Source: Patescibacteria group bacterium (GTDB lineage: Bacteria; Patescibacteriota; Minisyncoccia; Phycocordibacterales; Phycocordibacteraceae). From it: a DNA stretch of 64,000 bases. The DNA is taken from positions 618,394 through 682,393 of the forward strand of contig JAIELV010000001.1 in assembly GCA_019752595.1 (NCBI GenBank). Direction: 5' to 3'. The translations under genes and the position numbers were made by a program. Below the pieces are notes generated by a model, which ran no database searches, was not told where the DNA came from, and was given only the letters and a program-made list of their open reading frames with translations. Within the stretch, counting starts at the first letter, position 1, and each line of letters opens with the position of its first letter. Positions 1-64,000 of the stretch are shown here, in pieces.

Positions 1-1026
1 CGCAATCATTTCGGTCACCAAGGGCGGATAGAGTTTCGGATATTTGTTGAACGTTGCCGACATCTGCCCGCCCTTCGTTACCTCTTCCTCTGCCTCACTC
101 AGTACTTTTTTATAAAATGCATTTTCTAGGACGTCCCGAGTAATCCCGATAGAGAGGACAACATCCACGCCCGCGGAGAGAAGCGACGCCAGTGTACGGG
201 TAGTGCGTGCGGCATTTGTTTCCATAATCAATCCGCTGATAATTGGAATGCGTAAGAAAATCCAATTTGAAACGAGCTTTCCCGTTGGTGTGTTCATCGC
301 CCACATAAACGCACCTACAAATGCCGCCATTAACGTGAGCGCTACGAAGGTATTGTTTGCAAGAAATTCTGAAGCAACAATTATTGCTTCTGTTGTCGGC
401 GGGAGTTCAGTGCCCAACTCTCTAAATGTCTGCGTCAGTGTGGGCACGACAAACATGAGCATCAAAATGCCGATGCCCACCATCGCAAAAAGAACGATGG
501 AAGGATATATGAGCGCGCCTTTCACTTTTTTCGTCAGATTTGATGCGCGTTCCATTTGCGTGCCCACCACACGAAGCGATTCCGCAAGTTTTCCTGATTC
601 TTCACCTGCGCGCGTCATTGAAATCATGAGCTGTGAAAATACTGCGGGGTATTTTGCGAATGCAGAGGAAAGCGTGGCTCCGCGCTTCACTTCAGCAATC
701 AGAGAGCCAATAACTGACTGGAAATAGGGGTTTTTACTCTGGCGTTCCATCACCGAAAGTGCGCGCGAGGTGGTGAGCCCCGCTTCAAGCATGGCAGCAA
801 GGTTTCTCGTCAAAACTACTTTGTCATCAAGCGCGATGGGATTCAAAAGCGAGGTAATAAAAGACGACGAGAAAAACTGCGACGTGGAGGTTTCTTCTTC
901 AATCTCCAGCACGCGCTCTCCACGTTCGCGTACGTCGCGATACACCGCAAAGCGGTCTACAGCTTCAATCACTTCTTGTGATTTTTCTCCATCCTTCCCC
1001 GCAACTGATACTTTAAATTTAGCCAT
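1..1026 (-). CDS. pilC: Type IV pilus / type II secretion platform protein PilC/GspF, 3'-truncated by window edge
   Basis: Manual translation of the minus strand from an ATG at 1026 gives MAKFKVSVAGKDGEKS... It continues through the conserved GspF motifs and polytopic TM segments and stays open to position 1. It lies directly downstream of pilB. The plus-strand ORFs 203..727 and 770..1108 are antisense artefacts. Confidence 0.8.
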   Translation of the reverse strand, partial: MAKFKVSVAGKDGEKSQEVIEAVDRFAVYRDVRERGERVLEIEEETSTSQFFSSSFITSLLNPIALDDKVVLTRNLAAMLEAGLTTSRALSVMERQSKNPYFQSVIGSLIAEVKRGATLSSAFAKYPAVFSQLMISMTRAGEESGKLAESLRVVGTQMERASNLTKKVKGALIYPSIVLFAMVGIGILMLMFVVPTLTQTFRELGTELPPTTEAIIVASEFLANNTFVALTLMAAFVGAFMWAMNTPTGKLVSNWIFLRIPIISGLIMETNAARTTRTLASLLSAGVDVVLSIGITRDVLENAFYKKVLSEAEEEVTKGGQMSATFNKYPKLYPPLVTEMIA

Positions 1027-1047
1027 GTTCCCTTTAAATTTTTTGTG

Positions 1048-2784
1048 TTACTCAGCGACAACGCGCAGTACTTCATCAATCGTAGTAATGCCGAGCGCAG
1101 CTTTATAGATACCGTCCTCGAGCATGGTCAGCATACCCTCCTTTTTTGCTTGTGTTTCAATTTCTTCTGCGGGTGCGCCTTTTAAAATCAGATTTCTGAC
1201 TTCGTGCGTGACAGGAAGTATTTCGTGAATACCAATACGCGCAGAAAAACCGTCAGGGCACATCCCGCCGACTTTCGGTTTATAAAACGGAACTTGTTTT
1301 AAGGTTGCTTTTGGTGGAATTTTTTTCTCTTCTTTCAAAACACTCAATACGTGGTCGACGTCAACCGCTTTTTCAAGTTGCTTTACCTCATCATCAGAAA
1401 GTAAATACTCTTCTCTATCGGCGCACAATTTTCTTACCAAGCGCTGACCAACAATAACGCGAAGTGTGGAAACCAAAAGAAACGGTTCTGCCCCCATGTC
1501 GACAAATCGAGGAATGGTTGCAGACGCAGAATTGGTGTGCAGAGTTGAAAGCACCAAGTGCCCTGTGAGCGATGCGTTAATCGCCAAGGACGCCGTTTCA
1601 GTATCGCGAATTTCGCCGACCATGATAACGTCGGGGTCTTGGCGCAACAGCGCGCGCAAGCCCTGCGCGAATGTAAACCCGATATCAGGCCGAACCTGCG
1701 TTTGATTCACACGTGCCATTTGATACTCAATCGGATCTTCAACGGTTGAAATGTTTACGTCAGGGGTGTTCACAATATCCAAAACAGTGTAGAGCGTGGT
1801 GGTTTTACCAGAGCCTGTAGGCCCTGTAACCAAAATCATGCCTGTCGATTGCTTTGTTGCACTGTGAATGTGCTCCAAGCCAGCGCCGTGGAATCCCAAG
1901 GATTCGAGTGTGTACCCGCCCCCGCCTTCACGCAGAAGTCGCATGACAATTTTTTCTCCGTAGTAGGTGGGCAATACCGACACACGGAAGCTGACACGCT
2001 CACCGTCTGCCTCGATTTTAAAACGACCGTCCTGGGGAAGTCTTTTTTCGTCCAATTTCAAACGCGACAGCACTTTGATGCGTGCAGTGATTCCTGAAGC
2101 AGTGTTCTTTGGCAATTCCATGGCGTCATGCAAAATGCCGTCGATGCGGTAACGAATGAGTAGTTGTTCTTCCAGAGGTTCTATATGAATGTCGGATGCT
2201 CCTTGAATAACTGCGTGACGTAAGAGCGTGTCTACAATTTTGACGACGGGGACATCTTCTGCCAATTTTTGCAATCCGCGCTCATCGAGGTTCACGGATT
2301 CGTTCATCGTCAGCGATGCATGCTTGATGATGTCGCCGAATTCATCTTTCAAAGACTTCTGATAGATCAAAAGCGCGCTTTTGAGTGAAGCTGAGTCTGT
2401 GAGGCGTGGCAAAATTTTGAGCCCGACTTTCTTTTTTATGAAATCGATAGCTGAGAGATCGTTCGTATCGAGCATGGCGACCTCCAAAGAATCTGCATTC
2501 TTCTTATAGGCAACCACATTGTGCGTACGCGCAATCGGTTCAGGTATTAAGGAGAGGACTGCAAAATCTATTTTCGTGCCTGAAAGTGAAACAAACGGAA
2601 TACCTAATATATGAGCCTGCATTCGGCGCAAATCATCTTCGCCAAGCGCCCCCAAAGACACCAAGGCATGCGCCAAAGACTGGCCTTTATCCTTCGCGGA
2701 GCGCTCTGCCTGTTCAACGTCTTTTCGGGCAACAAGGCCAGAATCGAGTACGAACGCCTTTAATTGAGCATCTGTCGTCTGCAC
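1048..2784 (-). CDS. pilB: Type IV pilus assembly ATPase PilB / GspE family
   Basis: 578 aa with a GspE N-domain, Walker A GPTGSGKTTT, Asp/His boxes and a C-terminal cysteine tetrad. Confidence 0.9.
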   Translation of the reverse strand: MQTTDAQLKAFVLDSGLVARKDVEQAERSAKDKGQSLAHALVSLGALGEDDLRRMQAHILGIPFVSLSGTKIDFAVLSLIPEPIARTHNVVAYKKNADSLEVAMLDTNDLSAIDFIKKKVGLKILPRLTDSASLKSALLIYQKSLKDEFGDIIKHASLTMNESVNLDERGLQKLAEDVPVVKIVDTLLRHAVIQGASDIHIEPLEEQLLIRYRIDGILHDAMELPKNTASGITARIKVLSRLKLDEKRLPQDGRFKIEADGERVSFRVSVLPTYYGEKIVMRLLREGGGGYTLESLGFHGAGLEHIHSATKQSTGMILVTGPTGSGKTTTLYTVLDIVNTPDVNISTVEDPIEYQMARVNQTQVRPDIGFTFAQGLRALLRQDPDVIMVGEIRDTETASLAINASLTGHLVLSTLHTNSASATIPRFVDMGAEPFLLVSTLRVIVGQRLVRKLCADREEYLLSDDEVKQLEKAVDVDHVLSVLKEEKKIPPKATLKQVPFYKPKVGGMCPDGFSARIGIHEILPVTHEVRNLILKGAPAEEIETQAKKEGMLTMLEDGIYKAALGITTIDEVLRVVAE

Positions 2785-2857
2785 ATATATAAGAGTAACA
2801 CCGAAAAACGGCTAGATTAGTGGGTTTCAGAGAATTTTGTGTACTCAAAAACAAAAA

Positions 2858-2886
2858 TTGACACCCGAAGCGGTTTGCGGTAAACT
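2858..2886 (+). promoter_or_regulatory. Sigma70-like promoter upstream of nusA (TTGACA-N17-TAAACT)
   Basis: TTGACA at 2858-2863, a 17-nt spacer, and TAAACT at 2881-2886. Confidence 0.45.
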
Positions 2887-3027
2887 ACGTGGGTTGAGTT
2901 TCCCTCCTTCGGGTCCGCGCGTGCGGGCTCTTTTTTTTAGAAAAATAAGGAGGGACACCGACTGTATTTTTCTTATCCAACTTTGGGTTAGAAAAATAAG
3001 GAGGAGTACCAACATAAAAATCTAATC

Positions 3028-4305
3028 ATGTTTGATCTCAAAACAATAAACCTCGTGATGGAACAGCTCGCGGAAGAACGCGGCATCCCGAAAGAAAAAA
3101 TGCTTGAAGCGATTGAAGGCGCTCTTGCAACTGCATACAACCGAGAATACGGAAAGCGCGGACGCGTGGTGCGTGCTCACTTTGATATGTCGACAGGCAG
3201 TGTGGACTTCTACCAGATAAAAACTGTTGTTGACCCGAACGAAGTGTACATGGACGAGCCTGAAGAAGTTGGAAAGAAGAAATATGACGCCCCAGGAGAT
3301 GTGGAAGACGAGAAAGTGCACTACAACGAGGAAAAACATTTATTCGTTGAAGACGCGAAGCGTATTAAACGCGATGCAAAAATTGGAGATGAAATAGTCT
3401 TCCCTCTTGAAAAGAAAACCGATTTCGGAAGAATTGCTGCACAAACTGCAAAGCAGGTCATTATGCAGAAAATCCGCGAAGCAGAACGCGCATCAGTGGT
3501 GCAAGAGTTCGGCGGTAAAGAAGGCGACATCGTACACGGAGTCGTGCAACGCATTGAACGCGGGAACTTGTACATCGACCTTGGGCGCGCAACAGGCATC
3601 ATGCCGTACCACGAGCAGATTCCTGGTGAGCGTTACCGCCCAGGAGAGCGCATTCGTGCGTACCTCTTCTCAGTAGAAGAAGGCATGCGCGGCGTTTTCC
3701 TTCGCCTTTCACGTTCGCACCCGAAGTTTTTGGAAAAACTTTTTGAACTTGAAGTGCCCGAGCTCGCAAGCGGTTCAGTGCTTATCAAAGCAGTTGCGCG
3801 TGAAGCTGGGGGAAGATCGAAAATTGCCGTACAAGCAACTGATGAACGTATTGACCCTGTGGGCGCTTTGGTAGGTCAGCGCGGCGTTCGTGTTTCAACT
3901 GTCATGAGTGAGCTTGGAGGAGAGAGGATCGACATTATTGAATGGTCTGAAAACACTGTGCAGTTTATTGAAGACGCACTCTCCCCTGCAAACGTTCTTT
4001 CAGTTACTCTGAACGAAGAAGACCGTCGTGCGAAAGTTGAAGTCTCTGAAGACCAGCAGTCGTTGGCGATTGGTCGTGGAGGTCAGAACGTGCGCTTGGC
4101 AGCAAAACTCACTGGGTGGTCTATCGACATTCAGGCAGTTGGCGGTAAAGCACCTGAAGAGAGTGTGACTGCAGACGCGGAAACCGCAACGCCAGTTGTT
4201 GTTGATGAAAACGAGGGCGACGCTATTGGACTCCCCGAAGAAGCAGTGGAGGAACAAAAATCTGATATCGTGGAAGAAGGAGAAAATTCTGAAGTTAAAA
4301 ACTAG
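3028..4305 (+). CDS. nusA: Transcription termination/antitermination factor NusA
   Basis: 425 aa with NusA N-domain, S1 and tandem KH domains, and an acidic C-terminus. An AAGGAGG Shine-Dalgarno sits 8 nt upstream. Confidence 0.93.
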   Translation: MFDLKTINLVMEQLAEERGIPKEKMLEAIEGALATAYNREYGKRGRVVRAHFDMSTGSVDFYQIKTVVDPNEVYMDEPEEVGKKKYDAPGDVEDEKVHYNEEKHLFVEDAKRIKRDAKIGDEIVFPLEKKTDFGRIAAQTAKQVIMQKIREAERASVVQEFGGKEGDIVHGVVQRIERGNLYIDLGRATGIMPYHEQIPGERYRPGERIRAYLFSVEEGMRGVFLRLSRSHPKFLEKLFELEVPELASGSVLIKAVAREAGGRSKIAVQATDERIDPVGALVGQRGVRVSTVMSELGGERIDIIEWSENTVQFIEDALSPANVLSVTLNEEDRRAKVEVSEDQQSLAIGRGGQNVRLAAKLTGWSIDIQAVGGKAPEESVTADAETATPVVVDENEGDAIGLPEEAVEEQKSDIVEEGENSEVKN

Positions 4306-4324
4306 CATCTAAAACCTGACACAT

Positions 4325-4855
4325 ATGAACTTGTGGCATGACATTGAACCAGGCGAGGCTGACGCGATGAACGTCATCATCGAAACTCCAAAAGGTTCTC
4401 ACAACAAATACGAAATTGATAAAAAAACAGGACTCATTAAATTGGATCGTGCGAATTATAATTCCGCTCCGTATCCTTTTGACTACGGTTTTGTACCGCA
4501 AACGTACTGGGAAGACGGCGATGCTTTGGACGTGATGGTGCTTTCCACGTTCCCCTTGTTTCCTGGCGCATTGGTATCTGTTCGCCCTGTAGCTCTCATG
4601 GAAATGACCGACGATGGTGATTCTGACAACAAAATTGTTGGCGTTCCTGTTGACGACAGACGCTGGGACGATGTTAAAGACGTGACCGACCTCAATGCGC
4701 ATGGACTCAAGGAATACAAAAACTTCTTTGAAACATTGAAGATGCTCAAATCGAAGCCCGCGGTAGTCACGGTGCATGGGTTTAAACCTGCTTCGGATGC
4801 AAAAGCTGCCTTTGCTCATTCTTTGGATCTCTACAAAAAAGAGTTTAAGAAATAA
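4325..4855 (+). CDS. ppa: Inorganic pyrophosphatase
   Basis: 176 aa, family I PPase. Conserved motifs include DGDALDV and YGFVPQT. Confidence 0.9.
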   Translation: MNLWHDIEPGEADAMNVIIETPKGSHNKYEIDKKTGLIKLDRANYNSAPYPFDYGFVPQTYWEDGDALDVMVLSTFPLFPGALVSVRPVALMEMTDDGDSDNKIVGVPVDDRRWDDVKDVTDLNAHGLKEYKNFFETLKMLKSKPAVVTVHGFKPASDAKAAFAHSLDLYKKEFKK

Positions 4856-4868
4856 CCGATCCCCAAAA

Positions 4869-4895
4869 CCCCCCTCCAAAAGAGGGGGGTTTTTG
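4869..4895 (+). terminator. Rho-independent terminator after ppa
   Basis: The stem cccccctc pairs with gagggggg around a caaaa loop, followed by a tttttg tail. Confidence 0.75.
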
Positions 4896-4996
4896 AAAGT
4901 TTCCCCACTGTATTCCGTCTTCAGAAATAGGCTTCGGGGGTATACTGACCGAAGACGAGCTCTTCTACTATTATTTATTTTTAATACACAGACTCT

Positions 4997-5710
4997 ATGA
5001 CAGCATCCTATAAAGTGACCGTGGTTTCTCTTCTTTCAGTGCTTATGTTATTTGCCTTTGCATCATTTGCATACGCTGAAGATACGGCAACAACCGCAGG
5101 AACCGCCGAAACGGGCACAACAAATACAGGTACGCCTCCACCGCCCCGCCCGCCGAAACCTTTGCCTGGCGCAATGCAAGAGCGAAAAGAAAATATGCAG
5201 GAGCGCGCAGCAACTATTAAAGAGAACATGCTTGAGCGCGCCTCGACAACTAAAGGCAATATCCAGGAACGCAAAGAAAACAGAATTGAGAATCGTGATG
5301 AGCGCGTAAAGATGGCAACAAAAAGACTTGGCTCCTTGGTGATGGCGCACATCGAGAGAATTGGAAAGATGATTGACCGCATACAGTCACGTGCAGACAA
5401 ACTACAGGCTAGTGGCGCAGATACGGCATCGGCTGAAGCAGACCTCGCCTCTGCAAAGGCAAAACTTGCCGAAGCAAAAACAAAATTGAGCGCACTTTCT
5501 GCAACGGCAATATTTATCTTGAACGCAAATTCCCTCGCAGCAGCATCCGAAAGTATCACCACATCAAAAGCGGCGTTTGAAGAGGTTCGTGGACTCATCA
5601 AAGAAGCGCACGACCTCATGCGGAGCGCAGTTGAAAAACTGAAATCTGCGGCGCAAGCAGCAGGGCTTGGTACAAACGAAGCCGTACAAAATTCAGAACC
5701 TCAGCAATAA
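4997..5710 (+). CDS. Secreted repeat-containing coiled-coil protein (hypothetical)
   Basis: 237 aa with signal peptide MTASYKVTVVSLLSVLMLFAFASFAYA. It carries reiterated ENMQER / ENIQER / ENRIENRDER heptad-like motifs and an Ala-rich helical C-terminus. The antisense ORF 5008..5619 is rejected. Confidence 0.6.
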   Translation: MTASYKVTVVSLLSVLMLFAFASFAYAEDTATTAGTAETGTTNTGTPPPPRPPKPLPGAMQERKENMQERAATIKENMLERASTTKGNIQERKENRIENRDERVKMATKRLGSLVMAHIERIGKMIDRIQSRADKLQASGADTASAEADLASAKAKLAEAKTKLSALSATAIFILNANSLAAASESITTSKAAFEEVRGLIKEAHDLMRSAVEKLKSAAQAAGLGTNEAVQNSEPQQ

Positions 5711-5734
5711 TTTAATAACTAAACTCGAAATTGT

Positions 5735-6061
5735 ATGACTATGGACCAAATGACCCCCGCCCCAGCACCTGCCCCCGAAATGCCGAAGAAAGAGGGCGGA
5801 ACGGGAGGTGTGATCGCGATAATTGTCATCGTAGTGCTTCTCGCACTTGGTGGTATCTATTACCTCATGACTTCAGGCAGCGCAATGCTCCCTGTGGACG
5901 AGGCTATGCCAACAATGCAGGAAGTGCAAAATTCAAACGACCCTGATGTGCAAGCAACAATGCAACAGGGCTCGTCTGACGCACTTGCGGACATAGAGGC
6001 TGATATGGGCTCAACTGACTTCACTAGTCTTGATGCCGAAATCAACAATCTCGGTCAATGA
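5735..6061 (+). CDS. Small single-pass membrane protein (hypothetical)
   Basis: 108 aa with a Pro-Ala N-terminus, one strongly hydrophobic helix and an acidic C-terminus. A strong terminator follows. Confidence 0.5.
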   Translation: MTMDQMTPAPAPAPEMPKKEGGTGGVIAIIVIVVLLALGGIYYLMTSGSAMLPVDEAMPTMQEVQNSNDPDVQATMQQGSSDALADIEADMGSTDFTSLDAEINNLGQ

Positions 6062-6074
6062 TTTGAACGAAAAA

Positions 6075-6108
6075 CGCCCAGCCCTCTTAGCGAGGGCTGG
6101 GCGTTTTT
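6075..6108 (+). terminator. Rho-independent terminator
   Basis: 12-bp stem cgcccagccctc / gagggctgggcg followed by ttttt. Confidence 0.85.
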
Positions 6109-6139
6109 AATTTTGAGCGAAACACGGTAGTATTGCCCG

Positions 6140-7201
6140 ATGCAAACGAAAAAAGACATAAAGAAAAATGCCGAGGTTTCGATAACAGGCGCTTTGCCGA
6201 AAGATACAGTTGCGGCTCACGTAGAAAAAACACTCTCAAAAATACAGAAAGATATTGCGATGCCAGGCTTTCGCAAAGGGAAAGTCCCTCTGGCAAAAGT
6301 GCGTGAATCTGTGGGAGAAAAAGCCCTTTGGAGGGAAGCTGCTGAAAGCGCGCTGAACCAGGAGCTGGAATCAATACTCAAAGAGCATGATGTGATGCCG
6401 ATTATGCCCGTGGGCGCAGCACTCAAACCAAGTGATGTTGATGCTGATGTAGAGTTTGAAATTATTGCTGTTGTTGCCCCCACGTGCTCGATTGATGACT
6501 ATAAATCAGTTGCGGAAAAGGCGATTTCGAAAATGCCGAAGTTAGACGAAGAAAAAGAGATAGAAACAGCAAAGACAGCACTTCGCGCACAGGCTCGTGC
6601 CATGACGAAATCAACTGGCGATGGCCCGTTAACTGATGAAGAAGCAAAGATTCTTGGATTTGAAAATGCGACCGCTTTTGAATTCTTTTTGACAGGAGAA
6701 GCCGAACATGCAGTCAAAGACCGTGAAATTCAAAAGAAACGCGGGGCTATCGCTGAGGCGCTTATTGAAAAGGGGGCATGCAGTATTCCGAACGTCCTCA
6801 TCGGCGAAGAAGCTATGCGTCTACTGGATGCCACAAAAAAGGACATTGCTTCGCAGGGACTTCCTTTTAATGACTACCTCAAGCAAACTGGAAAAACCGA
6901 AGAGCAGATTCGTGATGAACTGAGGACGCCAGCAGAAAAACGCGTTGCGCTCGACGTTATATTCGCCCAAATTGCGAAGAAAGAAGAAGTGAAGCTTGAT
7001 GCTGCAGAAGAAGACCGCCTTGCACACGCACTTCAGAGTCAGGGCGTTGACCATGAAACCGCTCACCGCTACATCCGTTCCGTCACGATGCGCGAAAGAG
7101 TGTGGGAAATCCTCGGTGTGAAAGCACTCTCTCGTGAATCCACTGAAAAACCAGCAGAATCCGAAGCTGAAGTTACTGAAGAAACAAAAACCCCCGCATA
7201 A
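6140..7201 (+). CDS. tig: Trigger factor, short form probably lacking the PPIase domain
   Basis: 353 aa. The ribosome-binding signature GFRKGKVP is present and the C-terminal chaperone arm is recognisable. It is about 80 aa shorter than canonical trigger factor. Confidence 0.75.
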   Translation: MQTKKDIKKNAEVSITGALPKDTVAAHVEKTLSKIQKDIAMPGFRKGKVPLAKVRESVGEKALWREAAESALNQELESILKEHDVMPIMPVGAALKPSDVDADVEFEIIAVVAPTCSIDDYKSVAEKAISKMPKLDEEKEIETAKTALRAQARAMTKSTGDGPLTDEEAKILGFENATAFEFFLTGEAEHAVKDREIQKKRGAIAEALIEKGACSIPNVLIGEEAMRLLDATKKDIASQGLPFNDYLKQTGKTEEQIRDELRTPAEKRVALDVIFAQIAKKEEVKLDAAEEDRLAHALQSQGVDHETAHRYIRSVTMRERVWEILGVKALSRESTEKPAESEAEVTEETKTPA

Positions 7202-7212
7202 GCGGGGGTTTT
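7191..7212 (+). terminator. Rho-independent terminator overlapping the tig stop codon
   Basis: cccccgc-ataa-gcggggg followed by tttt. Confidence 0.8.
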
Positions 7213-7225
7213 AAGATCACCGAAA

Positions 7226-7480
7226 TTAACAATCTCGGCGAACTATATTGAATCGTCTCGATGCGTCGTCAGGGAAATTAGTCGACTCAGGTAAGTCGTC
7301 TAAGTATCCGTTTCTATCAAGACCGCAAATTGCTTCTGCAAAGCCTTCCCGCTTCGCCTCAACAAGTGCACTTTCCTGAGCTGCTGCATGCCTTCGAGCG
7401 AGCTCTGTACCTATTCCAATACCTGCGGTAGAAGCAACCCCTAACATAGCGAGTGTGAGAAACTCTTTTCTTTTTAGCAT
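7226..7480 (-). CDS. Small secreted/lipo-type protein (hypothetical)
   Basis: 84 aa with an N-terminal hydrophobic signal-like segment. It sits between two terminators. Confidence 0.4.
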   Translation of the reverse strand: MLKRKEFLTLAMLGVASTAGIGIGTELARRHAAAQESALVEAKREGFAEAICGLDRNGYLDDLPESTNFPDDASRRFNIVRRDC

Positions 7481-7636
7481 AGGTTTTATTTATCTTTTAA
7501 TAAAGTCGACCTTACCTAGGTATTGAAGATAGTAGCACGCGATTTCAATATTGTCAAGATTAATTACCAAAATATTTCTTAAATGAGCTTATTTATCAAC
7601 GTTTTTTCTATATAGTAAATATTTTGTTATAAACTA

Positions 7637-7665
7637 TTGACACAAATATACGTTTGATATACAGT
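7637..7665 (+). promoter_or_regulatory. Promoter of TrmB paralog 1 (TTGACA-N17-TACAGT), near-leaderless
   Basis: TTGACA at 7637-7642, and the ATG lies only 8 nt after the -10 box. TrmB paralog 2 at 11583 has the same architecture. Confidence 0.5.
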
Positions 7666-7673
7666 GGATTCTG

Positions 7674-8447
7674 ATGAAAAAAACAGAAAATAAACTTAAA
7701 GAATCACTGATTTCTTTGGGTCTTTCCGACAAAGAAGCATCTGTATACTTGGCGCTTTTGGAGCTTGGCCGCTCAACAGTTTCAAAAATTTCCCGTAAAG
7801 CAGACGTGAATCGTGCAACGGGGTACGTTATCTTGGATTCTTTGGTAAACATGGGTCTTGCGCATATATCTGGCAAAGAACCGAAGCAGGAATACACAGC
7901 TGAATCCCCCGATAACCTCGTGCGTCTGTTACGCGAAAGGAAAACAAAAGCGGAAACGGCTTTGGTGACCGCGGAAGCGCTCGCACTGGAATTGAAATCT
8001 ATACAGAAAAAAGAAGACCGTCCTCAGGTTAAGTTCTATGAGGGTATTGAAGGAATGAAACAGGTGTATGAAGATACCCTCACTTCATCTGAAACGATAC
8101 GCGCCTACGCTGCGGTTGAAGATGTGCACAGCTTATTCGGAAATTATTTTCCTACGTATTACAAGCGCCGCGCCGGAAAAGGCATCAGTATCCGTGCAAT
8201 ATTCCCAGACACCCCCGCATCAATTGAGCGCGCAAAGCTAGACTCGGAGGAAGCGCGAGAGAGTGTGCTTGTGCCGAAAGAAAAATATGAATTCCATCCC
8301 GAAATCAACATCTATGACAACAAAATAATGATTGCCTCATGGCGCGAAAAGCTCGGCATTATTATTGAGAGTAAAGAAATTGCCGAAGCAATGAAAACTG
8401 TTTTTGAACTTTCTTGGATCGGAGCGAAGCACGTTGCGCGCAAATAA
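7674..8447 (+). CDS. TrmB-family transcriptional regulator (paralog 1)
   Basis: 257 aa with an N-terminal winged HTH (LGLSDKEASVYLALLELGRSTVSKISRKADVNRATGYVILDSL) and a C-terminal TrmB-type domain. It shares long identical blocks with paralog 2, including QVKFYEGIEGMKQVYEDTLT and WREKLGIIIESKEIA. Confidence 0.8.
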   Translation: MKKTENKLKESLISLGLSDKEASVYLALLELGRSTVSKISRKADVNRATGYVILDSLVNMGLAHISGKEPKQEYTAESPDNLVRLLRERKTKAETALVTAEALALELKSIQKKEDRPQVKFYEGIEGMKQVYEDTLTSSETIRAYAAVEDVHSLFGNYFPTYYKRRAGKGISIRAIFPDTPASIERAKLDSEEARESVLVPKEKYEFHPEINIYDNKIMIASWREKLGIIIESKEIAEAMKTVFELSWIGAKHVARK

Positions 8448-8478
8448 ATACTACCTGCAGTCTTGTAGCATGTCATCA

Positions 8479-8494
8479 TGTTACCATGGTAACA
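8479..8494. promoter_or_regulatory. 16-bp perfect palindrome TGTTACCATGGTAACA (copy a)
   Basis: Lies in the convergent intergenic space between TrmB-1 and the ABC ATPase. A related copy sits at 19667-19682 in the YerC/sigma promoter region. Confidence 0.4.
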
Positions 8495-8532
8495 CGGTGG
8501 CACCTCACAGGTATGCAGTAGGTTGTCTACTA

Positions 8533-9333
8533 CTATCGAGCAATCATTTCCTCTTCGAAGTCAGCAACTTTTGCCTCTAACTTCTCTACAACCCCTGCAA
8601 TAGTCAATTTCTTTTTTCCCTCACCTGACGCTTCAAACACCACCCGCCCTCGTTCAAGCATTATCAGCCTGTCGCCGTACTTAATTGCGTGATGGATGTT
8701 GTGAGTAATCATGAGTGTCGTTATGTTGTGTTTCCGCACCTCATTGTCAGTCATCCGTAATATTTGTTCAGAAACCCGCGGATCAAGTGCGGCGGTATGC
8801 TCGTCAAGCAATAACAGTTTTGGTTTAATCATGGTCGCCATCAGAAGCGCGACTGACTGCTTTTGCCCTCCTGAAAACAGACTCATCTCGGTTTCAAGTC
8901 TTTTTTCAAGCCCAATTCCGAGAGGCTTCAAAAGTGCCTCAAATTCTGGCCGCCATTCTTTCCGCACTCCTTTCCCTAAGCCTGCTCCGACAACGCGCGC
9001 CTTAGCCATTGCAAGATTTTCCGCAAGCGTCATTGAGGGAACAGTGCTCTCATTCGGATTCTGACGTACGCGAGACACATATGCAGCACGGACGTGCTCG
9101 TCTAAATGGTCAATGCGTGCACCATCAAGAATTATTTTCCCCGAAGTAAGTTCAAGGGAGCCCGCAATCGCATTAAATAGTGACGATTTTCCTGCGGCAT
9201 TTGAGCCGACAATAGTGACGAATTCCCCGCGCTTCAAAGAAAGCGACATATGGTCGAGTGCAGTCACCTCCCCCGCAGTAGCAGGGTTGTATATCTTATA
9301 TAAATTATCGAGTATTAAATATTCGTTTTCCAT
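8533..9333 (-). CDS. ABC transporter ATP-binding protein (COG1101-like)
   Basis: 266 aa with Walker A GSNAAGKSS, an ABC signature LFSGGQKQ and Walker B LLLLDEHTAALD. Confidence 0.88.
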   Translation of the reverse strand: MENEYLILDNLYKIYNPATAGEVTALDHMSLSLKRGEFVTIVGSNAAGKSSLFNAIAGSLELTSGKIILDGARIDHLDEHVRAAYVSRVRQNPNESTVPSMTLAENLAMAKARVVGAGLGKGVRKEWRPEFEALLKPLGIGLEKRLETEMSLFSGGQKQSVALLMATMIKPKLLLLDEHTAALDPRVSEQILRMTDNEVRKHNITTLMITHNIHHAIKYGDRLIMLERGRVVFEASGEGKKKLTIAGVVEKLEAKVADFEEEMIAR

Positions 9334-10189
9334 ATGTTATGTACCGCTCTCCGTCTTTCGCCATTATTGCGAAAATAACAATGAGCGCGGTAATTAGCTT
9401 CAAATCGGTTCCAGCAAGCCCCAACCGAAGCGCGATATTTACTATGAACTGATAGAGTACGGAACCGACAATTATCGCGAGCGTTACGGTGGCAATTTTT
9501 CGGGACGAAAGTATTGCTTCGCCGAGCATCAAGGCCGCGAGCCCGAGAATAATGTTACCAATACCCATGTTCACATCCGCAAAGCCCATGTATTGAGCAA
9601 ACAGCGCGCCCGCAAGCCCCATCAAGCCGTTACTTATAACAACACCTGCAAATTTCGTAACATTCGGATTGATGCCGAACGAACGCGCCGTTGCCTCATT
9701 GTCACCAGTTGCGCGCACCTGTAGTCCAAAACCTGTCGAGAGAAACCAATCAATAAAAAATTTTGCAAAGACAACAATAGCAAATAGGACTGCAATGAGT
9801 GCGACATGATTGAACGGCGCCTGCATAACGCCCATAACCGTTTCCTGATTTAGTAGCGAAAGATTGGGGCCATCCATCAGTCGAAGATTTATAGTATAGA
9901 GAATGCCGAGCGCAAGGATGCCCGAAAGAATCTTCTCTATACCCAAGACTGTGTGCAGAAATGCCGTCAGAACGCCCGCGCAAAGCCCTGCCACAAGCCC
10001 GACAAGAAGCGCCGTTTCACCGGGCACTCCGCTCTGTATCGCGAGAGCCGCGGCGGCGGCTCCGGTTACGAAACTTCCATCTACAGAAAGATCGGGGTAA
10101 TTGAGAACTCGAAACGTGAGAAAAACCCCAAGCACAATGAGCCCAGTTAAAAGCCCGAGCTCAAGGGAGATGAAAACTAAATCAACCAT
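9305..10189 (-). CDS. ABC transporter permease (COG4120-like)
   Basis: 294 aa and polytopic. It overlaps the downstream ATPase gene in the usual operonic way. Confidence 0.8.
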   Translation of the reverse strand: MVDLVFISLELGLLTGLIVLGVFLTFRVLNYPDLSVDGSFVTGAAAAALAIQSGVPGETALLVGLVAGLCAGVLTAFLHTVLGIEKILSGILALGILYTINLRLMDGPNLSLLNQETVMGVMQAPFNHVALIAVLFAIVVFAKFFIDWFLSTGFGLQVRATGDNEATARSFGINPNVTKFAGVVISNGLMGLAGALFAQYMGFADVNMGIGNIILGLAALMLGEAILSSRKIATVTLAIIVGSVLYQFIVNIALRLGLAGTDLKLITALIVIFAIMAKDGERYITYGKRIFNTR

Positions 10190-10207
10190 TACCCTTCAGG
10201 ATACAAC

Positions 10208-11191
10208 CTACTCGTAGACTTTTTTCGCACTTGCCAGGACGTCTCCGGGAATGGTAACCCCAAGCATTTTTGCGGTTGTTGTGTTCAGGAAGACATCGGC
10301 GTCGGTAACACCAAGGACAGGGATGCCTGCGGGAGCCTCACCATTAAGAACGCGGATTGCGATTTCTGCCGTACGAACACCTACATATTTGTAATTCGTG
10401 CCGAGCGTTGCAAGTGCGCCTTTTTCAACACCCGATTCATCAAGAGAAATCAGAGGTTTCTTACCGTCAAGCGCAACCTTAATTAACGATTCTTGAGCAG
10501 CAACAACGGTATTGTCGGGGAGCATGTAGAAAGCATCAATTTTTGAAACAAGAGAACGTGCCGCCTGGTTTACTTCCGTCCCAGTATTTGCGGGTGCCGT
10601 TATAATTTCAAATCCGAACTCTTTTGCATACTTTTGAGCTTGCTCGAGTGCGAAGCGCGCATTCGCCTCACCTGGGTTATAGACAATGCCGATTTTCTTT
10701 GCAGTTGGAACCAGTTTTTTCAAGAGCTCCAGATGTTCTCTGTAAAGTGTGATGTCTGAAGTCCCAGTAACATTTGCGCCTGGGGCTTCGTTTGAGACAA
10801 CTAACCCTGCAGTTACCGGGTCAGTAACGGCACCAAAAACAATCGGCGAATCTTTAATCAAATTCACCACCGCCTGGCTTGCCGGAGTTCCTAAAGGCAT
10901 GAAAATGTCGTAACCTGAGGATGCAAACTTCTGCGCTATTGCCGCATTTGCACTGTTATCACCCTGCGCGTTTTGAATGTCGTAGGTAATTGTCTCGCCC
11001 TCAACGTACCCAGCGTTTGCAAATCCTTCTTTAATGCCTGAGATCACCATGTCAAAAACAGGGTGCGAGGTAATTTGTGAAATACCAACAGTTATCGGCG
11101 CGGACGGGCCCGTATCTTTTTTTGATGTCGCAAACCAGGCAAGGCCACCAAGGACCACAACGGCAACGAGAACCCAAATAATGTTTTTCAT
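10208..11191 (-). CDS. ABC transporter substrate-binding protein (COG2984-like)
   Basis: 327 aa with an N-terminal signal/anchor and a periplasmic-binding-protein fold. It is the first gene of the three-gene operon. Confidence 0.8.
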   Translation of the reverse strand: MKNIIWVLVAVVVLGGLAWFATSKKDTGPSAPITVGISQITSHPVFDMVISGIKEGFANAGYVEGETITYDIQNAQGDNSANAAIAQKFASSGYDIFMPLGTPASQAVVNLIKDSPIVFGAVTDPVTAGLVVSNEAPGANVTGTSDITLYREHLELLKKLVPTAKKIGIVYNPGEANARFALEQAQKYAKEFGFEIITAPANTGTEVNQAARSLVSKIDAFYMLPDNTVVAAQESLIKVALDGKKPLISLDESGVEKGALATLGTNYKYVGVRTAEIAIRVLNGEAPAGIPVLGVTDADVFLNTTTAKMLGVTIPGDVLASAKKVYE

Positions 11192-11267
11192 AAATTGAAT
11201 TAATCTTTAATTAGCTCGATACCTTATATATACATATTACTCCAGGGCTTCGGCGGATAAAGTCCGA

Positions 11268-11504
11268 TTAAATTCCACGCCCTTTTGGCCACATGCGTCG
11301 CTCTGGAAGAGAAGCGACGGCTTCCTCTCCAAAACGAGCAACAAGTTGTTCCTTCAATTGAACACTGAGGGCATCTACGCTGATTGGCTTAACGATTGGG
11401 GCGCCTTCCCTAGCCTCGGCGGCGTGAGCACTTTTTTTCATAAAGTTTTTACTTAAGTAACTAAAGTCTATGCCGAATATATCATTCCAATAATAACTTG
11501 TCAA
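11268..11504 (-). CDS. Possible small leader ORF upstream of the ABC operon (or non-coding leader)
   Basis: A 78-aa ORF lies inside a ~250-nt 5' leader. The leader is transcribed from a TTGACA-N17-TATATT promoter at about 11485-11513 on the minus strand. Confidence 0.2.
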   Translation of the reverse strand: MTSYYWNDIFGIDFSYLSKNFMKKSAHAAEAREGAPIVKPISVDALSVQLKEQLVARFGEEAVASLPERRMWPKGRGI

Positions 11505-11582
11505 TATTTTTCGTCAATTTTTCCTTTATTTGTATTTAGTTGAATAGAAATCTTGTATTTTTAATATTTTTGTGGAATTAAA

Positions 11583-11611
11583 TTGACACAATCTCATGGC
11601 TCTAGTACACT
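11583..11611 (+). promoter_or_regulatory. Promoter of TrmB paralog 2 (TTGACA-N17-TACACT), near-leaderless
   Basis: TTGACA at 11583-11588 and TACACT at 11606-11611, with the ATG at 11619. Confidence 0.5.
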
Positions 11612-11618
11612 CTCAATC

Positions 11619-12407
11619 ATGGGTAAACGAGAGGAACAATCCTTAGACACATTGCTTTCTTTCGGGCTCTCGAAGAAAGAAGCCGGAGTGTACATTGCGC
11701 TCCTCGGACACGGGCGCGGAACGGTATCCCAAATCTCACGAAAAGCCGGAATCAACAGAACGACGGGGTACGACATCCTCGCTTCTTTAGCACGGGCGGG
11801 TCTTGTGCGTGTTTCCGGGAAAGAACCGAAACAAGAATATGTAGCTGAATCTCCGGATAATTTGTTGAAACTTCTGAATCGCCGCCTCAGAGAGACTGAA
11901 GAAAGTATACACAAAGCGAAAGATTTTATTCCTGAATTAAAATCACTCCATAAAATTGACGACAGACCGCAAGTAAAATTTTACGAAGGGATTGAAGGGA
12001 TGAAACAAGTATACGAAGATACGCTCACCGCAACGGAGACGATACATGCGTACGCAAATTACGATGATATGCATGCGACCTTGGGCGACTATTTTCCTTC
12101 GTACTACAAACGACGCGCGGCAAAGGGTGTATACGCAATCGGAATCGTACCTGCAACTCCACTCGCGAAAGAGCGCGCTGCAAAAAACACTGAAGAAAAT
12201 CGTGAACTAACGCTTACCCCGCTGGAAAAATTCAACATCTCGCCTGAGATAGATATATATGACAACAAAACGGTTTTTGTTTCGTGGCGGGAAAAACTCG
12301 GCATTATTATTGAGAGCAAAGAAATAGCAGACGCAATGAAAAACATTTTTACACTTGCACAAGGAGAAGCGAAGCGTTTAGAGAAAGAAGCGGGGCTTAA
12401 TCTCTAG
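11619..12407 (+). CDS. TrmB-family transcriptional regulator (paralog 2)
   Basis: The ORF-track start at 11583 is the TTG of the -35 box. The ATG at 11619 (MGKREEQSLDTLLSFGLSKKEAGVYIALL) aligns with the paralog-1 start. Confidence 0.8.
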   Translation: MGKREEQSLDTLLSFGLSKKEAGVYIALLGHGRGTVSQISRKAGINRTTGYDILASLARAGLVRVSGKEPKQEYVAESPDNLLKLLNRRLRETEESIHKAKDFIPELKSLHKIDDRPQVKFYEGIEGMKQVYEDTLTATETIHAYANYDDMHATLGDYFPSYYKRRAAKGVYAIGIVPATPLAKERAAKNTEENRELTLTPLEKFNISPEIDIYDNKTVFVSWREKLGIIIESKEIADAMKNIFTLAQGEAKRLEKEAGLNL

Positions 12408-12672
12408 ACCCGCGAGCAATAGTTTTTATGTCTTTTTCGTAGTATCGAACCTCAAAAAGTTCAGCAAGGAGCGCCCGATTTACGTAATCAAACAAACGAC
12501 TGTAGAGAAGCGAGTCATCCGAGGTTTGAATTCCATCCTGACGACGTATCCGTTTCAGCTTACGAACGCCTGCATTTATGACTGCGTCGCACTGTTTATC
12601 AATCTCATTTGTTTCCATGACCTTCAAGGCACTCACAAAATTCTCCATGTCAAAGCTGCGTAGCGAAACCAA
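12397..12672 (-). CDS. Hypothetical protein
   Basis: 91-aa ORF between TrmB-2 and clpP, with charged composition and no recognised domain. Confidence 0.3.
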   Translation of the reverse strand: MVSLRSFDMENFVSALKVMETNEIDKQCDAVINAGVRKLKRIRRQDGIQTSDDSLLYSRLFDYVNRALLAELFEVRYYEKDIKTIARGSRD

Positions 12673-12698
12673 AGCAACTGGAGTATAGTTATTGAACT

Positions 12699-13301
12699 AT
12701 GGCACACAACATCACCAATCAGCTTGTTCCGATGGTCATTGAGAAGACCACGATGGGCGAGCGCGCATACGACATTTATTCACGCCTCTTGAAGGAGCGT
12801 ATTATTTTCCTTGGCGGACCGATTGACGACCACCTCGCTAACCTCATCATCGCCCAACTCCTCTTTTTGGAATCTGAAGACCCGAAGAAAGATGTCTACC
12901 TCTATATAAACTCCCCTGGTGGTTCTGTATCTGCAGGTATGGCAATTCTCGACACCATGAACTACGTGAAGCCCGACATCGCGACCGTGTGCGTCGGTAT
13001 TGCAGCGTCAGCGGCGGCGGTTATTCTCTCAGCTGGCAAGAAAGGCAAGCGCTACACCCTCCCGAACTCGGAAGTCATGATTCATCAGGTGATGGGTGGG
13101 GCCGAAGGTCAGGCAACGGACATCGCTATTGCGGCAAAACACATTCTTCGCACCAAGGACAACCTGAACAAGATTCTTGCCAAGAACACTGGTAAAACGG
13201 CTGCTGAAGTAGAGAAAGACGCAGAACGCGACTATTGGATGACAGCGGATGAAGCTAAAAAGTACGGGATTATAGACGAGATATACAAAACCCGCTCCTA
13301 A
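12699..13301 (+). CDS. clpP: ATP-dependent Clp protease proteolytic subunit
   Basis: 200 aa. The catalytic Ser motif GxSxG is present in [11 protein letters not shown], and His and Asp are conserved. Confidence 0.93.
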
Positions 13302-13596
13302 CTACGCTGAGTGCGACACTGGATGACAGTCAACCGAGCGAGTGATGCTTATAAGACCAGCAAAGCTGGGCTCACACAACAAGGAGCTAGGCACTTGACC
13401 TGATTGCACCGTCACGGTCTTGGGGGTATTATTCAAAAGTACCCTTTAATTTTGAAATTTGGAACAAGCTGACCTATGACTTCCGAACTAAAAGCGCGAG
13501 AAAACCTAACTCTACGACCCGTAGCGGCCTTCGGTATTGTTTTCATCCACTAATTTCGGCAACCTTTCATAGTGCAGCGCGTTCCTACAAACGCGT

Positions 13597-15126
13597 ATGT
13601 CGACATTAACAGTAGTTCTTCTTCTCGCAGCGGCGGTTGTCGTCGGTATTGCTGCGGGATATTTTCTCCGCTGGCTAGTAGCCCTTGGACAGAAAGGCTC
13701 GGCCGAGATTCAAGTCAAACAGAAACTTTTAGAAGCTCGTGAGCAGGCAAAAAACATTCTTGCTGAAGGCGAGAAACAAGCGGGACAGCTTGAGATTGCG
13801 CTTCGCGAAGAATTCCGCGTCAAAGAAGAAGCGCTTGTTGCGAAAGAAAAGCGCGTGGGCGAGAAAGAATCATACCTAGATAAACGCCAGCTTGACCTCG
13901 ACCGCGAGGCTGACCGTGTGAAAGGCCAGATTGAAGAAATAAAAAAGATAAAGGAGCGTGCTGATGCTTTGATTGTTGAGCGTGAAAAAGCGCTTGAAGC
14001 AGTTGCGCATCTTACGGAGGAAGAAGCAAAGGAGAAATTAGTGGACGCTGTTCGCCAGGAACACGAAGAAGACATTATGGTCCGTATCCAGAAGATGGAA
14101 CTTGAAGGCAAAGAACGCCTCGAGACGAAAGCCCGCGATATTCTAACAACCGCAATCCACCGCTTGGGTAATTCCGTACATGCGGACGTTCTGACTTCAA
14201 ACATCCCTCTACCGTCTGAAGAAATGAAAGGAAAGATTATCGGTCGTGAAGGAAGAAACATTCGTACATTCGAACGTGTAACTGGTGTTGACGTTCTTGT
14301 TGATGAAACCCCAGGCATGATTACGCTTTCCTGCTTCGATCCTGTGCGCAGGCAAATTGCAAGAATTGCTCTTGAGAACTTGATTATCGATCAGCGTATT
14401 CAGCCAGCGAAAATTGAAGACGCGGTCATCAAGGCACGCGACGAAATTGCGAAGGTTATGAAGGAAAAAGCAGATCAAGCAGCTTACGAAGTGGGCTTGC
14501 ACGGCTTCGACCCTCGCCTCATGGGAATTTTGGGCCGTCTCTATTTCCGCACCTCGTACGGTCAGAACGTACTTCAGCACTCAACTGAAATGGCGCACAT
14601 TGCAGGCATGATTGCAGCTGAATTAGGTGCTGATGTGAAAGTTGCAAAAGCGGGAGCGCTGTTCCATGACATTGGTAAAGCAGTCGATCATGCTGTACAA
14701 GGTACGCACGTTGAAATCGGACGCAGAATTTTGGAGAAGTTTGGTGCCGACAAACGCATCATTCAGGCAATGCAGGCTCACCATGAGGAATACCCGTACG
14801 AAACGATTGAGTCTTACATCGTGCAGGTTGCCGACGCTATTTCGGGTGGGCGCCCTGGTGCACGTCGTGATTCAGTAGAGAATTACATCAAGCGCCTAAC
14901 CGAGCTTGAGAACATTGCAACGTCATTTGCAGGTGTTGAAAAAGCATACGCCATTCAGGCAGGTCGCGAAGTTCGAATCTTCGTGAAGCCCGAAGAAATT
15001 TCAGACATGGCAGCGCGTGAATTGGCACGAAACATAGCTATGCGCGTTGAAAACGAAATGAAATACCCTGGCGAAGTGAAAATCAACGTCATCAGGGAAA
15101 GCAGGGCCGTGGAATTCGCCCGATAA
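13597..15126 (+). CDS. rny: Ribonuclease Y
   Basis: 509 aa with an N-terminal TM helix, a coiled coil, a KH domain and an HD domain (LFHDIGKAVDH). Confidence 0.93.
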   Translation: MSTLTVVLLLAAAVVVGIAAGYFLRWLVALGQKGSAEIQVKQKLLEAREQAKNILAEGEKQAGQLEIALREEFRVKEEALVAKEKRVGEKESYLDKRQLDLDREADRVKGQIEEIKKIKERADALIVEREKALEAVAHLTEEEAKEKLVDAVRQEHEEDIMVRIQKMELEGKERLETKARDILTTAIHRLGNSVHADVLTSNIPLPSEEMKGKIIGREGRNIRTFERVTGVDVLVDETPGMITLSCFDPVRRQIARIALENLIIDQRIQPAKIEDAVIKARDEIAKVMKEKADQAAYEVGLHGFDPRLMGILGRLYFRTSYGQNVLQHSTEMAHIAGMIAAELGADVKVAKAGALFHDIGKAVDHAVQGTHVEIGRRILEKFGADKRIIQAMQAHHEEYPYETIESYIVQVADAISGGRPGARRDSVENYIKRLTELENIATSFAGVEKAYAIQAGREVRIFVKPEEISDMAARELARNIAMRVENEMKYPGEVKINVIRESRAVEFAR

Positions 15127-15130
15127 TTTA

Positions 15131-15155
15131 AAACCCCCACAATTGCGGGGGTTTT
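15131..15155. terminator. Bidirectional intrinsic terminator
   Basis: aaaccccc-acaattgc-gggggtttt, with A and T runs on both sides. Confidence 0.7.
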
Positions 15156-15165
15156 ATGTGGAAGA

Positions 15166-15612
15166 TTATCCTTCTGCCCTAGCATGTGCTGGGTGTTTCC
15201 AAACATTTTGGGAAGTTCGGAAGCCTTCTCCGCATGGTCCGTACCCTACGTCCATATCTGGCCAGACAAACTCTTCCGTTTCAATCTTTTTGCCTTTATC
15301 GCCACCCTGACTGTGTCTGCGGTAAACGATTTGACCGTCTTTTCCAATACCGCGGTATGTAGCGTCGATGAGTTCCGCGGGCTCAGTCAAACAGTGAGAC
15401 CATGCGACCGCTATCTTATCTAGAATAACGCGATCCCCCCTGCTGATGCCGAGGGCCCCCATCAGAGCTCTCATCTCCTCAGGTCGTGGCCATGCTCTTT
15501 TATAGTCTGGATGTGCTGGGTGGCTCTTCTCTACTGCCATAAAATGATTATTTGATAGTAGTAGATACTCCTTTTTTGTCAAATTTTGACCCAAAAATGC
15601 ACTATTGCGCAA
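15166..15612 (-). CDS. Hypothetical protein
   Basis: 148-aa ORF, probably starting at the internal MAVEKSHPAH. No recognised family. Confidence 0.4.
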   Translation of the reverse strand: MRNSAFLGQNLTKKEYLLLSNNHFMAVEKSHPAHPDYKRAWPRPEEMRALMGALGISRGDRVILDKIAVAWSHCLTEPAELIDATYRGIGKDGQIVYRRHSQGGDKGKKIETEEFVWPDMDVGYGPCGEGFRTSQNVWKHPAHARAEG

Positions 15613-15678
15613 AAAACGGCTCTATATATACTGTTTCATACGGCATTACTTTAGCCATTATAAATAAAAAATATACAT

Positions 15679-15951
15679 ATGAACAAAGCAGACCTCTCCG
15701 ACAAAGTGCACTCGCTCCTCGGCGGCACAAAAACACAGGCTGAATCTGTGGTCGAAATGCTTATCGACACCATCACTGGTGCTTTGAAGAAAGGCGACGA
15801 AGTTTCTATCGCAGGATTGGGCATTTTCTCAACCAAAATGCGCCCAGCACGCACAGGTCGTAACCCAAGAACGGGTGAGTCTATCAAAGTTCCTTCTATG
15901 CGCGTTCCTAAGTTCCGCGCTGCAAAGGCCCTGAAGGACGCGGTAAAGTAA
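15679..15951 (+). CDS. hup: DNA-binding protein HU
   Basis: 90 aa with the HU/IHF fold signature GLGIFSTKMRPARTGRNPRTGESIKVP. Confidence 0.93.
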   Translation: MNKADLSDKVHSLLGGTKTQAESVVEMLIDTITGALKKGDEVSIAGLGIFSTKMRPARTGRNPRTGESIKVPSMRVPKFRAAKALKDAVK

Positions 15952-15980
15952 AAGCATTCCGCCTAATAGGGAAGCCTAAA

Positions 15981-16008
15981 ACCCGCTCACATCATGAGCG
16001 GGTTTTGC
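15981..16008 (+). terminator. Rho-independent terminator after hup
   Basis: cccgctca-catca-tgagcggg followed by tttt. Confidence 0.8.
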
Positions 16009-16110
16009 GTTTCCGCGAAGGCGAAAGCTTTTTCAGCTCTCCTCGGCTCGGGAATGAAAACTACAGGCTCTCATTCCCCTCGCCCTACGTCGGCTGTAGC
16101 CCATGTCTTC

Positions 16111-16143
16111 AAAAACACCCGCCTCAGGCGGGTGTTTTTTATT
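16111..16143. terminator. Bidirectional intrinsic terminator
   Basis: acacccgcc-tcag-ggcgggtgt, flanked by AAAAA and TTTTTT. Confidence 0.75.
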
Positions 16144-16144
16144 G

Positions 16145-16228
16145 GGAATCGGTCCTTACAGGACCAGTACGGGTTTCGCATTCACGTCGCTTTCGCTCGT
16201 TCATATGCTCAACCGCCTTCGATTCCCT
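16145..16228 (-). ncRNA. Conserved structured RNA-like element, copy A, embedded in a tRNA-Gly-derived pseudo-T-arm
   Basis: Outer stem GGGAATCG / CGATTCCC. Inner hairpin GGTCC-TTACA-GGACC. It shares a 62-nt core with copy B at 26525-26624 with only 5 substitutions, two of them compensatory. Strand is not established. Confidence 0.45.
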
Positions 16229-16273
16229 TACGCGAATGAAGCAGTTCATTCGCTATCCCGCGTACCAATATAT

Positions 16274-16306
16274 AAAAACAACCCACACGGAGTGGGTCAT
16301 TTTTAT
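16274..16306. terminator. Bidirectional intrinsic terminator between tRNA-Gly(UCC) and element A
   Basis: acccac-acgga-gtgggt, flanked by an A run and a T run. Confidence 0.55.
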
Positions 16307-16365
16307 ATATGTGCGACTTTGTTTTGTTGTCGGTACTCCGACTTAGAAAACAAGAAGTACTCGTG

Positions 16366-16439
16366 TGGTGCGGGATAAGGGAATCGAACCCTTGCCATCA
16401 GTTTGGAAAACTGATGTTCTACCATTAAACTAATCCCGC
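16366..16439 (-). tRNA. tRNA-Gly (anticodon UCC), CCA encoded
   Basis: Manual cloverleaf of 74 nt. Acceptor GCGGGAT / ATCCCGC, anticodon loop TTTCCAA, T-arm AAGGG-TTCGATT-CCCTT, and a 3' CCA. Confidence 0.85.
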
Positions 16440-16560
16440 CTTCGCCTCACTTCTGCTCGGCTTCGGCGGGCAGGCCCGCTTTGAGCAACAGAAGGTTCTG
16501 TGAACTTTAGCAAATGAAGCGTACTTTTGAAAGAAGTGCGGAGGCGGTATTCTGAAGCCT

Positions 16561-17727
16561 ATGCTCGCCTTGCTCCAAACCATCACTGTCGGAATTTTCG
16601 GATTCCTTGTCGCAGTCTTCAGTGTTTTTGGCTTGCATACTGAACAAGCAACGGCCCCGTCCGACAGAATGCCTGCGGTCATACAAGAGATACCAGAAGC
16701 GCCCGTCGAAACTACCGTCACAACCCCCGCCCCCGAAAAAGAAACACCTGTTGCAGAAAACCCAAAAACGGAGGCACCAAAACCTACGGTACCCTCGACA
16801 CCGAATTCCGAAACTGCTGTAGGCTCGACACTCATTCCGCAAACACCTACGGCCCCTCTTCCTGTGGCGCCGACGAATGCTCCTTCTGCAGTGAACGAAG
16901 CGGTTAGAAAAACGGTGGTGAATATTTTTTGTACGTCCATTTTTGGTGGACCGTTTGATGCAATTTCAGCGAGTGGTGTGATGATTGACCCTCGCGGAAT
17001 TATTCTCACGAACGCACACGTAGCGCAGTATTTCTTGCTCCGCGATTACCCAACACCAAACACCATGAGTTGCGTGATACGCACGGGCGCTCCTGCGATA
17101 CCGCAGTACACTGCAGAATTGATGTTCCTCCCGCCGAGTTGGATACAAAAAAATGCGCAAAAAATAAAAGACGAAAACCCCTTGGGCACGGGTGAGCATG
17201 ATTACGCATTGGTGCGCATTACAGGAACAATCAACAAACAAAACGCATTGCCGTCAGTGTTCCCCTACTCGCCCATTTCAACAGCGCTACCAAAGCTCGA
17301 CGACGACGTTCTGATTGTCGGGTACCCAGCAGGGTTTTTAGGCGGGATCGCGCTTCAACGTGATTTGTATCAGTCATCTGCATTTACTAAAGTGCGCGAA
17401 CTTTTAACATTTGTTGAAAGCACGTTGGATGTCTTTTCAATCGGCGGTTCCGTGGTTGCCCAATCAGGGTCTTCGGGTGGCTCCGCTTCTAACTTAGCAG
17501 GGGAACTCATTGGTCTCATTGTGACAACAACTGCAGGCGCAGACACTTCGTCGCGTGATTTACGCGCTATTACTACATCGTATATTTTAAGAGATTTTCA
17601 AAACGAAGCGGGGGTTGCGCTTGGTGTGTATCTTTCAGGAGATCCCGCGGAACGCGTTTCACTGTTCAGACAAACAAAAGAAGTTGACCTTATTAGAAGG
17701 TTAACTGACGCTATAGAGGCAGACTAA
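16561..17727 (+). CDS. Membrane-anchored trypsin-like (S1/S1C) serine peptidase
   Basis: 388 aa with an N-terminal TM helix and a Pro/Thr-rich linker. The catalytic triad context is His in TNAHV, Asp in DYALV and Ser in GSSGGS. Confidence 0.65.
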   Translation: MLALLQTITVGIFGFLVAVFSVFGLHTEQATAPSDRMPAVIQEIPEAPVETTVTTPAPEKETPVAENPKTEAPKPTVPSTPNSETAVGSTLIPQTPTAPLPVAPTNAPSAVNEAVRKTVVNIFCTSIFGGPFDAISASGVMIDPRGIILTNAHVAQYFLLRDYPTPNTMSCVIRTGAPAIPQYTAELMFLPPSWIQKNAQKIKDENPLGTGEHDYALVRITGTINKQNALPSVFPYSPISTALPKLDDDVLIVGYPAGFLGGIALQRDLYQSSAFTKVRELLTFVESTLDVFSIGGSVVAQSGSSGGSASNLAGELIGLIVTTTAGADTSSRDLRAITTSYILRDFQNEAGVALGVYLSGDPAERVSLFRQTKEVDLIRRLTDAIEAD

Positions 17728-17743
17728 TTTCAATTTTTTCAGG

Positions 17744-19021
17744 TTATTCGGAATCAGTATCCGCATCTTTTTCTTGTTGCACCCTTTCAGGAGGTGCAAG
17801 TTCACCAAGTTCCGATACAGGTTCCTGTATCTGCACAGGGATCGGTAACGTATTTTTAATAACAGCGTTCTCATTGAAGTCGCCACTAGCACCCTCGCGC
17901 GGTATGACTTTCAGTCGCGACTTCTGAAATGCCTTCAAAAAGACCGAGAGTTTCACGGAAATCGTAGCAGCTTTTCTGTATGAGGCGAGCGCAAGAGCAA
18001 AATCATTCTGAGACACTGCTTGATCGGCAGAAGACATAAGTGTTTTGATTTCAGAAAGTTCCCCATTCACGCGCATGCGTGCATCTTCATCAATTCTCTC
18101 TTCGAGGCGCTCAAACAGTCGCGATGCATTTTGAAATTCTTTTTTTGCAGAGCGTGCAAATCTTTGAACCACTTCTTCGCTCACGGTGGCTATTTGTACG
18201 GGAGGCGCTTCCTCAGCTACAGATGCTGCACGCGCTTTCATTGATGATCCTTCAGCCACCCCTGTGTCCATAGCGACAGACATCATCATGGTAGTAGCTT
18301 CAGGCGCTGGCTCGGAAAGTACAGCAACTGTGGCAGACGGTATGGGCACGCCACTCACCCGCTCAGTGACCCGCGCAAGACGGGCAATTTTTGTTCGTAC
18401 TTGATCTTTTAAGTTGCGAACTTTTTCAGGGTGCTCAACATCTGCGAGTACTACTTCGTGTGCCAAAAGTGTATTTTCAAAACGCGTGGCAACATCCGCA
18501 GCAATTGAAGCTTCTGAGGCTTCTAAGCGTTCCACATCAACTACAAAACGTTCAGCATGTTTTTCAAAACGATTTTCAAGCTCTTCCTTCGCTTCGTCGG
18601 TTAATGCATCATCCGAAGCAAGTTTTGCTGCTTCTTCCAAACGGCGCTCTGCCAATTCTGCGTTCCACAATGCTTTTGACTCGGACGAAACGGAAAGTAC
18701 TGCGACAACGGGTTCATTTACTTCTACCTTGATAGGGTAGAGCGCATCCCCTGGCAAAGCATTTTCCGCTGCAAAACTCACACCAGCACCCGAAAACAAA
18801 ATACCCGCCACCAGAAGGAGCGCAACTGATTTACGCGAAAACGCGTACAGTGACAAAAGCATGTACGAGATCGGCGCACGCCGATCCAAGGGCACGTTTC
18901 GAAGAGGCTTCATTGCGATATATTCAGAAAGCACACGTTTCATGCGCTCGCGCTCGATGTCTGAGAGAGACACATGCTCCCCGCTTTTTCGTATGTACTC
19001 TGTGAGGTTTATTTTTTTCAT
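17744..19021 (-). CDS. Putative anti-sigma factor, membrane protein with a DUF5667-like periplasmic domain
   Basis: 425 aa with one TM helix (VALLLVAGILFSGAGVSFA), a PGDALYPIK motif and long coiled-coil, acidic stretches. It overlaps the upstream ECF sigma gene by 4 nt (ATGA). Confidence 0.55.
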   Translation of the reverse strand: MKKINLTEYIRKSGEHVSLSDIERERMKRVLSEYIAMKPLRNVPLDRRAPISYMLLSLYAFSRKSVALLLVAGILFSGAGVSFAAENALPGDALYPIKVEVNEPVVAVLSVSSESKALWNAELAERRLEEAAKLASDDALTDEAKEELENRFEKHAERFVVDVERLEASEASIAADVATRFENTLLAHEVVLADVEHPEKVRNLKDQVRTKIARLARVTERVSGVPIPSATVAVLSEPAPEATTMMMSVAMDTGVAEGSSMKARAASVAEEAPPVQIATVSEEVVQRFARSAKKEFQNASRLFERLEERIDEDARMRVNGELSEIKTLMSSADQAVSQNDFALALASYRKAATISVKLSVFLKAFQKSRLKVIPREGASGDFNENAVIKNTLPIPVQIQEPVSELGELAPPERVQQEKDADTDSE

Positions 19022-19545
19022 GATGTTGCCAACTGGTCCTTAAGCTTTGCTACCCCCCGATGAATCCTGACTGAGACCGCGTTCTCTGTGGAGCCGGTCA
19101 TGCGAGCTATTTCTTTCGGGGAAAAGCCTTCCACGTACCTGAGAGTCACTACAGTTCTGTACTCCTCCGAAAGTTCCGTAATCGCATCTTTCACTTTATT
19201 CAGCAAATCTTTCTCATCCATACTTTCTTCAACTTCCAAAATACTGCCCTCTGCAAACATGGCTTCAGTGGCACTAGGATTATCTTCCAATTTTTTATCG
19301 AGAGATTCAGTCTTTGACCTTCGGTATTCGTCAATAATCAGGTTATTCAAAATTCTGAATAGGAATGATTTAGGACTTCTGACGTCCCCGCCACCACGCA
19401 CGTAGTCCCACGCTTTGATAAACGTGTCTTGCGTTAAGTCATAGGCTCTTTCGCGGTCAGGAAGACGGAAGAAAGCATGACGAAAAAGCGCATCTGCATG
19501 CGTGTTGTAAGCGGCCAGGAATTCCTCTTCCTTGTTCCCTTTCAT
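19018..19545 (-). CDS. ECF-type RNA polymerase sigma factor (sigma-70 family, regions 2 and 4)
   Basis: The ORF-track start at 19701 is unlikely. The start at MKGNKEEEFL (19545) gives a ~175-aa sigma-24-like protein with region 2 (DLTQDTFIKAWDY) and a region-4 HTH (PKEIARMTGSTENAVSVRIHRG). Confidence 0.75.
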   Translation of the reverse strand: MKGNKEEEFLAAYNTHADALFRHAFFRLPDRERAYDLTQDTFIKAWDYVRGGGDVRSPKSFLFRILNNLIIDEYRRSKTESLDKKLEDNPSATEAMFAEGSILEVEESMDEKDLLNKVKDAITELSEEYRTVVTLRYVEGFSPKEIARMTGSTENAVSVRIHRGVAKLKDQLATS

Positions 19546-19666
19546 AGGCCGTATATGTAGACGAGTATACCCCGCCTTTCTTTCTGTCTTCACACGAAAA
19601 AAATTCCTGCCCGCAAGACGGTGTAGCTGTACCCCCCCCGCAACACAAAAGAGTATCGTGGTATCG

Positions 19667-19682
19667 TGGTACCATGGTAACA
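19667..19682. promoter_or_regulatory. Palindrome TGGTACCATGGTAACA (copy b), abutting the -35 box of the yerC-like promoter
   Basis: Shares the ACCATGGTAACA core with copy a at 8479-8494. It is preceded by the tandem GTATCGTG GTATCGTG. Confidence 0.4.
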
Positions 19683-19684
19683 TG

Positions 19685-19713
19685 TTGACACGTAGAACCA
19701 TGTGCGATATAAT
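19685..19713 (+). promoter_or_regulatory. Consensus sigma70 promoter TTGACA-N17-TATAAT for the TrpR-like gene
   Basis: TTGACA at 19685-19690 and TATAAT at 19708-19713. Confidence 0.6.
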
Positions 19714-19719
19714 GAACGG

Positions 19720-20025
19720 GTGAAGAATAAAGTAAAAACCGACACCGAGCTGAACCGAAAGCGCATGGAGCGCCTGTATGATGCTCTGCTTTCACTTAAA
19801 ACCCGCGAAGAATCTGCTGCATTTTTGCGTGACTTGTGCACTGTCTCGGAACTTGAAGCACTTTCAGAGCGTTTGGCAATTGCTGAACGCGTGTCGAAAG
19901 ACGAATCGTATCTTTCTATTGCAAGCGATTTAGGAGCATCAACAACTACTGTTACTCGCGTAGCGCATTGGCTGAACCATGGAATGGGCGGCTACCGCGC
20001 GGTTTTAAATCGTTTGAAAAAATAA
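19720..20025 (+). CDS. TrpR-like protein, YerC/YecD family
   Basis: Aligns with Bacillus YerC across LYDALLSL...LRDLCTVSELEALSERLAIA...ASTTTVTRV. The GTG at 19720 lies 6 nt after the -10 box. Alternative starts are 19702 (ORF track) and the ATG at 19765. Confidence 0.7.
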   Translation: MKNKVKTDTELNRKRMERLYDALLSLKTREESAAFLRDLCTVSELEALSERLAIAERVSKDESYLSIASDLGASTTTVTRVAHWLNHGMGGYRAVLNRLKK

Positions 20026-20049
20026 TTTCAAAAGAACTCCGTTGCACCA

Positions 20050-20075
20050 GCCGCCCCGACTCGGGCGGTTTTTTA
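20050..20075 (+). terminator. Rho-independent terminator
   Basis: ccgccc-cgactc-gggcgg followed by tttttt. Confidence 0.7.
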
Positions 20076-20305
20076 GTATCAAAAATAATCAAAACATATG
20101 AGCGAAGCAAAAAGAATATTGGCAGCATCAAGAAAAGTTTTCATCGCGCGGCAAGAAGAGCGCGCGTTTAGCGATAGATCGGAAGACGTGCGCGCGTGTG
20201 AGCCAGAACCGACCTTAGAGATTGCTAAGTCATTTCGACCGAAAACGATACCCAGCATGTACGAAACAGCTCGAATAGCAATGGACGAGAGGGTGGGGGG
20301 CACTG

Positions 20306-21517
20306 TTGAAAAAATCTCCAAGTTCCGAACGTACGATTAATCACACTATGTCACTAGAACGATTCATATACCAGCAGAAACCAGTTCGTCCTGAGAACCT
20401 GACCGCGACACTTACCGCGGTGGGTGCACGAACTTCAAAAGAGGACACCGATTTTATAGCGGAAAGACAGAATCCATACCGTCAAAAACGAGGCGGGTTG
20501 AGTTTCGGCGCGTACGCTTCAATCCGCATCCCCGCTGGAAAGACGGAAATGACGAATATAAATGTCTACGGGGAGCAATCTCAACTTTCTTCGCTTTCGC
20601 TTTCCGTCACCGATCGTGAGAAAGGTACGTTTGAGCTGAGAGACGACTCGCTAGGAACACTGACAACGGGGCGCATATTAGAAAGCCCGAACTGGGCGAA
20701 AGAGCGCCTTACAAGCGGCCGCGGGGCAATGCAGGTCTTGCAACGTCACGGACCAGCAAACCTCGTCGGGGTGTTAGGTGAAGGACGTTGCTCGCTTTTC
20801 GACAAAGGTAACGCTTGTACATTCTGTACGATGAGCGGAGGTGCAGCGAACGCAGACCGAGAGGTGGAAGAGCTAGCAGAAGCACTCGAGGTCGCACGCA
20901 CAACAGACCGCCGAGCATACAACCTGACGGTCACTACTGGTCTTCAATCCTCTCTTGAAGGTGCGAACGGACTCATTGAAAAAACAAAAGCTCTGAAAAA
21001 GACTGTCGGAGATACAGATATTGCTCTTGTAGTAGCGCCGTTTCAGGAAAATTCACGCGATCGGCTCACTGCGCTTAAGGATGCGGGGGTAGGTACTTTG
21101 ATGATGCCTCTTGATATCGCAAGCGAGGCGGCGCAAAAGACATATGTCCCTGGCAAGGCACCGCTTCTTGGCGCAACCTACTGGCGAAACATGAAAGAAG
21201 CTGCACGCATATTCGGAAAGGGCGGAGTCGCGTCAAGTATTATCGTCGGGCTCGAACCCGTTTCGGAGACCGAAAGGGCAATAGAGCGCATGGTTGATTA
21301 CGGAATTGTCCCAGAACCGATACCCGTCAGATGGGATGATTCAATTTGTTCGAATGAACCCTTACCAGTCACAAACCCAGATGATTTAGTCGCTATGCGT
21401 GCGAAAGCGGCCGATGCGCTCGGAAGAAGGCGTGATGAATTCGGAAAAGTAAAAGCAGGCTGTTCTGCCTGTGGAGGATGCGGTGGGTTCAAAGCAAACG
21501 ACGTACTCTCGGGATAA
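20306..21517 (+). CDS. Putative Fe-S / radical-SAM-like enzyme with a non-canonical CX8CX2C motif
   Basis: 403 aa. The motif CSLFDKGNACTFC precedes TIM-barrel-like segments, and a second Cys cluster CSACGGCGG sits near the C-terminus. An overlapping upstream ORF at 20098..20340 is in another frame. Confidence 0.4.
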   Translation: MKKSPSSERTINHTMSLERFIYQQKPVRPENLTATLTAVGARTSKEDTDFIAERQNPYRQKRGGLSFGAYASIRIPAGKTEMTNINVYGEQSQLSSLSLSVTDREKGTFELRDDSLGTLTTGRILESPNWAKERLTSGRGAMQVLQRHGPANLVGVLGEGRCSLFDKGNACTFCTMSGGAANADREVEELAEALEVARTTDRRAYNLTVTTGLQSSLEGANGLIEKTKALKKTVGDTDIALVVAPFQENSRDRLTALKDAGVGTLMMPLDIASEAAQKTYVPGKAPLLGATYWRNMKEAARIFGKGGVASSIIVGLEPVSETERAIERMVDYGIVPEPIPVRWDDSICSNEPLPVTNPDDLVAMRAKAADALGRRRDEFGKVKAGCSACGGCGGFKANDVLSG

Positions 21518-21521
21518 AAAT

Positions 21522-23051
21522 CTACTCGTACTCAATTGTCGCAGGGGGTTTCTGGGTGATATCAAAAAAGACACGGTTCACTCCTTTCACTTCGTTCACG
21601 ATTCGGCTTGAAATCCTCTCCAGTAAATCGGTGGGGATTTTGTGCCAATCGGCCGTCATGCCGTCGACCGAATCAACAGCTCGAAGAGCAATTGCGTAAT
21701 CATACGTGCGGGCATCGCCCATCACGCCGACAGTCTTAATCGGAAGAAGTGCGGCGAACGCCTGCCAGATTTTTTCGTACTCCCCTGCTGATTTCAGCTC
21801 TTCCTGATAAATCGCATCGGCTTCGCGCAGAATTTTCAATCGGTCTTCGGTTACTTCGCCTACAATGCGAATACCAAGCCCTGGCCCTGGGAAAGGGTGG
21901 CGCCACACCATATCGTGCGGAATACCTAAACCTTCGCCCACGCGGCGCACTTCGTCTTTATACAAATCGCGGAGTGGCTCAATGACACCAAGCTTCATCT
22001 TTTCAGGCAACGTAAGGTTATGATGACTTTTTATTTTATCCGCATGTTTCCCTACTGCAGCCGATTCGATGCGGTCAGGATAAATTGTTCCTTGTGCAAG
22101 ATATTTCACAGGAAACTTTTGCAACTCCTCACCGAGGGCTTTCTCAAACACTTCCACAAACGCGTGCCCAATGATTTTGCGTTTCTCTTCGGGGTCAGTA
22201 ACGCCCTTGAGATTAGCGAGAAACATCTGCGAGGCGTCGATTACGTGAAGCCCTGTAAAGCCGCGCGACTTCAAAGACGCAGAAACGCTTTCTACTTCCC
22301 CTTTACGCAAAAGGCCGTGGTCCACGAACACCGCATGAAGCTGATCGCCAATTGCTTGATGGAGGAGCGTTGCGGCGACGAGTGAATCCACGCCTCCCGA
22401 AATACCAACCACCACATGGTCTGTACCGATTTTTTCTTTCAGGTCGGAAATTATGCCTGCCGAAACATCGCTCATGTTCCAGTTTTTCTCCGCTATTACG
22501 ATATCGAATACGAAGTTCGAAAGAATGTTTGTGCCGTGCACGGTATGTGTGACTTCAGGATGGAACTGAATCCCGTAGAAGCCTCGCTTCTCGTCAGCGA
22601 ATCCTGAAAGTTCACAGCTTTTTGACGAAGCGGTTTTTACAAATCCAGTCGGGAGTTTTGTTGCCTGATCGCCGTGCGAAAACCACACCACTTCTTTTGA
22701 TTCCAGCGTATTAAAAAGCGCATCTTTTTTGAGAATGTCTAGATTTTCTTTCCCGTACTCTTTTACGTAACCACCCTTCACTTCGCCCCCCAACATGTGC
22801 GCCATGAGCTGAAGGCCGTAGCAAATACCAAGAACGGGAACACCAAGTTCGAAAATACCTTTGTCAGGCAGCGGGCCGTTTTCAAGAACAGAGTGACCAG
22901 AACCTGAAAGAATAATTCCTTTCGGGTTCAATGCCTGTATTTCAGAAAGCGACGCATCACCATGCAAAATCTCGGCCTTTACGCCGAGGTCGCGCACTCT
23001 TCGTGCAATAAGGTGAGCAAATTGCCCGCCGAAGTTGAGAACTACAATCAT
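21522..23051 (-). CDS. guaA: GMP synthase (glutamine-hydrolysing)
   Basis: 509 aa with a class-I glutamine amidotransferase domain (catalytic Cys in GICYG), a PP-loop SGGVDS and a C-terminal dimerisation domain. Confidence 0.95.
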   Translation of the reverse strand: MIVVLNFGGQFAHLIARRVRDLGVKAEILHGDASLSEIQALNPKGIILSGSGHSVLENGPLPDKGIFELGVPVLGICYGLQLMAHMLGGEVKGGYVKEYGKENLDILKKDALFNTLESKEVVWFSHGDQATKLPTGFVKTASSKSCELSGFADEKRGFYGIQFHPEVTHTVHGTNILSNFVFDIVIAEKNWNMSDVSAGIISDLKEKIGTDHVVVGISGGVDSLVAATLLHQAIGDQLHAVFVDHGLLRKGEVESVSASLKSRGFTGLHVIDASQMFLANLKGVTDPEEKRKIIGHAFVEVFEKALGEELQKFPVKYLAQGTIYPDRIESAAVGKHADKIKSHHNLTLPEKMKLGVIEPLRDLYKDEVRRVGEGLGIPHDMVWRHPFPGPGLGIRIVGEVTEDRLKILREADAIYQEELKSAGEYEKIWQAFAALLPIKTVGVMGDARTYDYAIALRAVDSVDGMTADWHKIPTDLLERISSRIVNEVKGVNRVFFDITQKPPATIEYE

Positions 23052-23102
23052 GCTTGAGTATATCCTTGGAGCGGGAGTTTTACAAATTTACCCCTCGACG
23101 AA

Positions 23103-23339
23103 CTAGTGTGTTCTGGGATTTTGTTCTTGTATATCTTCACTATCATTTAGATCCGCTTCCCTTTTATATTTCAGGTAGTCCCGCTCCCATTGCGGTATTT
23201 CGTGGGGCATTCTTTTATATTCGTCGCCGTCATCCCAACCTCCTTCGGCGCGTACAAATGGAACTCTAGTTAGAGGCCGGCCAAAAGACTTTTCTACGTG
23301 AGTGTGGTCCATACCGACATCATACCAAAAACCCGCCAT
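23103..23339 (-). CDS. Hypothetical small protein
   Basis: 78 aa, charged, with no known domain. Confidence 0.3.
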   Translation of the reverse strand: MAGFWYDVGMDHTHVEKSFGRPLTRVPFVRAEGGWDDGDEYKRMPHEIPQWERDYLKYKREADLNDSEDIQEQNPRTH

Positions 23340-23354
23340 GAAGGCGAGTAAGTA

Positions 23355-23831
23355 TTACCGTTGCAATCTTTCTATTTCGCTTTTGTATCGCGCCATTTGC
23401 TCCTCTGAGAAAGGTAAGTCCGTATCCAAAGAATCCCTAAGTCCCACTGCCTCAATGACGGCATAACTCTGACTCATCCTTCCTGTTGCCATCCTAGCTG
23501 TGGCACGATGATTGAAACGCCAAAAGGCATCCGAATTTAAATCAAAAGTCAGCCCCGAACTTCTTGCTTTGTCAGCTCGCTTATAAGCAACCTGTCTCGC
23601 CTTGTCTGCAATGCGTGCCCATTTCTGAGTCTCACTGACAGCTTCAACTCCGCGCGCGACAACTCTCGTTACTCGGCTAGGCAAATGACCCCACGAAGTT
23701 TCGTCTTGTAAGGCAGCAGCGGCTTCCGCGAAGAACTGAGGGGTTCTTTTATCGTCATCAACGTGCAACCTTAAAGCAAGTTCATGTTTCAACATATAAC
23801 GCATTATAAACCTTAATTTAGGAAAAGTCAA
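23355..23831 (-). CDS. Hypothetical protein
   Basis: 158 aa with no recognised domain. Confidence 0.4.
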   Translation of the reverse strand: MTFPKLRFIMRYMLKHELALRLHVDDDKRTPQFFAEAAAALQDETSWGHLPSRVTRVVARGVEAVSETQKWARIADKARQVAYKRADKARSSGLTFDLNSDAFWRFNHRATARMATGRMSQSYAVIEAVGLRDSLDTDLPFSEEQMARYKSEIERLQR

Positions 23832-23891
23832 GCCCGCCGTCTCGCTCTACGAGATAGCTATATATTGAAAAACCCGCCATAGGGTGCGGGT

Positions 23892-24122
23892 TTAGTGGGA
23901 TTTCTTTTTCTCCTCTTTCTCCTTTCTTTTCCTCAGTTCTGCCTCGATTTCCCATTCTCTAAACTTTTCGGGCGGGATATATACACCTCGTGAAGCGCCT
24001 CTATCGTCGTGTTCAACCTGCACGGGAAGCCGAAGAAGTGGAGAATACTCATTCCGTCTGCGATCCCTTAAAGGACCATAATTGACTGGGTCGCCACCTT
24101 CAAAGTGTTGTTCGTGATTCAT
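23892..24122 (-). CDS. Hypothetical small basic protein
   Basis: 76 aa with a Lys/Glu-rich C-terminus. A minus-strand terminator at 23867-23893 follows. Confidence 0.3.
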   Translation of the reverse strand: MNHEQHFEGGDPVNYGPLRDRRRNEYSPLLRLPVQVEHDDRGASRGVYIPPEKFREWEIEAELRKRKEKEEKKKSH

Positions 24123-24129
24123 ATTTAAT

Positions 24130-25491
24130 TTAACTCCACCTTTTCACTATACGCTTAGTTTTTTCAGCGGCAACTCCTATGTAGGAAGCGGGGTTTTTGA
24201 GAATTCCTTTTTGCTTATCAGTCATTTTGTCCAAATACGGTTTCATTTCTGAATCGGCAAACGCAACGTCTTCGAGTGACTTCCCTTCTTTCTGCGCGCT
24301 GAGTGTGAGATTTCTAACTTTTTCGTGCGCATCGGGGTGCCCCATCGAGGCAAGCATGATGTACAAAGGCTCGGCCGCAATCATGCCTTTCTGCATCGCC
24401 ATATTTGCTTCAAGCCTCGGCTTGTCGACAGAAAGTTTCGCCATTGTTTTCGAAAGCCTATTTGCCATCGAAACGGTGTAGGCGATTGTCTCTCCATAGG
24501 TTCTGCCAGATGCAGAATTGGTCAAATCGCGCTGGTGTTCAGAGATCTGGTCCATGAATACTGTCACCATTCTCGGCACAATAATTTTCCAAAGGCTTTT
24601 TGCGTTCTCAAAGTTAATTGGATTTCGTTTCTGCGGCATCGTAGACGAGCCAACTTGTGACTTTTCAAACTCCTCCCCTACTTCTCCGATTTCTGTTCGC
24701 TGTAACTGACGCATGTCGTCTGAAAGTTGCGCCATTATTCCTGCCGCAATCGTTGTCTCCGCCAAAAGTCGAACCATTGGTTCAGCCTGCGTGACCTGTG
24801 TTGCATGCTCCACGGGCTCGAGATTCATTTCTGCCAAAACGTCTTTTTCGAAAGCTTCAGGGTCATCAAAGAAAAGCGATGATGCGTTGTATGCGCCAAC
24901 AGCGCCTGAAAACTTCCCTTTCATCTCTCCCGCAAGAGCTTCAAGTGCCACGATCGACTGCCCAAGGCGGCTGACATAGCCTGCAACAACGTAGCCGAAT
25001 GTAAGCGGGACCGCGTGCTGGCCATGCGTGCGCCCGACCTGCACCGTTTCTGCTTCCCTTTCCGCAATTCCTACAAGAATCTTCAAGAGTGATTTCAAAG
25101 ACGGCACGAGTGCTTTCAGTGTTGCGTCTTTAAATCGAGCCGCGTTTGCGGTATCAGAGATGTCGTAGCTGGTTGCGGTCATGTGGACGTAGGGCTTTGC
25201 TGCGTCCGAAACTTTCAAACGAATGACGTTTACCATTGCGCGGATATCGTGTTTCACCTTGTCTTCTTCTTCGTAGACTTCTGCGGGAGTAATCGTCTGT
25301 ACGGCGGATTCAATTTCTTTCAAAACGTCTGCTGAACAAATTTTTCTCTTATGAAGTGCTTTTACGAGCGCAAGTTCAACGCTGAGCTTGTATTTGAGGT
25401 ACGCATTATCTGAGAGGTACTTCGCAACCTCTTCATCCCAGTACCGATAATCAACAGGAGCGATACTATCAAACGCATTTGAAGGTCTCAT
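24130..25491 (-). CDS. purB: Adenylosuccinate lyase
   Basis: 453 aa with the fumarate-lyase signature GSSTMPQKRN. Confidence 0.93.
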   Translation of the reverse strand: MRPSNAFDSIAPVDYRYWDEEVAKYLSDNAYLKYKLSVELALVKALHKRKICSADVLKEIESAVQTITPAEVYEEEDKVKHDIRAMVNVIRLKVSDAAKPYVHMTATSYDISDTANAARFKDATLKALVPSLKSLLKILVGIAEREAETVQVGRTHGQHAVPLTFGYVVAGYVSRLGQSIVALEALAGEMKGKFSGAVGAYNASSLFFDDPEAFEKDVLAEMNLEPVEHATQVTQAEPMVRLLAETTIAAGIMAQLSDDMRQLQRTEIGEVGEEFEKSQVGSSTMPQKRNPINFENAKSLWKIIVPRMVTVFMDQISEHQRDLTNSASGRTYGETIAYTVSMANRLSKTMAKLSVDKPRLEANMAMQKGMIAAEPLYIMLASMGHPDAHEKVRNLTLSAQKEGKSLEDVAFADSEMKPYLDKMTDKQKGILKNPASYIGVAAEKTKRIVKRWS

Positions 25492-25519
25492 TACTAGTAT
25501 TTTATCACATCTACAGAAA

Positions 25520-25542
25520 TGTGCTATACTTAGTATAGCACA
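25520..25542. promoter_or_regulatory. 23-bp perfect palindrome TGTGCTATACTTAGTATAGCACA (copy 1), two face-to-face extended -10 boxes
   Basis: TGCTATACT is a TGn-TATACT element on both strands. Divergent purB and tRNA-Pro flank it. Confidence 0.5.
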
Positions 25543-25593
25543 TATTGTACTTTAGGTGAGAGCCGTGTAGGCATGCTATTCTCCTTCTTGTCG

Positions 25594-25664
25594 CGGGGTG
25601 TCGTATACCGGTAGTACGCTTGCTTTGGGAGCAAGATGACCGAGTTCGATTCTCGGCACCCCGA
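25594..25664 (+). tRNA. tRNA-Pro (anticodon UGG), no encoded CCA
   Basis: Manual fold of 71 nt with C1:G72, as in E. coli tRNA-Pro. Anticodon loop TTTGGGA, T-arm CCGAG-TTCGATT-CTCGG, discriminator A. Confidence 0.8.
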
Positions 25665-26051
25665 CTAGGACCCGAGAACGACGTTCTCCAAAAACCGCAC
25701 TTTTGCGGTTTTTGTTTTTTCGTCGAGATAGACAGCAATAACATCAAATTGCCAATCCCCGACGACATTCCTTTCCAATATGTAGCTTTCTATAGTCCTC
25801 AAAAGCCTTTTTATTTTTTGAGGGTGTACGTTTTCTTCGGGGCGATGCCTTTCTGAAACAGCACTCTCCCCCGTTTCCCATGAAACGGATTTAACTTCTA
25901 CAAAATGCACACACTCATCTTTTCGAGAGACTAAATCGATCTCACCGTAGGGTTTTCGGTAGTTTCTGGATAGGATTGTATGTCCTTTTGATACTAAGTA
26001 CTCTTCGGCGACCTTTTCACCAATACGACCTATTTCATTATGTTTAGCCAT
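25665..26051 (-). CDS. YraN-family (UPF0102) endonuclease-like protein
   Basis: 128 aa with the characteristic GEIDLV...FVEVK core. Confidence 0.7.
   Translation of the reverse strand: MAKHNEIGRIGEKVAEEYLVSKGHTILSRNYRKPYGEIDLVSRKDECVHFVEVKSVSWETGESAVSERHRPEENVHPQKIKRLLRTIESYILERNVVGDWQFDVIAVYLDEKTKTAKVRFLENVVLGS
25691..25716. terminator. Bidirectional terminator (tRNA-Pro / yraN-like gene)
   Basis: accgca-cttt-tgcggt followed by tttttg; the complement has its own T run. Confidence 0.7.
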
Positions 26052-26238
26052 ATTTTACTGTTTCACGTGAAACGTGTCTGAAAGCAAAAGTATGATAATA
26101 GCATTATTTAAAGCCATATTTTTAAGAAATTGCCTGTTTTTTGTGCCCTATATAAGTTGTCTTTTATACACATACACACAGGTTTGTCCACAGTTTTAGA
26201 CAATTTCACGTGAAACGCGTTTCTTATGAAACATGAGG

Positions 26239-26397
26239 CTATTTTTTATCTTCCCTGTTCTTTTTAGGCGTTTCAGCGTTGCACATGGAACAGTGTATCC
26301 AGACAGGAGGAACCCCGTATCCAGCATCTACAAAAAAGCCCCGATTACCTTTGCAGGCGGGGCAGTGATTTTTACCTTCTTTTGAGAGGAAGGACAT
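26239..26397 (-). CDS. Small C4 zinc-ribbon protein
   Basis: Manual translation gives MSFLSKEGKNHCPACKGNRGFFVDAGYGVPPVWIHCSMCNAETPKKNREDKK (52 aa). Two CxxC pairs are present. It is below the ORF-track size cutoff. Confidence 0.4.
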   Translation of the reverse strand: MSFLSKEGKNHCPACKGNRGFFVDAGYGVPPVWIHCSMCNAETPKKNREDKK

Positions 26398-26401
26398 TGT
26401 G

Positions 26402-26472
26402 TGCGGCTACCGGGAATCGAACCCGAATCTCGTCCTTGGCAAGGACGCATTCTACCACTAAACCATAGCCGC
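26402..26472 (-). tRNA. tRNA-Gly (anticodon GCC), no encoded CCA
   Basis: Manual fold of 71 nt. Acceptor GCGGCTA / TAGCCGC, anticodon loop TTGCCAA, T-arm TCGGG-TTCGATT-CCCGG. Confidence 0.8.
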
Positions 26473-26524
26473 AATTCCGTATTTATATCATGAACTACAT
26501 GTTTTCTGCCAGTTTTAGGGGTTG

Positions 26525-26624
26525 TTTGTGCTCCCGGAGGGATTCGCTCCTTACAGGAGCAGTACAGGTTTCGTATTCACGTCGCTTACGCTCGTTCATA
26601 TACTCAACCTTTTCGAATCCCTCC
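26525..26624 (-). ncRNA. Conserved structured RNA-like element, copy B, embedded in a duplicated tRNA-Arg 3' end / T-arm
   Basis: Positions 26525-26543 exactly repeat the 3'-terminal 19 nt of the adjacent tRNA-Arg (26655-26673 in reverse-complement sense). Outer stem GGAGGGATTCG / CGAATCCCTCC. Inner hairpin CTCC-TTACA-GGAG. The core matches copy A. Confidence 0.45.
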
Positions 26625-26625
26625 G

Positions 26626-26650
26626 CAACAAAACAGACCTTCGGTCTGAC
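26626..26650 (-). terminator. Intrinsic terminator between tRNA-Arg and element B
   Basis: Minus strand reads CAGACC-GAAG-GGTCTG followed by TTTTGTT. Confidence 0.65.
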
Positions 26651-26654
26651 TTTG

Positions 26655-26726
26655 TGCTCCCGGAGGGATTCGAACCCCCAACGACTGCTTCGAAGGCAGT
26701 TATGATATCCATTTCACCACAGGAGC
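26655..26726 (-). tRNA. tRNA-Arg (anticodon UCG), no encoded CCA
   Basis: Manual fold of 72 nt. Acceptor GCTCCTG / CGGGAGC with one G·U pair, anticodon loop CTTCGAA, T-arm GGGGG-TTCGAAT-CCCTC. Confidence 0.75.
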
Positions 26727-26764
26727 GGTATTTGTAATCCTACGCCACGAACCGATAACGTACA

Positions 26765-28237
26765 ATGCAGATAATGAAATTTGTTTTACCTGACTCGGTG
26801 CAGAAAGTAGCAGAGGCTCTAGAAACCGCTGGTTACGAGGCCTACGTCATCGGAGGGTGCGTACGGGACATTCTGTTGGGGGAGACTCCAAAAGACTGGG
26901 ATTTAACAACAAACGCAACGCCTCAAGAAATACAAGCAGTTTTTCCTGATTCTTTCTACGAAAATGATTTTGGAACGGTCGGAGTAAAAACACGTGACGA
27001 AGATGAAACACTTGCAGTCATCGAAGTAACGCCGTACCGAAAAGAAGGGAACTACTCCGACGCTAGACGGCCCGACACTGTTGAATTCGGTGTTTCGCTT
27101 GATGAGGATTTAAAACGTCGCGACTTCACCGTAAACGCAATCGCATACCGCCCGAAAACAGGGGAGTTTGTCGACCAACATGGTGGACAAGAAGACCTCA
27201 AAAAACGGCTTATTAGAGCCGTGGGAGAGCCGAAACGAAGATTTGAGGAGGATGCCTTGCGCATGATGCGGGCAATACGTCTCTCAGCAGAATTGGACTT
27301 TGCGATTGAAAGTGAAACGGCCGTTGCGATGCATGCAACCGCGGAAAACTTGGGCAAGATTTCGAAAGAAAGAATTCGAGACGAACTGATGCGCATTTTG
27401 GCGACCAAGGAACCGATGGCGGCGCTTTCAATAGCGCTCAAACTTGGACTTTTAAAATACATCGTCCCTGACTTGGAGCGGGGAATAGGAATCGACCAAA
27501 ATCAGGCACATTCCTACGACGTCTTCGAACACAACGTGCGCGCCATGCAGCACGCAGCAGACAAAGGCTGGTCAGTGGACCTTCGTCTTGCGGCGCTTTT
27601 TCATGACATCGCAAAACCTGAATCACGTCGATGGTCTGAGGAGAAAAAAGATTGGACTTTCCATGGGCACGAAGTCGTAGGATCGAGAGTGGCGAAAAAA
27701 GCCTTAGAGGAGCTTCGCTTCCCAAAAGAAACCGTGGAGAAAGTGGCCAAGCTGGTCCGCTGGCATATGTTCTTTTCAGACCCCGACCAGATAACGCTCT
27801 CTGCGGTGCGGAGAATAATAGTGAATGTCGGGGTGGAAAATATTCAGGAACTTTTGAACTTAAGAATCTGTGACCGCATAGGAACAGGGCGACCAAAAGA
27901 ACAGCCGTTTCGGCTCAGAAAATACATGGCGATGGTGGATGAGGCTATGCGCGACCCAATAAACGTTGGCATGCTCAAGGTCAATGGGAACGACCTGATG
28001 ACGGAAGTGGGGGAGAAGCCAGGACCACGGGTTGGATGGATTTTGCATGCCTTACTTGAAGAAGTCCTTGAAGACCCTCAGAAAAATACTCGTGAATATT
28101 TGCTCGAAAAATCACGCATTTTGTCCTCTATGGAAACCGCAGCGCTCAAAGACATGGGTGAGGCAGGGAAGGGTGCTCAGGAGGAGGCAGAAGAAGCGGA
28201 GCTATCGAAAATAAAGGCTAAACACAAGGTTGATTAA
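26765..28237 (+). CDS. cca: CCA-adding tRNA nucleotidyltransferase with HD domain
   Basis: 490 aa with the polymerase-beta head motif GGCVRD, a tRNA-NT body and a C-terminal HD domain. Confidence 0.88.
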   Translation: MQIMKFVLPDSVQKVAEALETAGYEAYVIGGCVRDILLGETPKDWDLTTNATPQEIQAVFPDSFYENDFGTVGVKTRDEDETLAVIEVTPYRKEGNYSDARRPDTVEFGVSLDEDLKRRDFTVNAIAYRPKTGEFVDQHGGQEDLKKRLIRAVGEPKRRFEEDALRMMRAIRLSAELDFAIESETAVAMHATAENLGKISKERIRDELMRILATKEPMAALSIALKLGLLKYIVPDLERGIGIDQNQAHSYDVFEHNVRAMQHAADKGWSVDLRLAALFHDIAKPESRRWSEEKKDWTFHGHEVVGSRVAKKALEELRFPKETVEKVAKLVRWHMFFSDPDQITLSAVRRIIVNVGVENIQELLNLRICDRIGTGRPKEQPFRLRKYMAMVDEAMRDPINVGMLKVNGNDLMTEVGEKPGPRVGWILHALLEEVLEDPQKNTREYLLEKSRILSSMETAALKDMGEAGKGAQEEAEEAELSKIKAKHKVD

Positions 28238-28438
28238 CCTGTCCTTTAGATAAATGAAAAAGCCCGTTTTAGGGAAATCCCCTAAAACGAGCTCTTTGCC
28301 GGCAGGTTCTTGTTATAACGCCGTCTTATCAATTTGAAAGTTTCGAAAACGCGTATAACTTGGCGAACGGTCTGCCAGAAGGAACTGTCCTCAATAAGAA
28401 TACATTACTAAAGGACACTCGGAATAATCGGTTGTGGA

Positions 28439-28618
28439 TTAATGTCCTTTAGAAATTTTATCTTCGACTTCAAAAATGATTCTCGACACTTTATCTAGAA
28501 CAGCTCGTGGTAGTTTGATGTGCGACTTCACCTCAAATGGTCCAGACTTGGTCAGAATGATGTATCTTCTAGCACCTTTATACGCATGCTCTATCAGCTC
28601 ACTATTTATTCGCCCCAT
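28439..28618 (-). CDS. Possible small protein (59 aa), candidate RHH-like
   Basis: Manual translation gives MGRINSELIEHAYKGARRYIILTKSGPFEVKSHIKLPRAVLDKVSRIIFEVEDKISKGH. This is weak; the region may be non-coding. Confidence 0.2.
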   Translation of the reverse strand: MGRINSELIEHAYKGARRYIILTKSGPFEVKSHIKLPRAVLDKVSRIIFEVEDKISKGH

Positions 28619-28650
28619 AGATGCTCACCTTACTCTTGGCGAGAGAAAAT

Positions 28651-29463
28651 TCAACCCTGAATTTCCAATGTCACAGGGCAATGGTCTGAACCCATAACAG
28701 AAGGGAGTATTTCTGCCTTTTGTAATTTCTTTTTTAGTTGTTGCGACGCAAAGAAATAGTCAATCCTCCAGCCAACGTTTCGTGCCCTGGAATTAGCGAA
28801 ATTTGACCACCACGAATAGTGCCCATTTCCCGTAGGGGTGAAGTGGCGGAAGGTGTCTATATAGCCCGCGGCAACCACTTTATCCAAGCCTGCCCGTTCC
28901 TCCTTCGTAAACCCATGTTCCCCCTCGTTTGCCTTAGGGTTCGCCAAATCTTGCTCCTGGTGTGCCACGTTCAAATCCCCGCAGAAAATGACTGGTTTCT
29001 TTGTTTCCAGACGTTTCACATGCTCGAGAAACGCTGGGTCCCATTTCTGATCACGAAGGGGGAGCCGACTGAGGTCGGGCTTTGAGTTCGGGGTATAGAC
29101 GTTCACCAAATAAAAGTCTGAGAATTCTGCTGTGAGCACGCGTCCTTCTGAGTTGGGGTCTCCGTATGAATCGGCAAGACCGCCGAACTTTGAAACGATG
29201 TCGTCGGGGATATCTAAAATAACCGACTTTGGTTTTTCTTTGGTAAAAATCGCCGTGCCCGAATAGCCTTTCTTCGTTGAAGAAGAATTCCAGTATTCCT
29301 CATATTGAGGGAGATCTATTACTGCCTGCCCTCGTTCAGCCTTGGTTTCCTGGAGGCATAAAATATCGGGGTCATATTCTTTCACGAAAGGGAGGAAGAG
29401 GTTTTTGTTGTTCACTGCACGGATTCCGTTGACATTCCAAGAGATTATTTTCATATTTGACAA
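28651..29463 (-). CDS. xth: Exodeoxyribonuclease III (AP endonuclease)
   Basis: 270 aa with motifs WNVNG, LCLQETK and GSDHCPV. Confidence 0.92.
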   Translation of the reverse strand: MSNMKIISWNVNGIRAVNNKNLFLPFVKEYDPDILCLQETKAERGQAVIDLPQYEEYWNSSSTKKGYSGTAIFTKEKPKSVILDIPDDIVSKFGGLADSYGDPNSEGRVLTAEFSDFYLVNVYTPNSKPDLSRLPLRDQKWDPAFLEHVKRLETKKPVIFCGDLNVAHQEQDLANPKANEGEHGFTKEERAGLDKVVAAGYIDTFRHFTPTGNGHYSWWSNFANSRARNVGWRIDYFFASQQLKKKLQKAEILPSVMGSDHCPVTLEIQG

Positions 29464-29495
29464 AGTTCTATATAGAGGTTATAATGATTGTATCA

Positions 29496-29767
29496 TGAGT
29501 GAACATAGATTTTTCTGGGCAGATGCTCAAAGACTTGGCGCGGAAGCGGATGCTCGAGAGAGCGTACGTCGTGACGGGCGAGCTGTGTGGACGGGGATGG
29601 GGATAGGTGCTCTCGCAGGAGCGTTTGTTGACACTATTGCCGCAGCAACTGGACGTGATACGTACCCAATAGGAATTACCCTCGGCGCTACAGCGGGGGC
29701 ACTGACTCCTGGAGCGTACTCTCGCGTTAAAACTTTCGTCCGCGGACGCTCTTCCAGAGCCGACTAG
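29496..29767 (+). CDS. Small glycine-zipper membrane protein (hypothetical)
   Basis: About 90 aa from the ATG at 29496, with GxxxG-rich helices. Confidence 0.3.
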
Positions 29768-30480
29768 TCTCTCCAGAGAAGCTCAAAAATTGAGCGCATC
29801 ATCTGACTGAGTTCTTTATTTTCTATAACGACAACTGAAACATCGTCGCCAAGGGTAACCATGGCGATTTTTTGTTTCCAAATATACATGAGGGGCGAGA
29901 ACGGGAGAGGAGGCTCCACAAGCTTGCTTTGACGCAAATCTTCTGCGTCCCGAATTTGCCTTTCGCGAGCCTTCGGGGAATCACGAAAAATCCCCCTCAG
30001 AAAAATTCCTTTTTCTTTGCGTTTCTTTGTGAAGCGCGGGAAAAACTCTGGGAGATCTTTGAACAATTCTTCTGGAGAACCGATGGCAAACAACTCGTCT
30101 GCTTCTTCCAAAATATCGCCAGACACCCGAGCAAAACCGTCTTTGCCTTTGTGCATCTCTACTTTGGTCGAGCCGTCGCCTTTTTCGTAAAGCGCAAGGA
30201 GTGACGGCAAGACTCGTTCAATTGCATTTTTTCTTTCGAGAGCTAGCTCACGTAATACAGTGGGGTCATTTACTGAAAAATGCTTCCGCCCGCGTTTCTT
30301 ATATATATTTACGAGTCCTTTCTGAGACAGGCCTCGCAAGGCATCGTAGGCGGTTGATTTCGGAAGTCCTGATTTTTCTCCAACTTCTACACCGGAGGCA
30401 GACTTTAACTTTAAAAGCGCCACGAATACTGCAGATTCGTTTTGCGTAAGGCCAAATGTTTTCAATGCTTGAACTTGCAT
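29764..30480 (-). CDS. TrmB-family transcriptional regulator (paralog 3)
   Basis: 238 aa with an N-terminal wHTH and a C-terminal TrmB-like domain. It is diverged from paralogs 1 and 2. Confidence 0.7.
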   Translation of the reverse strand: MQVQALKTFGLTQNESAVFVALLKLKSASGVEVGEKSGLPKSTAYDALRGLSQKGLVNIYKKRGRKHFSVNDPTVLRELALERKNAIERVLPSLLALYEKGDGSTKVEMHKGKDGFARVSGDILEEADELFAIGSPEELFKDLPEFFPRFTKKRKEKGIFLRGIFRDSPKARERQIRDAEDLRQSKLVEPPLPFSPLMYIWKQKIAMVTLGDDVSVVVIENKELSQMMRSIFELLWRD

Positions 30481-30591
30481 TTTTGACGGCGAATCCGTCG
30501 CCTTTGAATAGGATAAATATACTTTATTTAAGCCAAATAATCAATATTCAATATAATAATGACGGAAATTGTGTACTTTCTATAGTTTTGG

Positions 30592-31449
30592 TTGCAGAAT
30601 ACGACGCGTATGACTAGGATAGAAAAAGGTGTCCGCGGGAAATGGTCGCGATTGCGTAGCGGTTTAAGTCGCGAGGGGTGGAAAAAGAGGGTATTGAGAA
30701 GTATCGCAGAAAAAACCGTCAACACCGCTACGTATGAAAGCATCCCCTTGTGTGACCTCGTGGGCCAAAAACCTCTAGATGAGTACAACTTCATGCGACG
30801 CCTGAAAGAGGCGGGGTACCGCGACGCTGACCTAGCAAGCCCCTCAGACTGCGAGCAGGTATTCAACGCGGATAATCATTACAGAAGCGCGGAACTGCAG
30901 TTGCAGTTTTACGACGGCCGACGCCACCTATTCGTGAATACAAATCGTGGGGCAGGGAAACACGCAATGATTCATTCTGATGTGGACGGGATTTACCGAG
31001 GGGATATCCCGTATAAAAATCTAGGTAAGCATGTAACCAGAAGAGACCGATTGGTCATTCGTCCCCATGTGCGACGCGTAACACCGGAAGCAATCCGCAC
31101 ACTGCGAGAAACCATGCAAGGAAAAGTCCATAGAGGGGATGGCACGTACGACATGGAGACAAAAAGAATCAATTTGTTTAACAGTATTGCCAGCTACGTA
31201 CGACCTCTTATTGATGAATTTTCTACTGAAAACTGGACGAAGCATGAGCAAGCTTTGAGTGCGCTCATCGTGGGGCCCGAGGGCGAAAATATAAAAAAAT
31301 GGCAGGAACTTTTTAATGGCCTCTTAGTTGCTCGCACGGACGATGAATTAAATGTCATTTCAGAAACATTCAAAGCGATGCAACCTGAACTCAAAATGAT
31401 TGGCCAAAAAAGGAGAGAGTGGGATTCGGCGACGTACGAAGGAGACTAA
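30592..31449 (+). CDS. Hypothetical protein
   Basis: 285 aa with no recognised domain. It is convergent with the xerC-like gene and overlaps its 3' end by 4 nt. Confidence 0.45.
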   Translation: MQNTTRMTRIEKGVRGKWSRLRSGLSREGWKKRVLRSIAEKTVNTATYESIPLCDLVGQKPLDEYNFMRRLKEAGYRDADLASPSDCEQVFNADNHYRSAELQLQFYDGRRHLFVNTNRGAGKHAMIHSDVDGIYRGDIPYKNLGKHVTRRDRLVIRPHVRRVTPEAIRTLRETMQGKVHRGDGTYDMETKRINLFNSIASYVRPLIDEFSTENWTKHEQALSALIVGPEGENIKKWQELFNGLLVARTDDELNVISETFKAMQPELKMIGQKRREWDSATYEGD

Positions 31450-32408
31450 GTACGACGACGTTTGCCGTGGAACGTGTGATGAATGTCACGCAAATGTTTG
31501 TCGGTAACGTGTGTATAGATTTGTGTCGTTTGAATATTTGCATGGCCAAGGAGCGCCTGAACGGAGCGTAAATCAGCTCCGTTTTCTAATAGGTCAGTTG
31601 CAAACACGTGTCGCAACACGTGCGGCGTGACCTTTGAAGTAATACCCGCGCGCGCGGCGTAGGCTTTGAGCTTCAATTGCACGTCGCGCGGGCCGATGCG
31701 ATGTAGTTTTTTTGCAGAACGACCTTCAACAAACAACGCCTCTTCCATATCGTTCCGCGCTTTCAAATATTCCCGCACAGCCTTCTTTGCCCGCTCGGAA
31801 AGGAAAACCACGCGTACCTTTTCCCCCTTACCTCTTACGGAAAGCTCATCGCGTGTAAGGTCGATGTCGCTATTTAATGCGCACAGCTCGGAAACGCGCA
31901 GACCCGTTGAGAAAAGGAGTTCCAGCATCGCCCTGTCACGGAGTAGTTTCCGCTGTTTGTCGGGGTCAGATTCTTTTTTCAACGCTTCGCTCGGCGCACT
32001 CATTAGACGTTCAAGCTCAGCAACCGTAATAAGGTCGAGCGAGCGCTCGGCGACCTTCGCAAGTTCTATCTTTTCAGGTTGCAGCGTCTTGATGTCGCGT
32101 TTCGCCATGTATTTAAGGAACGCGCGCAGAGCGATGAGGTAAAAATTCTGCGTTTTCCTCTTCAGAGTGCCGTTGCCAGCGGGCCCGCCTGCCGGACGGG
32201 CAGGTTGACGATTGAGCCACAGACGAAATTCGCGAATGAGGGCGTCAGTAATGCCTGCGGGGGAGTCCGTTTTTGCAAATTGAAGAAATCGGGTAAGGTA
32301 GTGGTCGTAATTTTCGACCGTTTTTATGCTCCGACCCTTCGTTATTTCTATATATTCTAGAAATTCACGCTTCAGTTCAGCCAAAGATGCCATCCAGCCA
32401 GTATACAT
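31446..32408 (-). CDS. xerC: Tyrosine site-specific recombinase XerC/XerD
   Basis: 320 aa with an N-terminal SAM-like core-binding domain. The catalytic R...HxxR...Y context is HVLRHVFATDLL...IYTHV. Confidence 0.88.
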   Translation of the reverse strand: MYTGWMASLAELKREFLEYIEITKGRSIKTVENYDHYLTRFLQFAKTDSPAGITDALIREFRLWLNRQPARPAGGPAGNGTLKRKTQNFYLIALRAFLKYMAKRDIKTLQPEKIELAKVAERSLDLITVAELERLMSAPSEALKKESDPDKQRKLLRDRAMLELLFSTGLRVSELCALNSDIDLTRDELSVRGKGEKVRVVFLSERAKKAVREYLKARNDMEEALFVEGRSAKKLHRIGPRDVQLKLKAYAARAGITSKVTPHVLRHVFATDLLENGADLRSVQALLGHANIQTTQIYTHVTDKHLRDIHHTFHGKRRRT

Positions 32409-32439
32409 CTACTTCGCACAATAATTCCTGCCTAGAAAA

Positions 32440-32462
32440 TGTGCTATACTAAGTATTGAACA
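32440..32462. promoter_or_regulatory. Palindrome copy 2 (TGTGCTATACTAAGTATTGAACA), one degenerate half-site
   Basis: Lies 32 nt upstream of the xerC ATG on the minus strand. rpsO is divergent. Confidence 0.4.
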
Positions 32463-32488
32463 TAGTACGCTGCAGAGACTGGAAAGTG

Positions 32489-32516
32489 TTGCAAATAAAG
32501 GTTTTTCTGATATAGT
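32489..32516 (+). promoter_or_regulatory. rpsO promoter TTGCAA-N16-TATAGT
   Basis: The -10 box ends 6 nt before the ATG. Confidence 0.5.
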
Positions 32517-32522
32517 GAGCAA

Positions 32523-32789
32523 ATGCTTACTAAAACGCAGAAAACACGGACGATGAAGGCCGTACAGAAGCACGACTCAGATACGGGCTCGGCATCAGTA
32601 CAAGTAGCCCTTTTGACGAAGCAAATTGGCGAATTGACCACCCATTTGAGAAAGCACACCAAGGATAAACACTCCCGCCGTGGCCTTTTGCAGATGGTTG
32701 CAAACCGCCGTTCACATTTGAAATATCTCGAAAAGTCCGACAAGAAGGAATACAACAAGGTCATCAAGTCTTTGGGCCTCAAAAAATAG
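32523..32789 (+). CDS. rpsO: 30S ribosomal protein S15
   Basis: 88 aa with the conserved S15 helices and LLQMVANRRSHLKYL. Confidence 0.93.
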   Translation: MLTKTQKTRTMKAVQKHDSDTGSASVQVALLTKQIGELTTHLRKHTKDKHSRRGLLQMVANRRSHLKYLEKSDKKEYNKVIKSLGLKK

Positions 32790-33343
32790 GGAGTTCCTTT
32801 CTGTTTGTCTTTATTTAAGACTGTGGTCCAGCCTCCTTTCTGCTATTGCTAACTGCATACCCGTTCCACATACTGTGAGTAGTTATACATAACCCTTCAC
32901 ACTTCATGTCTCGACGCGAAGACTTGAGAAGAGATGTTCAGGTTGTTTCAGTTCTGACCGGAGCAACTTTAGAAAATGTTGAGGCTATGCATTGGCGCAC
33001 TGTTGACGCAGTCTTGGCTCGGACAGTTGGGCAAAAAACCGACGGGGCGTCGTGGGGTGCACGACACCCAGGCTCGCAACCTGTTACTTCCTTTACAGAG
33101 CAAGCGAGGCCCGTAAGCACGCGGAAGATAAAGCGTGAAAACGAAGAAGAAGCTGAAGCTGCCCTCGCGCGCTTGAGTGCTCGTGAACCAGGATCTCGTG
33201 ATTGGGCACGCAGTGTTGGGGCGCCTTTCCAAGGCGAGGCAGGGATTGCTCGGTCTGAAGATTAATCGCGCAAAAAGCGAACAGGCGGTCGGGGTATACT
33301 GGAAACAGTTCTTTTAATAGTGGATTGAAATTTTTAATACAGT

Positions 33344-33979
33344 TTGCCGTCTTTATATAGGCGAGCGGACAAAAAATATTTTATGGCAGTAGTAAAACAC
33401 AGCGCCCAGCGTGTGGCGGTATTCATCGACACGCAAAATTTATATCACAGCGCTAAAAACCTGTACCGTGCGCGCGTTAATTTTGCAGGCGTTTTGAAGG
33501 AATCGGTTGCAGGCAGAATCCTCATTCGTGCGATGGCGTACGTTGTCACTACGGAATCAGGAGATGAGAAAGCATTTTTTGATGCACTGACGAAGATCGG
33601 CATTGAAACAAAAACAAAAGACCTCCAGATTTTCTATGGTGGCGCAAAGAAAGCCGACTGGGACGTTGGTATGGCGGTTGATGCGGTAAAGCTTGCACCA
33701 CGCTTGGATGCAGTCATTCTTGCGACAGGTGACGGCGATTTCGTTCCTTTGGTTGAATACCTCAAAAACAGCCACGGCATTCAGGTTGAAGTCATTGCCT
33801 TCGGAAAATCCGCATCGCAAAAACTGAAAGAAGTTGCCGATGATTTTATTGATATGTCGATTGATCCAAAGAAATTCCTTATTGGTAAGAACTTCTTTTC
33901 AGCTGCTGCTGAAGCAATAGGCGGAGAAAAGGATGAGCCTGAGATTGAAGGCGAGCCGAAAGTGGTCGGAGCGGACTAG
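33344..33979 (+). CDS. NYN-domain (LabA-like, PIN-fold) protein
   Basis: Core VAVFIDTQNLY...DWDVGMAVDAV...ILATGDGDFVPLV. The probable start is MAVVKH at 33383. Confidence 0.7.
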   Translation: MPSLYRRADKKYFMAVVKHSAQRVAVFIDTQNLYHSAKNLYRARVNFAGVLKESVAGRILIRAMAYVVTTESGDEKAFFDALTKIGIETKTKDLQIFYGGAKKADWDVGMAVDAVKLAPRLDAVILATGDGDFVPLVEYLKNSHGIQVEVIAFGKSASQKLKEVADDFIDMSIDPKKFLIGKNFFSAAAEAIGGEKDEPEIEGEPKVVGAD

Positions 33980-34740
33980 GGAGAAATAGATTGTTTCCAA
34001 AGGTACTCAAAAATACTTCGCTGTGTAGTGGTGATTGTGTCGCTTTCCAAAATTGAAACGAATATATTTTCACCAAGCACAAATTGATACAGCCGATTAC
34101 CTGCAATTGCCTGGTCGGCGTTGGTAACGATGAGACCTGCGGGCAAGAAGCGCGCTTCTGTTGAGGTAATTTTCTTTTCGGAAAGGGAAGCGATGTACTT
34201 TTCTCCCGCATTATTTTTTTGAATAAGTTCACGCGCAACGGGACGATTCAACGAGTGTATCGCTTGTACGTACTCCATAAGCACTTTTGGAAACTCACGC
34301 TCAACTGATTCGATATCCGACATCCAGAGCACTTCTTTTTTATCGCGCACTGCTTCTAGTATCTCGTCGTACGTTCGCTTCACACCCTCGATACCTTCAT
34401 ACAGCTGCGCGCGCGGTTTCTTTGTCTGCCCGTAATGCAGAGCAATCAGTTCAGGCATCAACTCTTCTACCTGACTCCTATTAAGCTCGGCAACTTGTAG
34501 CACTCTCCGCGGATGTACAGCCGTATATGCCTTTCTTTTTCCTTTTGATACCTCGGAAAGAAAGCCGCGAAGTACTAACCCCTGAGTCAAATTGTGCGTA
34601 ATGGTCCATTTCAGCCTAGCCTCACGGTTTATGTCGCTAAGAGTGCTTTCGCCCAAGCGAAGCGCTGCAAGATAAATCGCCGCCTCCTTCTGAGAGAGCC
34701 CGATTGCCCTAAGTGCGAGAGGGAGTCGTTCCTCTTTCAT
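33976..34740 (-). CDS. TrmB-family transcriptional regulator (paralog 4)
   Basis: 254 aa with an N-terminal wHTH (LGESTLSDINREARLKWTITHNLTQGLVLRGFL) and a TrmB-type C-domain. Confidence 0.7.
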   Translation of the reverse strand: MKEERLPLALRAIGLSQKEAAIYLAALRLGESTLSDINREARLKWTITHNLTQGLVLRGFLSEVSKGKRKAYTAVHPRRVLQVAELNRSQVEELMPELIALHYGQTKKPRAQLYEGIEGVKRTYDEILEAVRDKKEVLWMSDIESVEREFPKVLMEYVQAIHSLNRPVARELIQKNNAGEKYIASLSEKKITSTEARFLPAGLIVTNADQAIAGNRLYQFVLGENIFVSILESDTITTTQRSIFEYLWKQSISP

Positions 34741-34890
34741 GCCTATAATTTATCATAAAAAATGATACTTATGGGCAAAGATTCAAAATGTGTTTATAAA
34801 TATAGGTTTTCTGAAGTAAAAAATATCCTTTTGTGTGAAAATATTTGACTTACGCGTACAATTACTGCATAGAAGATAACAAAAATAACT

Positions 34891-35043
34891 ATGTCTAAAT
34901 CAAAAGAGGGAGCGAAAGTGACACCAAGAGAGCAAAAGCCGAAGAAAGTCTCAGAACCAGTCGTATATAGGGACTCAATGATGTACGACACCCCATGGAA
35001 AAGAAACTTTCATGGCGAAGTAGTTGGATTTTGGCGAGATTAG
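34891..35043 (+). CDS. Candidate small ORF (50 aa)
   Basis: MSKSKEGAKVTPREQKPKKVSEPVVYRDSMMYDTPWKRNFHGEVVGFWRD. No clear Shine-Dalgarno. Confidence 0.2.
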   Translation: MSKSKEGAKVTPREQKPKKVSEPVVYRDSMMYDTPWKRNFHGEVVGFWRD

Positions 35044-35069
35044 TAATTAACACATAAACAAAAAACACT

Positions 35070-35237
35070 ATGTCAGAAAAAATCAACGCGAGCGGCTGGC
35101 CAAAACCAACATGGAAACGCGAATACACCCTTCCGATTCGAGACGGAATACAAACCACCGTAATAATCCTCAACAATGCGAGTCGAGACGCGAAGGCTAA
35201 AATTCTTAAGCGAGTACGCTCCGAAACCAGAAAGTGA
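35070..35237 (+). CDS. Candidate small ORF (55 aa), immediately followed by a strong terminator
   Basis: MSEKINASGWPKPTWKREYTLPIRDGIQTTVIILNNASRDAKAKILKRVRSETRK. The terminator starts 7 nt after its stop. Confidence 0.3.
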   Translation: MSEKINASGWPKPTWKREYTLPIRDGIQTTVIILNNASRDAKAKILKRVRSETRK

Positions 35238-35243
35238 CGAACC

Positions 35244-35275
35244 AAAACCGCGCCTTTAAAAAAGGCGCGGTTTTG
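35244..35275. terminator. Bidirectional intrinsic terminator
   Basis: ccgcgcc-tttaaaaaa-ggcgcgg followed by tttt. Confidence 0.8.
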
Positions 35276-35376
35276 CTATAGTGGCTCTATTAGTAAACGC
35301 GAGGTTAGCAGATACAGAGGAGGGAAGATCCCGCCCTGAATTCTGAGAATCTCGCATTAATAGAGAGAGATTCATA

Positions 35377-37587
35377 ATGAAACAGAAATCATTCTCCGCG
35401 CAAATTGGCGGAAGGACACTGACCGCTGAATTTACTGACCTTGCGGAGCAGGCAAGTGGTTCCGTTATTGTTCGCTACGGCGACACGGCGATTCTCGTCA
35501 CCGCGGTGATGGGATCAAAAGATAAAGAGATGGATTATTTCCCGCTCACCGTTGAATTCGAAGAAAGATTTTACGCAGCAGGAAGAATTCTTGGTTCACG
35601 ATTCGTACGACGTGAGGGAAGACCGGCAGACAGCGCGATTCTTTCGGGACGCATCGTCGACCGCACTATCCGTCCACTGTTTAACAACAAAATGCGAAAG
35701 GATGTGCAAGTTATTGCAACAGTACTTTCGATTGCAGAAGACGACCCCGATGTCTTGGGTGTTATTGGTGCGTCGCTCGCTTTGGGCACTTCACACATTC
35801 CATGGAAAGGCCCCGTGTCCGCAGTTCGTATTGGAAAGAAAAAAGGCTCAGACACTTTCCAAATTAATCCCACCTACGCAGAAAGAAATTCTCCTGACGC
35901 GGAATTGGACTTACTGGTCTGCGGAAGGGACGGCACGATCACAATGATTGAAGTCGGCGCGAAAGAAGTGACCGAAGCTGTCATGGAATCGGCGTTTGCT
36001 GAAGCAATGAAACAGCTTGATGAAGTACAGGCGTTCCAGAAAAAAGTTATTGCGGAAATTGGGAAACAAAAAAAAGAATTTACTCCCGTTGAGATGAATG
36101 CTTCAATTCCAGAAGGATTTGCAGAGTTTGAGGCAGGATTTGAATCTGCAATTTTCTCTGGCACTTCAGGAAAAGAATCGATTTATGCCTTGAAGGAAAA
36201 ATTCCTTGCCAAAATAAAACTGGCGACACCTGAGTTGGTGAAAATGGCGGATGATTATTTTGAAGACCGCGTGGAAGCACTTATGGACAAGCGCGCCATT
36301 GAAGACAAGAAGCGCGTTGACGGGAGAAAACTTGATGAAATTCGCCCGCTGTATGCAAAGGCAGGTGGTATGTCGCCGATTCTTCACGGCTCAGGCATTT
36401 TCTACCGAGGGGAGACGCACGTATTTTCCGCACTCACCTTGGGCGGACCCGAAGATTCGCAGATTGTTGACTCAATAGAGGAGCGCGAAGAAAAGAAACG
36501 CTTCATGCACCACTACAATTTCCCGCCATTTTCGGTCGGAGAAACAGGACGTGTGGGTGGTTTGAACCGTCGCATGATTGGACACGGAGCGCTTGCTGAA
36601 AAAGCACTCTCTGCTGTCATTCCTGAAAAAGAAGTGTTCCCGTACACCATTCGTTTGGTTTCGGAAGCATTCTCTTCAAATGGTTCTACCTCTATGGCAT
36701 CGGTCTGTGCATCGACATTGGCGATGATGGATGGAGGGGTGCCAATAAAAGCTCCTGTCGCGGGTATCGCAATGGGAGTCATTTACGAAACACCTGAACG
36801 CTATGCAATTCTCACAGACATTCAAGGACCTGAGGACCACTATGGGGACATGGATTTTAAAGTTGCGGGAACAAAAGACGGTATTACCGCAATACAGCTC
36901 GACGTCAAAGTTGAAGGTGTGCCGATGAAAATTCTCGCAGAGGCGTTACACCAGGCAAAAACCGCCCGAATGCAAATTCTTGACGTCATAACAAAAGAAA
37001 TCGCAACGCCTCGTGCCGACCTTTCTCCTCGCGCACCAAAAATAGTAACGTTGACCGTTCCTGTCGACATGATCGGTATGGTCATCGGCCCTGGCGGAAA
37101 GAACATTAAGAAAATACAAGAAGAAACAGGTGTGACTGGCATTACGATTGAAGACGACGGTTCGATATTTGTCACAGGAACAGCAGATTCACCTGAAAAA
37201 GCTGCTGAAATAATTCGTCAAATGACAAAAGTGTGGAAGGCGGGTGAAGTAGCAGAAGGCCCTGTAACGCGCCTTATGAACTTTGGTGCATTCGTAAATA
37301 TTGGCGGTAAAACTGAAGGATTGGTACATGTGTCTGAAATCGCACCCTTCCGAATTGCAACCGTTGATGAAGCACTCAAAGTCGGCGACATCGTGAAAGT
37401 GGTGGTGAAAGAAATTGATGATCAAGGCCGTGTGAATCTCTCAATAAAAATGATTGACCCTGAGTTTGCAACACGCAAAGGGCTGAAACCCAGTGAAGGA
37501 ATGCCACCTTCAGCCGACCGCGGGGGTTACAATGACAGAAATGGCGGAAGACGAAATCAAGATTCCGGAGGCGGACACCGTTGGTGA
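35377..37587 (+). CDS. pnp: Polyribonucleotide nucleotidyltransferase (PNPase)
   Basis: 736 aa with two RNase PH domains, KH and S1 domains, and a Gly/Arg-rich C-terminal tail. Confidence 0.95.
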   Translation: MKQKSFSAQIGGRTLTAEFTDLAEQASGSVIVRYGDTAILVTAVMGSKDKEMDYFPLTVEFEERFYAAGRILGSRFVRREGRPADSAILSGRIVDRTIRPLFNNKMRKDVQVIATVLSIAEDDPDVLGVIGASLALGTSHIPWKGPVSAVRIGKKKGSDTFQINPTYAERNSPDAELDLLVCGRDGTITMIEVGAKEVTEAVMESAFAEAMKQLDEVQAFQKKVIAEIGKQKKEFTPVEMNASIPEGFAEFEAGFESAIFSGTSGKESIYALKEKFLAKIKLATPELVKMADDYFEDRVEALMDKRAIEDKKRVDGRKLDEIRPLYAKAGGMSPILHGSGIFYRGETHVFSALTLGGPEDSQIVDSIEEREEKKRFMHHYNFPPFSVGETGRVGGLNRRMIGHGALAEKALSAVIPEKEVFPYTIRLVSEAFSSNGSTSMASVCASTLAMMDGGVPIKAPVAGIAMGVIYETPERYAILTDIQGPEDHYGDMDFKVAGTKDGITAIQLDVKVEGVPMKILAEALHQAKTARMQILDVITKEIATPRADLSPRAPKIVTLTVPVDMIGMVIGPGGKNIKKIQEETGVTGITIEDDGSIFVTGTADSPEKAAEIIRQMTKVWKAGEVAEGPVTRLMNFGAFVNIGGKTEGLVHVSEIAPFRIATVDEALKVGDIVKVVVKEIDDQGRVNLSIKMIDPEFATRKGLKPSEGMPPSADRGGYNDRNGGRRNQDSGGGHRW

Positions 37588-39079
37588 ACGCGTGACGGGT
37601 AAAGCCCCGTCACCTGCACCCAATTTGTCTGTGCAAAATAATCTGACGTGGGATACACCTGCGCCTTCGCCTGCACCAACGATACCTCCAACTCCTGCGC
37701 CAGTGACGCCTATTGTTGCCCAAGCAAATTCCACATCTGCAGCGATTCCTCCTGCTTCTCAAACAACTACACCGCCCCCTGCCACCACTCCGCCTCCTGC
37801 GGTGGTTTCTTCTGCCACACCTACACCAACAATGAACGCCGGCGCAAACGAGCAATCTCCATTTTTTGGGAAAATTGTTCCGCAAAAACCTTCTGTTTCT
37901 TTGAATACTCCTACCTCACCTGTAGCGGTGCCTCCTGCCAAAACGGCTCCTTCAACGAGTATCCCAACACCACCTGCCATTGCTGTTTCACCTCAATGGA
38001 GCGCACCAAAAACTACCACCCTCCCTGAAAAAGATTTGCGTGCGGAAGACAAACTCCATAGCGGAAACATACTCTCTCTGCTTGAGGAACAGGCGCAAAG
38101 ACAAAACCCACCTTCACAACCGATATCGGGAATGAAATATGGGCAAACGCCTGCGCAAAGAAGTATCAGAGAAATCGGACTTCAACCGCGCACCCCAGCT
38201 GAAACTCTCTCCGCAAAAGAAGTGGTAGCCCCCCTACAGAAATCTGACGGGCTTCCACGCATTCGCACCTATGCGGCAGACATGAGCGAAGAAATTAGAA
38301 AACGTGGAGAAACGCTCGCCACCATTATTAGTGCGGAGCGCACAAAAATGGGACGTGGCCCCGTGGGCGATGAAACACAAACAAAAACTGAAATTACTGC
38401 GCAGGAAAAAACACGAAACACATTTCTTTCGTTCGGTGCTTTGTTTCTTGTATTCATTGCAGTGATTGGGCTGGTGTTTGCGTTCTTCCTCACGCGCCCG
38501 AAGCCCACGATGCCAGAGCGAGTGTCACTCATCCCTGTCAATTACGCAGAACTCGTTACTCCAGGAACAACGGAAAAAACAATCACCACGCTTTCTGAAT
38601 TACGTCTCGACACCGATTTGCGTCTTGGCGAAATGAAAGAATTTATTGTGACCGATAGCGGCACGCCACTGTCCCCCGAAGAAACTCTTTTGCGGTTTGG
38701 CGCGCCTGCAACTTTGGCAAGAAACGCGAACTCGGTCATGATCGGCATTCATGCCTTTGATAGAAATCAGCCGTTTATTCTTGTCTCTATCGCTGCCTAC
38801 GACCGTGCGTTTGAGGGCATGCTGGCGTGGGAAGACACTATCGGGCAGACCCTCGGTTCGTTTTTTGCCCCTAACAAGAGTGCCAACGCCCTTGTTTCAG
38901 GAAGTGCCCCCGCACTACAATTCAAAGATCGCGTGTATCAAAACATTGATATCCGCGAGAGCAACCCTGAGTGGAAAATTTTGTATGCATTCCCAAGACG
39001 CGATTTACTCCTCATAACTACAAACGAAAGCACCTTGCGAGAAGTGGTCACTAGGCTCACCCTGCAATCGGGCAACTAG
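37541..39079 (+). CDS. Pro-rich membrane protein (hypothetical)
   Basis: A Pro/Thr/Ala-rich N-terminal half, one central TM helix (LSFGALFLVFIAVIGLVFAFFLT) and a C-terminal globular region. The start is uncertain; the ORF overlaps the pnp 3' end. Confidence 0.5.
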   Translation: MAEDEIKIPEADTVGERVTGKAPSPAPNLSVQNNLTWDTPAPSPAPTIPPTPAPVTPIVAQANSTSAAIPPASQTTTPPPATTPPPAVVSSATPTPTMNAGANEQSPFFGKIVPQKPSVSLNTPTSPVAVPPAKTAPSTSIPTPPAIAVSPQWSAPKTTTLPEKDLRAEDKLHSGNILSLLEEQAQRQNPPSQPISGMKYGQTPAQRSIREIGLQPRTPAETLSAKEVVAPLQKSDGLPRIRTYAADMSEEIRKRGETLATIISAERTKMGRGPVGDETQTKTEITAQEKTRNTFLSFGALFLVFIAVIGLVFAFFLTRPKPTMPERVSLIPVNYAELVTPGTTEKTITTLSELRLDTDLRLGEMKEFIVTDSGTPLSPEETLLRFGAPATLARNANSVMIGIHAFDRNQPFILVSIAAYDRAFEGMLAWEDTIGQTLGSFFAPNKSANALVSGSAPALQFKDRVYQNIDIRESNPEWKILYAFPRRDLLLITTNESTLREVVTRLTLQSGN

Positions 39080-39120
39080 CCAGGCTAGATTCGGAGTAGT
39101 GCCCGTGCTACCATTCCCCG

Positions 39121-39495
39121 ATGATTTCAGAAACAAAAGTAGCGGAATATAAGAAAATCCTTGAGGCTGAGAAAGCGCTTCTTGAAGCAGAATTGCAGAA
39201 AATAGGTGTGCGCGACCCTTCGAATCCTTCTGATTGGGTTGCCGCAAAAGCAACGGACGATTCATTTGGCGCTGACAGAAACGACAACGCAGACATTTTT
39301 GAAGAAATGCAGGACGCGAACGCAACGATTTCAAAACTTGAAGTTCGTTTTCAAGAAGTATCGGACGCCCTCGCAAAGATAGACGCAGGGACCTATGGTG
39401 TCTGCGAAATCTCAGGAACAGAGATAGAAGCAGACCGCCTTGAAGCAAACCCAGCCGCAAGAACGTGCAAGGCGCACATGAATCAGCCCCGCTAG
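39121..39495 (+). CDS. DksA/TraR-family protein with a degenerate zinc finger
   Basis: 124 aa with a coiled-coil N-terminus. The C-terminal finger reads GVCEIS...TCKAH, with Ser and His in place of two of the four Cys. Confidence 0.6.
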   Translation: MISETKVAEYKKILEAEKALLEAELQKIGVRDPSNPSDWVAAKATDDSFGADRNDNADIFEEMQDANATISKLEVRFQEVSDALAKIDAGTYGVCEISGTEIEADRLEANPAARTCKAHMNQPR

Positions 39496-39504
39496 AAAAC
39501 CTTT

Positions 39505-40998
39505 GTGTTTGCGAAAGTCTTCAGCATCCAGCCCGGCTTTCCTCACTCAGAACCAATTACCGTTGAAGCAGACCTCTCGCGAGGTCTGTATTCGTTTTCA
39601 GTTGTCGGTTTGCCGTCAAAGGCAGTCGAAGAAGCGCGTGACAGAATTTCTTCCGCAATAAAACATTCGGGATACCCATCACCAAAATCAAAAAATCACA
39701 AAGTGGTTATTTCGCTTGCGCCAGCCGATGTAAAGAAAGAGGGCGCGGCGTTTGATTTACCAATGGCACTCGCGTACCTCTTGTCTGCTGAAGAAATTTC
39801 ATTCAAAACAGCTGGTGTTGCGTTCTTGGGAGAGCTTGCGCTCGACGGAACTCTCCGCCCTATACGCGGGGCGCTCCCCGCAGCAATTGCAGCACGCAAA
39901 CTTGGCTACACGCAGCTGGTGGTGCCCCAAGAAAATGCCCCCGAAGCAGCGCTCGTGGAAGGAGTACATGTGTTTGGTGTCTCGTCTTTGAAAGAAGCTG
40001 TCGCGCATGCAACAGGGAAAAAGAAACTTACTCCATACAAAAGTGATATCAAGACACACCCGCGCGAACATGCAGTTGATTTTGCCGACATAAAAGGACA
40101 AGAAACTGCAAAGCGGGGGTTGGAAATTGCCGCCGCGGGGCGCCACAACGTGGCGTTCATGGGCCCGCCTGGAACAGGGAAGACGATGCTTTCATCGGCG
40201 CTTTCTGGAATTTTACCGCCACTTTCTTTTGATGATGCCGTTGAAGTAACAGCGATTCATTCAATTGCAGGAACTTTAAAACAACCCTTGGTCACCCATG
40301 CGCCCGTACGCGCACCTCATCACACCTCCTCATACGTAGCACTCGTTGGTGGCGGGAATGCGCTTCGAGCAGGGGAAGTAACACTCGCCCATAACGGAGT
40401 TTTATTTTTGGATGAATTCCCTGAATTTGATCGTCGTGCAATTGAAGCCTTACGCGAACCCCTCGAGAATCGTTCCATTACCGTATCTCGCGCCGCTGGC
40501 TCAATAACATTTCCCGCAAACATCATGTTAGTTGCTGCGATGAACCCACCTCCACGTGGTGCAGATTATCGTGAGGAAGATCGATTCAGAAAAAAATTAT
40601 CTGGGGCAATTGTCGACCGCATCGATGTGTGGATTGAGATGCCACATATTCCGCACGAAAAACTTGCAGGAAAAAGTTCGGGGGAAAAATCGGAAATGAT
40701 ACAGGAACGTGTTCTTTCTGCGCGAGCAACACAGAGTGCGCGATTGCAAAAATTTGGGCTCGCGGGGAAAACAAATAGTGAACTGCCTTCAAAATTGCTA
40801 CATGCGGAGATTGGTATTCCTGATTCAGTACAGCACACACTCGCGCAAGCAGCGAAAAGGTTGAATCTCTCTCCTCGCTCCTACCATCGAGTATTGCGGC
40901 TTGCGCGTACGATTGCCGACCTCGCGCACGAAGAGCTTGTATCTGACGCTCACGTCCTTGAAGCGCTTCAATACCGCCCGCGTTTTATTGAGAAGTAA
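39505..40998 (+). CDS. YifB/ComM-family Mg-chelatase-like AAA+ ATPase
   Basis: 497 aa with a Lon-like N-domain, Walker A GPPGTGKT, Walker B LFLDEF and a ChlI C-domain. Confidence 0.9.
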   Translation: MFAKVFSIQPGFPHSEPITVEADLSRGLYSFSVVGLPSKAVEEARDRISSAIKHSGYPSPKSKNHKVVISLAPADVKKEGAAFDLPMALAYLLSAEEISFKTAGVAFLGELALDGTLRPIRGALPAAIAARKLGYTQLVVPQENAPEAALVEGVHVFGVSSLKEAVAHATGKKKLTPYKSDIKTHPREHAVDFADIKGQETAKRGLEIAAAGRHNVAFMGPPGTGKTMLSSALSGILPPLSFDDAVEVTAIHSIAGTLKQPLVTHAPVRAPHHTSSYVALVGGGNALRAGEVTLAHNGVLFLDEFPEFDRRAIEALREPLENRSITVSRAAGSITFPANIMLVAAMNPPPRGADYREEDRFRKKLSGAIVDRIDVWIEMPHIPHEKLAGKSSGEKSEMIQERVLSARATQSARLQKFGLAGKTNSELPSKLLHAEIGIPDSVQHTLAQAAKRLNLSPRSYHRVLRLARTIADLAHEELVSDAHVLEALQYRPRFIEK

Positions 40999-41100
40999 TA
41001 AAAAACGGATTAGCCCGTCATAGGATGTATGGGTGAAATAGTTTCAGCAATGTTCCTTTTCCTGGTTCTCATGGCTTTAAAGTGAGAGATTGCTTTTCGC

Positions 41101-41418
41101 GTGCTCAGGGTGTACAACCACCGTATGAAGTGGGGTAGGAGAGGACCACATAAAGCCCGTGCGGACGATGCAACTGCTATATCTCAAGATGTTTTTGAGG
41201 TCATAAAAAAGATTCCTGGCGGGGCTGTACAGCGAAAAATTAGAGAGCTTGGGGAAGAGCGTGTTCGCGACTATTGGATGAGGATGCGTCTTTATAAAAC
41301 AGGAGACCCGCGATACCCGCTCCCGCCAAAGAGCGAAAGACGGCATTTTTGGAGACCGAGAATTCAAAACCAAAACACGGTTATGGGATTTGAGGGAGCT
41401 GAAAGAGAAACTGCCTAG
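41101..41418 (+). CDS. Hypothetical basic protein
   Basis: ORF of up to 105 aa, Arg/Trp-rich. Strand assignment is uncertain, since an antisense ORF at 41077..41373 also exists. Confidence 0.25.
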   Translation: MLRVYNHRMKWGRRGPHKARADDATAISQDVFEVIKKIPGGAVQRKIRELGEERVRDYWMRMRLYKTGDPRYPLPPKSERRHFWRPRIQNQNTVMGFEGAERETA

Positions 41419-42419
41419 AACGGATTCGTAGCCCCGCGAACTTCGAAGTGTAAATGCGCACCTGTTGAGCGTCCTGTATTTCCTGATGCGCCGACTGCTT
41501 GACCTTGCGTCACAGTTTGACCAGTTGAAACAAACACTTGTGAGAGGTGTCCATAGACCGTTTGTGTGCCATTCGGATGCTGGATCACTATGTACTGACC
41601 ATACCCGCCGTTCCAGCCTGAGCCGCGCGCGATAATAACAGTGCCTGATGCTGAAGCCATCACCGTCGTTCCGACTGGAACACCAATATCGATACCGTTA
41701 TAGCCGTGAATGCCTTGTGTTTTTATACCTCCTGCAATCGGACGCATGAAGTAGCCTGCAATCACTGGCCCGCCCGCGCTTCTTACCGTCTTTGTGCCCG
41801 AGGAGGTGACTGTTGTCGATACTTCAACACCATGCGGAATCACAATCGTGTCGCCAACTGCTAGCTTTGCGTTGTCAGGTAAATTATTGAAATCAAGCAC
41901 CTCTTCAAGATTGCCTTTATATTTCTTGACTATAGACGCAATCGTTTCACCCTTTGCCACTGTGTGCTGAACTCCTGAGACGGGGAGAATAACAAGCGTG
42001 TCACCTGGATGAATATCTTTACTGCCATTCAGGTCGTTCGCCCACAGAATAGTGTTTGCAGATACATTAAAAAGTTTCGCGATACCAGAAAGCGTATCGC
42101 CGTTTCGTACGACATAGATTGAAATCTGATTTGAAGAAGCTGACTGATCTTCGATGTCCAAAAGAGTTCCTTCGGGGCCTGTTTCAGGTAAAAGTGCGAC
42201 ACCGCCAACAATGGTTATATCGCCACCCCCGCGCCGTGTGGGGTCTATATTTTTAGCTGCCTGAAGGGCAGGAGTGTGAACGCTTGGAACCGCGCGACGG
42301 GTAACCTCTGCAGCTTTCGCAACAGAATCGTCCTCATGAGAGAAGGGAAGATACAGGGCAAGGGCGGGGAGGGCGATGTTAAACGCCAAAAGAAAAGCCC
42401 CCGCGATAACCGCTTTCAA
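41415..42419 (-). CDS. LysM-domain peptidase M23 (cell-wall endopeptidase)
   Basis: 334 aa with a signal/anchor, two LysM repeats (YVVRNGDTLSGIAKLF and HTVAKGETIASIVKKY) and an M23 domain with HxH in GAHLHFE. Confidence 0.88.
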   Translation of the reverse strand: MKAVIAGAFLLAFNIALPALALYLPFSHEDDSVAKAAEVTRRAVPSVHTPALQAAKNIDPTRRGGGDITIVGGVALLPETGPEGTLLDIEDQSASSNQISIYVVRNGDTLSGIAKLFNVSANTILWANDLNGSKDIHPGDTLVILPVSGVQHTVAKGETIASIVKKYKGNLEEVLDFNNLPDNAKLAVGDTIVIPHGVEVSTTVTSSGTKTVRSAGGPVIAGYFMRPIAGGIKTQGIHGYNGIDIGVPVGTTVMASASGTVIIARGSGWNGGYGQYIVIQHPNGTQTVYGHLSQVFVSTGQTVTQGQAVGASGNTGRSTGAHLHFEVRGATNPF

Positions 42420-42659
42420 CCATTTTTTTGTTGCCGGGCGCAGAGTATGTGTCGTGCCGCCTGGTGCTGTGGAATCCTTTTTTATAACGTTTTCTCCTCG
42501 AGTGCTGTGCAGATTTTCAGTAAAAATGGCTCTACTGAGCCAATTTATGGCGCTTTTCGCTTAGGTATATATCCACTATACCCGAGGGAGGGGGGTAGTC
42601 AACCAGTAAAAACATGCCGAAGTGGAGACAGAAAAGTCATATTTTAAGCCACCAATCTC

Positions 42660-42682
42660 TGTGCTATACTAAGTATAGCACA
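42660..42682. promoter_or_regulatory. Palindrome copy 3, TGTGCTATACTAAGTATAGCACA (perfect)
   Basis: Lies 37 nt upstream of the uvrD/pcrA ATG. A second TATAGT sits at 42703-42708. Confidence 0.5.
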
Positions 42683-42719
42683 TTATGGGCAAAATTTTCA
42701 TAGGGTATAGTACTGAGGA

Positions 42720-44648
42720 ATGCTGCCTGAAAACTCATTGAACGACGCTCAAAAAAAGGCAGTTCTCCATAAAAAAGGGGCACTCCTTATTCTCGCGGGG
42801 GCGGGAGCAGGCAAAACGAGAGTTATCACCCACAGAATTGCGGAATTAATCCGAAGCGGGATAAACCCTGGGGCAATTCTTGCGGTTACTTTTACTAACA
42901 AAGCGGCGAGCGAGATGCGCTCTAGGGTTTTGAAGCTAATTTCCGAAGATTTATCCCTTTCGCCCTACGACACCCCAAAAACACTCCCCTATATAGGTAC
43001 GTTCCATGCGGTTTCTCTGGAAATTATTAAGACATTCCACGAAAAGGCAGGACTCCCGCGCCGATTCTCAATATTCGACCGCTCCGACTCTGTACGTGCA
43101 TTGAAAGAAGCGATCTCTGAAGCTGGTTTTGATCCGAAACAACTTGAGCCCCGAAGGGTACTTTCAATTATGGGGCGCCACAAAGGTAACGCGGTTGACC
43201 TTGATGCATTCCGTGAGCGCTACGTGCGTTCATACATAGATGAAGCGGTTGCAGAAGTGTGGGAGAGGTATGAAAAAATTCTTGCAAAAGAAAAAGCGCT
43301 TGATTTTGATGACATTCTTTTGCGTGCATACCACTTAGTGGCGCGAAATCCTGAAGTACGAGAGTATTTTGAGCGCGCGTGGCAGTACGTACATGTGGAC
43401 GAGTACCAAGACACAAACCGTGTGCAGTACGAACTCGTGCGCCTCTTGTCGAAAAAAAGCGGGAACATTGCAGCGGTGGGAGACATTGACCAAAATATTT
43501 ACAGCTGGCGAGGTGCTTCGATTGAATTCATTATGAATTTTGAACAGGATTTCCCCGACGCGGAAATTGTGGTCTTGGCAGAAAACTATCGCTCAACAAA
43601 AACAATACTCGCAGCGGCAAATGATGCCATCGAAAAAAATATTCAACGTAAAGAAAAAGAGTTGTACACAAAAAACGCTGATGGGGAGAAAATAACGGTT
43701 GCAGGTTTTTATGACGAAACAGAAGAAGCGCGCTATGTTGCAAAAGAAGCAAAGTATTTATCGAACTACGGAGTGAAGCATGAAAACATCGCGGTCTTGT
43801 ATCGTGCAAACTTTCAATCACGCATTTTGGAAGAGGCGTTCCTCAAAGAAAATGTTCCCTATCAAGTATTGGGCACACGATTTTTTGAACGCAAAGAAGT
43901 AAAAGACGCTGTTTCGTATATTAAGCTTGCACTAAATCCTGACTCGAGTGCGGATTTTGCGCGCGCCATCGGCACACCTTCTCGAGGCATAGGAAAAGTG
44001 ACACTCGTCAAAGTGGTAAACGGAAAAGAAGAAGAACTACCCGCATCAGCGCGCAAAAAAATTCAGGATTTCCGCACGCTTCTTGCTCGCATACAAAATA
44101 AAATTGAGACCGCACAAACTTCTGAAGCAATTAAATTTGCGCTCCATGAAAGCGGACTATGGAATTTATACGCCCATGGTACAAGCGAAGACACGGAACG
44201 TTTGGAAAACTTAAAGGAGCTCGTTACGGTTGCCACAAAATATGACCACCTCGCGGCTCCAGAAGGAATTGAAAAATTAATTGAAGAAGCAGCGCTCCAA
44301 TCAGACCAAGACGAGCTCAAAGAAAAAAAGGTGGGTGTGAAATTGATGACTATTCACGCAGCAAAGGGGCTTGAATTTGAACGTGTGTTCATTACGGGGC
44401 TTGAAGAAGGGCTGTTCCCGCATGAGCGCGACGAAGCCGAAGGTGTGGATCATGAAGAAGAGCGTAGATTGTTTTATGTCGCACTCACGCGTGCGGAGAA
44501 AAAAGTATATTTAACGCATGCGGCAACGCGCAGAATTTTTGGTACTCGTTCAATCAATACGCCGTCAGAGTTTGTAGTCGAGCTTGATCCTGCGTTGGTA
44601 GAAGTCGTACCATTTGTAGGAAACTACCATGAAGAAACAATTGACTAG
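42720..44648 (+). CDS. uvrD: ATP-dependent DNA helicase PcrA/UvrD
   Basis: 642 aa with the SF1 motifs GAGAGKT, DEYQDTN and the others. Confidence 0.93.
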   Translation: MLPENSLNDAQKKAVLHKKGALLILAGAGAGKTRVITHRIAELIRSGINPGAILAVTFTNKAASEMRSRVLKLISEDLSLSPYDTPKTLPYIGTFHAVSLEIIKTFHEKAGLPRRFSIFDRSDSVRALKEAISEAGFDPKQLEPRRVLSIMGRHKGNAVDLDAFRERYVRSYIDEAVAEVWERYEKILAKEKALDFDDILLRAYHLVARNPEVREYFERAWQYVHVDEYQDTNRVQYELVRLLSKKSGNIAAVGDIDQNIYSWRGASIEFIMNFEQDFPDAEIVVLAENYRSTKTILAAANDAIEKNIQRKEKELYTKNADGEKITVAGFYDETEEARYVAKEAKYLSNYGVKHENIAVLYRANFQSRILEEAFLKENVPYQVLGTRFFERKEVKDAVSYIKLALNPDSSADFARAIGTPSRGIGKVTLVKVVNGKEEELPASARKKIQDFRTLLARIQNKIETAQTSEAIKFALHESGLWNLYAHGTSEDTERLENLKELVTVATKYDHLAAPEGIEKLIEEAALQSDQDELKEKKVGVKLMTIHAAKGLEFERVFITGLEEGLFPHERDEAEGVDHEEERRLFYVALTRAEKKVYLTHAATRRIFGTRSINTPSEFVVELDPALVEVVPFVGNYHEETID

Positions 44649-45429
44649 AAAGCGTGGGGCAAAGTTGGGGCAGCACTTCCTCACGAATGCGGGGATTGCT
44701 CGCATCGTTGCCGAAAGTTCTGGCGCAGGGGTAGGGGTTCGCGTCTATGAAATCGGCCCTGGGAAAGGGATGCTGACGAAAGAGCTCTTAGCGCTCGGTG
44801 CAGTAGTGACCGCCGTGGAGAAAGACCCCGAGATGGCTGAAATCCTTTGTGCAGAGTTTGTAGACGAGATACGAAAGAAAAAACTCATTGTTATAGAAGG
44901 TGACGCGCGCGACTACACTCCCGATACGGTATTCCCAAAAGGTGAGTACATTATTGCTGCAAACATTCCGTACTACATTACGGGGGAATTAATCAGAACA
45001 GCGCTCACCTCAAAAAACCAACCGAAAAGTATGGCTCTTTTGATTCAGAAAGAAGTCGCTGAAAGAATTGCTCGTTCAAAAAAAGAATCCCTGCTCTCGC
45101 TTTCCGTAAAAGCGTATGGCACTCCGAAATACGTAAAGACAGTATCTGCGGGGAGTTTTAATCCGCCTCCTGCAGTTGATTCAGCAGTGCTTTCAATTGG
45201 AAATATTTCTCGCGCACATTTTGCTACTGTTTCTGAAGACGTTTTCTTTCGTGTTATCAAAGCGGGTTTTGCACAGAAACGAAAAACACTTGGTGGTAAT
45301 TTGAAAAAAACATTCGGCGTAAAGGCGCTCGAGGCACTTGCGTATGCAGGAATCCCCGAAAAAGAGCGCGCAGAAAATGTGCCGCTCGCTTTGTGGTTAC
45401 GCGTGGCTGAAAAAATGCGCCAAACTTAG
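44629..45429 (+). CDS. rsmA: 16S rRNA (adenine1518/1519-N6)-dimethyltransferase
   Basis: 266 aa with the KsgA SAM-binding motif VYEIGPGKG and NIPY. Confidence 0.9.
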   Translation: MKKQLTRKRGAKLGQHFLTNAGIARIVAESSGAGVGVRVYEIGPGKGMLTKELLALGAVVTAVEKDPEMAEILCAEFVDEIRKKKLIVIEGDARDYTPDTVFPKGEYIIAANIPYYITGELIRTALTSKNQPKSMALLIQKEVAERIARSKKESLLSLSVKAYGTPKYVKTVSAGSFNPPPAVDSAVLSIGNISRAHFATVSEDVFFRVIKAGFAQKRKTLGGNLKKTFGVKALEALAYAGIPEKERAENVPLALWLRVAEKMRQT

Positions 45430-46067
45430 CGTACTAAGTTGCGAATCAAAACTCCTCCAGTAACATCTGCGTTGTCTTGAATGATGAGTTGTGTGGGTGA
45501 ACCAAAGTTCGACCCACCGAAATTTGAACCCCCGAATGGAGAACCGCCACCACCTGTAGGAAAGCCTGGCTGAGAAATAGGGAAGTTATACGGGGATGTA
45601 ATTCCTGGAAGAGTATTTACAGGATACAGGCGCTGTATGTCTGCGGGGCGAATAGCTGAGCCCCCGCCAGTACTCCCGCCGAGAAGCTGCTCTGCGCCTT
45701 GGCGCACCGCCTGCGCTGCGCGCTGAGCGCCCGATACGCTGTAGTAGCGCGCCACTCGTTCTTCACGTGTTGTTCCGTTACTCTTTGTGCACGTCGCTTT
45801 CCCCCCAAGGAGAACAAAAACGGTCTGCCCGTCTGCAGGCGCCACCCAGCGTGGCATGACGCGTGTTTTGCCTGTTTCAAAAATAAACGGGATTCCTTCC
45901 GACGTCGGCGATTTATAGATTGCCATTAGTTTACCGTTTATGTTTACACAATCTCCTTGATCGGTGACTGTCCCGCGGAAAATGCCACCCAACAGCCCCG
46001 CTGCCTCTGCGCTACTAGGAGCGAGTAGAACTACCACAAGAAAGAAAACCGCAACTATAGTCCTCAT
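45426..46067 (-). CDS. Secreted Gly-rich protein (hypothetical)
   Basis: 213 aa with a signal peptide and a Gly-rich C-terminal tail (GGSNFGGSNFG). Confidence 0.5.
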   Translation of the reverse strand: MRTIVAVFFLVVVLLAPSSAEAAGLLGGIFRGTVTDQGDCVNINGKLMAIYKSPTSEGIPFIFETGKTRVMPRWVAPADGQTVFVLLGGKATCTKSNGTTREERVARYYSVSGAQRAAQAVRQGAEQLLGGSTGGGSAIRPADIQRLYPVNTLPGITSPYNFPISQPGFPTGGGGSPFGGSNFGGSNFGSPTQLIIQDNADVTGGVLIRNLVR

Positions 46068-46456
46068 ATGCCCCCTATGCCTGGTAAAGAAGTGCCCGCA
46101 AATTGTATGGTTCCATCTTTAATATATATCGAGTAACACGTAGGGTATGCAATCATCCAGCAGTACGCTGGAGTCGCGTCTACTTTACCCAAGTGCTGAA
46201 CCGTGGGGATAATGTGGGTTCTATACGTATACTGCTTTGCCATCTGGGTCGGCATGTTTACCAAATATATCTTTGGCATAAAATTGTCTGAGAGGCCAAA
46301 AACCATAAAATCCCCGTATGAACAGGTGCATGGGAAAAAAGATTTTACATGGAACCCATAATCTTGGCTTAATCCAAGAAAAGCGTTTGTGCTTAAAGGA
46401 ACAAAGAAGGTAAGTAGAACGAGAATGCTGACGCCAAAAAACTTTCGGTAGTTCAT
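46064..46456 (-). CDS. Secreted Cys-containing protein (hypothetical)
   Basis: 130 aa with a signal peptide. Confidence 0.45.
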   Translation of the reverse strand: MNYRKFFGVSILVLLTFFVPLSTNAFLGLSQDYGFHVKSFFPCTCSYGDFMVFGLSDNFMPKIYLVNMPTQMAKQYTYRTHIIPTVQHLGKVDATPAYCWMIAYPTCYSIYIKDGTIQFAGTSLPGIGGI

Positions 46457-46547
46457 GTAAACAGTATGTCACATCCAAGGAATACTTTTTCACTTTTTAA
46501 ACTATATGTGCCTTTACGCATACATAAGGGCGGTATACTGAAAAGCA

Positions 46548-47414
46548 ATGGAAATCCGCAAAGGATGGGAGGTTGTTATTGGTGCGGCAGTGTTTGCTGT
46601 TCTTGCAATCGGCATAGCACTTGGCACATACTTCTTTGAAGGTAGCAAGACTATTGCAGGGGTAGAAGCTGGCGGACCCAATGATGCGGACCGCGATGGA
46701 CTCACGACTGCTGAAGAGCTTGCCTGGGGAACTGACCCAAATAATCCAGACACTGACGGCGACGGCATCGCGGATGGGGCAGAGGTAGATCTTCTCGCAA
46801 GCCCTACAATTGCAGGCTCAAGCATTAACCCTTTCGAGCGGGCGACAGACGAGCGAGTAGCAACGAGTGAGATTGTAGCGTATGGAATAGCGCAAGCTGC
46901 AATCGAGGCCGAAGCGGGCGAAGAACAAAACGCAAGTTCAATAGTTAGTAACCTTGCGAGAAGTATAGACCTGCCTATACTTGCGAAAAACATTACCGCC
47001 AAAGATCTGCGCGTCACTGAAGGTATGTCGATGAAGCTGTACGCGGAAATTGTGTACGAAATACTTAGGGAATCAGCAACCATACGCGAATCAGAACTTT
47101 CACTTTTCAGAAAAGCTGTCGATACAGGAAATTATTCAGGAACCCTAGCTCTCAAGGACGCCGCGCGCACCTATAAAGAAATGGAAGCGGCGCTCATTGG
47201 TATGCAGGTGCCACCGTCAGTGGTGAATGAACATATTGAGCTCGTGAATTCTATCGGGACGCTTGCAAACATTGTAAGTTCAATGGCTTCGTGGAGCGGG
47301 GATTCTTTTGCGGGGATTTTGTATACAGAAGCATTTTTCGCAACCGAACCCCGTATTGAAGCGGCAATCGAAGCTTTGGGTGAGAAAGTTTCATTAACAG
47401 TAACAACACCATGA
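46548..47414 (+). CDS. Membrane-anchored protein with thrombospondin-type-3-like Ca-binding repeats
   Basis: 288 aa with an N-terminal TM helix and DxDxDG-type repeats ([19 protein letters not shown]). It is the first gene of the T4SS-like cluster. Confidence 0.55.
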
Positions 47415-49339
47415 TTAAAAAAACCCTTGCAACGCTCCTCTGTGTGATTCTGCTTGTCCCCGCAGGTGTATTTGCAGACACTCACACTTCGACGGCAACG
47501 AAAGAGACCGTCTCGGGAACTAAAGAGCGAGTAACAGCAGCTGGGATTGCAGGGAAAGTAAATTGTGGAACCAGAAGAGGTGGGGCATTCCAGCGAGCAC
47601 TTTCTGAATACGGCGACCGCTTGGGGGACGCTGCCCTTAGTGGGATTGCTGACGGCGTTTCAGGACGAGGCGCGGTAGGCGATGCGCTGGGAGATATTCT
47701 TCGTGGCGGGGCTATCGGCGACATCGCTCGTGGGCTTGGGGATGATGCTAGTGATTTTTTGGGTGACTACGCGGGCGGTTTCGTAAGTGATCAAATAAGT
47801 GGCGCGTGCGGAGATTCTTCTCTCGGTCAGCGTATTTGCGGAAGAATTGGAAGCGCTGTTGGCGACTTCGTTGGGGATCAAGTAGAAAGAATCGGAGGGC
47901 AACTGATTTCCCAGGGGCTCGAACAGTTAGGCATTTCCCAGCTTGGCGGTCTCATGGGCGGGTTTGGAGGATTGCTGGGCGGAGGAGAGATAAAAACAAA
48001 AGAAGATGCCCTTCGGAGAACTACGAAAGATACATTGAAGGAGACGTCGCTCGACAGGAGAAATAGTGACACCCAAATTGCTAAAGTCTGTGATGCAGAC
48101 CCTCTGACGCGCAGTCTCGCTGAAGGACAAGCTAAAGCTGCGCAGGCAAAAGTTGTCGAGGTGGCTGCAGAGCAACTTGAAGATCCTGCCGTCGCACGAG
48201 AAACAGCCAGAACATCGGCTAAAGAGGCATATATTGAGAGTATTGCCGACCCTGAAGAGAAGCGCCTTGCGACACGCCTTGCAACGCAGCAAGGAAGTCA
48301 GGGCACACGGGCAAGTTGTGGAACGGGAGTCTTTGAACAGTTATTCAATGATGCAAACTGCAATGTAAAAGCCGCGCAAGTATTTAGTAACATTGGAAAA
48401 GCGGCGGCACAGGGGGAGACATCATACGGCCAATTGAAGGAAGCAACGTACAGCCCACAGGGTATCTGCACTGACGGACCAAATAAAGGCACCCGCAACC
48501 AACCAGAACTTTGCCCGACTCCAGGTCACTATAGGATTACCCTTCCTGGGGATGACGTAAAAAATCTTTCGCAAAAAGCCCAGCAACGCATCTTTGATAT
48601 TGATGCCGATGCTATAGGTGAAGCGGCGGACGATTTAGTTGCGGATTTAATTGATGAAATATTCACCGTTGCCGAAGATGAACTCGAAAGCGGATTACAA
48701 AGACTGGTGTCCAGGCGAGTGTCAGGTTCAGAGGGGCGTTCTGACGGAAGTTACGCTGACCGTCTTGCAGGAGTACGATCATCAGTGGCAACCACAGACG
48801 AGGGAAGAGAATATCTGAGTTCAAATCTTGCAAATTCAATCGCGATTGAAAGCACGTTCCAATCATTTTCTAACGAAGCGATTACAGATGTTTCCGTAAT
48901 AATTGGTGTCTTTGAACAAATAAAATCCTGCTATGCAAATCTTGCGCTCACTTCAAATCCAAACATTACCCCAGAAGAGGCACGCATACGTTCAGAAAAT
49001 GCTTCGTCTACAGTGAACAGCATTCTTCGTCCTCAGCTAGTGTCATTCCAAGAAAATTTTGAAGCATCGCAAGGCGTCGTCAGTGATTTAGGCATTCTTC
49101 TTGATGAAGCACAAACTGCAACAAACGCCACGGAGCTAAACGCGACCGCTGAAAGCTATGATGGTCTGGTGGCAGTAGGGCTTTTACGTTCTGACTCCGA
49201 CTTACAATTCTTTGTCGATGACGTACGGCAGTACTTAGCATCACTTGACCTTGCTCGCGAAGATGCAAATGCGCAATTAGCACAGTGCCAGCAGTACAGC
49301 GCTCCACCTTTCCCGATACCGATACCTCCTACGAACTAA
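47411..49339 (+). CDS. Large secreted Gly/Asp-rich protein (hypothetical)
   Basis: 642 aa with a signal peptide and reiterated GDxxGD / GxxGD motifs. Confidence 0.55.
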
Positions 49340-49486
49340 TTCTTGATGGGGATAACACGCAAAAACAGCTTCGTTAGGGGCTGTTTTTGCGCACAGTGTT
49401 TTCCACTGAACATGCGTGGGGCCGTTGACAACTACTCGTAAAAGGGATACGGTGATATTGACAGAGGGATTCATAAGTTTTCTTAT

Positions 49487-49987
49487 TTGCACTCTATGGC
49501 AAACGTAACACACCACGAGGGATACCATGATGAACGCCCTCACGGGCACCCAATCCGAAATACAGTCCTGGGAGGAATGGGTTTTTTGGCGGCACTCACT
49601 GGGGGAATGCAAGCGGGTAGTTATATTGAAAGAAACGGAGGAGACGTGCCCACAGCGACCCGCAACTTTTTGGCGGGCGTTAATGACAGAGCCCGTGGCA
49701 ATGCGCGAGTAACAGTTGCCCCAACAGATGAAGCTGCACTACTAACCCCAGAGCCTTTACAAGTGGCCCGTAGAGATCCTCCTTCTGGTATACAAAGTGC
49801 TGGTCAACACAGAGGAGAACCTGCATACAGGATTACACGCACGGACGAACGTGGGAGAACAGTTGTTCTTGAGTTTACACGTAGTACCGACCCTGGATAT
49901 CAGCAAGGTGCTGACGAGCGCAGATTTAATCTGCCTGCAGACGCCGATATTTACTACTGGTACTATCCTCCGCGACAATCCGAATAA
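49487..49987 (+). CDS. Hypothetical protein
   Basis: 166 aa with one predicted TM region. A terminator follows at 49997-50024. Confidence 0.4.
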   Translation: MHSMANVTHHEGYHDERPHGHPIRNTVLGGMGFLAALTGGMQAGSYIERNGGDVPTATRNFLAGVNDRARGNARVTVAPTDEAALLTPEPLQVARRDPPSGIQSAGQHRGEPAYRITRTDERGRTVVLEFTRSTDPGYQQGADERRFNLPADADIYYWYYPPRQSE

Positions 49988-49996
49988 AACTTTTTT

Positions 49997-50024
49997 AACC
50001 CCGCACACAGTGACGGGGTTTTTC
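49997..50024 (+). terminator. Rho-independent terminator
   Basis: aaccccg-cacacagtga-cggggtt followed by ttt. Confidence 0.7.
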
Positions 50025-50114
50025 AATACTGGAACGTCGTGCATATCTAAAGAGTTATTCTCAAAAAAAACAAAAAACCTGCTCGACGGGTAACAACGGG
50101 GATATAATGCTCAC

Positions 50115-53100
50115 ATGGCAATGCCTGCTACTTCGTGGCGAAATTTTTTCGTTTTCCTTCTTAATGGGATTATCGGGCTTTCAATCGTTTTCTCGATAGC
50201 AATACCTTTCGCTGAAGCAGCTCCTGTAGCTGACACGTCACGTGCCCGTCCCGCGTTTGAGAGCATGAGCGGGATAAGCGTTTTAAACCCGGCGTATACA
50301 CTCCTTCGTGGTATCCCCGATGGTTGGCGTTGCGGTCAGTTCTCCCAAAGTGAATCAGGGTGTTACGACACTACCAACCCAACAGGTTCTTGGGTCTATT
50401 TAACTTGTAGAAGTGAAACTGTTACGCCGCGGGCGGATATGCCTGATATTTCATACACGACATCCGAGTGCAGCATGTGGCGCGGAAGCGGTTCACAAAG
50501 TATCGATCGGGAGACTCTTACACAATTAGATTCGCCAGGCTCAATGTCTTGGGAAGTGCCAACAATTAACAGTGATGGGACTGTAGAGGTGGAGGAAGGG
50601 AGGGCTGGCGCTGCTGATATTGTCGCGTCGATTTTTGCAGGGGCAGGGAACTGGATTAGCGGAATTTTGATTGAGGCGGTCGCGTTGATTATCTGGTTCT
50701 TCAGCGAGATTTTAGTGTGGATGTTAAACGGTCTTCTCGCACTTGTCGCTTTGTTTTTCGACTACGTCGTCAGTGAGTTTGTTATAGAAATGGGTAAATA
50801 CATCACCGCTGATTCTTCGGGGGCGGTGCGCGACGCGTGGATCATTATTCGCGACCTTGCAAACATCGGCATTATTGCAGGCATGGTGGCAACCGCAATC
50901 GGCACCATTGTGGGGGTCGGGAACTACAGCATCAGTAAAACGCTGGCGCGCCTTATTCTTGCCGCACTACTAGTTAACTTCAGCTATTTTTTCGCTGGAG
51001 CAATTATCGACTTCTCAAACTTCACTGCAAAAGCCGCGTACGAAGCGGTGATTAAAAAAGCGGGGTGCGAAACGGACAGTTCCTGTGGGATTGCAAGCAG
51101 GACTGGCAAATTAATCAATTTCACAGGAATAAATGAAAGGGTGCAGGAAATTGCCGTGGGGGACGACGAAATGACGGCGCAAGGCGCTGAGCGAAGCGGT
51201 GAAACACGAGTCGGGAGGGAAACCTACACAACCGACAACGCCTTCATTCCTTCCCGTCAAGCAACATTCAATGTGATGTTGATTATCTTCATTCTCGTCA
51301 CCATGTTTGTGTTCTTGTCGGCAATCAGCCTCTTGATTGCACGTTTTGTTGCGCTCATATTCCTCCTCATTACGTCACCTATAGGTATTGCTGGATGGTC
51401 GGTCCCTCTTTTGAAAAGCTATTCGGACGAGTGGTGGAAAGCCTTGTCGAGCCAAGCAATGTTCGCGCCAGTCTATTTCCTTCTTGCAGGAATTTCTTTG
51501 AACATGTTGGATGCGTTTGCGGGACAGCTGAACTCAGACCCCGTTGGTCTCTCCTTGACGAGCTTTGCTTTGACTCGTTCGCTTGAGGGGATGATCCCCA
51601 TCATTGCGGTGTTTACTGTTGCAATCGGTTTCATGTGGGCCGCGCTTTCAACCGCAAAGAAAATGGCAGCAGCGAGCGAGCGATTCAAAGAGCTGTACGA
51701 TGGCGTACAAAAATACCTCACCAAGCCTGGCACTTACTTAGGTGGTATGGTCCTTCGTGACACAGTTGGTCGCGCAGCGGACTACGCTCGACTAAAACTC
51801 CCCGGTTTCACTAACCGAGTTTCAGAATGGAGCAAAGGAAAAGGAATGACACAATCCATCGGCAGAGCTGTAGGAAAATACACCGGCCTTGGTGGGTTTG
51901 TAAAAATGGGAGGACGGGCACTCGACCGTGCAGCCCAAAAGGGGTTTGAGAAAATTGCTGACCAAAAATTCTTCGGGGCTGAAGGTTATAAAAAGCTATA
52001 CGACGAAAAAGAAAAACGTAAAATCGACTTGGTGGCAAAAAAAGAGGCGCTGGAAAACGAGGATGATTTCGACGGACGAAAGGCGAAAAGAGAGTTGTTG
52101 GAAAAAGAGCGCAAGTTGAAAGAGGAGCAAAAGAGAACGTCCGCTGCTATTGCAGAGCTTGAAAAAGTCAGCGGTCGCACACCCGCACAAGACGCAAGCC
52201 TTGCTTCGTTGAGGGAGAAAAGGGAAAAGGAGAGAGCGGAACTTGCTGAAATAAATAAATTTAAAGAGAACCGCAAACGACACCCAAAGGATGGTGTTAC
52301 AAAAGAACATGGCGAACTGGTTGAAAGCTCGAGGCTGAATCAGCTGCACGCAGATAGACAAAATGTTATTGGTCAGGGCAAACTTTCCCCCGAAGAGGTC
52401 AAGCGACTTGAGGAGAAGGAAAAAAACAAAACGCTAACCGCGGCGGAAGGCAATCGTCTCCGTCTACACAGAGAGCATGGGGGTGATACCGCTAAACTTG
52501 ACGCTGAAATCGCGGAGGAGGAAGAATTTGAACAACAAAAAGATAAATACGGATGGGGCGGCGCTCAGGGGAGAATCCGTCGCGGAAAGGCAAAACAAGA
52601 TCGCGCGGTAGCGGCAGGAGAACGCATAGAAAATTTCAACGAGAGGGCGCACGCATCGGGGCTGGAAAAAATTGCTGCTGCTGCTGCGAAAGCGGCATTT
52701 AGTGAGCCTGATTTCAGTGCATGGCAAGCTTTGGAGCGGCAAGCGGCAGCAAACCCAGGCGCTTTCAGCGAGACTGACCCTGGTAAAAAGGGGGCTTTGC
52801 AGGTACGCCTTGAAAAATTCCGAGAACAAGCGGAAAACGCGTCCCGCATGAGCCCCGGGGATGAGAAGTCTTACCTGGAAGCGCTACAAACCCCCCCGTC
52901 TGAACGCACTCCCGATCAGGTTGCACTCGTTACCGACCCCAACAGAAAGCTAACAAGTGCGGAAGCCAAAGCCTCGGCCTATTATCGTGAACAAAAAACC
53001 GCAATCACGGAGGATACGAACACAAAATTGGATGCGGACATTAGGAGGCGAACGGCTGGAACGCTTACGGATAAAAAGAGGCTCGCCGAGATGGAAGTTC

Positions 53101-54797
53101 TTGAAAACCGCAGACGAGTCGCAGGTGTTGTTTCAAATGATGGTAAAACCATTATAAAAAAGGGGGACGGCTTCAGCGAGGGTGCAGTAGAAAATTTTCA
53201 TGCATTTAGAATCAGACAAGAATCGCGTAATTCGGCGGTGCAAAGAAAGTTGCAAGAAAAATTTAACGATGAAACTGGCCAGGTTGAATTCGAACTTGAA
53301 GATGATTACGGATACAAATACAGACTCGAGACGGGTGATGCGACACTGCAATTGCGTAACGCAATGGGCGATGCACGCACACTCGTCGGAAAGCTGGGTG
53401 TCGACTACATCAAGGGAGAATACCGTAAAGACCCGAAGAGTATTCTCAAGTACGCAACGGCCCTGAACGACGAAGACTGGGCAAAAATAGCCTCAGACCA
53501 TAGCATTAACGAAGAGATACGGAATGAAATGCAAGTAACCAGAATAAGACGATTCACCGACGGTTTTATTAAGCTCCAACAGGACATTGTTGACGGTAAA
53601 GTTGCGTGGGGCAGCGATGAATTTAATCGCCGCAAAAACGACCTGTTTAACCAGCAGACCAAATACATCCCGAATAGCGAGATGCTCGCAGCGCTCCAAA
53701 CAAACGCGGTCATCGGCGAACTTCATAATAAAAAGACCGGTGCTACGATGCATGTTCGTATTAAAGATCTGAACACAGACACTGGAGAAGAGGGGGTCGG
53801 GAACTTGCGCAGGCTATTCTGGCACAGTACATCTTCAACGATGTTTGCGGACGCGAAGAAAACAAACGTCTTCGGACGTGAACTCAGCGCTGAAATGGCT
53901 CGCGATAAACGCGGCGGAGAGGACGGCACTGACCGAATGCGAGACATTGATCATATGATGTACGACATGATGGGTCTCAGTGACGACAAAAACTACATGC
54001 AACAGACCGCCGGCAAGGTTCAAATGTATGCTAAGGCTCGCGCCGACAAAGCAACAAAAAACATACTCGTAGAAGCCGAGAATAAAATTAACGCGTACAA
54101 TGATGGAGAAAGTACGCAAACCACAAACGACTACATTGCAACGCAGCGCGCACGGCGCCTAGCGCAACTGAATGTGGATGCACAAGCAGGCAGGGGGATA
54201 TTCCAAGACGTGCTACAAACTGCGGTAGCCACTAACAATTTAAAAAGCGTCAGAGCTTCGATCGCACAGAAGTTAAACATCCCCGCCGCCGACATCCCAG
54301 AGCAAGATGTAATCTCTTACGCAAAACTTGAAGCTGTTCGTAAGGTGAAAGCGGAAGTGATGAGTGATCCGCGTTCCGACGAGCAAATAATATCGGAAAT
54401 GGGGCTAGACGAAGGGCAGAAATTAGTTGACCAGAGACTCTTCTTTGAGATGCAAGAGGAGAACAAAATTAATGCGAGAAACCGAGCAAAAGGATGGACT
54501 GAAGATGAAGCAGCAGGAGCGTGGAATGAGAGAAGCATGCACTCGCCCATCATCGCTGAAACCATTCAGCAATCCCAAATTCCTGCACTGCTGTCTGGTA
54601 AAGACCCTGTGGATGCCGAGAGGTTTTGGGAGAGTTACTATTTGACGAGAGGCTCTGAAGAAATTACCGCGGCTCGCAATAGCCAGGCGATACAATCCGT
54701 GATCGTATACCCTACAAAATCGCAATTGCGTGCTATTAACATCAGACGTCTTGCTAATAATCAAGACATTTTGGTCGGCCTCCCCACCAGTGATTAA
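50115..54797 (+). CDS. Giant VirB6/TrbL-like polytopic membrane protein with a ~1000-aa charged coiled-coil extension
   Basis: 1560 aa. The N-terminal ~550 aa has a signal/TM helix plus at least 6 hydrophobic helices in a VirB6/TrbL-like arrangement. The rest is a Glu/Lys/Arg-rich predicted coiled coil and low-complexity sequence. Confidence 0.55.
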   Translation: MAMPATSWRNFFVFLLNGIIGLSIVFSIAIPFAEAAPVADTSRARPAFESMSGISVLNPAYTLLRGIPDGWRCGQFSQSESGCYDTTNPTGSWVYLTCRSETVTPRADMPDISYTTSECSMWRGSGSQSIDRETLTQLDSPGSMSWEVPTINSDGTVEVEEGRAGAADIVASIFAGAGNWISGILIEAVALIIWFFSEILVWMLNGLLALVALFFDYVVSEFVIEMGKYITADSSGAVRDAWIIIRDLANIGIIAGMVATAIGTIVGVGNYSISKTLARLILAALLVNFSYFFAGAIIDFSNFTAKAAYEAVIKKAGCETDSSCGIASRTGKLINFTGINERVQEIAVGDDEMTAQGAERSGETRVGRETYTTDNAFIPSRQATFNVMLIIFILVTMFVFLSAISLLIARFVALIFLLITSPIGIAGWSVPLLKSYSDEWWKALSSQAMFAPVYFLLAGISLNMLDAFAGQLNSDPVGLSLTSFALTRSLEGMIPIIAVFTVAIGFMWAALSTAKKMAAASERFKELYDGVQKYLTKPGTYLGGMVLRDTVGRAADYARLKLPGFTNRVSEWSKGKGMTQSIGRAVGKYTGLGGFVKMGGRALDRAAQKGFEKIADQKFFGAEGYKKLYDEKEKRKIDLVAKKEALENEDDFDGRKAKRELLEKERKLKEEQKRTSAAIAELEKVSGRTPAQDASLASLREKREKERAELAEINKFKENRKRHPKDGVTKEHGELVESSRLNQLHADRQNVIGQGKLSPEEVKRLEEKEKNKTLTAAEGNRLRLHREHGGDTAKLDAEIAEEEEFEQQKDKYGWGGAQGRIRRGKAKQDRAVAAGERIENFNERAHASGLEKIAAAAAKAAFSEPDFSAWQALERQAAANPGAFSETDPGKKGALQVRLEKFREQAENASRMSPGDEKSYLEALQTPPSERTPDQVALVTDPNRKLTSAEAKASAYYREQKTAITEDTNTKLDADIRRRTAGTLTDKKRLAEMEVLENRRRVAGVVSNDGKTIIKKGDGFSEGAVENFHAFRIRQESRNSAVQRKLQEKFNDETGQVEFELEDDYGYKYRLETGDATLQLRNAMGDARTLVGKLGVDYIKGEYRKDPKSILKYATALNDEDWAKIASDHSINEEIRNEMQVTRIRRFTDGFIKLQQDIVDGKVAWGSDEFNRRKNDLFNQQTKYIPNSEMLAALQTNAVIGELHNKKTGATMHVRIKDLNTDTGEEGVGNLRRLFWHSTSSTMFADAKKTNVFGRELSAEMARDKRGGEDGTDRMRDIDHMMYDMMGLSDDKNYMQQTAGKVQMYAKARADKATKNILVEAENKINAYNDGESTQTTNDYIATQRARRLAQLNVDAQAGRGIFQDVLQTAVATNNLKSVRASIAQKLNIPAADIPEQDVISYAKLEAVRKVKAEVMSDPRSDEQIISEMGLDEGQKLVDQRLFFEMQEENKINARNRAKGWTEDEAAGAWNERSMHSPIIAETIQQSQIPALLSGKDPVDAERFWESYYLTRGSEEITAARNSQAIQSVIVYPTKSQLRAINIRRLANNQDILVGLPTSD

Positions 54798-54814
54798 CCC
54801 CCTGAAACTAAGGC

Positions 54815-55804
54815 ATGAAAACCCCCACCAAAGAAGAGCAGTACGGAGCGCTTATAAAGGCCCCAAAACCTTTGAGGGATTTTATAGTGTCACCAACACT
54901 TCTACAGATTTACGGTGGAATAGAGAGGAAGCATAAATTTACACCTGCACAAATGCTTACTGTCTCTCAATTAGCAAATCTTACTCTTCTGGGATTTGAA
55001 AGCGAGACCGCTCTCGAAACAAACATCCACCAAATATTACCCGATTTGTCTCACACTACAACGGTTGAACTCGTTGCTGATATACATACTCGTGTTTTCA
55101 AAGAGGCGCAACGGCGGGTTGAAGAAAGTATCTTAGAACCGAGTGCCTACAGCAAAGCACTCGAGGAATCCGCAGCCCCAGCTGACCCTGAGTATACGAG
55201 AATAAACAACCTTGACGAAGATACCCCTGAATGGAGGGAGATGATAGGCAAGAAAATCGAAGAACAAAAGGCCGAACGAATGGCATTCCAAAAACAATAC
55301 GAAGAAAAAGTGCGAGAGCAAGCATCCGCGAGCGAAAACGCGGATGTCGAAGGGGTGGACATTGCTGATCTTGACGAAGATAATTGGCTTAAATCAAGGT
55401 ATGAACTAGAGTTAGAAGCGATTGAATCAGCGTTTCAAGAAAAAGTTGCTGTCCTTGAAAATGGAGAGGGGGCCCCGGCCGCAAGAACCATCTCTGCAGT
55501 TCAAGGGGGGCGGGATGGCGCTTACGAAAAGCCTGATAAATTGACTTTAAATGTTGTACAAATAACCCAGCCCGTCCCTGCCGAAGCCCCTGCGTCCTCA
55601 GTGTCTATTGCGCAACAAAAACTCAGCGTTCCGACAGCAGAGCAGAGCTCAACATCACAAGTTGAATCTGTCCTTGGACAACCAGGTATTTCCTCAGTCG
55701 AATTGCCAGTACCGTTGGACTCCACGACACAGAAAGCGAATGTAACTCCAATTCAGAAAAGACCCGAAAAAAGCAACGACCCGTACCGGGAATCCGTCGA
55801 CTAG
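54815..55804 (+). CDS. Acidic hypothetical protein, paralogous N-domain with the next gene
   Basis: 329 aa. Its N-terminal ~100 aa aligns with ORF 55823..56164. Confidence 0.45.
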   Translation: MKTPTKEEQYGALIKAPKPLRDFIVSPTLLQIYGGIERKHKFTPAQMLTVSQLANLTLLGFESETALETNIHQILPDLSHTTTVELVADIHTRVFKEAQRRVEESILEPSAYSKALEESAAPADPEYTRINNLDEDTPEWREMIGKKIEEQKAERMAFQKQYEEKVREQASASENADVEGVDIADLDEDNWLKSRYELELEAIESAFQEKVAVLENGEGAPAARTISAVQGGRDGAYEKPDKLTLNVVQITQPVPAEAPASSVSIAQQKLSVPTAEQSSTSQVESVLGQPGISSVELPVPLDSTTQKANVTPIQKRPEKSNDPYRESVD

Positions 55805-55822
55805 ACGGGGTAAAATACATAT

Positions 55823-56164
55823 ATGTTTTCATTTACACCCGAAGAAATAGCGGGCGCGAAATCAAGCGCCCCGAAAGTAATCACTGATTTTCTAGCATCG
55901 GCTGATTTCAAAAAAGAAATCTTCGCAATCAGTAAACAGCACACACTGAATTTACAGGGGATTGCAGAACTAAGCGACATTGTCACTTATATGCTCCTTG
56001 GGCTCATCCCGCAACATGAATTTGCAGGATACATACATTCTTCCCATATGCACCTCAGTCCTGAGGGCCAACGCATGCTTTTAAGCGAAGTTGATGCGAA
56101 GATTTTTAGCGAAATAAAAAGAAGACTCCAATCAGATACCACACCGAGAACTGAACAAGAGTAG
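55823..56164 (+). CDS. Hypothetical protein, paralogous to the N-domain of the preceding gene
   Basis: 113 aa. Confidence 0.45.
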   Translation: MFSFTPEEIAGAKSSAPKVITDFLASADFKKEIFAISKQHTLNLQGIAELSDIVTYMLLGLIPQHEFAGYIHSSHMHLSPEGQRMLLSEVDAKIFSEIKRRLQSDTTPRTEQE

Positions 56165-56229
56165 TGCTGGGCTTTTGCATCTCATACACCCTCGCCTACC
56201 GCAGTGAATTTTTAGTTTACAATTACAGT

Positions 56230-56661
56230 ATGCAATTTCAGGTTCCTCAGTTTATTGAGGTTGAAGATAAAATATTCGGCCCATTAACGGCAACCCAGTT
56301 TATTTACCTCGTTGGTGGAGGGGGGTTTGCCGTTGCAATGTGGCTCTTGTTACCACTATGGGCTGCGGTACTTATTGGAGGGCCCGTAGCAGGGCTCGGG
56401 GTGGCTCTTGCGTTTTACAAGGTAAACGACCGCCCGTTCATTCAAGTTATCGAAGCGGCGTTTCAGTATATTTTGAAGTCAAAGCTCTATATTTGGGAAC
56501 ATAAAAATGCCGAACCCTCGCCAGAGCAGGCGGCGGAACGCGACAACGACCCAGCAAAATTTGTGCCCGCAGCAACGGGTGACCGACTGAAAGATTTGGC
56601 ATGGAGTTTGGATGTGCAGGAAAAAACTCAGCGAGAAGGAATAGAACTCCCAAGAATATAA
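56230..56661 (+). CDS. PrgI/VirB3-like small membrane protein
   Basis: From MQFQVPQFIEVEDKIFGPLTATQFIYLVGGGG... there are two TM helices and a PrgI-type LT..Q motif. It lies immediately upstream of VirB4. Confidence 0.55.
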   Translation: MQFQVPQFIEVEDKIFGPLTATQFIYLVGGGGFAVAMWLLLPLWAAVLIGGPVAGLGVALAFYKVNDRPFIQVIEAAFQYILKSKLYIWEHKNAEPSPEQAAERDNDPAKFVPAATGDRLKDLAWSLDVQEKTQREGIELPRI

Positions 56662-56717
56662 GGGGCACGGAACCGAGAATTCACTCTGTGAAGTAAAACA
56701 TACCGTACACTACATAT

Positions 56718-57383
56718 ATGCCCCCCCAGCAAAAAAAGAAGAGCGCTGCCGCACAAGAATTTGTACCCGTAAAAGAGGTGCGTGGTGGCGTCATGATAAT
56801 GAAAGACGGCACACTCGTTGGGGCGCTACTGGCGTCTTCGGTTAACTTTGCCCTCAAATCAGAAGACGAACAGACAGCAATCATTGCACAGTTTCAAAAC
56901 TTCCTTAACTCCCTCGATTTTTCAGTTCAGCTTTTCATGCAGTCGCGAAAGCTCGACATACGCCCATACGTAGCCCTTCTTGATGAGCGCCTGAAAGCAC
57001 AAACAGAGGAGCTCATGAAAATACAAGTCCGAGAATACATAGAATTCGTGAAAACGTTTGTCGAGCAGGCAACCATCATGTCGAAGCGTTTTTTTGTAAT
57101 TGTTCCTTATTCGCCACCAGCACTAAACATACAGAAGGAGCTCCAGAGTAGGGTTTTTGGAAGCCCCGATGTTGAAATCGGAGCTAAGAAGGGGAGTTTT
57201 GAGGAACACCGCACACAACTTGAGCAACGTATGTCCATCGTCGCAGGGGGGCTTGCAGGGTGCGGGGTGCGCACCGCGCAACTAGGCACCGAAGAAATAA
57301 TTGAACTTCTCTACAAGGAATTTAACCCAGGGGAACTTGAAAAACCAATAACCCTGCAACAAAACGCGATACCGCAAAAATAA
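56718..57383 (+). CDS. VirB4-like ATPase, N-terminal domain as a separate ORF
   Basis: 221 aa. The segment VPVKEVRGGVMIMKDGTLVGALLASSVNFALKSEDEQTAIIAQFQNFLNSLDFSVQLF matches the conserved N-terminal region of Gram-positive VirB4 (PrgJ/TcpF). Its stop is 2 nt before the next ATG. Confidence 0.6.
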   Translation: MPPQQKKKSAAAQEFVPVKEVRGGVMIMKDGTLVGALLASSVNFALKSEDEQTAIIAQFQNFLNSLDFSVQLFMQSRKLDIRPYVALLDERLKAQTEELMKIQVREYIEFVKTFVEQATIMSKRFFVIVPYSPPALNIQKELQSRVFGSPDVEIGAKKGSFEEHRTQLEQRMSIVAGGLAGCGVRTAQLGTEEIIELLYKEFNPGELEKPITLQQNAIPQK

Positions 57384-57385
57384 CT

Positions 57386-59197
57386 ATGGATTTATTTGAC
57401 TTAATTTCAGGGAAAAAGCCAGAAGAGAAGCAGAAACTCACTCCGTTTTTGCCGAAAGACATTTACGAATCTGCGAAACTTGATTTCGCAGACATCATTG
57501 CGCCTTCAGCGCTCCAAATTACCCCGCGTGAAATGAACTTGGGAGACAAACTCGTGCGCACGTTCTACGTTATTTCGTATCCACGCTATCTTGCAGGAAG
57601 TTGGTTTTCGCCAATTATCAATCTCGACAAAGTGTTCGACATATCAGTATTTATTCACCCGATAGATACTGCCCAAATGCTGAGGCAATTCCAAAAGAGA
57701 GTTGCGGAGGTACAAAGTCAGATTATGAGCCGACAGGAGAAAGGCTTGGTGCGTGATCCAGTGTTGGATACCGCATACCAAGACATTGAAGGGCTGCGCG
57801 ACCAACTACAGCAAGCGCAGGAGCGCATTTTCGACGTGGGGCTTTACATTTCTATATATGGCGATAACCAGGAAGACTTAAACAAAACTGAATCAGAGGT
57901 TCGCTCGATGCTTGACTCAAAGCTCGTGTACGTAAAGCCAGCTCTTTTTCAACAAGAACAGGCATTTATGAGCATTGCACCTTTGGGGAAAGACGTGCTT
58001 TCGATTAACTCGAAGATGAATTCTTCTCCTCTCTCTTCTATTTTCCCATTCGTGTCTTTCGACCTCACCTCTGATAGGGGGATTCTCTACGGCATCAACC
58101 GCCACAATTCCTCTCTTATTTTGTTTGACCGATTTTCTCTTGAAAACTACAACTCCGTGGTATTCGCAAAGTCGGGCTCGGGTAAGTCATACGCAACCAA
58201 ACTCGAAATACTACGAACGCTAATGTTCGACACAGAAGTTATTGTTATCGACCCTGAAAGCGAATACGAATATCTGGCGAACGCCGTCGGCGGGAGATTT
58301 TTCAATATCTCACTCTCATCAGACAACCACATCAATCCGTTTGACCTCCCAACCCCACGTGAAGACGAGTCTCCATCTGACGTCTTGCGTTCAAACATCA
58401 TTAACCTTGTCGGGCTCTTCCGCATCATGCTCGGGAGCCTCACTCCTGAGGAAGACGCGATCGTAGACCGCGCGATTACTGAAACGTACGCCCTCAAAGA
58501 CATCACGGGCGAAACTGATTTCAAAAGCATGGAACCGCCGCTACTTTCTGACTTTGAGCTTGTGCTCGCGGGCATGGAGGGGTCGGAATCACTGGTTCAA
58601 CGCCTGAGTAAATACACCAAAGGTACGTGGGCGGGGTTTATTAACCGACCCACAAACGTCGACATCAACAAGAAGTTCGTTGCGTTCTCAGTTCGAAACA
58701 TGGAAGACGAGTTGAAGCCCGTGGCGATGTACATTGTGACGCACTTCATTTGGAATGCCGTCCGAAAAGAGCTCAAAAAGCGTCTGCTGGTTATTGACGA
58801 GGCGTGGTGGATGATGAAATCCGAAGATACTGCGTCATTCTTATATTCAATGGCAAAACGAGGTCGTAAATACTACCTGGGGCTTGCAACTATTACCCAA
58901 GACGTCGAGGACTTCTTGAAGAGCCCCTACGGTGGGCCGATGCTCACCAACTCATCAATTCAGATACTTTTAAAGCAGTCGCCGACCTCAATTGATGCCG
59001 TGCAAAAGACATTCAACCTAACTGACGAAGAAAAATATCTTCTACTAGAATCTGACGTCGGGGAGGGGATTTTCTTTGCAGGATTGAAGCACGTTTCCAT
59101 AAAAATTATCGCCTCATACACTGAAGACCAGATTATTACTTCGGACCCCTCGCAACTGTTGGCAATCGCGCGCGAACGAAAAGCGGCCCAAGAATAA
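57386..59197 (+). CDS. VirB4/TrbE/CagE-like conjugative ATPase, C-terminal NTPase domain
   Basis: 603 aa with Walker A FAKSGSGKSY, Walker B LLVIDEAWW and ATITQDVEDF. Confidence 0.8.
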   Translation: MDLFDLISGKKPEEKQKLTPFLPKDIYESAKLDFADIIAPSALQITPREMNLGDKLVRTFYVISYPRYLAGSWFSPIINLDKVFDISVFIHPIDTAQMLRQFQKRVAEVQSQIMSRQEKGLVRDPVLDTAYQDIEGLRDQLQQAQERIFDVGLYISIYGDNQEDLNKTESEVRSMLDSKLVYVKPALFQQEQAFMSIAPLGKDVLSINSKMNSSPLSSIFPFVSFDLTSDRGILYGINRHNSSLILFDRFSLENYNSVVFAKSGSGKSYATKLEILRTLMFDTEVIVIDPESEYEYLANAVGGRFFNISLSSDNHINPFDLPTPREDESPSDVLRSNIINLVGLFRIMLGSLTPEEDAIVDRAITETYALKDITGETDFKSMEPPLLSDFELVLAGMEGSESLVQRLSKYTKGTWAGFINRPTNVDINKKFVAFSVRNMEDELKPVAMYIVTHFIWNAVRKELKKRLLVIDEAWWMMKSEDTASFLYSMAKRGRKYYLGLATITQDVEDFLKSPYGGPMLTNSSIQILLKQSPTSIDAVQKTFNLTDEEKYLLLESDVGEGIFFAGLKHVSIKIIASYTEDQIITSDPSQLLAIARERKAAQE

Positions 59198-59266
59198 CGG
59201 CAGGCTTGCTTGCTGGATAAAAGTGCAGGTGTCCGCACGTGGGCTATATACTGTACAGAGAGCTCT

Positions 59267-60229
59267 ATGGCGAAAATTTTCGCATTACTTCTACTTTGCA
59301 TCGTGCCCGCTTCAGCGTTTGGTGCGGTGGTGCCTACAATTTCTTTGCGCCCCGTGATTAGCGCAAACCCAAGTTACCAAACTCCAAACGCTTCAGTGGT
59401 CCTTACTGCAATTGCCAAGGTCCCAAAAGGTGAAGTGACGTACACGTGGACCGTGGACGACGTGGAAATTGCCCGAGGTATCGATATAGACAAAATTACT
59501 CTCACTGCGGGGGCAGGGGGCAGTACAAAAGTAGTGCGTGTATTTTTGGTAGACGCGCAGGGGGCTGAGGGTGAAGCGCTGTACCTCATTCGCCCAGGCA
59601 GTGTGGATTTGGTGTGGGAAGGGAACACGTATATACCACCCTTGTACGCTGGGAAGGCCCTCCCCACGGGAGATTCGATGATACAAGTCCAAGCGCTCCC
59701 GCATATAGAAATAGGAAGTGGTCGCGTACCAAAAAATTCTCTTGTGTACACGTGGGAAGTTGAGGGACAGAAGCTTGAGGCGGCATCGGGCTTTGGGAAA
59801 TCCGTACTTCGCATTAAACCAACAAAACTTAAATACCAGACACGAGTTAGTGTTACTGCCTCAACTCCCGATGGCACTATAGGCGCGCGGGCATCGGCAA
59901 CCATACCACTCTATAATCCTGTCGTAGTGATTTATGAAGAAAAGCCCCTTTCGGGAACGTGGTACACACAAGCAACGCCAGCTATGACGACACTCTCTGC
60001 GGACGAAGTAGCATTTCGAGCGATCCCGTATTTTGTTCTTGACCCGAAGAGTGTTTCTTTCGTCTGGACTCTTTCAGGAGAACCGTTTGAAATTGATACC
60101 CCTGACCGTTCAATCGCAGTGTTCAGAAAAACGGGCGAGGGGGCAGGTGAATACCCTGTCGGTGTTACGATAGAAAAGCGCGACAGCCTCTTTGAGCGTG
60201 CTTCTTCAAGATTTGTTCTTTCATTCTAA
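59267..60229 (+). CDS. Secreted beta-rich (Ig-like repeat) protein (hypothetical)
   Basis: The signal peptide is MAKIFALLLLCIVPASAFG, and the internal halves are similar. Confidence 0.5.
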   Translation: MAKIFALLLLCIVPASAFGAVVPTISLRPVISANPSYQTPNASVVLTAIAKVPKGEVTYTWTVDDVEIARGIDIDKITLTAGAGGSTKVVRVFLVDAQGAEGEALYLIRPGSVDLVWEGNTYIPPLYAGKALPTGDSMIQVQALPHIEIGSGRVPKNSLVYTWEVEGQKLEAASGFGKSVLRIKPTKLKYQTRVSVTASTPDGTIGARASATIPLYNPVVVIYEEKPLSGTWYTQATPAMTTLSADEVAFRAIPYFVLDPKSVSFVWTLSGEPFEIDTPDRSIAVFRKTGEGAGEYPVGVTIEKRDSLFERASSRFVLSF

Positions 60230-60244
60230 TCTTTTTTCTTTCTC

Positions 60245-61132
60245 ATGAAAAAATTTAAAGCTCTCTGTGTCATCTCCTTGGTTGTTCTTACCTTTGTAAC
60301 TTCATTTGCTTTTGTTGAGGCATCACAATTTCAACCTATCGTCCCCATTCCTGGCGTAACTTCAGAGCAAGGAATTACGTTGACCTTCGCACAGTACGTA
60401 AATCAGATATTCAAGCTGGTGATTTCACTAAGCGCAATACTTGCGGTACTCGTAATTATTTACGGAGGATTTGAGTACATGACTTCCTCCGCAGGCATCA
60501 GCAAGAAAAACGGTATGGAGCGTATCCAGGGCGCAGTGACGGGGCTTTTCCTTCTTTTGTCTGTCACACTCATCTTGCAAATCATCAACCCGTGTATTTT
60601 GGAAATAACGGTTCTTTCGGGGACAACGTCCGAGCAATGCTCGCGCCAAGTGGCCGCAACCCAGGCGACAGGACAAGGTGTGGGCCAGGGGACGGGCCAA
60701 GGCACGGGACAGGGAACAGGACAAGGAGCGGGTCAGACTACTACGGAGCGCCCTTGTCAGGTTTCGGCCAGAGCGAGTACCTGCCCAAGTGGGGCCCCCA
60801 CCGTCGCAAGATGCGCGGCGGGCACTGTATACACTGATGTCCCTGCAACGGGGGGCTGTGTGGCCCCTGCAACAGGAATCGTGCATATCTGTGAAAATGC
60901 TTCTTGTGTGAGAGCCCCTGACCGAGACGGGGCGTGGCGTGTGGTAGCTTCTGAGACAACGCAGTGCCAGTCGAGTGGGGACCCAATACTCCCTGTGGCG
61001 CACTGTTGCACTATTCAGAACCCAACGTGGGCTCAATTTCTTGAAGAAACCTGCTCGGTGCGCACAGGAACCACCCAGTGTAGTGGGACCAAACCAAACA
61101 CGGTGTATATCTGTGGGGGACAATCAAGATAA
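60245..61132 (+). CDS. Candidate VirB2/TrbC-like pilin with a Cys-rich C-terminal domain
   Basis: 295 aa with a signal peptide and two hydrophobic helices (IFKLVISLSAILAVLVIIYGG and GAVTGLFLLLSVTLILQII). A (GQGT)n tandem repeat at 60665-60730 precedes a domain with at least 10 Cys. Confidence 0.45.
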   Translation: MKKFKALCVISLVVLTFVTSFAFVEASQFQPIVPIPGVTSEQGITLTFAQYVNQIFKLVISLSAILAVLVIIYGGFEYMTSSAGISKKNGMERIQGAVTGLFLLLSVTLILQIINPCILEITVLSGTTSEQCSRQVAATQATGQGVGQGTGQGTGQGTGQGAGQTTTERPCQVSARASTCPSGAPTVARCAAGTVYTDVPATGGCVAPATGIVHICENASCVRAPDRDGAWRVVASETTQCQSSGDPILPVAHCCTIQNPTWAQFLEETCSVRTGTTQCSGTKPNTVYICGGQSR

Positions 61133-61134
61133 GT

Positions 61135-62319
61135 ATGAAAATAAACAGAGGGGCAATCATCTTTATCGTCGTTCTCGGGGGCATCGCGCTCATTATTGTG
61201 GGGGTCATTGCGTTTTCTAATTTACTGAAACAGCCTTCGACAGGAACGGGGGGCGGGGTAGCTGATCTTTTCTCCTCACTGTTTCCGTTTGGTCAATCTG
61301 CTTCGCGCCCAAGTGAAAATGGAGCAGAGACAAACACCCCTGAAGATCTGGGTCCTGTGCCAACACTCAGAGAAGTGAGCCGCGGACCAGTAGCAGGATT
61401 TCGAGTATCAAATGCTGGGATACTGTACGTTGAGCAAAACACGGGTCATATTTTTCAAACACCGACTGAAAGTCTGGCTGTAACACGCCGAGCAAATACC
61501 ACATTCCCTGGCCTAGAGCGCGCGGTGTGGCTTTCAGACTCCGCGGTAATTTTCCAAAATATAGACACGGAAAAAACTGAAAATTTTCTTGTTTCTTTTG
61601 CAACCACTTCGGTGGACCAGCAAGTGAGTAGCAGACCACTCTCGAGTTTTAATTCGGTTGTGGCAGAGCCAAATCTTCAACTCATGGTGCTAACGCAGAG
61701 GGCGGGAGGTACCAGGATTTCAGTTTCAAGCTACGACGAAACACGTAAAGACACTGTATTTACTTCCCCGATGCTTTCGTGGCGCGCATTCCCTGCAGGA
61801 GATGACGTACTCGTTGAAACTACACCATCTGATGGTCTTGGTTTTTTGTACAGAATTCTTGGGGGCGGGGAGCTTGAGAAAATCGTGGGAAGTGTGCCAG
61901 GGCTCATGGCCGTCCCGCGTGCTGACGGGGCATATATTGCGGTCAGTTCGGTAAGCGGCACATCGGCTCGGCTCTCTTTTATAGACAAGGACGGAATCTT
62001 TGCGGGGGCATCGCCCATAGCCACATTTGCTGAGAAATGCGGGTGGTTCCCTGGAAACGAGCCTGCAGTTGCGTGCGGGGTACCAGAATCTGTAGCAGGC
62101 GCTTCCATAGATTCTTGGTATATGGGACTCCAAACATTTAGTGACACCGTGTGGATAATCCGCCCATCTAGTGAGACAGGTACGTTTATAAAAAATCTAG
62201 AGACGGAAGCGGGACGCCCGATTGATGTTATTGACCCGCACGTGAGCCCCGACGGGCGGTACTTCATTTTCAAAAACAAAAACGACCTTTCGTTGTGGTC
62301 GTTGGATTTAACTCGATAG
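61135..62319 (+). CDS. Membrane-anchored extracellular protein (hypothetical)
   Basis: 394 aa with an N-terminal TM helix; the remainder is probably beta-rich. Confidence 0.5.
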   Translation: MKINRGAIIFIVVLGGIALIIVGVIAFSNLLKQPSTGTGGGVADLFSSLFPFGQSASRPSENGAETNTPEDLGPVPTLREVSRGPVAGFRVSNAGILYVEQNTGHIFQTPTESLAVTRRANTTFPGLERAVWLSDSAVIFQNIDTEKTENFLVSFATTSVDQQVSSRPLSSFNSVVAEPNLQLMVLTQRAGGTRISVSSYDETRKDTVFTSPMLSWRAFPAGDDVLVETTPSDGLGFLYRILGGGELEKIVGSVPGLMAVPRADGAYIAVSSVSGTSARLSFIDKDGIFAGASPIATFAEKCGWFPGNEPAVACGVPESVAGASIDSWYMGLQTFSDTVWIIRPSSETGTFIKNLETEAGRPIDVIDPHVSPDGRYFIFKNKNDLSLWSLDLTR

Positions 62320-62335
62320 CAAAACGTGTAGAGCG

Positions 62336-62830
62336 CTACGTGGTTTCAGTGGGGGCGGGCTTGGGAGCGCCTGTTTCGGAGTAGCGAACGACAATGTGAC
62401 GCATAGCGCCCTCACCAACTGATTCGGTGTACACATTCGGCGACCCTTGAAGTGCTGCGTGAATAATCATGCGGTCATACCCACTCATCGGGCTCATTTC
62501 AATATCATACTTAAATGTACGTGCACGTTCCGCAAGCATATGGGCTTGGTTCTCAAGCGCCTTTATGTGCCTCATGTGGTAACCATTTACATCAACAACA
62601 AATCGGAATGTGTCGTCGGTACCCTTCGTTTCATCTTCATACACTTTTTTCATGAGCATATTCAGCGCCGAGAGCGTGTCCCCGCGGGCACCGATAAGGG
62701 CGCCTGAATCTTTGGTTTGGATGGTGAAAATCGTGTGACCTGCAATGTCTGTCGTTTCTATGTCGTCAACAGAAACCCCCATTTTTTGGGTTATTTCTTT
62801 AAGCGTTTGTGTTATCTGATCTTTTTTCAT
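62336..62830 (-). CDS. jag: Jag/KhpB-like R3H-domain RNA-binding protein
   Basis: KH and R3H domains with RMIIHAAL. The start MKKDQITQ is used. It is downstream of yidC. Confidence 0.8.
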   Translation of the reverse strand: MKKDQITQTLKEITQKMGVSVDDIETTDIAGHTIFTIQTKDSGALIGARGDTLSALNMLMKKVYEDETKGTDDTFRFVVDVNGYHMRHIKALENQAHMLAERARTFKYDIEMSPMSGYDRMIIHAALQGSPNVYTESVGEGAMRHIVVRYSETGAPKPAPTETT

Positions 62831-63548
62831 TGTGCATTTTGCGGACAAACAGCTCCTGGCCGATTGAGAAAGTATTGCTCACCACGAAGTAAAGTGCAAT
62901 AGAGGCCGAGGTAGCGTAGGCAACAATACCCAGAAGAACGGGGAAAACATACTGCATTTGCAAACTCATACTTCTCTGCAAATCTTCGGAAAAAGACGGC
63001 TCAGAACCTGCCTTTTTTTCAGCTACGGGGGGCATCATGAGCTTCGCAAAGACAAACTGTGTGACTGCGACAATGAGCGCAAGGAGGATGCTCTTTTCTG
63101 AAAGATCCAAAAGCCCAAGGAAGATGAGGGTGGTTTCTGTTGGTACAGATATGAACGAGTAGAGGATAGCGGGGTCAAACGATACAACCTTGCTTTCATT
63201 CTGAAGAACCAAGTAAAGCCCGATAATAACGGGGAGTTGAATAAGGATTAGAAAAAAGCTCGCAAAAGGATTAATTTTGTGTTCTTTAAAGAGCGCCATC
63301 ATTTTTTTAGCGAGCTCTTCTTTGTTTTCTTTATACTTTTCCCTCATCTCCTTTAAGAGAGGGTCGATTTTTCGCATGGTCATCTGCGTTTTTATTGCAG
63401 TCCATGAAATAGGGAAGAGGGCGAGGCGCACCAAAATAGTTACCCCGACTATTGCAAGGCCTATGTCTCCACCAGGAATGAGATTAACGAAAAAAGCGAG
63501 CGCGTTGTAAATCGGCTCGTACACCACTACGTTGAACAAATCTGCCAT
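62799..63548 (-). CDS. yidC: Membrane protein insertase YidC (short form)
   Basis: 249 aa with the conserved YidC/Oxa1 TM core. Confidence 0.9.
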   Translation of the reverse strand: MADLFNVVVYEPIYNALAFFVNLIPGGDIGLAIVGVTILVRLALFPISWTAIKTQMTMRKIDPLLKEMREKYKENKEELAKKMMALFKEHKINPFASFFLILIQLPVIIGLYLVLQNESKVVSFDPAILYSFISVPTETTLIFLGLLDLSEKSILLALIVAVTQFVFAKLMMPPVAEKKAGSEPSFSEDLQRSMSLQMQYVFPVLLGIVAYATSASIALYFVVSNTFSIGQELFVRKMHNEKRSDNTNA

Positions 63549-63668
63549 CGGGGCATTGTACCCCGTCAGTAGAACTTGGCGTACTGTTTTTTATAGCAAT
63601 TATGGCGTAATGTATTCTTTTTGTGGGGAGAATTACTCATACCAATACAGATGGACGTAACGGGGACT

Positions 63669-63995
63669 CTAGTATTCGCCAGGAGTTTTTTTTGAAAACT
63701 TTTTTATAAAATCTTCTTTTATGCTCGTGACGCTTATTTTTAAGATTTCACGATTTGGGTAAAAGACATACAACGCACCAGGCACAAGCTCTTTTAGTGT
63801 TTTGAGAGCTTCATACCCCTTTCTTTTTCCTTTATGTCGAAATACCGCACTCTGTATGGTTTTTTTTGAAATCACGACCGTCGCGCGAAATACGGGAGAG
63901 GGGTGTGCACGCAATGTCCCAAAAGAAAAGACGTGGGATGCCCCGCGTCCTTTAGGAAACTGCGCCCGAGATACACGCTCTCGGCGAGGAAGCAT
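63669..63995 (-). CDS. rnpA: Ribonuclease P protein component
   Basis: 108 aa with the RnpA basic N-terminus and the RNR-like motif. The classic rnpA-yidC-jag order places this near the origin. Confidence 0.85.
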   Translation of the reverse strand: MLPRRERVSRAQFPKGRGASHVFSFGTLRAHPSPVFRATVVISKKTIQSAVFRHKGKRKGYEALKTLKELVPGALYVFYPNREILKISVTSIKEDFIKKFSKKTPGEY

Positions 63996-64000
63996 ACGTT

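Follow-up and report, generated by a model that had tools for sequence, protein, structure and literature searches.

A recurrent palindrome in intergenic DNA of a narrow Patescibacteria clade: a possible REP-like repeat at transcription-unit boundaries

Introduction

The gap between the divergent purB and tRNA-Pro genes of a Patescibacteria (CPR) genome holds a perfect 23-bp palindrome, and related copies lie between two further divergent gene pairs nearby. Is this element a promoter, a terminator, the binding site of a regulator, or something else? Patescibacteria genomes are regarded as streamlined and repeat-poor, and to our knowledge the transcription signals of these organisms are almost unstudied. 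The stretch of DNA analysed here, hereafter the window, is 64 kb of an 831-kb genome and has a density of 3 copies per 64 kb. A sequence-only reading of the window had proposed that each copy encodes two outward-facing extended -10 promoters, or alternatively that it is the operator of a dimeric global regulator, possibly one concerned with DNA damage. A search of the literature found no description of the motif, or of REP-like repeats in Patescibacteria.

Three copies in the window

A pattern search for TGTGCTATACTWAGTATAGCACA, allowing up to three mismatches, returned three copies in the window (Table 1), in agreement with the initial count of two perfect palindromes and one with a degenerate half-site, and the same 23-mer had no match in 100 dinucleotide-preserving shuffles. 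The three flanking gene pairs are all divergent and have the identities first assigned to them. Five of the six arms have the sequence TGTGCTATACT, the exception being the right arm of copy 2, AGTATTGAACA, with two mismatches. The 9-mer TGNTATACT occurs five times in the window, always inside a palindrome and never alone, and TGNTATAAT does not occur there. The dyad of copy 1 is longer than the core by a base at either end (25519-25543, ATGTGC...GCACAT), and AAA stands 5' of the core.

Table 1. Palindromes, flanking genes and predicted promoters in the window, with the contexts of the copies in the related genome CAYHUW01
Feature	Position	Strand	Description
Copy 1	25520-25542	.	TGTGCTATACTTAGTATAGCACA, 0 mismatches, centre T; between purB and tRNA-Pro
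Copy 2	32440-32462	.	TGTGCTATACTAAGTATTGAACA, left arm perfect; between xerC-like gene and rpsO
Copy 3	42660-42682	.	TGTGCTATACTAAGTATAGCACA, 0 mismatches, centre A; between M23 peptidase gene and pcrA
purB	24130-25491	-	neighbour of copy 1
tRNA-Pro	25594-25665	+	neighbour of copy 1
XerC/D-type recombinase	31446-32408	-	neighbour of copy 2
rpsO	32523-32789	+	neighbour of copy 2
M23/LysM peptidase	41415-42419	-	neighbour of copy 3
pcrA/uvrD	42720-44648	+	neighbour of copy 3
purB own promoter (predicted)	25499-25509	-	TGTGaTAAAAT; hexamer 7 nt from ATG at 25491
tRNA-Pro own extended -10 (predicted)	25574-25582	+	TGcTATTCT; 11 nt from tRNA 5' end
xerC-like own -10 (predicted)	32400-32405	-	TATACT; 6 nt from in-frame ATG 32393, leaderless
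rpsO own promoter (predicted)	32489-32516	+	TTGCAA-16-TATAGT; ATG 32523 6 nt on, leaderless
pcrA own promoter (predicted)	42703-42711	+	GGGTATAGT (also given as GGGGTATAGT); 8 nt from ATG 42720
M23 peptidase own promoter (predicted)	42575-42602	-	TTGACT-16-TATAGT; leader ~150 nt
CAYHUW01 copy			uvrB stop, 2 nt, palindrome; then uvrA
CAYHUW01 copy			S41 peptidase stop, 5 nt, palindrome; then rplI, 38 nt on
CAYHUW01 copy			M50 peptidase stop, 1 nt, palindrome; then rpsL
CAYHUW01 copy			nth stop, 1 nt, palindrome; then HAD hydrolase gene, 25 nt on
CAYHUW01 copy			ychF stop, 12 nt, palindrome; then small gene
CAYHUW01 sixth copy			between convergent stop codons of orn (0 nt) and a 183-aa ORF (1 nt)
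CAYHUW01 seventh copy			38 nt upstream of ychF start codon

Promoter-like arms and the promoters of the flanking genes

The first explanation to be weighed is that each palindrome is a compact bidirectional promoter, in which two outward extended -10 elements (TGTGcTATACT), 1 bp apart, would start divergent transcripts about 12 bp apart, each within the opposite arm, and provide the neighbouring genes with a second, upstream promoter; such a cassette may even have spread as a "mobile promoter". As a description of the arms, the extended -10 assignment is correct: five of the six window arms are exact TRTG-n-TATACT sequences, with TG at -15/-14 and a TAnnnT hexamer that has -11A and -7T, and in a consensus scan copies 1 and 3 stand out as having promoter-like arms preceded by TG. 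Similar promoters appear to be in use in the lineage, as judged from TTGCTATAGT ahead of pnp, TGCTATTCT ahead of tRNA-Pro and TGCTATAGT ahead of pcrA in two relatives (L029 and L030), and the divergent gene pairs at all three window copies are what a bidirectional promoter would lead one to expect.

Pseudo-symmetric bidirectional promoters are an established phenomenon in bacteria, with divergent starts 7-25 bp apart, most commonly 18 bp, and in their common form the hexamers overlap and the -7T and -11A of both strands are reciprocally paired (PMC10268837); such promoters are also treated in PMC12825309. The palindrome departs from this common geometry, the two hexamers of copy 1 (25525-30 and 25532-37) being adjacent without overlap and the predicted start sites 12 bp apart. 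If transcription began 7 nt after TATACT, the distance to the start codon or tRNA would be 34 nt for purB, 57 for tRNA-Pro, 37 or 52 for xerC, 66 for rpsO, 43 for pcrA and 246 for the M23 peptidase gene, so that the range of 30-55 nt initially given for these starts applies to some of the flanking genes and not to others.

A further objection to the bidirectional promoter comes from the flanking genes themselves, all six of which have a predicted proximal promoter of their own, mostly of the leaderless kind and kept in relatives (Table 1). The purB promoter, whose mRNA is predicted to be leaderless or to carry a 1-nt leader, is kept as TGTGATAAAAT in L035 and as TGTTAAACT and TGATAAACT in L034 and L036, and the tRNA-Pro promoter block GAGAATAGCA (reverse complement) is kept in L034 and L035. 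The xerC-like gene of the L028 genome has TATACT 7 nt ahead of its ATG, and the rpsO promoter reads TTGCAA...TAAAGT, 6 nt, ATG in L028, with a similar TTGCAA block in L029. The pcrA promoter cGGGGTATAGT is kept in L024, L026 and L028, the same slot being filled by TGCTATAGT in L029 and L030 and by GGTATAGT in L031, and the M23 block GTCAACC...CACTATAC is kept in L024, L026, L028 and L031, L029 having a variant form of it. Such placement recurs in the window: of 63 long ORFs, 16 have a TAnnnT hexamer 6-9 nt ahead of the start codon, a number that rises to about 22 with alternative starts included, and this implies leaderless mRNAs; Shine-Dalgarno sequences are almost never used in this genome.

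The position of the palindrome relative to these promoters is loose. Its centre lies 39 bp upstream of the predicted start for purB, 58 bp for both tRNA-Pro and xerC, 72 bp for rpsO, 47 bp for pcrA and 103 bp for M23, and among pcrA orthologues the gap from palindrome to -10 hexamer varies (23 versus 31-36 nt). Together, the genes' own promoters and the shifting gap indicate that the element is not needed as a promoter and has no fixed position, and these sequence comparisons suggest that the palindrome is not the promoter on which its neighbours depend.

Distribution and gene contexts

How far does the element extend beyond the window? When 185,579 species, each represented by a single genome, were scanned for the exact 18-base core, 18 loci were returned, six of them in a single groundwater MAG, CAYHUW01, where TGTG is present at the left end of all six and the right end of one reads GCACT in place of GCACA. 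The matches outside CAYHUW01 are single in each genome, lack the TG/CA ends and come to about the number expected by chance (an estimate of roughly 9); several of them fall within ordinary TTGACA-17-TATACT promoters of Chloroflexota or Firmicutes. A widespread motif was rejected on these grounds. A metagenome scan with an exact 20-base core returned five loci, four from the CAYHUW01 organism, both scans being limited to exact matches. The viral contigs scanned contained no copies, and a phage origin was rejected accordingly. The YchF protein of CAYHUW01 is 96% identical to that encoded in the window genome (831-kb contig), which makes CAYHUW01 a sister genome rather than an independent lineage. 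No shared genes were detected between the CAYHUW01 loci and the window (tblastx and tblastn) or the L024-L031 loci (tblastn).

Loci of relatives were fetched through homologues of PcrA, YchF and PurB, and the element was found only in relatives whose PcrA identity is about 81% or higher, or that are comparably close (L024/L025, L026/L027, L028/L034 and L035), and is missing from the same intergenic regions of L029, L030 and L031, at 70-73% PcrA identity. In all, about 11 loci in the clade bear the element, nine of which match the consensus at all 22 core positions in at least one genome, and L007a and L007b each differ from it at one core position. A covariance-model search of the 289 kb of fetched DNA found no extra copies apart from one in L031, TGTGCGACATTGAATGTTGCACA (E = 2e-4), which is diverged, has compensated arms and lay outside the training set.

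Divergent gene pairs are not the rule outside the window. CAYHUW01 has seven copies, and six of them follow a stop codon at a distance of 0-12 nt, the adjoining genes being tandem or convergent (Table 1); the 183-aa ORF at the convergent site is an annotated product in public records. Across the roughly 11 loci of the clade, 3-4 contexts are divergent, 5-6 tandem and one convergent, a mixture that cannot be explained throughout by a promoter alone or by a terminator alone. Nor do the copies lie mostly inside genes, an outcome that would have told against a regulatory signal: at all of these loci they are intergenic. The neighbouring genes are equally mixed (purB, tRNA-Pro, xerC, rpsO, M23, pcrA, pnp, uvrA, rplI, rpsL, ychF, orn and HAD), most of them concerned with translation, RNA turnover or housekeeping. 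These contexts count further against the bidirectional promoter, since one arm would fire antisense into the adjoining gene at the six CAYHUW01 copies next to stop codons, and at the convergent site both arms would do so.

Conservation of sequence and symmetry among the copies

In 18 aligned copies, the arm-to-arm spacing is 11+1+11 without exception, the outer GTGCTATA and TATAGCAC hardly change, variation is found in the central 5 bp, and A and T flanks (AAA...TTT) are frequent. This pattern counts against the bidirectional promoter, in that the variable central 5 bp contain the -7 T of each arm, and neither the invariant 1-bp spacing nor symmetric covariation would be needed by two independent promoters; the absence of any solitary arm, all five TGNTATACT matches in the window lying within palindromes, also weighs against it. 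The three copies of the L028 genome, TGTGCTATATC-T-AGTATAGCACA, TGTGCTATATT-G-GATATTGAACA and AGTGCTATATC-C-GATATAGCACT, have TATATC or AATATC in four of the six arms, with loss of the -7 T, and this includes a perfect copy found in L028 only; dyad symmetry is nevertheless retained. All of the L028 -10 hexamers that we read at leaderless distance end in T and none is of the form TAnnnC, so that TATATC and AATATC arms are likely to be poor -10 elements.

The evidence is not all on one side. L026 has three substitutions and yet both of its arms are still compatible with a -10 element (TGtTATACT, TACACT), asymmetric sites tend to have their intact arm turned toward the gene that is expressed (for copy 2 this is rpsO, for L007b the downstream gene), and in L004, an unrelated Parcubacteria MAG, a 19-bp core lies 10 nt from a Shine-Dalgarno sequence and ATG, leaving no space for another promoter, so that the core is probably the sole promoter there. 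A perfect TRTGnTATACT match in both arms is unlikely to be accidental, and promoter activity may therefore be more than a side-property. Taken as a whole, we consider the bidirectional promoter a rather unlikely account of the element. The proposal of two outward extended -10 promoters thus stands as a description of the sequence of the arms and is not supported as a conserved function: the L028 arms, the gene contexts and the genes' own promoters together argue that promoter activity is not what is conserved. On our best reading, what has been maintained is dyad symmetry with the outer half-sites, GTGCTATA-N5-TATAGCAC, and promoter competence has not been maintained.

Pairing between the arms points the same way. 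Paired cells make up 85.5% of the alignment, and the covariation score of 0.140, against 0.089 for shuffled alignments, was reached by 2 of 500 shuffles. Compensatory changes on both sides are seen at pairs (6,30), (7,29) and (16,20). The covariation signal comes from few events among related sequences, and lineage-wide symmetric shifts are also expected if a dimeric protein changed its specificity. The "degenerate" arm of copy 2, TATTGAACA, is retained in L028 as TGTGCTATATTGGATATTGAACA, and the variant arm TGTTCAATACT of the same copy recurs at another locus in L032.

Folding and the terminator reading

Transcribed, copy 1 is predicted to form a 10-11 bp hairpin of -16.2 / -15.7 kcal/mol (z -4.6 / -4.3) and copy 3 one of the same length of -14.5 / -16.0 kcal/mol; for these two copies the RNA z-scores are about -4 and the DNA hairpins -8.3 to -9.5 kcal/mol, copy 1 being at -9.5 kcal/mol. 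Copy 2 has no stable fold (RNA -5.6 / -7.6 kcal/mol, z about 0; DNA -2.8). The stem is AT-rich, with only four G-C pairs, and at least three T follow it at about half of the sites; among the tandem sites, about half have a U-run that is short or missing. The ordinary terminators of the window belong to a distinct, GC-rich family (D3) with an AAAA-hairpin-TTTT layout, and the related palindrome in L031 has a normal terminator 27 nt downstream. A known RNA family for the palindrome was rejected after an Rfam search of the window at gathering thresholds, which returned four tRNAs only.

A hairpin with A and T flanks, adjoining stop codons in CAYHUW01, raises the question of whether the element is no more than a bidirectional intrinsic terminator, its copies alike through shared ancestry only. 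A scan marks copy 1 as terminator-like, and at two loci relatives have ordinary terminators in the place of the element. Against this, 3-4 of the roughly 11 loci are divergent promoter regions without incoming transcription, copy 2 does not fold, half of the tandem sites have only a weak U-run, and the genuine terminators of the window are of a different family, D3. Moreover, terminators conserve structure and not 22 particular bases, and we regard this explanation as very improbable.

Gain and loss between relatives

Whole copies come and go between close relatives. The purB copy is identical at 23 of 23 positions in L035 (PurB 93% identical), where the flank on the tRNA side has diverged, and is missing from L034 and L036 (PurB 84-85% identical). 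Orthologues of copy 3, between pcrA and the M23 gene, have no changes in L024/L025, three in L026/L027 and two in L028, and the copy is missing from the orthologous regions of L029, L030 and L031. The copy upstream of ychF is present in CAYHUW01 and missing from L032 (YchF 93% identical), where the copy downstream of ychF is degraded (5 changes) next to an intact -35 box; in L033 the downstream slot, which holds the palindrome in CAYHUW01 and L032, holds a GC-rich terminator. Upstream of pnp, L028 has a perfect 27-bp copy, AAAGTGCTATATCCGATATAGCACTTT, in a slot where the window, L029, L030 and L031 have a GC-rich terminator that runs directly into the promoter of pnp. Copies have thus turned over at purB, upstream of pnp and upstream of ychF among genomes 84-96% identical in the adjoining protein. 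A perfect copy where outgroups have other sequence implies copying and makes an origin by point mutation unlikely. Upstream of ychF, the divergence between L007 and L032 is too great for a clean insertion boundary to be recognised.

The operator reading and rejected candidates

Conserved outer half-sites around a variable central 5 bp are the classic pattern of an operator, and this leads to the alternative that the palindrome is read by a dimeric DNA-binding protein, a putative global regulator or an architectural or roadblock protein, through 8-bp half-sites GTGCTATA and TATAGCAC separated by a 5-bp spacer; its effect on the promoters next to the site would be repression, activation or insulation. 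The frequent A/T flanks (AAA...TTT) fit this alternative, as do the intergenic position of all copies, with a promoter within about 60 bp at 10 of 11 loci, and the shift from CT to TC at inner arm positions in all three L028 copies, which is what a reader of changed specificity would impose. The sequence of copy 2 has been kept without hairpin stability, and candidate proteins exist, there being several winged-helix regulators in the genome and two TrmB-family genes in the window. The difficulties are those of arrangement and descent. There is no fixed geometry, the palindrome lying about 14 to 58 nt from the next -10 hexamer; one copy sits between convergent stop codons with no nearby promoter; the neighbouring genes are a heterogeneous set; and no copy is adjoined by a regulator gene. 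The sites of a regulon are not usually so nearly identical at 22 positions, nor usually gained and lost whole between close relatives, and complementarity-preserving changes at flank pair (6,30) within a single genome also argue against a protein-read site. An operator is possible, in our estimate, but on the unlikely side.

Several more specific candidates were rejected. LexA boxes, of which the types include CTGT-N8-ACAG and GAAC-N4-GTTC, stand upstream of lexA, recA and repair genes. The palindrome contains neither of these two box types, and neither lexA nor recA lies beside any copy, and an SOS/LexA operator was rejected on these grounds. The earlier suggestion of a DNA-damage regulator is likewise not supported: there is no LexA box match, the gene set is mixed, no regulator gene adjoins the copies, and only pcrA, uvrA and perhaps xerC among about 13 neighbouring genes are related to repair. 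ParB centromere sites, parS, lie near the replication origin; the palindrome is unrelated to the TGTTNCACGTGNAACA-type 16-mer, and canonical parS-like sites are present elsewhere in the window (26059-26074 and 26202-26217). A CRP/FNR-type site has the wrong spacing, the palindrome being TGTGC-N13-GCACA. The Xer site dif is a single 28-bp site per replicon near the terminus, with two 11-bp arms around a 6-8 bp centre; here there are three copies within 17 kb by an origin-like region, with arms 1 bp apart. Geometry and copy number are thus wrong for dif, and the xerC neighbour looks coincidental.

Discussion

Overall, we favour, tentatively and at somewhat less than even likelihood, the view that the palindrome is a REP-like, copied, dyad-symmetric intergenic repeat at transcription-unit boundaries, confined to one narrow clade of Patescibacteria. 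The argument starts from what is directly established, namely the pattern of copies, their contexts, the symmetry-preserving changes and the genes' own promoters. Beyond this, we infer a copying mechanism, a terminator or insulator action and any protein partner.

The 23-mer would be the core of a repeat of about 25-29 bp, A/T flanks included, that fills gaps between transcription units and is recognised through its symmetry, whether as a folded hairpin, as a cruciform or by a protein that is itself symmetric. For example, consider a copy that lies immediately after a gene. Once transcribed, it would form a hairpin of 10-11 bp with an A-run on one side and a U-run on the other, and might act as a modest two-way terminator or as a 3'-end hairpin, with weak termination in both directions or stabilisation of the 3' end as the possible outcomes; at two loci, relatives have an ordinary GC-rich terminator in its place. 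Between divergent promoters a copy would work at the level of DNA and not of RNA, keeping the two units apart by forming a cruciform, the centre of which is AT-rich, or by binding a symmetric protein. The three window copies lie between divergent promoters with no known transcription across them, and so cannot be accounted for by termination in RNA. Since the arms mimic the extended -10 of the lineage, RNA polymerase may bind and fire outward, as a side-property or as an exaptation.

Two observations sit awkwardly with a boundary repeat: the form of copy 2 is conserved despite its having no stable fold, and the L031 palindrome has a normal terminator nearby, which tells against the element as a simple substitute for a terminator. 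The ORFs scanned in the window included no transposase, and no copying agent was identified.

A more elaborate model, which we think improbable, would merge the RNA and DNA roles in a self-propagating "transcription reset" cassette of 23-29 bp, one symmetric module marking unit boundaries in all contexts. Folded as an RNA hairpin, it would halt transcripts entering from left or right; at the DNA level, the extended -10 arms would launch new outward transcripts from within the palindrome, and these would not contain the full hairpin.

If the boundary repeat is the correct reading, it offers a compact, testable model for the origin and spread of promoter-like and terminator-like signals, the copied palindrome imitating both the strongest promoter type of the lineage and its terminator layout. 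It would also bear on how neighbouring units are kept apart in a 0.8-Mb genome with mostly leaderless mRNAs, and on the existence of REP-like mobile DNA in the Patescibacteria radiation. If the palindrome is an operator instead, it would define a candidate global regulon, among the first for such bacteria. For annotation there is also a caution: a perfect match to a promoter consensus is no evidence that the site works as the promoter.

Comparison with known systems

Among known systems, the bidirectional promoters of Warman et al. 2021 and the Grainger laboratory resemble the palindrome in having -10-like hexamers on both strands with starts within 7-25 bp (predicted in our case), and the window copies lie between divergent genes. 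The known cases have a single near-symmetric -10 with starts usually 18 bp apart (PMC10268837), whereas here two complete extended -10 elements stand side by side, 1 bp apart, with predicted starts about 12 bp apart. Moreover, the known cases are not a fixed 23-bp cassette at many loci, and in the palindrome promoter competence is not conserved, as L028 illustrates.

Bidirectional intrinsic terminators share with the palindrome the layout of A-tract, hairpin and T-tract, which is also that of the GC-rich terminators of this genome, and a location downstream of genes, which the CAYHUW01 copies have next to stop codons and the L028 pnp copy has as well, but the three window copies do not. They differ from it in that the stem here is AT-rich, the U-runs are short or absent, the sequence itself is conserved, and copies are also sited where there is nothing to terminate.

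Dimeric operators are brought to mind by the dyad symmetry and by conserved half-sites around a variable centre. A CRP site reads AAATGTGA-N6-TCACATTT (TGTGA-N6-TCACA), and TrmB-type sites read TACT-Nx-AGTA. The AAATGTG...CACATTT ends of the palindrome resemble the ends of a CRP site, but TGTG and CACA are 15 bp apart here as against N6, and its central TACT-W-AGTA resembles TrmB-type cores. Unlike such operators, the palindrome has no constant distance to a promoter and no linked regulator gene, and identity between sites is far above that usual in regulons.

The closest parallel is with REP elements, in which a conserved 5' GTAG-type head beside an imperfect hairpin gives orientation. REP elements are defined by their RAYT transposases and inverted REPIN doublets (PMC3337134). 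The element described here is a perfect palindrome without orientation (odd length, centre A or T), has AAA/TTT flanks in place of a 5' GTAG, and was seen as singletons only in the DNA that was read, the two copies flanking ychF being about 1.15 kb apart. No RAYT gene was found among the scanned ORFs of the window, and copies are few (3 in 64 kb, a density from which the genome copy number would be an extrapolation), with no sign of the hundreds of copies of REP. A third of the loci, in addition, are divergent promoter regions, and the arms are promoter look-alikes. At the same time, the likeness extends to the main features of the family: a short extragenic palindrome in many near-identical copies, often placed right after stop codons; a lineage-specific distribution with turnover between close relatives, as at the purB, pnp and ychF-upstream copies; and hairpin potential, with possible side-effects on termination.

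Likely origin-proximal region and sequence repeats

Across the window, cumulative GC skew is lowest exactly at a gene-free gap of 350 bp (26052-26400), and this one gap holds both of the canonical parS-like sites and the DnaA-box-like 9-mers listed in the table. On these signatures we consider the gap likely to be an origin-proximal region, and possibly oriC itself; no dnaA gene was seen near it in the window.

Features located in the window, with strand and sequence where assigned
Feature	Position	Strand	Sequence or remark
parS-like site, canonical	26059-26074		TGTTTCACGTGAAACG
parS-like site, canonical	26202-26217		AATTTCACGTGAAACG
DnaA-box-like 9-mers	26164 and 26184		
Second repeated palindrome, two copies	8480-8493 and 19668-19681		GTTACCATGGTAAC / GGTACCATGGTAAC
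71-nt repeat, two copies	16144-16214 and 26539-26609		90% identity
Start-proximal TAnnnT / G-run promoters, examples	50103-50117, 55811-55825, 32511-32525		
Start-proximal TAnnnT / G-run promoter, example	63548-63560	minus	
TrmB-family gene	33976-34740	minus	
TrmB-family gene, second	29764-30480		
Palindrome upstream of TrmB-family gene 33976-34740	within 34744-34768		TTATCAT-N5-ATGATA
1560-aa ORF	50115-54797	plus	

Both copies of the 71-nt repeat adjoin tRNA genes, and the repeat opens with tRNA-like T-arm/acceptor sequence (GGGATTCG...). Neither ARAGORN nor Rfam made a call on it, and it could represent an atypical tRNA, part of a tRNA or a small RNA. The two copies of the second repeated palindrome are enclosed by blocks of 33-39 nt that are mutually 77-85% alike, and the copy at 19668-19681 stands immediately 5' of the TTGACA -35 box belonging to a gene whose start lies near 19702-19720; together they look like an ordinary, putative operator pair.

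L034 is the purB/tRNA-Pro region of the genome that also supplied locus L028. Here some 70 nt are directly duplicated (9790-9960) between tRNA-Pro and purB, in the place that copy 1 of the 23-bp palindrome occupies in the window. The duplication includes the promoter block of tRNA-Pro along with a fragment that resembles a tRNA 3' end (TCGGGGTGCC…). In L031 (1504-1580), a locus from another relative, a diverged member of the palindrome family (TGTGCGACATTGAATGTTGCACA) is followed 27 nt further on by a canonical terminator; if its promoter-like arm fires, the transcript would be about 55 nt long.

Start signals, leaders and regulators

Shine-Dalgarno motifs are essentially absent across the whole window, and many of its genes carry a TAnnnT hexamer 6-9 nt 5' of the start codon, a spacing that implies leaderless mRNAs. 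In a recurrent promoter class, GGGG-TAnnnT, the -35 box is replaced by a G-run immediately 5' of the -10.

Upstream of pnp (35243-35380, and the equivalent positions in L028-L031), a strong terminator hairpin is fused with a promoter (…GGCGCGGTTTTGCTATAGT). The pnp leader of about 95 nt (GATACAGAGGAGGGAAGATCCCGCCCTGAATTCTG…) is conserved in all relatives compared and is presumably autoregulatory. A leader of about 150 nt (42420-42570) precedes the M23/LysM peptidase coding sequence, and some of its blocks are kept in relatives; the leader matched no Rfam family at the gathering threshold, and is a possible candidate for an uncharacterised cis-regulatory RNA.

The 1560-aa ORF, which has no match in NCBIfam, is the first gene of a plus-strand block that reaches about 62300. 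Counterparts of this block in relatives give PrgI and TraC-like matches, and the block is probably a Patescibacteria type IV secretion/conjugation-like locus.

Finally, the palindrome upstream of the minus-strand TrmB-family gene immediately adjoins TATAAT at 34744 and overlaps the predicted minus-strand -10 of that gene itself; we predict that it is probably the gene's autoregulatory operator. The archaeal TrmBL1 motif is TATCAC-N5-GTGATA, and the palindrome in the window resembles it.

Follow-up and report, generated by a model that had tools for sequence, protein, structure and literature searches.

Short non-coding units behind tRNA genes of Patescibacteria, with arms that copy the tRNA 3' end in inverted and direct orientation

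The window analysed here is a 64,000-nt stretch of a contig from a tiny groundwater member of the Patescibacteria, in which two intact tRNA genes, tRNA-Arg(UCG) and tRNA-Gly(UCC), are each followed by a short structured unit, referred to as copy B and copy A, respectively. Copy B belongs to a family of short non-coding cassettes located downstream of tRNA genes in a Patescibacteria (Paceibacteria-like) lineage. The relevant features, with the evidence used to define them, are:

16115-16135, minus strand: bidirectional terminator, 3' of copy A in the window and directly 3' of tRNA-Gly(UCC) in the empty site of the relative L011 (terminator scan, comparison)
16144-16151, minus strand: direct arm of copy A, CGATTCCC, 8 nt corresponding to tRNA-Gly C56 to C63 only (sequence comparison)
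16152-16217, minus strand: type-1 core of copy A (fold, compensatory pairs, covariance model R1 at 110.6 bits)
16218-16261, minus strand: left arm of copy A (sequence comparison)
16262-16365, minus strand: leader of copy A, with a hairpin at 16281-16297 and then an AT-rich TATATT stretch just ahead of GCGGGATA (terminator scan, comparison with L011)
16366-16439, minus strand: intact tRNA-Gly(UCC) (ARAGORN, Rfam)
26525-26546, minus strand: direct arm of copy B, CGAATCCCTCCGGGAGCACAAA, exact 22-nt copy of tRNA-Arg C56 to A73 plus CAAA (repeat search)
26547-26613, minus strand: type-1 core of copy B, 67 nt (folds, compensatory pairs, covariance model R1 at 109 bits)
26612-26625, minus strand: inverted arm of copy B, CGGAGGGATTCGAA, reverse complement of tRNA-Arg T54 to G67, 14 nt (sequence comparison)
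26626-26653, minus strand: leader of copy B, AAAGT, the hairpin CAGACC-GAAG-GGTCTG (26634-26648) and TTTTGTTGC (terminator-like site, sequence comparison)
26654-26726, minus strand: intact tRNA-Arg(UCG) (ARAGORN; Rfam tRNA model at 64 bits)
31446-32408, minus strand: Xer-type tyrosine recombinase (Pfam; NCBIfam XerA_Arch at 233 bits against a cut-off of 220)

For tRNA-Arg(UCG), the genome encodes C74 alone of the CCA end. The 3' end of this gene is duplicated as an exact 22-nt repeat (26525-26546 and 26651-26672; TTTGTGCTCCCGGAGGGATTCG on the plus strand) spanning C56 to A73 and four trailer nucleotides, and the feature lies inside the interval in which it was predicted, far above chance. A single other 19-mer repeat was found within the 64 kb, in a paralogous coding stretch. 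The original prediction had described a 19-nt duplication with the copies ~110 bp apart and a terminator hairpin in between. The duplication is real and a terminator-like hairpin does intervene, but the paired coordinates given for it (26525-26543 and 26655-26673) do not match, the true repeat being 22 nt and the gap 104 nt. The copy B leader is also found ahead of a unit (E2) in L011. Beyond it, the 5' strand of the closing stem P1 (GGAGGGATTCG, 26614-26624) pairs with the 3' strand (CGAATCCCTCC, 26536-26546) over 11 bp, thereby reproducing C56 to C66 of the tDNA as an exact duplex. The stem length is as predicted, whereas the enclosed core is 67 nt (26547-26613) and not 62 nt. Within the core, an AAAA junction is followed by hairpin P2 (26567-26609), a TGTACT linker and hairpin 2 (GCTCC-TGTAA-GGAGC, 26546-26560). 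P2 contains tandem G.A loops and, at its apex, a 23-nt motif (26576-26598) capped by a GTAA loop, and the predicted fold has a minimum free energy of -42.3 kcal/mol (z = -7.2 relative to shuffled controls). Hairpin 2 of copy B (GCUCCUGU) is also identical to tRNA-Arg nucleotides 1-8, so that an alternative minihelix with the 3' tail is conceivable; we rejected this pairing as it is not kept in the Gly copies.

The same arrangement had been proposed at tRNA-Gly(UCC) with that tRNA's own T-arm sequence, and this proved correct, copy A combining a type-1 core with Gly-specific arms. The terminator scan lists its leader hairpin on the opposite strand only, and the TGTTTTTATATATT following it on the minus strand was read by eye; the leader is missing from the empty L011 site. 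The left arm has three parts, namely GCGGGATA (16254-16261), an 8-nt complement of the tRNA-Gly acceptor 3' strand; a 9-bp hairpin (16232-16253) followed by a G; and TAAGGGAATCGAA (16218-16230), the 13-nt reverse complement of tRNA-Gly T54 to A66. P2 (16172-16214) has a GAAA loop and GCAT/ATGC in place of GTAT/ATAC, and hairpin 2 (16151-16165) is formed by GGTCC/GGACC. The closing stem is 8 bp (GGGAATCG/CGATTCCC) and derives from the Gly T-arm sequence. We consider the direct arm of copy A to be truncated because the remaining 12 nt of the tRNA-Gly 3' end are absent, full arms being present in L016 and L125. Past copy A lie the bidirectional terminator and an HU gene in convergent orientation. 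The L005 ortholog of copy A is 95.6% identical to it, as compared to only 84% for the flanking HU gene, which indicates that purifying selection acts on the sequence itself. The two copies are 90% identical over 71 nt (16144-16214 versus 26539-26609) and the core pattern matches twice in the window against an expectation of zero, the same type-1 core carrying entirely different arms at the Arg (26.5 kb) and Gly (16.2 kb) sites. Neither the 104-nt insert of copy B nor the insert of about 215 nt of copy A contains an ORF, and no enzyme is encoded within the units. Small ORFs running through Pro-type units of relatives were rejected as genes, as their conserved 'SRIEGR' follows from conserved nucleotides and the pattern of conservation is structural.

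In each unit, a leader, in which a terminator-like hairpin is common, precedes the tRNA segment from T-loop to 3' end in inverted orientation, a three-way-junction core and a direct copy of that segment; the inverted and direct arms pair to form P1. The arms match the adjoining tRNA in every case. The duplicated T-stem had been described as split by the insert, which does not hold, since the 5' arm is complementary by Watson-Crick pairing to the 3' strand of the tRNA and does not represent the 5' strand of its T-stem. The unit is therefore built from an inverted and a direct copy of one segment, and insertion into the T-loop of a tRNA copy is ruled out. At all four positions where the tRNA stems have a G.U pair (4/4), the inverted arm has the Watson-Crick base, for example an A opposite U64 in copy B where tRNA-Arg has G50.U64. 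Similarly, the inverted arm in L125 mirrors a T-loop variant (TTCGAGT to ACTCGAA). The inverted arm may extend into the acceptor complement, reaching a length of up to 19 nt in L016, where P1 attains up to 19 bp and the Gly P1 consists of acceptor (7 bp) and T-stem (5 bp) joined directly. Hairpins within arms are placed exactly at the acceptor/T-stem boundary, and arm boundaries fall in the T-loop (T54, C56, A58). Direct repeats include post-tRNA trailer bases, both in the 22-nt Arg copy of the window and in Pro and Arg copies of relatives, indicating that they derive from the gene and not from the mature tRNA.

The search for further tRNA 3'-end duplications that had been suggested showed them to be common in relatives. 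We surveyed 37 tRNA genes in 10 related Patescibacteria loci for copies of their own tail of at least 11 nt and found direct copies downstream of 13 and inverted copies downstream of 10, the inverted copy always preceding the direct copy of its unit. Inverted copies occur at +20 to +144 (+20 to +54 for the first unit after the tRNA) and direct copies at +24 to +206. No own-tail copies were detected upstream of the 37 genes, the longest match being 8 nt. All surveyed bacterial units are non-coding, about 40-250 nt long, strand-specific, downstream of the tRNA and on its strand. An empty-site comparison, also suggested at the outset, was informative: in L011, whose CCA enzyme is 93% identical, tRNA-Gly(UCC) runs directly into the terminator that lies beyond copy A in the window. 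At tRNA-Arg the window has one unit and L011 two (tRNA|E1|E2), and the window unit is a hybrid of these, with the leader and arm of E2 and the core of E1; cores can be swapped between units by recombination. In L017, L019 and L126 units are stacked in tandem, arrays comprising two or three units for a single tRNA; L005 and L127 retain remnants, and the third unit of L126 is decayed. The proposed att-like architecture is thus upheld by the empty site, the difference in unit number (1 versus 2) and the further 3'-end duplications, and the opposite outcome, a core found nowhere else and relatives lacking the direct repeat, was not observed. These cassettes look like an undescribed kind of tRNA-targeted element that is gained and lost between close relatives. 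A terminator-like hairpin separates most units from the tRNA, and several units are preceded by a terminator and then an AT-rich -10-like stretch; Pro-type units have no intervening terminator and are placed for co-transcription with tRNA-Pro. Either placement suggests expression of the units. In two genomes, four different tRNA loci share a conserved junction between leader and inverted arm.

The cores are three-way junctions of at least two structured types. Compensatory pairs are present in type-1 cores, and compensatory changes affect 11 of the 23 pairs of type 2. In all 11 units folded with RNA and DNA parameters the tRNA-sense strand is more stable than the antisense strand, and the G.U pairs of the units lie on the tRNA-sense strand. 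The apical motif, a 23-nt GCGNNAGC hairpin, is shared with a haloarchaeon. In a Halostagnicola genome it is found between arms of 15 and 16 nt matching that genome's own tRNA-Arg(CCT), with the core flipped (antisense) relative to the tRNA, and the flipped core and inverted-repeat bounds fit a DNA-level element. No recombinase-like gene is present within 8 kb of the archaeal copies and the archaeal element had no blastn match to plasmids and phages. A hairpin with 23 nt invariant across two domains is more in keeping with a functional RNA or a motif bound by protein than with a variable att hairpin tip.

Exact core-pattern scans identified Halostagnicola only among GTDB genomes, and one true match (L005) plus six chance matches in coding DNA among metagenomes. 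In IMG/VR, type 1 had no matches and the two type-2 motifs no real ones, and there were no matches to units in phage and plasmid collections. Rfam 15 returned true tRNAs and noise only for the window, the archaeal loci and type-2 units, at gathering thresholds and at E-values up to 10. Units did not match the Rfam models for tRNA, tmRNA, Y RNA, ribozymes, riboswitches, T-box or group I introns, the mascRNA model matched real tRNAs only, the YrlA model scored 16.6 bits, and ARAGORN found no tmRNA. Hammerhead and K-turn folds were rejected by eye based on misfitting junction and bulge sizes, and resemblances to SRP Alu, 5S and group II domain V were set aside, there being no model match. A literature search for an equivalent element found nothing relevant; the tRNA group I introns described in Patescibacteria are anticodon-loop introns and a different feature. 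The Xer-type recombinase, the nearest to the inserts (4.7 kb), is syntenic in all relatives and present in every locus examined. This XerA-like protein is the sole candidate seen for an enzyme acting in trans; it scores 121 and 78 bits with integron-integrase models, against cut-offs of 265 and 435.

Comparison with known systems shows partial resemblances. The closing stem is the kind of target mimic described for the CTXphi attP(+) hairpin, a stem that 'mimics a ds-DNA molecule' and hijacks XerCD (PMC4792948), as P1 duplicates the tDNA from C56 to C66 in copy B and reaches up to 19 bp in L016. As in CTXphi and related IMEX, inverted copies of the target lie tens of nucleotides apart so that a single strand folds into a mimic of the duplex target, and a host recombinase acts in trans (PMC4792948), a role for which the Xer-type recombinase found in every locus here is a candidate. 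The units differ in addressing the tRNA 3' end and not dif, in being a hairpin plus a short leader without a phage genome, and in having a stem that spans one side of the T-arm with a conserved three-way junction as its tip. Integron cassettes are also tandem units ending in an imperfect inverted repeat (attC) that works as a folded single strand, with strand-specific structure, a variable terminal structure and cassette shuffling and loss (PMC5027507, PMC4792948); strand-specific folded single strands and tandem arrays are both found here. However, by direct reading the units lack the GTTRRRY/RYYYAAC core and have tRNA-derived arms instead (GGAGGGATTCGAA / CGAATCCCTCC), they lack attI, Pc and ORFs, their arms copy the neighbouring tRNA and not a family-wide consensus, and there is no IntI with an I2 helix, integrase models scoring far under their cut-offs. 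Accretion by tRNA integrases, with attL/attR and cis-mobilizable elements lacking an integrase, resembles the present case in the intact tRNA, the direct repeat from the T-loop onward at the far end and the tandem stacking. We found the direct repeat, intact tRNA and empty site but no integrase inside the insert, and the units are geneless, 40-250 nt and not kilobases in size, and, unlike ordinary attP sites, include the att segment in inverted form as well. Like MITE, REP, Correia and RPE elements the units are short, non-coding, hairpin-forming, intergenic and strain-variable. Classification as MITEs was nevertheless rejected, since MITE terminal repeats are family-constant and flanked by a target-site duplication, whereas unit arms vary by tRNA (Arg-type at 26.5 kb, Gly-type at 16.2 kb) and have no flanking duplication. 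An acceptor/T-arm-like stem on another RNA domain recalls the tRNA-like handles of mascRNA/MALAT1, tRNA-linked snoRNAs and bacterial Y RNA, but most units lack a T-loop, D-arm and complete acceptor stem and are not matched by Rfam models.

The three readings originally offered, a mobile or homing element, a recombination module and a tRNA-like RNA, are narrowed by these data but not separated. Arrays, gain and loss, trailer nucleotides in the repeat and the flipped archaeal core favour a recombination or mobile cassette, while strand-specific structure and the terminator and AT-rich stretch ahead of some units keep an RNA function alive. Our preferred reading, to which we assign a probability of roughly 0.4, is that these are small non-coding cassettes accreting at tRNA 3' ends by site-specific recombination, the folded single strand rebuilding the duplex target. 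Gain and loss would occur by site-specific crossing-over of the tyrosine-recombinase type within the tRNA 3' segment, each insertion regenerating an intact tRNA and pushing another 3'-end copy distally. The inverted arm would allow a single-stranded unit, whether a lagging-strand template, incoming ssDNA or possibly a transcript, to fold back into a duplex copy of the target tDNA from one strand, by analogy with the dif mimic presented to XerCD by CTXphi attP(+) and with folded integron attC. The enzyme would act in trans, with the XerA-like recombinase as candidate, and the conserved core including the 23-nt hairpin may be a handle for a protein or serve a priming function of the single strand. 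P1 covers C56 to the 3' end only, and thus represents the right half of a T-arm site and not a complete two-armed recombinase site. The recombination model alone does not account for the rewriting of both arms when a core changes tRNA. A bolder version, which we regard as rather doubtful, would make the units a hitherto unrecognised class of minimal mobile elements common to Patescibacteria and haloarchaea, namely protein-less hairpin cassettes that recognise tRNA genes by uniting the two strands of the tRNA 3' end in a single strand, with arms rewritable to any tRNA and the three-way-junction core and its 23-nt hairpin kept as a recombination or priming handle, that is, a natural programmable module for target-mimic integration.

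The main rival is that the units are small-RNA genes, in which P1 is a Watson-Crick version of the acceptor/T-stem minihelix and a handle for RNase P, RNase Z or the CCA-adding enzyme, the three-way-junction RNA acts in trans as a tRNA mimic, decoy or protein sponge, and the arms arise by local duplication and gene conversion. We consider this unlikely but deserving of serious attention. It would explain the strand-specific structure, whose compensatory changes and G.U pairs fall on the tRNA-sense strand, folds far more stable than shuffled controls, the terminator and AT-rich -10-like stretch upstream of several units and the terminator after copy A, the expected co-transcription of Pro-type units, the acceptor (7 bp) plus T-stem (5 bp) composition of the L016 Gly P1, arm hairpins exactly at the boundary of these stems, and the conservation of copy A above neighbouring coding DNA. 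A needed RNA would not, however, be expected to occur in arrays of two or three units, to show truncated arms and remnants or to be absent so often, and the acceptor 3' strand is unpaired in many units, including copy B in the window, making a minihelix impossible. Moreover, the archaeal core is antisense to the tRNA, no tRNA, tmRNA, YrlA or other Rfam family is matched, and an inverted Watson-Crick complement is not readily made by gene conversion. A cis-acting switch of tRNA maturation, with the inverted arm pairing either with the tRNA 3' end (so that the tRNA is kept from folding and from 3' processing) or with the direct arm (forming P1 and leaving the tRNA free) and the core tuning the choice, has the appeal of an attenuator layout of tRNA 3' end, complement and copy, on the same strand and downstream in surveyed bacterial units and uninterrupted by a terminator in the Pro-type ones. 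We judge it highly improbable given the terminator-like hairpin that parts most units from the tRNA, the arrays, remnants and empty sites that speak against a needed regulator, and the archaeal core on the opposite strand. A T-box- or riboswitch-like leader was rejected for lack of a controlled downstream gene, copy A leading into a terminator and the convergent HU gene and copy B into tRNA-Gly(GCC), which has its own -10-like element.

Integrases that target tRNA genes classically leave direct repeats of the tRNA 3' end and tandemly accreted inserts behind. On that basis the units could be inert scars, left where larger integrative elements (phage, plasmid or island) had entered tRNA genes and were subsequently deleted, with the direct repeat as attR and the core as a piece of attP flank. 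Arm decay and remnants, as in L005, L127 and the third unit of L126, would fit such an origin, which we nonetheless find improbable. A large version was seen at none of the 37 tRNA loci, IMG/VR and the phage and plasmid collections gave no matches, helices are preserved by compensatory changes, the inverted arm is unaccounted for, and the conservation of the leader-to-inverted-arm junction at four tRNA loci in two genomes indicates that the deletions would not be independent random events. The T-loop is where tRNA 3' fragments begin and where retroviral tRNA-primer copying stops, and the arm boundaries at T54, C56 and A58, together with a compact three-way junction whose internal loops are purine-rich and conserved, could suggest a mobile element operating at the RNA level or a novel self-cleaving ribozyme. 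Its core would cleave or ligate at the T-loop, or process a co-transcript, with entry into DNA via reverse transcription. This appears very remote, as the copies carry genomic trailer bases and not CCA, no reverse transcriptase was seen, the hammerhead core misfits by inspection, no Rfam ribozyme family is matched, and Patescibacteria are reported to lack group II introns (PMC13011429). A retroviral-type primer-binding site was likewise rejected, there being no CCA complement and no PBS-like TGG ahead of the inverted arms.

If the site-specific recombination reading is correct, tRNA genes of ultra-small bacteria collect, by accretion, tiny non-coding cassettes with no requirement beyond a host enzyme, which would be the smallest integrative unit described, and a target-mimicking hairpin that can be re-addressed to different tRNAs would be of interest for programmable integration. 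If instead the units function as RNA, they would form a new and widespread family of structured, tRNA-linked RNAs, in a phylum for which very few regulators are known. The occurrence of the 23-nt motif in a haloarchaeon is a cross-domain puzzle, and partial tRNA 3'-end matches in these genomes are not simply phage scars. On either reading, about 40% of the surveyed tRNA genes have unannotated structured DNA behind them, and in a scan for TCGAA...CGA stems the strong cases were located solely beside tRNAs.

The predicted duplication of the 3' end of tRNA-Arg(UCG) is real and exact, comprising a 22-nt copy in which 26525-26546 matches 26651-26672, covering tRNA-Arg C56 through A73 and four bases of its trailer; the coordinate pair first proposed was off by 4 nt. 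Coordinates refer to the plus strand of the window, and the tRNAs and their associated units lie on the minus strand:

16366-16439, minus strand, tRNA-Gly(UCC)
26401-26472, minus strand, tRNA-Gly(GCC)
26525-26546, minus strand, direct arm of copy B (the unit behind tRNA-Arg), 22-mer CGAATCCCTCCGGGAGCACAAA following the core
26547-26613, minus strand, core of copy B, 67 nt, between the inverted and direct arms
26612-26625, minus strand, inverted arm of copy B, CGGAGGGATTCGAA, 3' of the terminator-like hairpin on the tRNA strand
26634-26648, terminator-like hairpin after tRNA-Arg, read on the tRNA strand
26654-26726, minus strand, tRNA-Arg(UCG)

Fold prediction for copy B (MFE -42.3 kcal/mol, z = -7.2) gives a three-way junction closed by an 11-bp stem, P1, formed by GGAGGGATTCG and CGAATCCCTCC. 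The core measures 67 nt rather than the 62 nt of the original prediction and, as had been claimed, recurs behind tRNA-Gly(UCC) (copy A; 71 nt, 90% identical) with a different stem, GGGAATCG/CGATTCCC. The core pattern matches twice in the window versus zero matches expected. Hairpin 2 of copy B (26546-26560) starts with GCUCCUGU, equal to nucleotides 1-8 of tRNA-Arg, and together with the 3' tail GGGAGC could form an alternative acceptor-like minihelix, a feature not kept in the Gly-associated copies.

The original view that an insert splits the T-stem is contradicted by the arms. G50 of tRNA-Arg pairs with U64, and the 5' arm of copy B has an A facing that U; the 5' arm is likewise complementary to the tRNA 3' strand at U6.G67 of the tRNA-Arg in locus L016 and at G49.U65 and G51.U63 of a tRNA-Gly in locus L125, giving agreement at 4/4 informative positions. 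A T-loop variant is mirrored in the L125 Arg arm (TTCGAGT to ACTCGAA), and the arm extends into the acceptor complement for 19 nt in L016 Gly (GCGGGATAAGGGAATCGAA) and 17 nt in L016 Arg. The 5' arm is thus the complement of the tRNA 3' strand and not the T-stem strand, and each unit comprises an inverted plus a direct copy of one tRNA-gene segment. In copy A, a 9-bp hairpin divides the acceptor complement GCGGGATA from the T-stem complement.

Searching with the CCA-adding enzyme assigned the window to an 831-kb contig of a Patescibacteria genome and also yielded the loci of relatives. These keep the gene order of the window, in which RNase Y, HU, GMP synthase, adenylosuccinate lyase and the CCA-adding enzyme are neighbours. 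In L011 (93% CCA-adding enzyme identity) the terminator AAATAAAAACACCCGCC...GGCGGGTGTTTTT lies directly 3' of tRNA-Gly(UCC), but in the window it sits distal to copy A, so the L011 site is empty and the proposed empty-site comparison gives a positive result. The tRNA-Arg of L011 is followed by two tandem units, the first (E1) of the core type found in the window (type 1) and the second (E2) having the same arm, a different core and, at its end, GGGAGCACAAA for the third time. The single tRNA-Arg unit of the window corresponds to the E2 leader and arm fused to an E1-type core. An ortholog of copy A is present in L005, a Hainich groundwater contig; behind it lies what is left of the 3' part of a unit with the second core type, type 2.

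Further tRNA 3'-end duplications are widespread among 37 tRNA genes from 10 non-redundant loci: considering copies of at least 11 nt and up to 450 nt downstream, 13/37 tRNA genes have a direct copy of their own tail (+24 to +206) and 10/37 an inverted copy (+20 to +144 overall, and +20 to +54 when only the tRNA-proximal unit is counted). Within one unit the inverted copy always precedes the direct copy. Upstream of the same 37 genes no tail copy was found, the longest match being 8 nt, and a generic scan for TCGAA...CGA-closed stems returned strong cases only next to tRNAs.

Examples of units behind tRNA genes in relatives
L012: unit at Gly-GCC
L016: units at Gly-UCC, Pro and Arg
L017: two units at Pro
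L125: units at Gly-UCC, Gly-GCC and Arg
L126: two 121-nt units plus a third at Arg; also Gly-GCC
L127: unit at Pro

The two L126 units (9640-9866, minus strand) are near-identical, stand in tandem behind tRNA-Arg, each terminate in GAATCCTGGCGGGCGCAC and are followed by a type-2 core lacking recognisable arms. L015, L019 and L126 also have mini-units, which contain nothing but a small hairpin plus the 3' strand of the acceptor. The orientation of tRNA-Pro is flipped between the window (25594-25665) and L011 (8601-8672) in otherwise kept synteny, and tRNA-Arg flips among L012, L015, L016, L125 and L127, which suggests that DNA has been inverted locally, at tRNA genes or close to them, possibly via the cassettes' own inverted repeats.

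Three helices make up a type-1 core, namely P1, the long P2 hairpin (GGUU-GA-GYAU-AUGA-ACG-A-GC-GNNA-GC-GA-CGU-GA-AURC-GA-AACC) and hairpin 2 (GNUCC-UGUAA-GGANC). Across the four bacterial copies (A, B, L005 and L011 E1), double compensatory changes are seen at two pairs and G-C to G-U changes at others, and the apical loop varies between GUAA, GAAA, GACA and GGUA. Type-2 cores are also three-way junctions, with P2 GCC-GGA-[hairpin]-GA-GGC and P3 GGUCGCG...CGUGACC, and show double compensatory changes in 11/23 pairs within a subset of five sequences. Neither core type matched an Rfam family (type 1 even at E = 10). In 11 of 11 bacterial units the fold of the tRNA-sense strand is more stable than that of the complementary strand, under both RNA and DNA parameters. 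The motif UUAGYGA occurs once or twice per type-2 core (L016, L017, L127, L126), and a 27-nt block, GGCGATTAGCAAATCGTGCCGAGAGGC, is the same in the L016 (Arg) and L017 (Pro, unit 2) type-2 cores. The type-1 tip GCGAAAGC equals an unusually stable DNA mini-hairpin.

A genome search with a 22-nt pattern (21 specified bases) derived from the 23-nt apical motif of type 1 matched a single genome, Halostagnicola sp. A-GB9-2, in three copies. Since one chance match was plausible for this pattern, the context was examined:

L001 7650-7900, minus strand, element adjoining tRNA-Ala, with arms that do not match this tRNA
L002 2290-2485, plus strand, element bounded by GGGCGTGGCGGGATT and AATCCCGCCACGCCCG, the reverse complement and direct copy of the adjacent tRNA-Arg(CCT) 3' end
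L003 820-1070, minus strand, copy truncated past the long hairpin

All three carry the 23-nt hairpin CUGAACGAGCGAAAGCGACGUGAAGG, identical to the bacterial one. The motif lies within a long G.A-rich hairpin of the same kind, with a second hairpin behind it, and the type-1 covariance model aligns end-to-end to the Halostagnicola element (25 bits, E = 4e-4). The L002 core is flipped with respect to its tRNA, and the stretch separating the two holds additional small inverted repeats based on the T-arm. No integrase or transposase was found in the 8-kb Halostagnicola loci, and no match to the element in plasmids or phages, or to the apical motif in IMG/VR.

The units are target-matched in their arms and strand-specific in structure; they accrete tandemly at tRNA 3' ends, are gained and lost among close relatives, and exchange parts. 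We favour, at a probability of roughly 0.4, the reading that they are trans-mobilised, hairpin-forming recombination cassettes. The order tRNA, leader, inverted arm, core, direct arm, old trailer is the layout expected if a crossover in the tRNA 3' segment joined the chromosome to a small circular or folded unit. An ordinary attP duplex has no use for the inverted arm; with it, a single strand could display the target in duplex form, as folded single strands do for CTXphi with XerCD (PMC4792948) and for attC with IntI (PMC5027507). A Xer-type recombinase 4.7 kb away scores above the cut-off of the archaeal XerA model and is found in synteny in all relatives; it is no more than a candidate for the enzyme. 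The Xer-type recombinase at the same syntenic place in L019/L020 (12319-14478) and L021 (3299-5458) has 719 aa and contains an intein with a LAGLIDADG domain.

Several observations count against recombination cassettes: P1 spans C56 to the 3' end alone, the rewriting of arms between tRNAs is left unaccounted for, and the 23-nt motif is invariant over two domains of life. The reading is also weakened because copy A is better kept than the flanking HU gene relative to L005 (95.6% versus 84% identity), yet the closer relative L011 has no unit. Likewise against the cassette reading, an AT-rich -10-like stretch ahead of some units and the placement of Pro-type units for co-transcription point to an expressed, selected RNA. 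The main rival, a gene for a small RNA that carries a tRNA minihelix as its handle, seems rather unlikely. Leaders are similar across tRNAs and genomes (AAAATAATGAGC, then a hairpin, then ATTATATTTTG), so the repeated entity is the small unit and not a larger element. An origin as inert scars of larger elements is improbable. We give slightly less credence still to a cis switch acting on tRNA maturation. The direct repeat includes trailer bases from the genome and not CCA, so the copies are derived from DNA; a ribozyme or retroelement is very improbable.

The units resemble tRNA-targeting integrative elements in accretion and att-type repeats but are without genes, and resemble integron cassettes and CTXphi in folded-strand logic and arrays but lack their sequence signatures, dedicated integrase and dif target. 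Classification as a MITE was rejected because the arms differ from one tRNA to the next and a target-site duplication is absent. The units match no described RNA family, and no description of them was found in the searchable literature; tentatively, they may constitute a class of their own, of minimal elements that mimic their target and can be re-addressed.

In all loci the tRNA genes (e.g. window 26651-26654 and 16366-16369) continue past the discriminator with just C74, sometimes CC, and do not encode the full CCA, and the CCA-adding enzyme gene (26765-28237) directly adjoins tRNA-Arg. Perfect palindromes TTTCACGTGAAA (often GAAACGCGTTTCACGTGAAA) at 26062 and 26205, and in L011 (~9170, ~9300), L012 (~9170, ~9330) and L126, are intergenic and upstream of a UPF0102/NERD gene in all relatives, and look like a conserved operator. 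Two related stretches of 39-47 nt (8457-8503 and 19653-19699) show an internal period of 8 nt and include the palindrome GTTACCATGGTAAC. A 145-nt direct repeat (8267-8411 and 12212-12356; 73% identical, with one stretch of 20 nt matching exactly) appears to be located in paralogous coding regions.

Follow-up and report, generated by a model that had tools for sequence, protein, structure and literature searches.

Between rsmA and the replication-origin region of a Patescibacteria chromosome lies a gene cluster that resembles a type IV secretion system (T4SS) yet has no relaxase or coupling protein, which raises the question of what kind of machine it encodes. Our analysis of the window (the whole 64-kb stretch of DNA, to which all positions refer) makes it highly probable that the cluster is the chromosomal T4SS carried by most ultrasmall Patescibacteria (CPR), derived from the MPF_FATA conjugation machinery of single-membrane bacteria but no longer used for conjugation. 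The system is real and biologically important, but has already been published.

The original prediction placed about 15 mostly plus-strand genes between 45426 and 62319. We count 14 open reading frames (ORFs) there, one of them doubtful; the plus-strand majority stands (12 plus, two minus), and the count does not. The right end was placed correctly, whereas on the left the conserved system begins at 46548, or at 46064 if a small minus-strand gene is included (Table 1). ORF calls from 46548 to 62319 give a single plus-strand operon of tightly packed genes. All cluster ORFs are intact, and GC content is uniform, with no shift at the cluster. Both flanks were as predicted (Pfam), and in a syntenic relative (L022) rnpA is followed directly by dnaA and dnaN, in agreement with the origin region that had been claimed. 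The absences are also borne out: in Pfam scans VirD4, relaxase and VirB11 gave no match among the cluster ORFs or the large ORFs of the remaining window, no integrase lies inside the cluster, and no tRNA is near it (the closest is at 26.7 kb, about 18.7 kb from 45426). The sole tyrosine recombinase in the window is a XerC/D-type gene (31446-32408), and no direct or att-like repeats flank the cluster.

Table 1. Features of the cluster and its flanks (window positions)
Feature	Position	Strand	Basis or remark
rsmA/ksgA	44629-45429		Left flank; Pfam
213-aa ORF	45426-46067	-	One N-terminal hydrophobic signal-like segment, Gly-rich C-terminus
Small secreted or anchored protein, 130 aa	46064-46456	-	Divergent from operon; occasional companion of the system
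TSP3 (calcium-binding) repeat membrane-anchored protein, 288 aa	46548-47414	+	First gene of conserved operon; PF18884
Secreted protein, 642 aa	47411-49339	+	Conserved accessory component directly upstream of VirB6
Gap, 775 bp	49340-50114		Sole ORF doubtful: 166 aa, TTG start, 49487-49987
Extended VirB6/TrbL-like polytopic membrane protein, 1560 aa	50115-54797	+	TrbL matches of homologues; modelled TrwI fold
Cytoplasmic protein, 329 aa	54815-55804	+	Long form of DPYRE-tail family, between VirB6 and PrgI
Tandem paralogue of 329-aa protein, 113 aa	55823-56164	+	N-terminal domain alone, tail absent; alignment
PrgI family, VirB3 equivalent	56164-56661	+	PF12666
TrsD-like, 221 aa	56718-57383	+	Separate polypeptide resembling VirB4 N-terminal region; NF041427
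VirB4 ATPase, monoderm (MPF_FATA) type	57386-59197	+	NCBIfam NF045971; Pfam P-loop_TraG and AAA_10
Ig/PKD-like membrane-anchored protein, 339 aa	59210-60229	+	Three repeats; conserved accessory component
VirB2-like pilin, 295 aa	60245-61132	+	PF18895
Membrane-anchored protein, 394 aa	61135-62319	+	Last operon gene; conserved accessory component
jag, yidC, rnpA	62336-63995		Right flank; Pfam

As the basis for comparison, 80 loci from species-representative genomes of related Paceibacteria were kept out of at least 576 confirmed VirB4 relatives. The ten-gene order (TSP3 protein, 642-aa protein, extended VirB6, DPYRE-tail protein, duplicated here, PrgI/VirB3, TrsD, VirB4, Ig-like protein, VirB2-like pilin, propeller) is repeated in related Paceibacteria loci, and the synteny proposed for inspection proved conserved, with rsmA, operon, (jag), yidC and rnpA keeping their order across the 80 loci. 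VirB4 shares 74-89% identity with these loci, and among the matches listed the relatives with a recorded lineage are Patescibacteria metagenome-assembled genomes; the closest plasmid VirB4s, every one from Bacillota or Actinomycetota, reach 27-35%. Identities of 74-89% to Patescibacteria versus at most 35% to plasmid sequences would place this VirB4 in a Patescibacteria clade. Over the same 35 genomes the median identity was 76% for VirB4, 47% for rsmA, 42% for yidC and 51% for uvrD, and VirB4 was more conserved than both rsmA and yidC in 35 of 35; the envelope components share just 25-35% identity. Because the locus is fixed between housekeeping genes in related species-representative genomes, vertical inheritance seems likely rather than transfer.

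The ATPase is a VirB4 and not a member of a non-T4SS family such as FtsK/HerA. It scores 373.5 bits against NF045971 ("VirB4-like conjugal transfer ATPase, CD1110 family"; cut-off 325), which ranks best among NCBIfam models, followed by the Mycoplasma ICE VirB4, and it matches Pfam P-loop_TraG at 4e-26; the translation shows intact motifs for both Walker A (SGSGKS, aa 262-267) and Walker B (LLVIDE, aa 467-472). The TrsD ORF, which had not been named before, matches NF041427 (TrsD/TraD, 1e-6) and aligns to N-terminal positions of the VirB4 models NF045975 (97-244) and NF045971 (2-105). Read from these alignments, the ATPase is split, with TrsD separate from VirB4, and a TrsD homologue lies directly upstream of virB4 in 76 of the 80 loci (median identity 56%). 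The VirB3 equivalent, PrgI, exceeds the PF12666 gathering score (39.2 bits against 27), has one or two predicted transmembrane (TM) segments and occurs in 71/80 loci (median identity 47%). Its true start is probably the ATG at 56230, since relatives open with MRFxVPQFIDVEDKIFGP, which matches from aa 23 onward here.

In the giant VirB6, a signal-like N-terminus and a small extracellular domain rich in beta structure precede the TM core (about aa 170-530), after which comes a long, hydrophilic C-terminal region. Pfam gives no direct match for it, and its assignment as VirB6 is supported by other evidence, from homologues and modelling. TrbL is matched by 5 of 53 orthologues (best 1.6e-7), two homologues exceed the TrbL gathering score of 25.9 (P0017, 27.0; P0037, 28.4), and 8 of 69 carry a precomputed PF04610 match. 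Among PDB sequences, the family profile matches TrwI/VirB6 best (E 0.037). In the AlphaFold2 (AF2) model, the TM core has a pLDDT mostly above 85, and the top three Foldseek matches are R388 TrwI/VirB6 (probability 0.99-1.00), which suggests a TrwI/VirB6 fold. Orthologues span 608-1195 aa, which makes the protein here the longest seen; other long orthologues have a C-terminal domain that matches its aa 1025-1312, and no match was found for aa 620-1020. The pilin scores 30.6 bits against PF18895 (T4SS_pilin; cut-off 26.6) and weakly matches the Mycoplasma ICE pilin-like NF045849. Its signal peptide and two TM helices are followed by a (GQGT)n linker and a C-terminal domain with 13 cysteines; the pilin gene contains a tandem repeat (60662-60736), and the pilin family is present in 64/80 loci with a median length of 289 aa.

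Around this core lie accessory proteins. The TSP3 protein (PF18884 TSP3_bac, 29.3 bits against 25) has an N-terminal TM segment and a helical C-terminal domain, and its family holds the same position in 47/80 loci, sometimes duplicated. The 642-aa protein, identical to the NCBI hypothetical protein K2P56_03995 (annotated as from a Patescibacteria group bacterium, on a contig of 831 kb), combines a Gly/Asp-rich N-terminal half with a C-terminal helical bundle, and its family lies immediately upstream of VirB6 on the plus strand in 49/80 loci. It matched no Pfam or PDB family; the structure prediction that had been proposed gave a low-confidence AF2 model (pLDDT 50), in which aa 460-630 alone reach 70-89 and yield generic helical-bundle matches only. 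Add-on fn3, discoidin or Big_7 domains each occur in single relatives of this protein. The gap that follows has no Rfam match, its doubtful ORF has no homologue in the 80 loci and no Pfam match, and in relatives such as L002 the 642-aa homologue adjoins VirB6 with no gap. Directly downstream of virB4 in 71/80 loci, the Ig-like family has an N-terminal TM segment in our protein, weak PKD matches (in relatives PKD_6 at 2.3e-7, Ig_3 and BiPBP_C) and Ig-like best profile matches in the PDB (Hoc, 8e-4). The 394-aa protein, with an N-terminal TM segment, is probably a beta-propeller, judging by the best PDB matches of its family profile (TolB propellers, E 0.004-0.007) and weak PD40 repeats in two relatives; the family is found in 59/80 loci. 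The 130-aa family, without a Pfam match, was detected by iterated HMM in 17/80 loci; without exception it is encoded on the minus strand between rsmA and the TSP3 gene, some 8 kb upstream of virB4. By contrast, membership of the 213-aa ORF in the system is not supported: it has no homologue in the 80 loci, iterated HMM included, and no Pfam match.

In the 329-aa protein, a helical N-terminal domain of about 100 aa is joined by a Pro-rich linker to the C-terminal tail NDPYRESVD, and no TM segment is predicted. The family of this protein lies between VirB6 and PrgI in 62/80 loci (68 of 69 copies on the plus strand) and matched no Pfam, NCBIfam or PDB family. All 51 ORFs of the 80 loci that end in the DPYRE motif belong to it, and the motif recurs in 60 of the 77 representatives that a search of 1.84 billion proteins yielded. 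The 113-aa protein can be aligned to the 329-aa protein and to the rest of the family, whose representatives also include tail-less short forms of 106-119 aa.

The T4SS call itself was therefore sound, the VirB4, PrgI/VirB3, VirB6, pilin and TSP3 genes being present as described. With five of the 14 ORFs in T4SS families and three more bearing recognisable domains or folds, the statement that most components lack recognisable homology was too strong; five operon proteins (envelope or cytoplasmic) have no family assignment.

The predicted fit to T4SS-like machines of ultrasmall episymbionts agrees with published work. According to Quinonero-Coronel et al. 2025 (PMC12102498), a T4SS with the same components occurs in 2,417 of 3,035 Patescibacteria genomes, relaxase is absent, coupling proteins are usually encoded elsewhere, and in Paceibacteria the neighbours are ksgA/rnpA/rpmH/dnaA/dnaN. 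Wang et al. 2023 (PMC10633639) showed the T4SS to be essential in a Saccharibacterium; in Southlakia epibionticum the T4SS and its pilins are essential and comEC is dispensable (PMC10633639, PMC12857230). As the T4SS was already described in papers of 2023-2025, the copy here is an ordinary member. The minor new details are the DPYRE-ending cytoplasmic family between VirB6 and PrgI and the unusually long VirB6.

Cryo-EM structures of the R388 system and VirB/Prg genetics form the basis for component roles. By analogy, VirB4 and TrsD, the latter supplying the missing N-terminal part, would form a membrane-docked ATPase anchored by PrgI, with VirB6 as membrane channel or stalk base. VirB4 may pull the pilin out of the membrane to build a filament, the surface of which could be decorated by the Cys-rich C-terminal domain of the pilin. 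The product would be a putative pilus or conduit through the cell wall, assembled at the site of host-cell contact; with coupling protein and relaxase absent from the window, we infer that such assembly is the activity best supported by the gene set. The wall-spanning, host-facing part might be made up of the fast-evolving proteins (Ig-like, propeller, TSP3 and 642-aa), although this architecture is a guess, as the cluster has no recognised VirB8- or VirB1-like protein. Possible cargo would be host material taken up or proteins exported (the operon revealed no cargo, effector or DNA-handling protein), and proximity to oriC may confer high gene dosage.

A T4SS gene set without DNA-processing genes might also be a decaying integrated conjugative element or genomic island. 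This reading is already contradicted by the conservation data, as judged from sequence: the ORFs are intact and tightly packed, VirB4 outstrips neighbouring housekeeping genes in conservation, position and order are kept across 80 loci, and integrase, tRNA, att repeat and GC shift are all absent, so that we consider its probability negligible. Very improbable, too, is a working conjugation system with relaxase, coupling protein and oriT elsewhere in the genome. It can appeal to the "conjugal transfer ATPase" in the VirB4 family name and to the few Patescibacteria that have relaxases (109 in 103 genomes), but those 103 of 3,035 genomes compare with VirB4 in 2,417 (PMC12102498), and in related genomes the locus keeps its fixed place among housekeeping genes.

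An importer specific for host DNA or nucleotides seems unlikely, though it has advocates: the authors of PMC12102498 favour import of DNA or other macromolecules, and PMC11665869 raises the idea as well. Helicobacter ComB and archaeal Ced likewise lack the coupling protein (T4CP) and relaxase that are absent from the window, and a uvrD/pcrA-type helicase is a conserved upstream neighbour, with ComM about 5 kb upstream of the cluster. However, loss of comEC in S. epibionticum abolishes transformation and not viability, while the T4SS is essential (PMC12857230), so transformation there does not run through the T4SS. Moreover, the operon contains no recognised protein for binding or processing DNA, neighbours such as uvrD and rsmA are ordinary housekeeping genes, and matches to CedB and CedD are confined to the P-loop (40 bits for CedB, cut-off 700; 19 bits for CedD, cut-off 600). 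Effector export without a coupling protein is seen in Bordetella Ptl and Brucella VirB, and a machine that delivers effector proteins into the host cell or onto it, using either no coupling protein or one encoded elsewhere, is a similarly doubtful candidate here. From the lack of coupling and relaxase proteins, Wang et al. (PMC10633639) suggest that proteins are exported, and the conserved cytoplasmic DPYRE-tail protein could serve as adaptor or substrate. VirD4 homologues occur in most Patescibacteria genomes, far from virB4, but the distal T4CP is non-essential in S. epibionticum (PMC12102498); there is no T4CP in the window, nor do the 80 loci show any operon-linked candidate effector gene.

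Set beside known systems, the VirB/Trw (MPF_T) T4SS of R388 (PDB 7O3V, 8RT9) shares the VirB3-VirB4-VirB6 module, the two-helix VirB2 layout of the pilin and, in the model, the TrwI fold of the VirB6 TM core. It differs in its Gram-negative envelope, the one here being single-membrane, in VirB5, B7, B8, B9, B10, B11 and D4, none recognised here, and in lacking the roughly 1000-aa hydrophilic extension of our VirB6. The DNA-uptake systems H. pylori ComB and archaeal Ced are likewise chromosomal, but ComB has a VirB7-10 outer-membrane core, which this cluster does not, and Ced proteins match through the P-loop only. Closer are the MPF_FATA conjugative T4SSs (pCF10 Prg/Pcf, pGO1/pSK41 Trs, CTn2 CD1110 type), with a CD1110-family VirB4, a PrgI-type VirB3, no outer-membrane core (VirB7/9/10) and, in pGO1, a separate TrsD as here. 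VirB4 is only 25% identical to PrgJ of pCF10 (E 1e-43), however, and the other 12 pCF10 Prg/Pcf proteins tested, including PcfC (VirD4) and the PcfG relaxase, gave no BLAST match; unlike those systems, the cluster is not carried by a mobile element, and it has a VirB2-like pilin, normally absent from monoderm systems. Compared with the Patescibacteria-clade T4SS, our preferred identity for the cluster, there is one pilin gene rather than the six-gene array of S. epibionticum, VirB6 is unusually long, and no peptidase or lysozyme lies directly downstream of virB4 (the closest LysM-M23 peptidase, at 41415-42419, is outside the cluster); the available text of PMC12102498 and PMC10633639 does not name the conserved accessory proteins (DPYRE-tail, Ig-like, propeller, 642-aa, TSP3). 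The T4SS of those papers (S. epibionticum SEML1_0006-0019 in PMC10633639) belongs to the same phylum and has the same core of VirB4, TrsD, PrgI/VirB3, VirB6 and PF18895 pilin, and it too is chromosomal and origin-proximal, with no relaxase or coupling protein nearby and with ksgA, rnpA and dnaA as neighbours.

Fourteen ORFs occupy window positions 45426-62319, 12 of them on the plus strand, and between 46548 and 62319 successive ORFs overlap or are separated by 2-56 bp, save for a single gap of 775 bp. Their products include the components that define a type IV secretion system (T4SS) in general, namely a VirB4 ATPase whose nucleotide-binding motifs are intact in the translation (SGSGKS for Walker A, LLVIDE for Walker B), a VirB3-like protein and a polytopic protein of the VirB6/TrbL type. 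The hallmarks of the Patescibacteria clade of these systems are present as well: trsD lies beside virB4, a PF18895 pilin is encoded nearby, no relaxase or coupling protein is adjacent, and the neighborhood is origin-proximal. Pfam places uvrD/pcrA and rsmA/ksgA to the left of the cluster, with jag, yidC and rnpA to its right. The original prediction had named a VirB4 ATPase, a PrgI/VirB3-like protein, a VirB2-like pilin candidate and a TSP3-repeat protein, and had set them beside rsmA and rnpA-yidC-jag; all of this is borne out by the model scores, the repeats and the flanking genes. NF045971, the NCBIfam model that VirB4 matches, is the 'VirB4-like conjugal transfer ATPase, CD1110 family'. 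The ORF directly before virB4 matches TrsD/TraD and also the N-terminal positions of two NCBIfam VirB4 models, so that TrsD and VirB4 together make up a split ATPase like that of pGO1-type systems.

Features of the cluster and of its housekeeping neighbors, with model scores against their cut-offs and median protein identity within the same 35 genomes (27-35% is the range for the four proteins that carry it)
Feature	Window position	Strand	Evidence	Median identity
213-aa protein	45426-46067	-		
130-aa protein	46064-46456	-		
TSP3 protein	46548-47414	+	bacterial TSP3 repeats	25% (11 of the 35 genomes)
642-aa secreted protein	47411-49339	+		
775-bp gap	49340-50114			
1560-aa VirB6-like protein	50115-54797	+	TrbL/VirB6 evidence from homologues	27-35%
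DPYRE-tail protein, 329 aa	54815-55804	+		
DPYRE-tail family paralogue, 113 aa	55823-56164	+		
PrgI family, VirB3 equivalent	56164-56661	+	PF12666, 39.2 bits vs 27; two genes upstream of virB4	47%
TrsD-like protein	56718-57383	+	NF041427 TrsD/TraD, 1e-6; directly upstream of virB4	57%
VirB4 ATPase	57386-59197	+	NF045971, 373.5 bits vs 325; P-loop_TraG 4e-26 (Pfam)	76%
339-aa Ig-like protein	59210-60229	+		27-35%
T4SS_pilin, VirB2-like	60245-61132	+	PF18895, 30.6 bits vs 26.6; two genes downstream of virB4	27-35%
394-aa propeller candidate	61135-62319	+		27-35%
uvrD				51%
rsmA				47%
yidC				42%

Neither Pfam nor NCBIfam gives a direct match for the 1560-aa protein. Five of 53 orthologues from related loci match the Pfam TrbL/VirB6 family (best 1.6e-7), two database homologues, similar to the window protein at E ~1e-59 and ~1e-33, score above the TrbL gathering threshold, and a precomputed PF04610 match is recorded for 8 of 69 homologues. 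The best PDB sequence match of the family profile is TrwI, the VirB6 of R388 (weak, E 0.037); aligning the family with one pCF10 PrgH sequence by hhalign gave no useful signal (probability 12%). Despite the absence of a direct family match, the evidence points to an 'extended VirB6', in keeping with the giant VirB6/TrbL-like protein that had been proposed. It is the longest of the 53 orthologues, the others having 608-1195 aa. Its C-terminal region (window 51975-54797; ~1000 aa) is hydrophilic and 34% charged. Of this region, only residues 1025-1312 are shared with other long orthologues, where they correspond to the C-terminal domain, and the charged stretch at residues 620-1020 gave no match and contains no internal repeats.

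Relatives of VirB4 were sought with one genome per species, and at least 576 were confirmed, of which the best 80, at 74-89% identity, were kept. Lineage-named records among these 80 are Patescibacteria, comprising Kaiser-, Zambryski-, Taylor-, Adler- and Nomurabacteria (Paceibacteria/Parcubacteria) together with many generic Saccharibacteria, and several others are titled only 'bacterium'. MAGs titled 'uncultured Candidatus Saccharibacteria bacterium' show 75-89% VirB4 identity and the same synteny as Paceibacteria, Kaiserbacteria and Zambryskibacteria MAGs, and their Saccharibacteria label seems to be either generic or mistaken. Searches of the 80 loci by tblastn and iterated HMMs gave a recurring order of rsmA, (a small minus-strand gene), TSP3, 642-aa family, VirB6, DPYRE-tail, PrgI, TrsD and VirB4, followed by Ig-like, pilin, propeller, (jag), yidC and rnpA, and the position of the operon is fixed throughout these loci. 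TrsD is present in 76 of the 80. In one of these loci, L022, dnaA and dnaN directly follow rnpA, which puts the end of the operon ~1.4 kb from dnaA there and agrees with the chromosomal location first described.

Identities were then compared within the same 35 genomes; the loci had been picked by VirB4 similarity, and the within-genome comparison is still fair. VirB4 lies far above the adjacent housekeeping proteins UvrD and RsmA (genes at 42720-45429) and Jag and YidC (62336-63548), which are at 42-51%, exceeding both RsmA and YidC in every one of the 35 genomes. On these sequence comparisons, the pattern is that of a vertically inherited, strongly selected motor combined with fast-evolving surface parts.

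Pfam searches covering every ORF of the cluster, plus the large ORFs elsewhere in the 64-kb window, revealed no relaxase, no coupling protein of the VirD4/TraG/TcpA type and no VirB11. Beyond the cluster, the window encodes a single ATPase of the secretion superfamily, a PilB-like type IV pilus ATPase (T2SSE and MshEN domains, 1048-2784) that is unrelated to the T4SS. The sole tyrosine recombinase in the window is a XerC/D-type gene (31446-32408), the tRNA genes fall between 16.4 and 26.7 kb, the cluster has no direct repeats on its flanks, and the window keeps a uniform GC content (0.46-0.50). These scans agree with the predicted absence of VirD4, relaxase, VirB11, an integrase in the cluster and a flanking tRNA. 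Because conjugation-specific genes, a cluster integrase, a nearby tRNA, flanking repeats and a GC shift are all lacking, we conclude that the cluster is not a mobile element. Conjugation is given very little weight: although the ATPase belongs to a conjugal transfer family, the relaxase, coupling protein, integration module and island signature that distinguish a conjugative T4SS or ICE are missing from the 64-kb window. The idea that the cluster is a decaying island earns just as little, set against its intact, tightly packed ORFs, its uniform composition and an order that recurs in relatives.

Based on established knowledge of these families, VirB4 and TrsD would form a membrane-docked ATPase, PrgI would hold this ATPase at the membrane, and VirB6 would serve as a channel or stalk base. 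The pilin would be pulled from the membrane by VirB4 to build a filament, and the outer part would consist of the Ig-like, propeller, TSP3 and 642-aa proteins, all of which evolve fast. As there is neither a coupling protein nor a relaxase, the best-supported activity is the assembly of a pilus or conduit across the wall at the site of host contact. Import of DNA or nucleotides, and export of protein, are each given low and roughly equal weight. The import of DNA or other macromolecules has been proposed for these systems by Quinonero-Coronel et al. (2025, PMC12102498); a 2025 review, which summarizes the same T4SS findings, records that comEC is dispensable in Southlakia epibionticum (PMC12857230).

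The pilin consists of a signal peptide and two TM helices, then a (GQGT)n linker whose coding sequence is a tandem repeat with a 24-nt unit (60662-60736), then a C-terminal domain with 13 cysteines. Its C-terminal extension of ~130 aa is typical of these Paceibacteria pilins, since the family has a median length of 289 aa. Among the other envelope proteins, the 339-aa protein is membrane-anchored and carries three Ig/PKD-like repeats, and the 394-aa protein, also membrane-anchored, is probably a TolB-like beta-propeller. The 642-aa protein is identical to the NCBI hypothetical protein K2P56_03995 [Patescibacteria group bacterium], encoded on an 831-kb contig. A homologue search with an alignment of 45 family members yielded 7 proteins, and the structure model built from these 7 sequences is poor (pLDDT 50), with moderate confidence for a predicted C-terminal helical bundle alone, for which the structural matches are generic. 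Individual relatives bear additional domains (fn3, discoidin or Big_7), consistent with a protein at the cell surface. A VirB5-like role for this protein, whose gene comes just before that of VirB6, was considered and dropped, as no support was found.

No VirB8-like or VirB1-like protein was recognized in the cluster. In a published survey, VirB1 surrogates often have M23/LysM domains (PMC12102498). A protein with LysM and peptidase M23 domains is encoded at 41415-42419, 3 kb upstream of rsmA. Also upstream of uvrD/rsmA are the gene for a Mg-chelatase-like ComM protein (39505-40998) and a short ORF (39121-39495) whose product, by eye, looks like a DksA/TraR-type zinc finger. The 64 kb further contain four paralogous TrmB-family transcriptional regulators (7674-8447, 11583-12407, 29764-30480 and 33976-34740) in what is a small genome.

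The 775-bp gap separates the 642-aa gene from that of VirB6, two genes that adjoin in relatives such as locus L002. The only ORF in it, of 166 aa with a TTG start, has no homologue, Pfam or Rfam match, and the gap may represent what is left of an insertion, a gene specific to this lineage, or regulatory DNA. The two small minus-strand genes encode signal-like N-termini and diverge from the operon; the 130-aa gene occurs at the same place in 17 of the 80 related loci, and none of these loci carries a homologue of the 213-aa gene. An antisense ORF at 46514-47083 was rejected as spurious, being of low complexity and overlapping the conserved TSP3 gene. A promoter scan returned fewer promoter-like sites than shuffled sequence; a terminator scan returned about twice the shuffled mean, but the sites were scattered over both strands and inside coding regions.

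The 329-aa and 113-aa proteins, encoded in tandem, are paralogues from a cytoplasmic family that is found between VirB6 and PrgI in 62 of the 80 related loci. In its long form the protein has a small helical domain, a disordered Pro-rich linker and an almost invariant DPYRE(P) within its last ten residues. A C-terminal DPYRE is present in 51 ORFs across the 80 loci, all of them members of this family, and in 60 of the 77 representatives recovered when 1.84 billion proteins were searched exhaustively. Pfam, NCBIfam and the PDB offer no match to the family; a weak PDB match of its profile to 'CAM1' (E 0.029) was dismissed as fortuitous, and a literature search for 'DPYRE' returned unrelated matches only. 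It is an improbable proposal that the Paceibacteria T4SS has conserved parts outside the T4SS catalogues checked, most clearly this family, and that the DPYRE peptide would dock on VirB4-TrsD in place of a coupling protein in substrate recruitment, or that the protein itself would be the translocated substrate. The accessory families lacking an assignment, the DPYRE-tail family above all, are small leads for specialists and could help direct structural or genetic studies of relatives that can be cultured.

Systems of this kind have already been described, in this Patescibacteria class and in the same genomic neighborhood; the cluster is another copy of a published system. Quinonero-Coronel et al. 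(2025, PMC12102498) found VirB4 in 2,417 of 3,035 Patescibacteria genomes, with 2,425 of 2,474 VirB4 proteins forming one clade nested in MPF_FATA, and TrsD, PrgI/VirB3, VirB6 and VirB2-like pilins (via PF18895) near virB4. Relaxases occurred in only 103 genomes, coupling-protein homologues were mostly distant from virB4, and in Paceibacteria and Microgenomatia the T4SS neighbors were dnaA, dnaN, rnpA, ksgA and rpmH. The locus-tag prefix K2P56 has no match in the supplementary files of that study. By Tn-seq, the T4SS and pilin array are essential in S. epibionticum, the one species in which a requirement for host-dependent growth has been demonstrated, and its T4SS is without coupling and relaxase proteins (Wang et al. 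2023, PMC10633639). With components and neighborhood matching these reports, the suggested kinship with the T4SS-like machines of ultrasmall episymbionts is supported. The literature presents the Patescibacteria T4SS as the first found to be essential to its owner's survival, and a 2024 perspective calls its role 'completely unknown' (PMC11665869); our literature search found no later functional or structural study. Solving this T4SS would explain the host-dependent life of a large fraction of bacterial diversity. The window gives no new kind of system, and its added value is modest and comparative: a ten-gene order shared by Paceibacteria loci, in which VirB4 is conserved above its housekeeping neighbors and surface parts evolve fast.

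Among known systems, archaeal Ced differs at the family level, VirB4 scoring 40.4 bits against a cut-off of 700 for CedB (NF041017) and 18.9 against 600 for CedD (NF053655). Tblastn with 12 Prg/Pcf proteins of pCF10 (VirD4 (PcfC), relaxase (PcfG), VirB1-, VirB8- and VirB6-like proteins, PrgI, PrgD-G and PcfA/B) matched nothing in the window or the 80 loci, a weak negative result given how insensitive BLAST is at this distance. PrgJ of the same plasmid is 25% identical to the VirB4 of the window (E 1e-43). In a set of 72,556 plasmids, the best VirB4 matches reach 27-35% identity; all of them belong to Bacillota or Actinomycetota, and many carry a CD1110-family annotation. After NF045971, the NCBIfam model that scores best is that of the Mycoplasma ICE VirB4. 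The PrgJ, plasmid and Mycoplasma matches agree with a monoderm (MPF_FATA) ancestry. Judging from identities of 74-89% for the best 80 of at least 576 relatives, against at most 35% outside the phylum, this VirB4 very likely falls inside the Patescibacteria clade nested in MPF_FATA.
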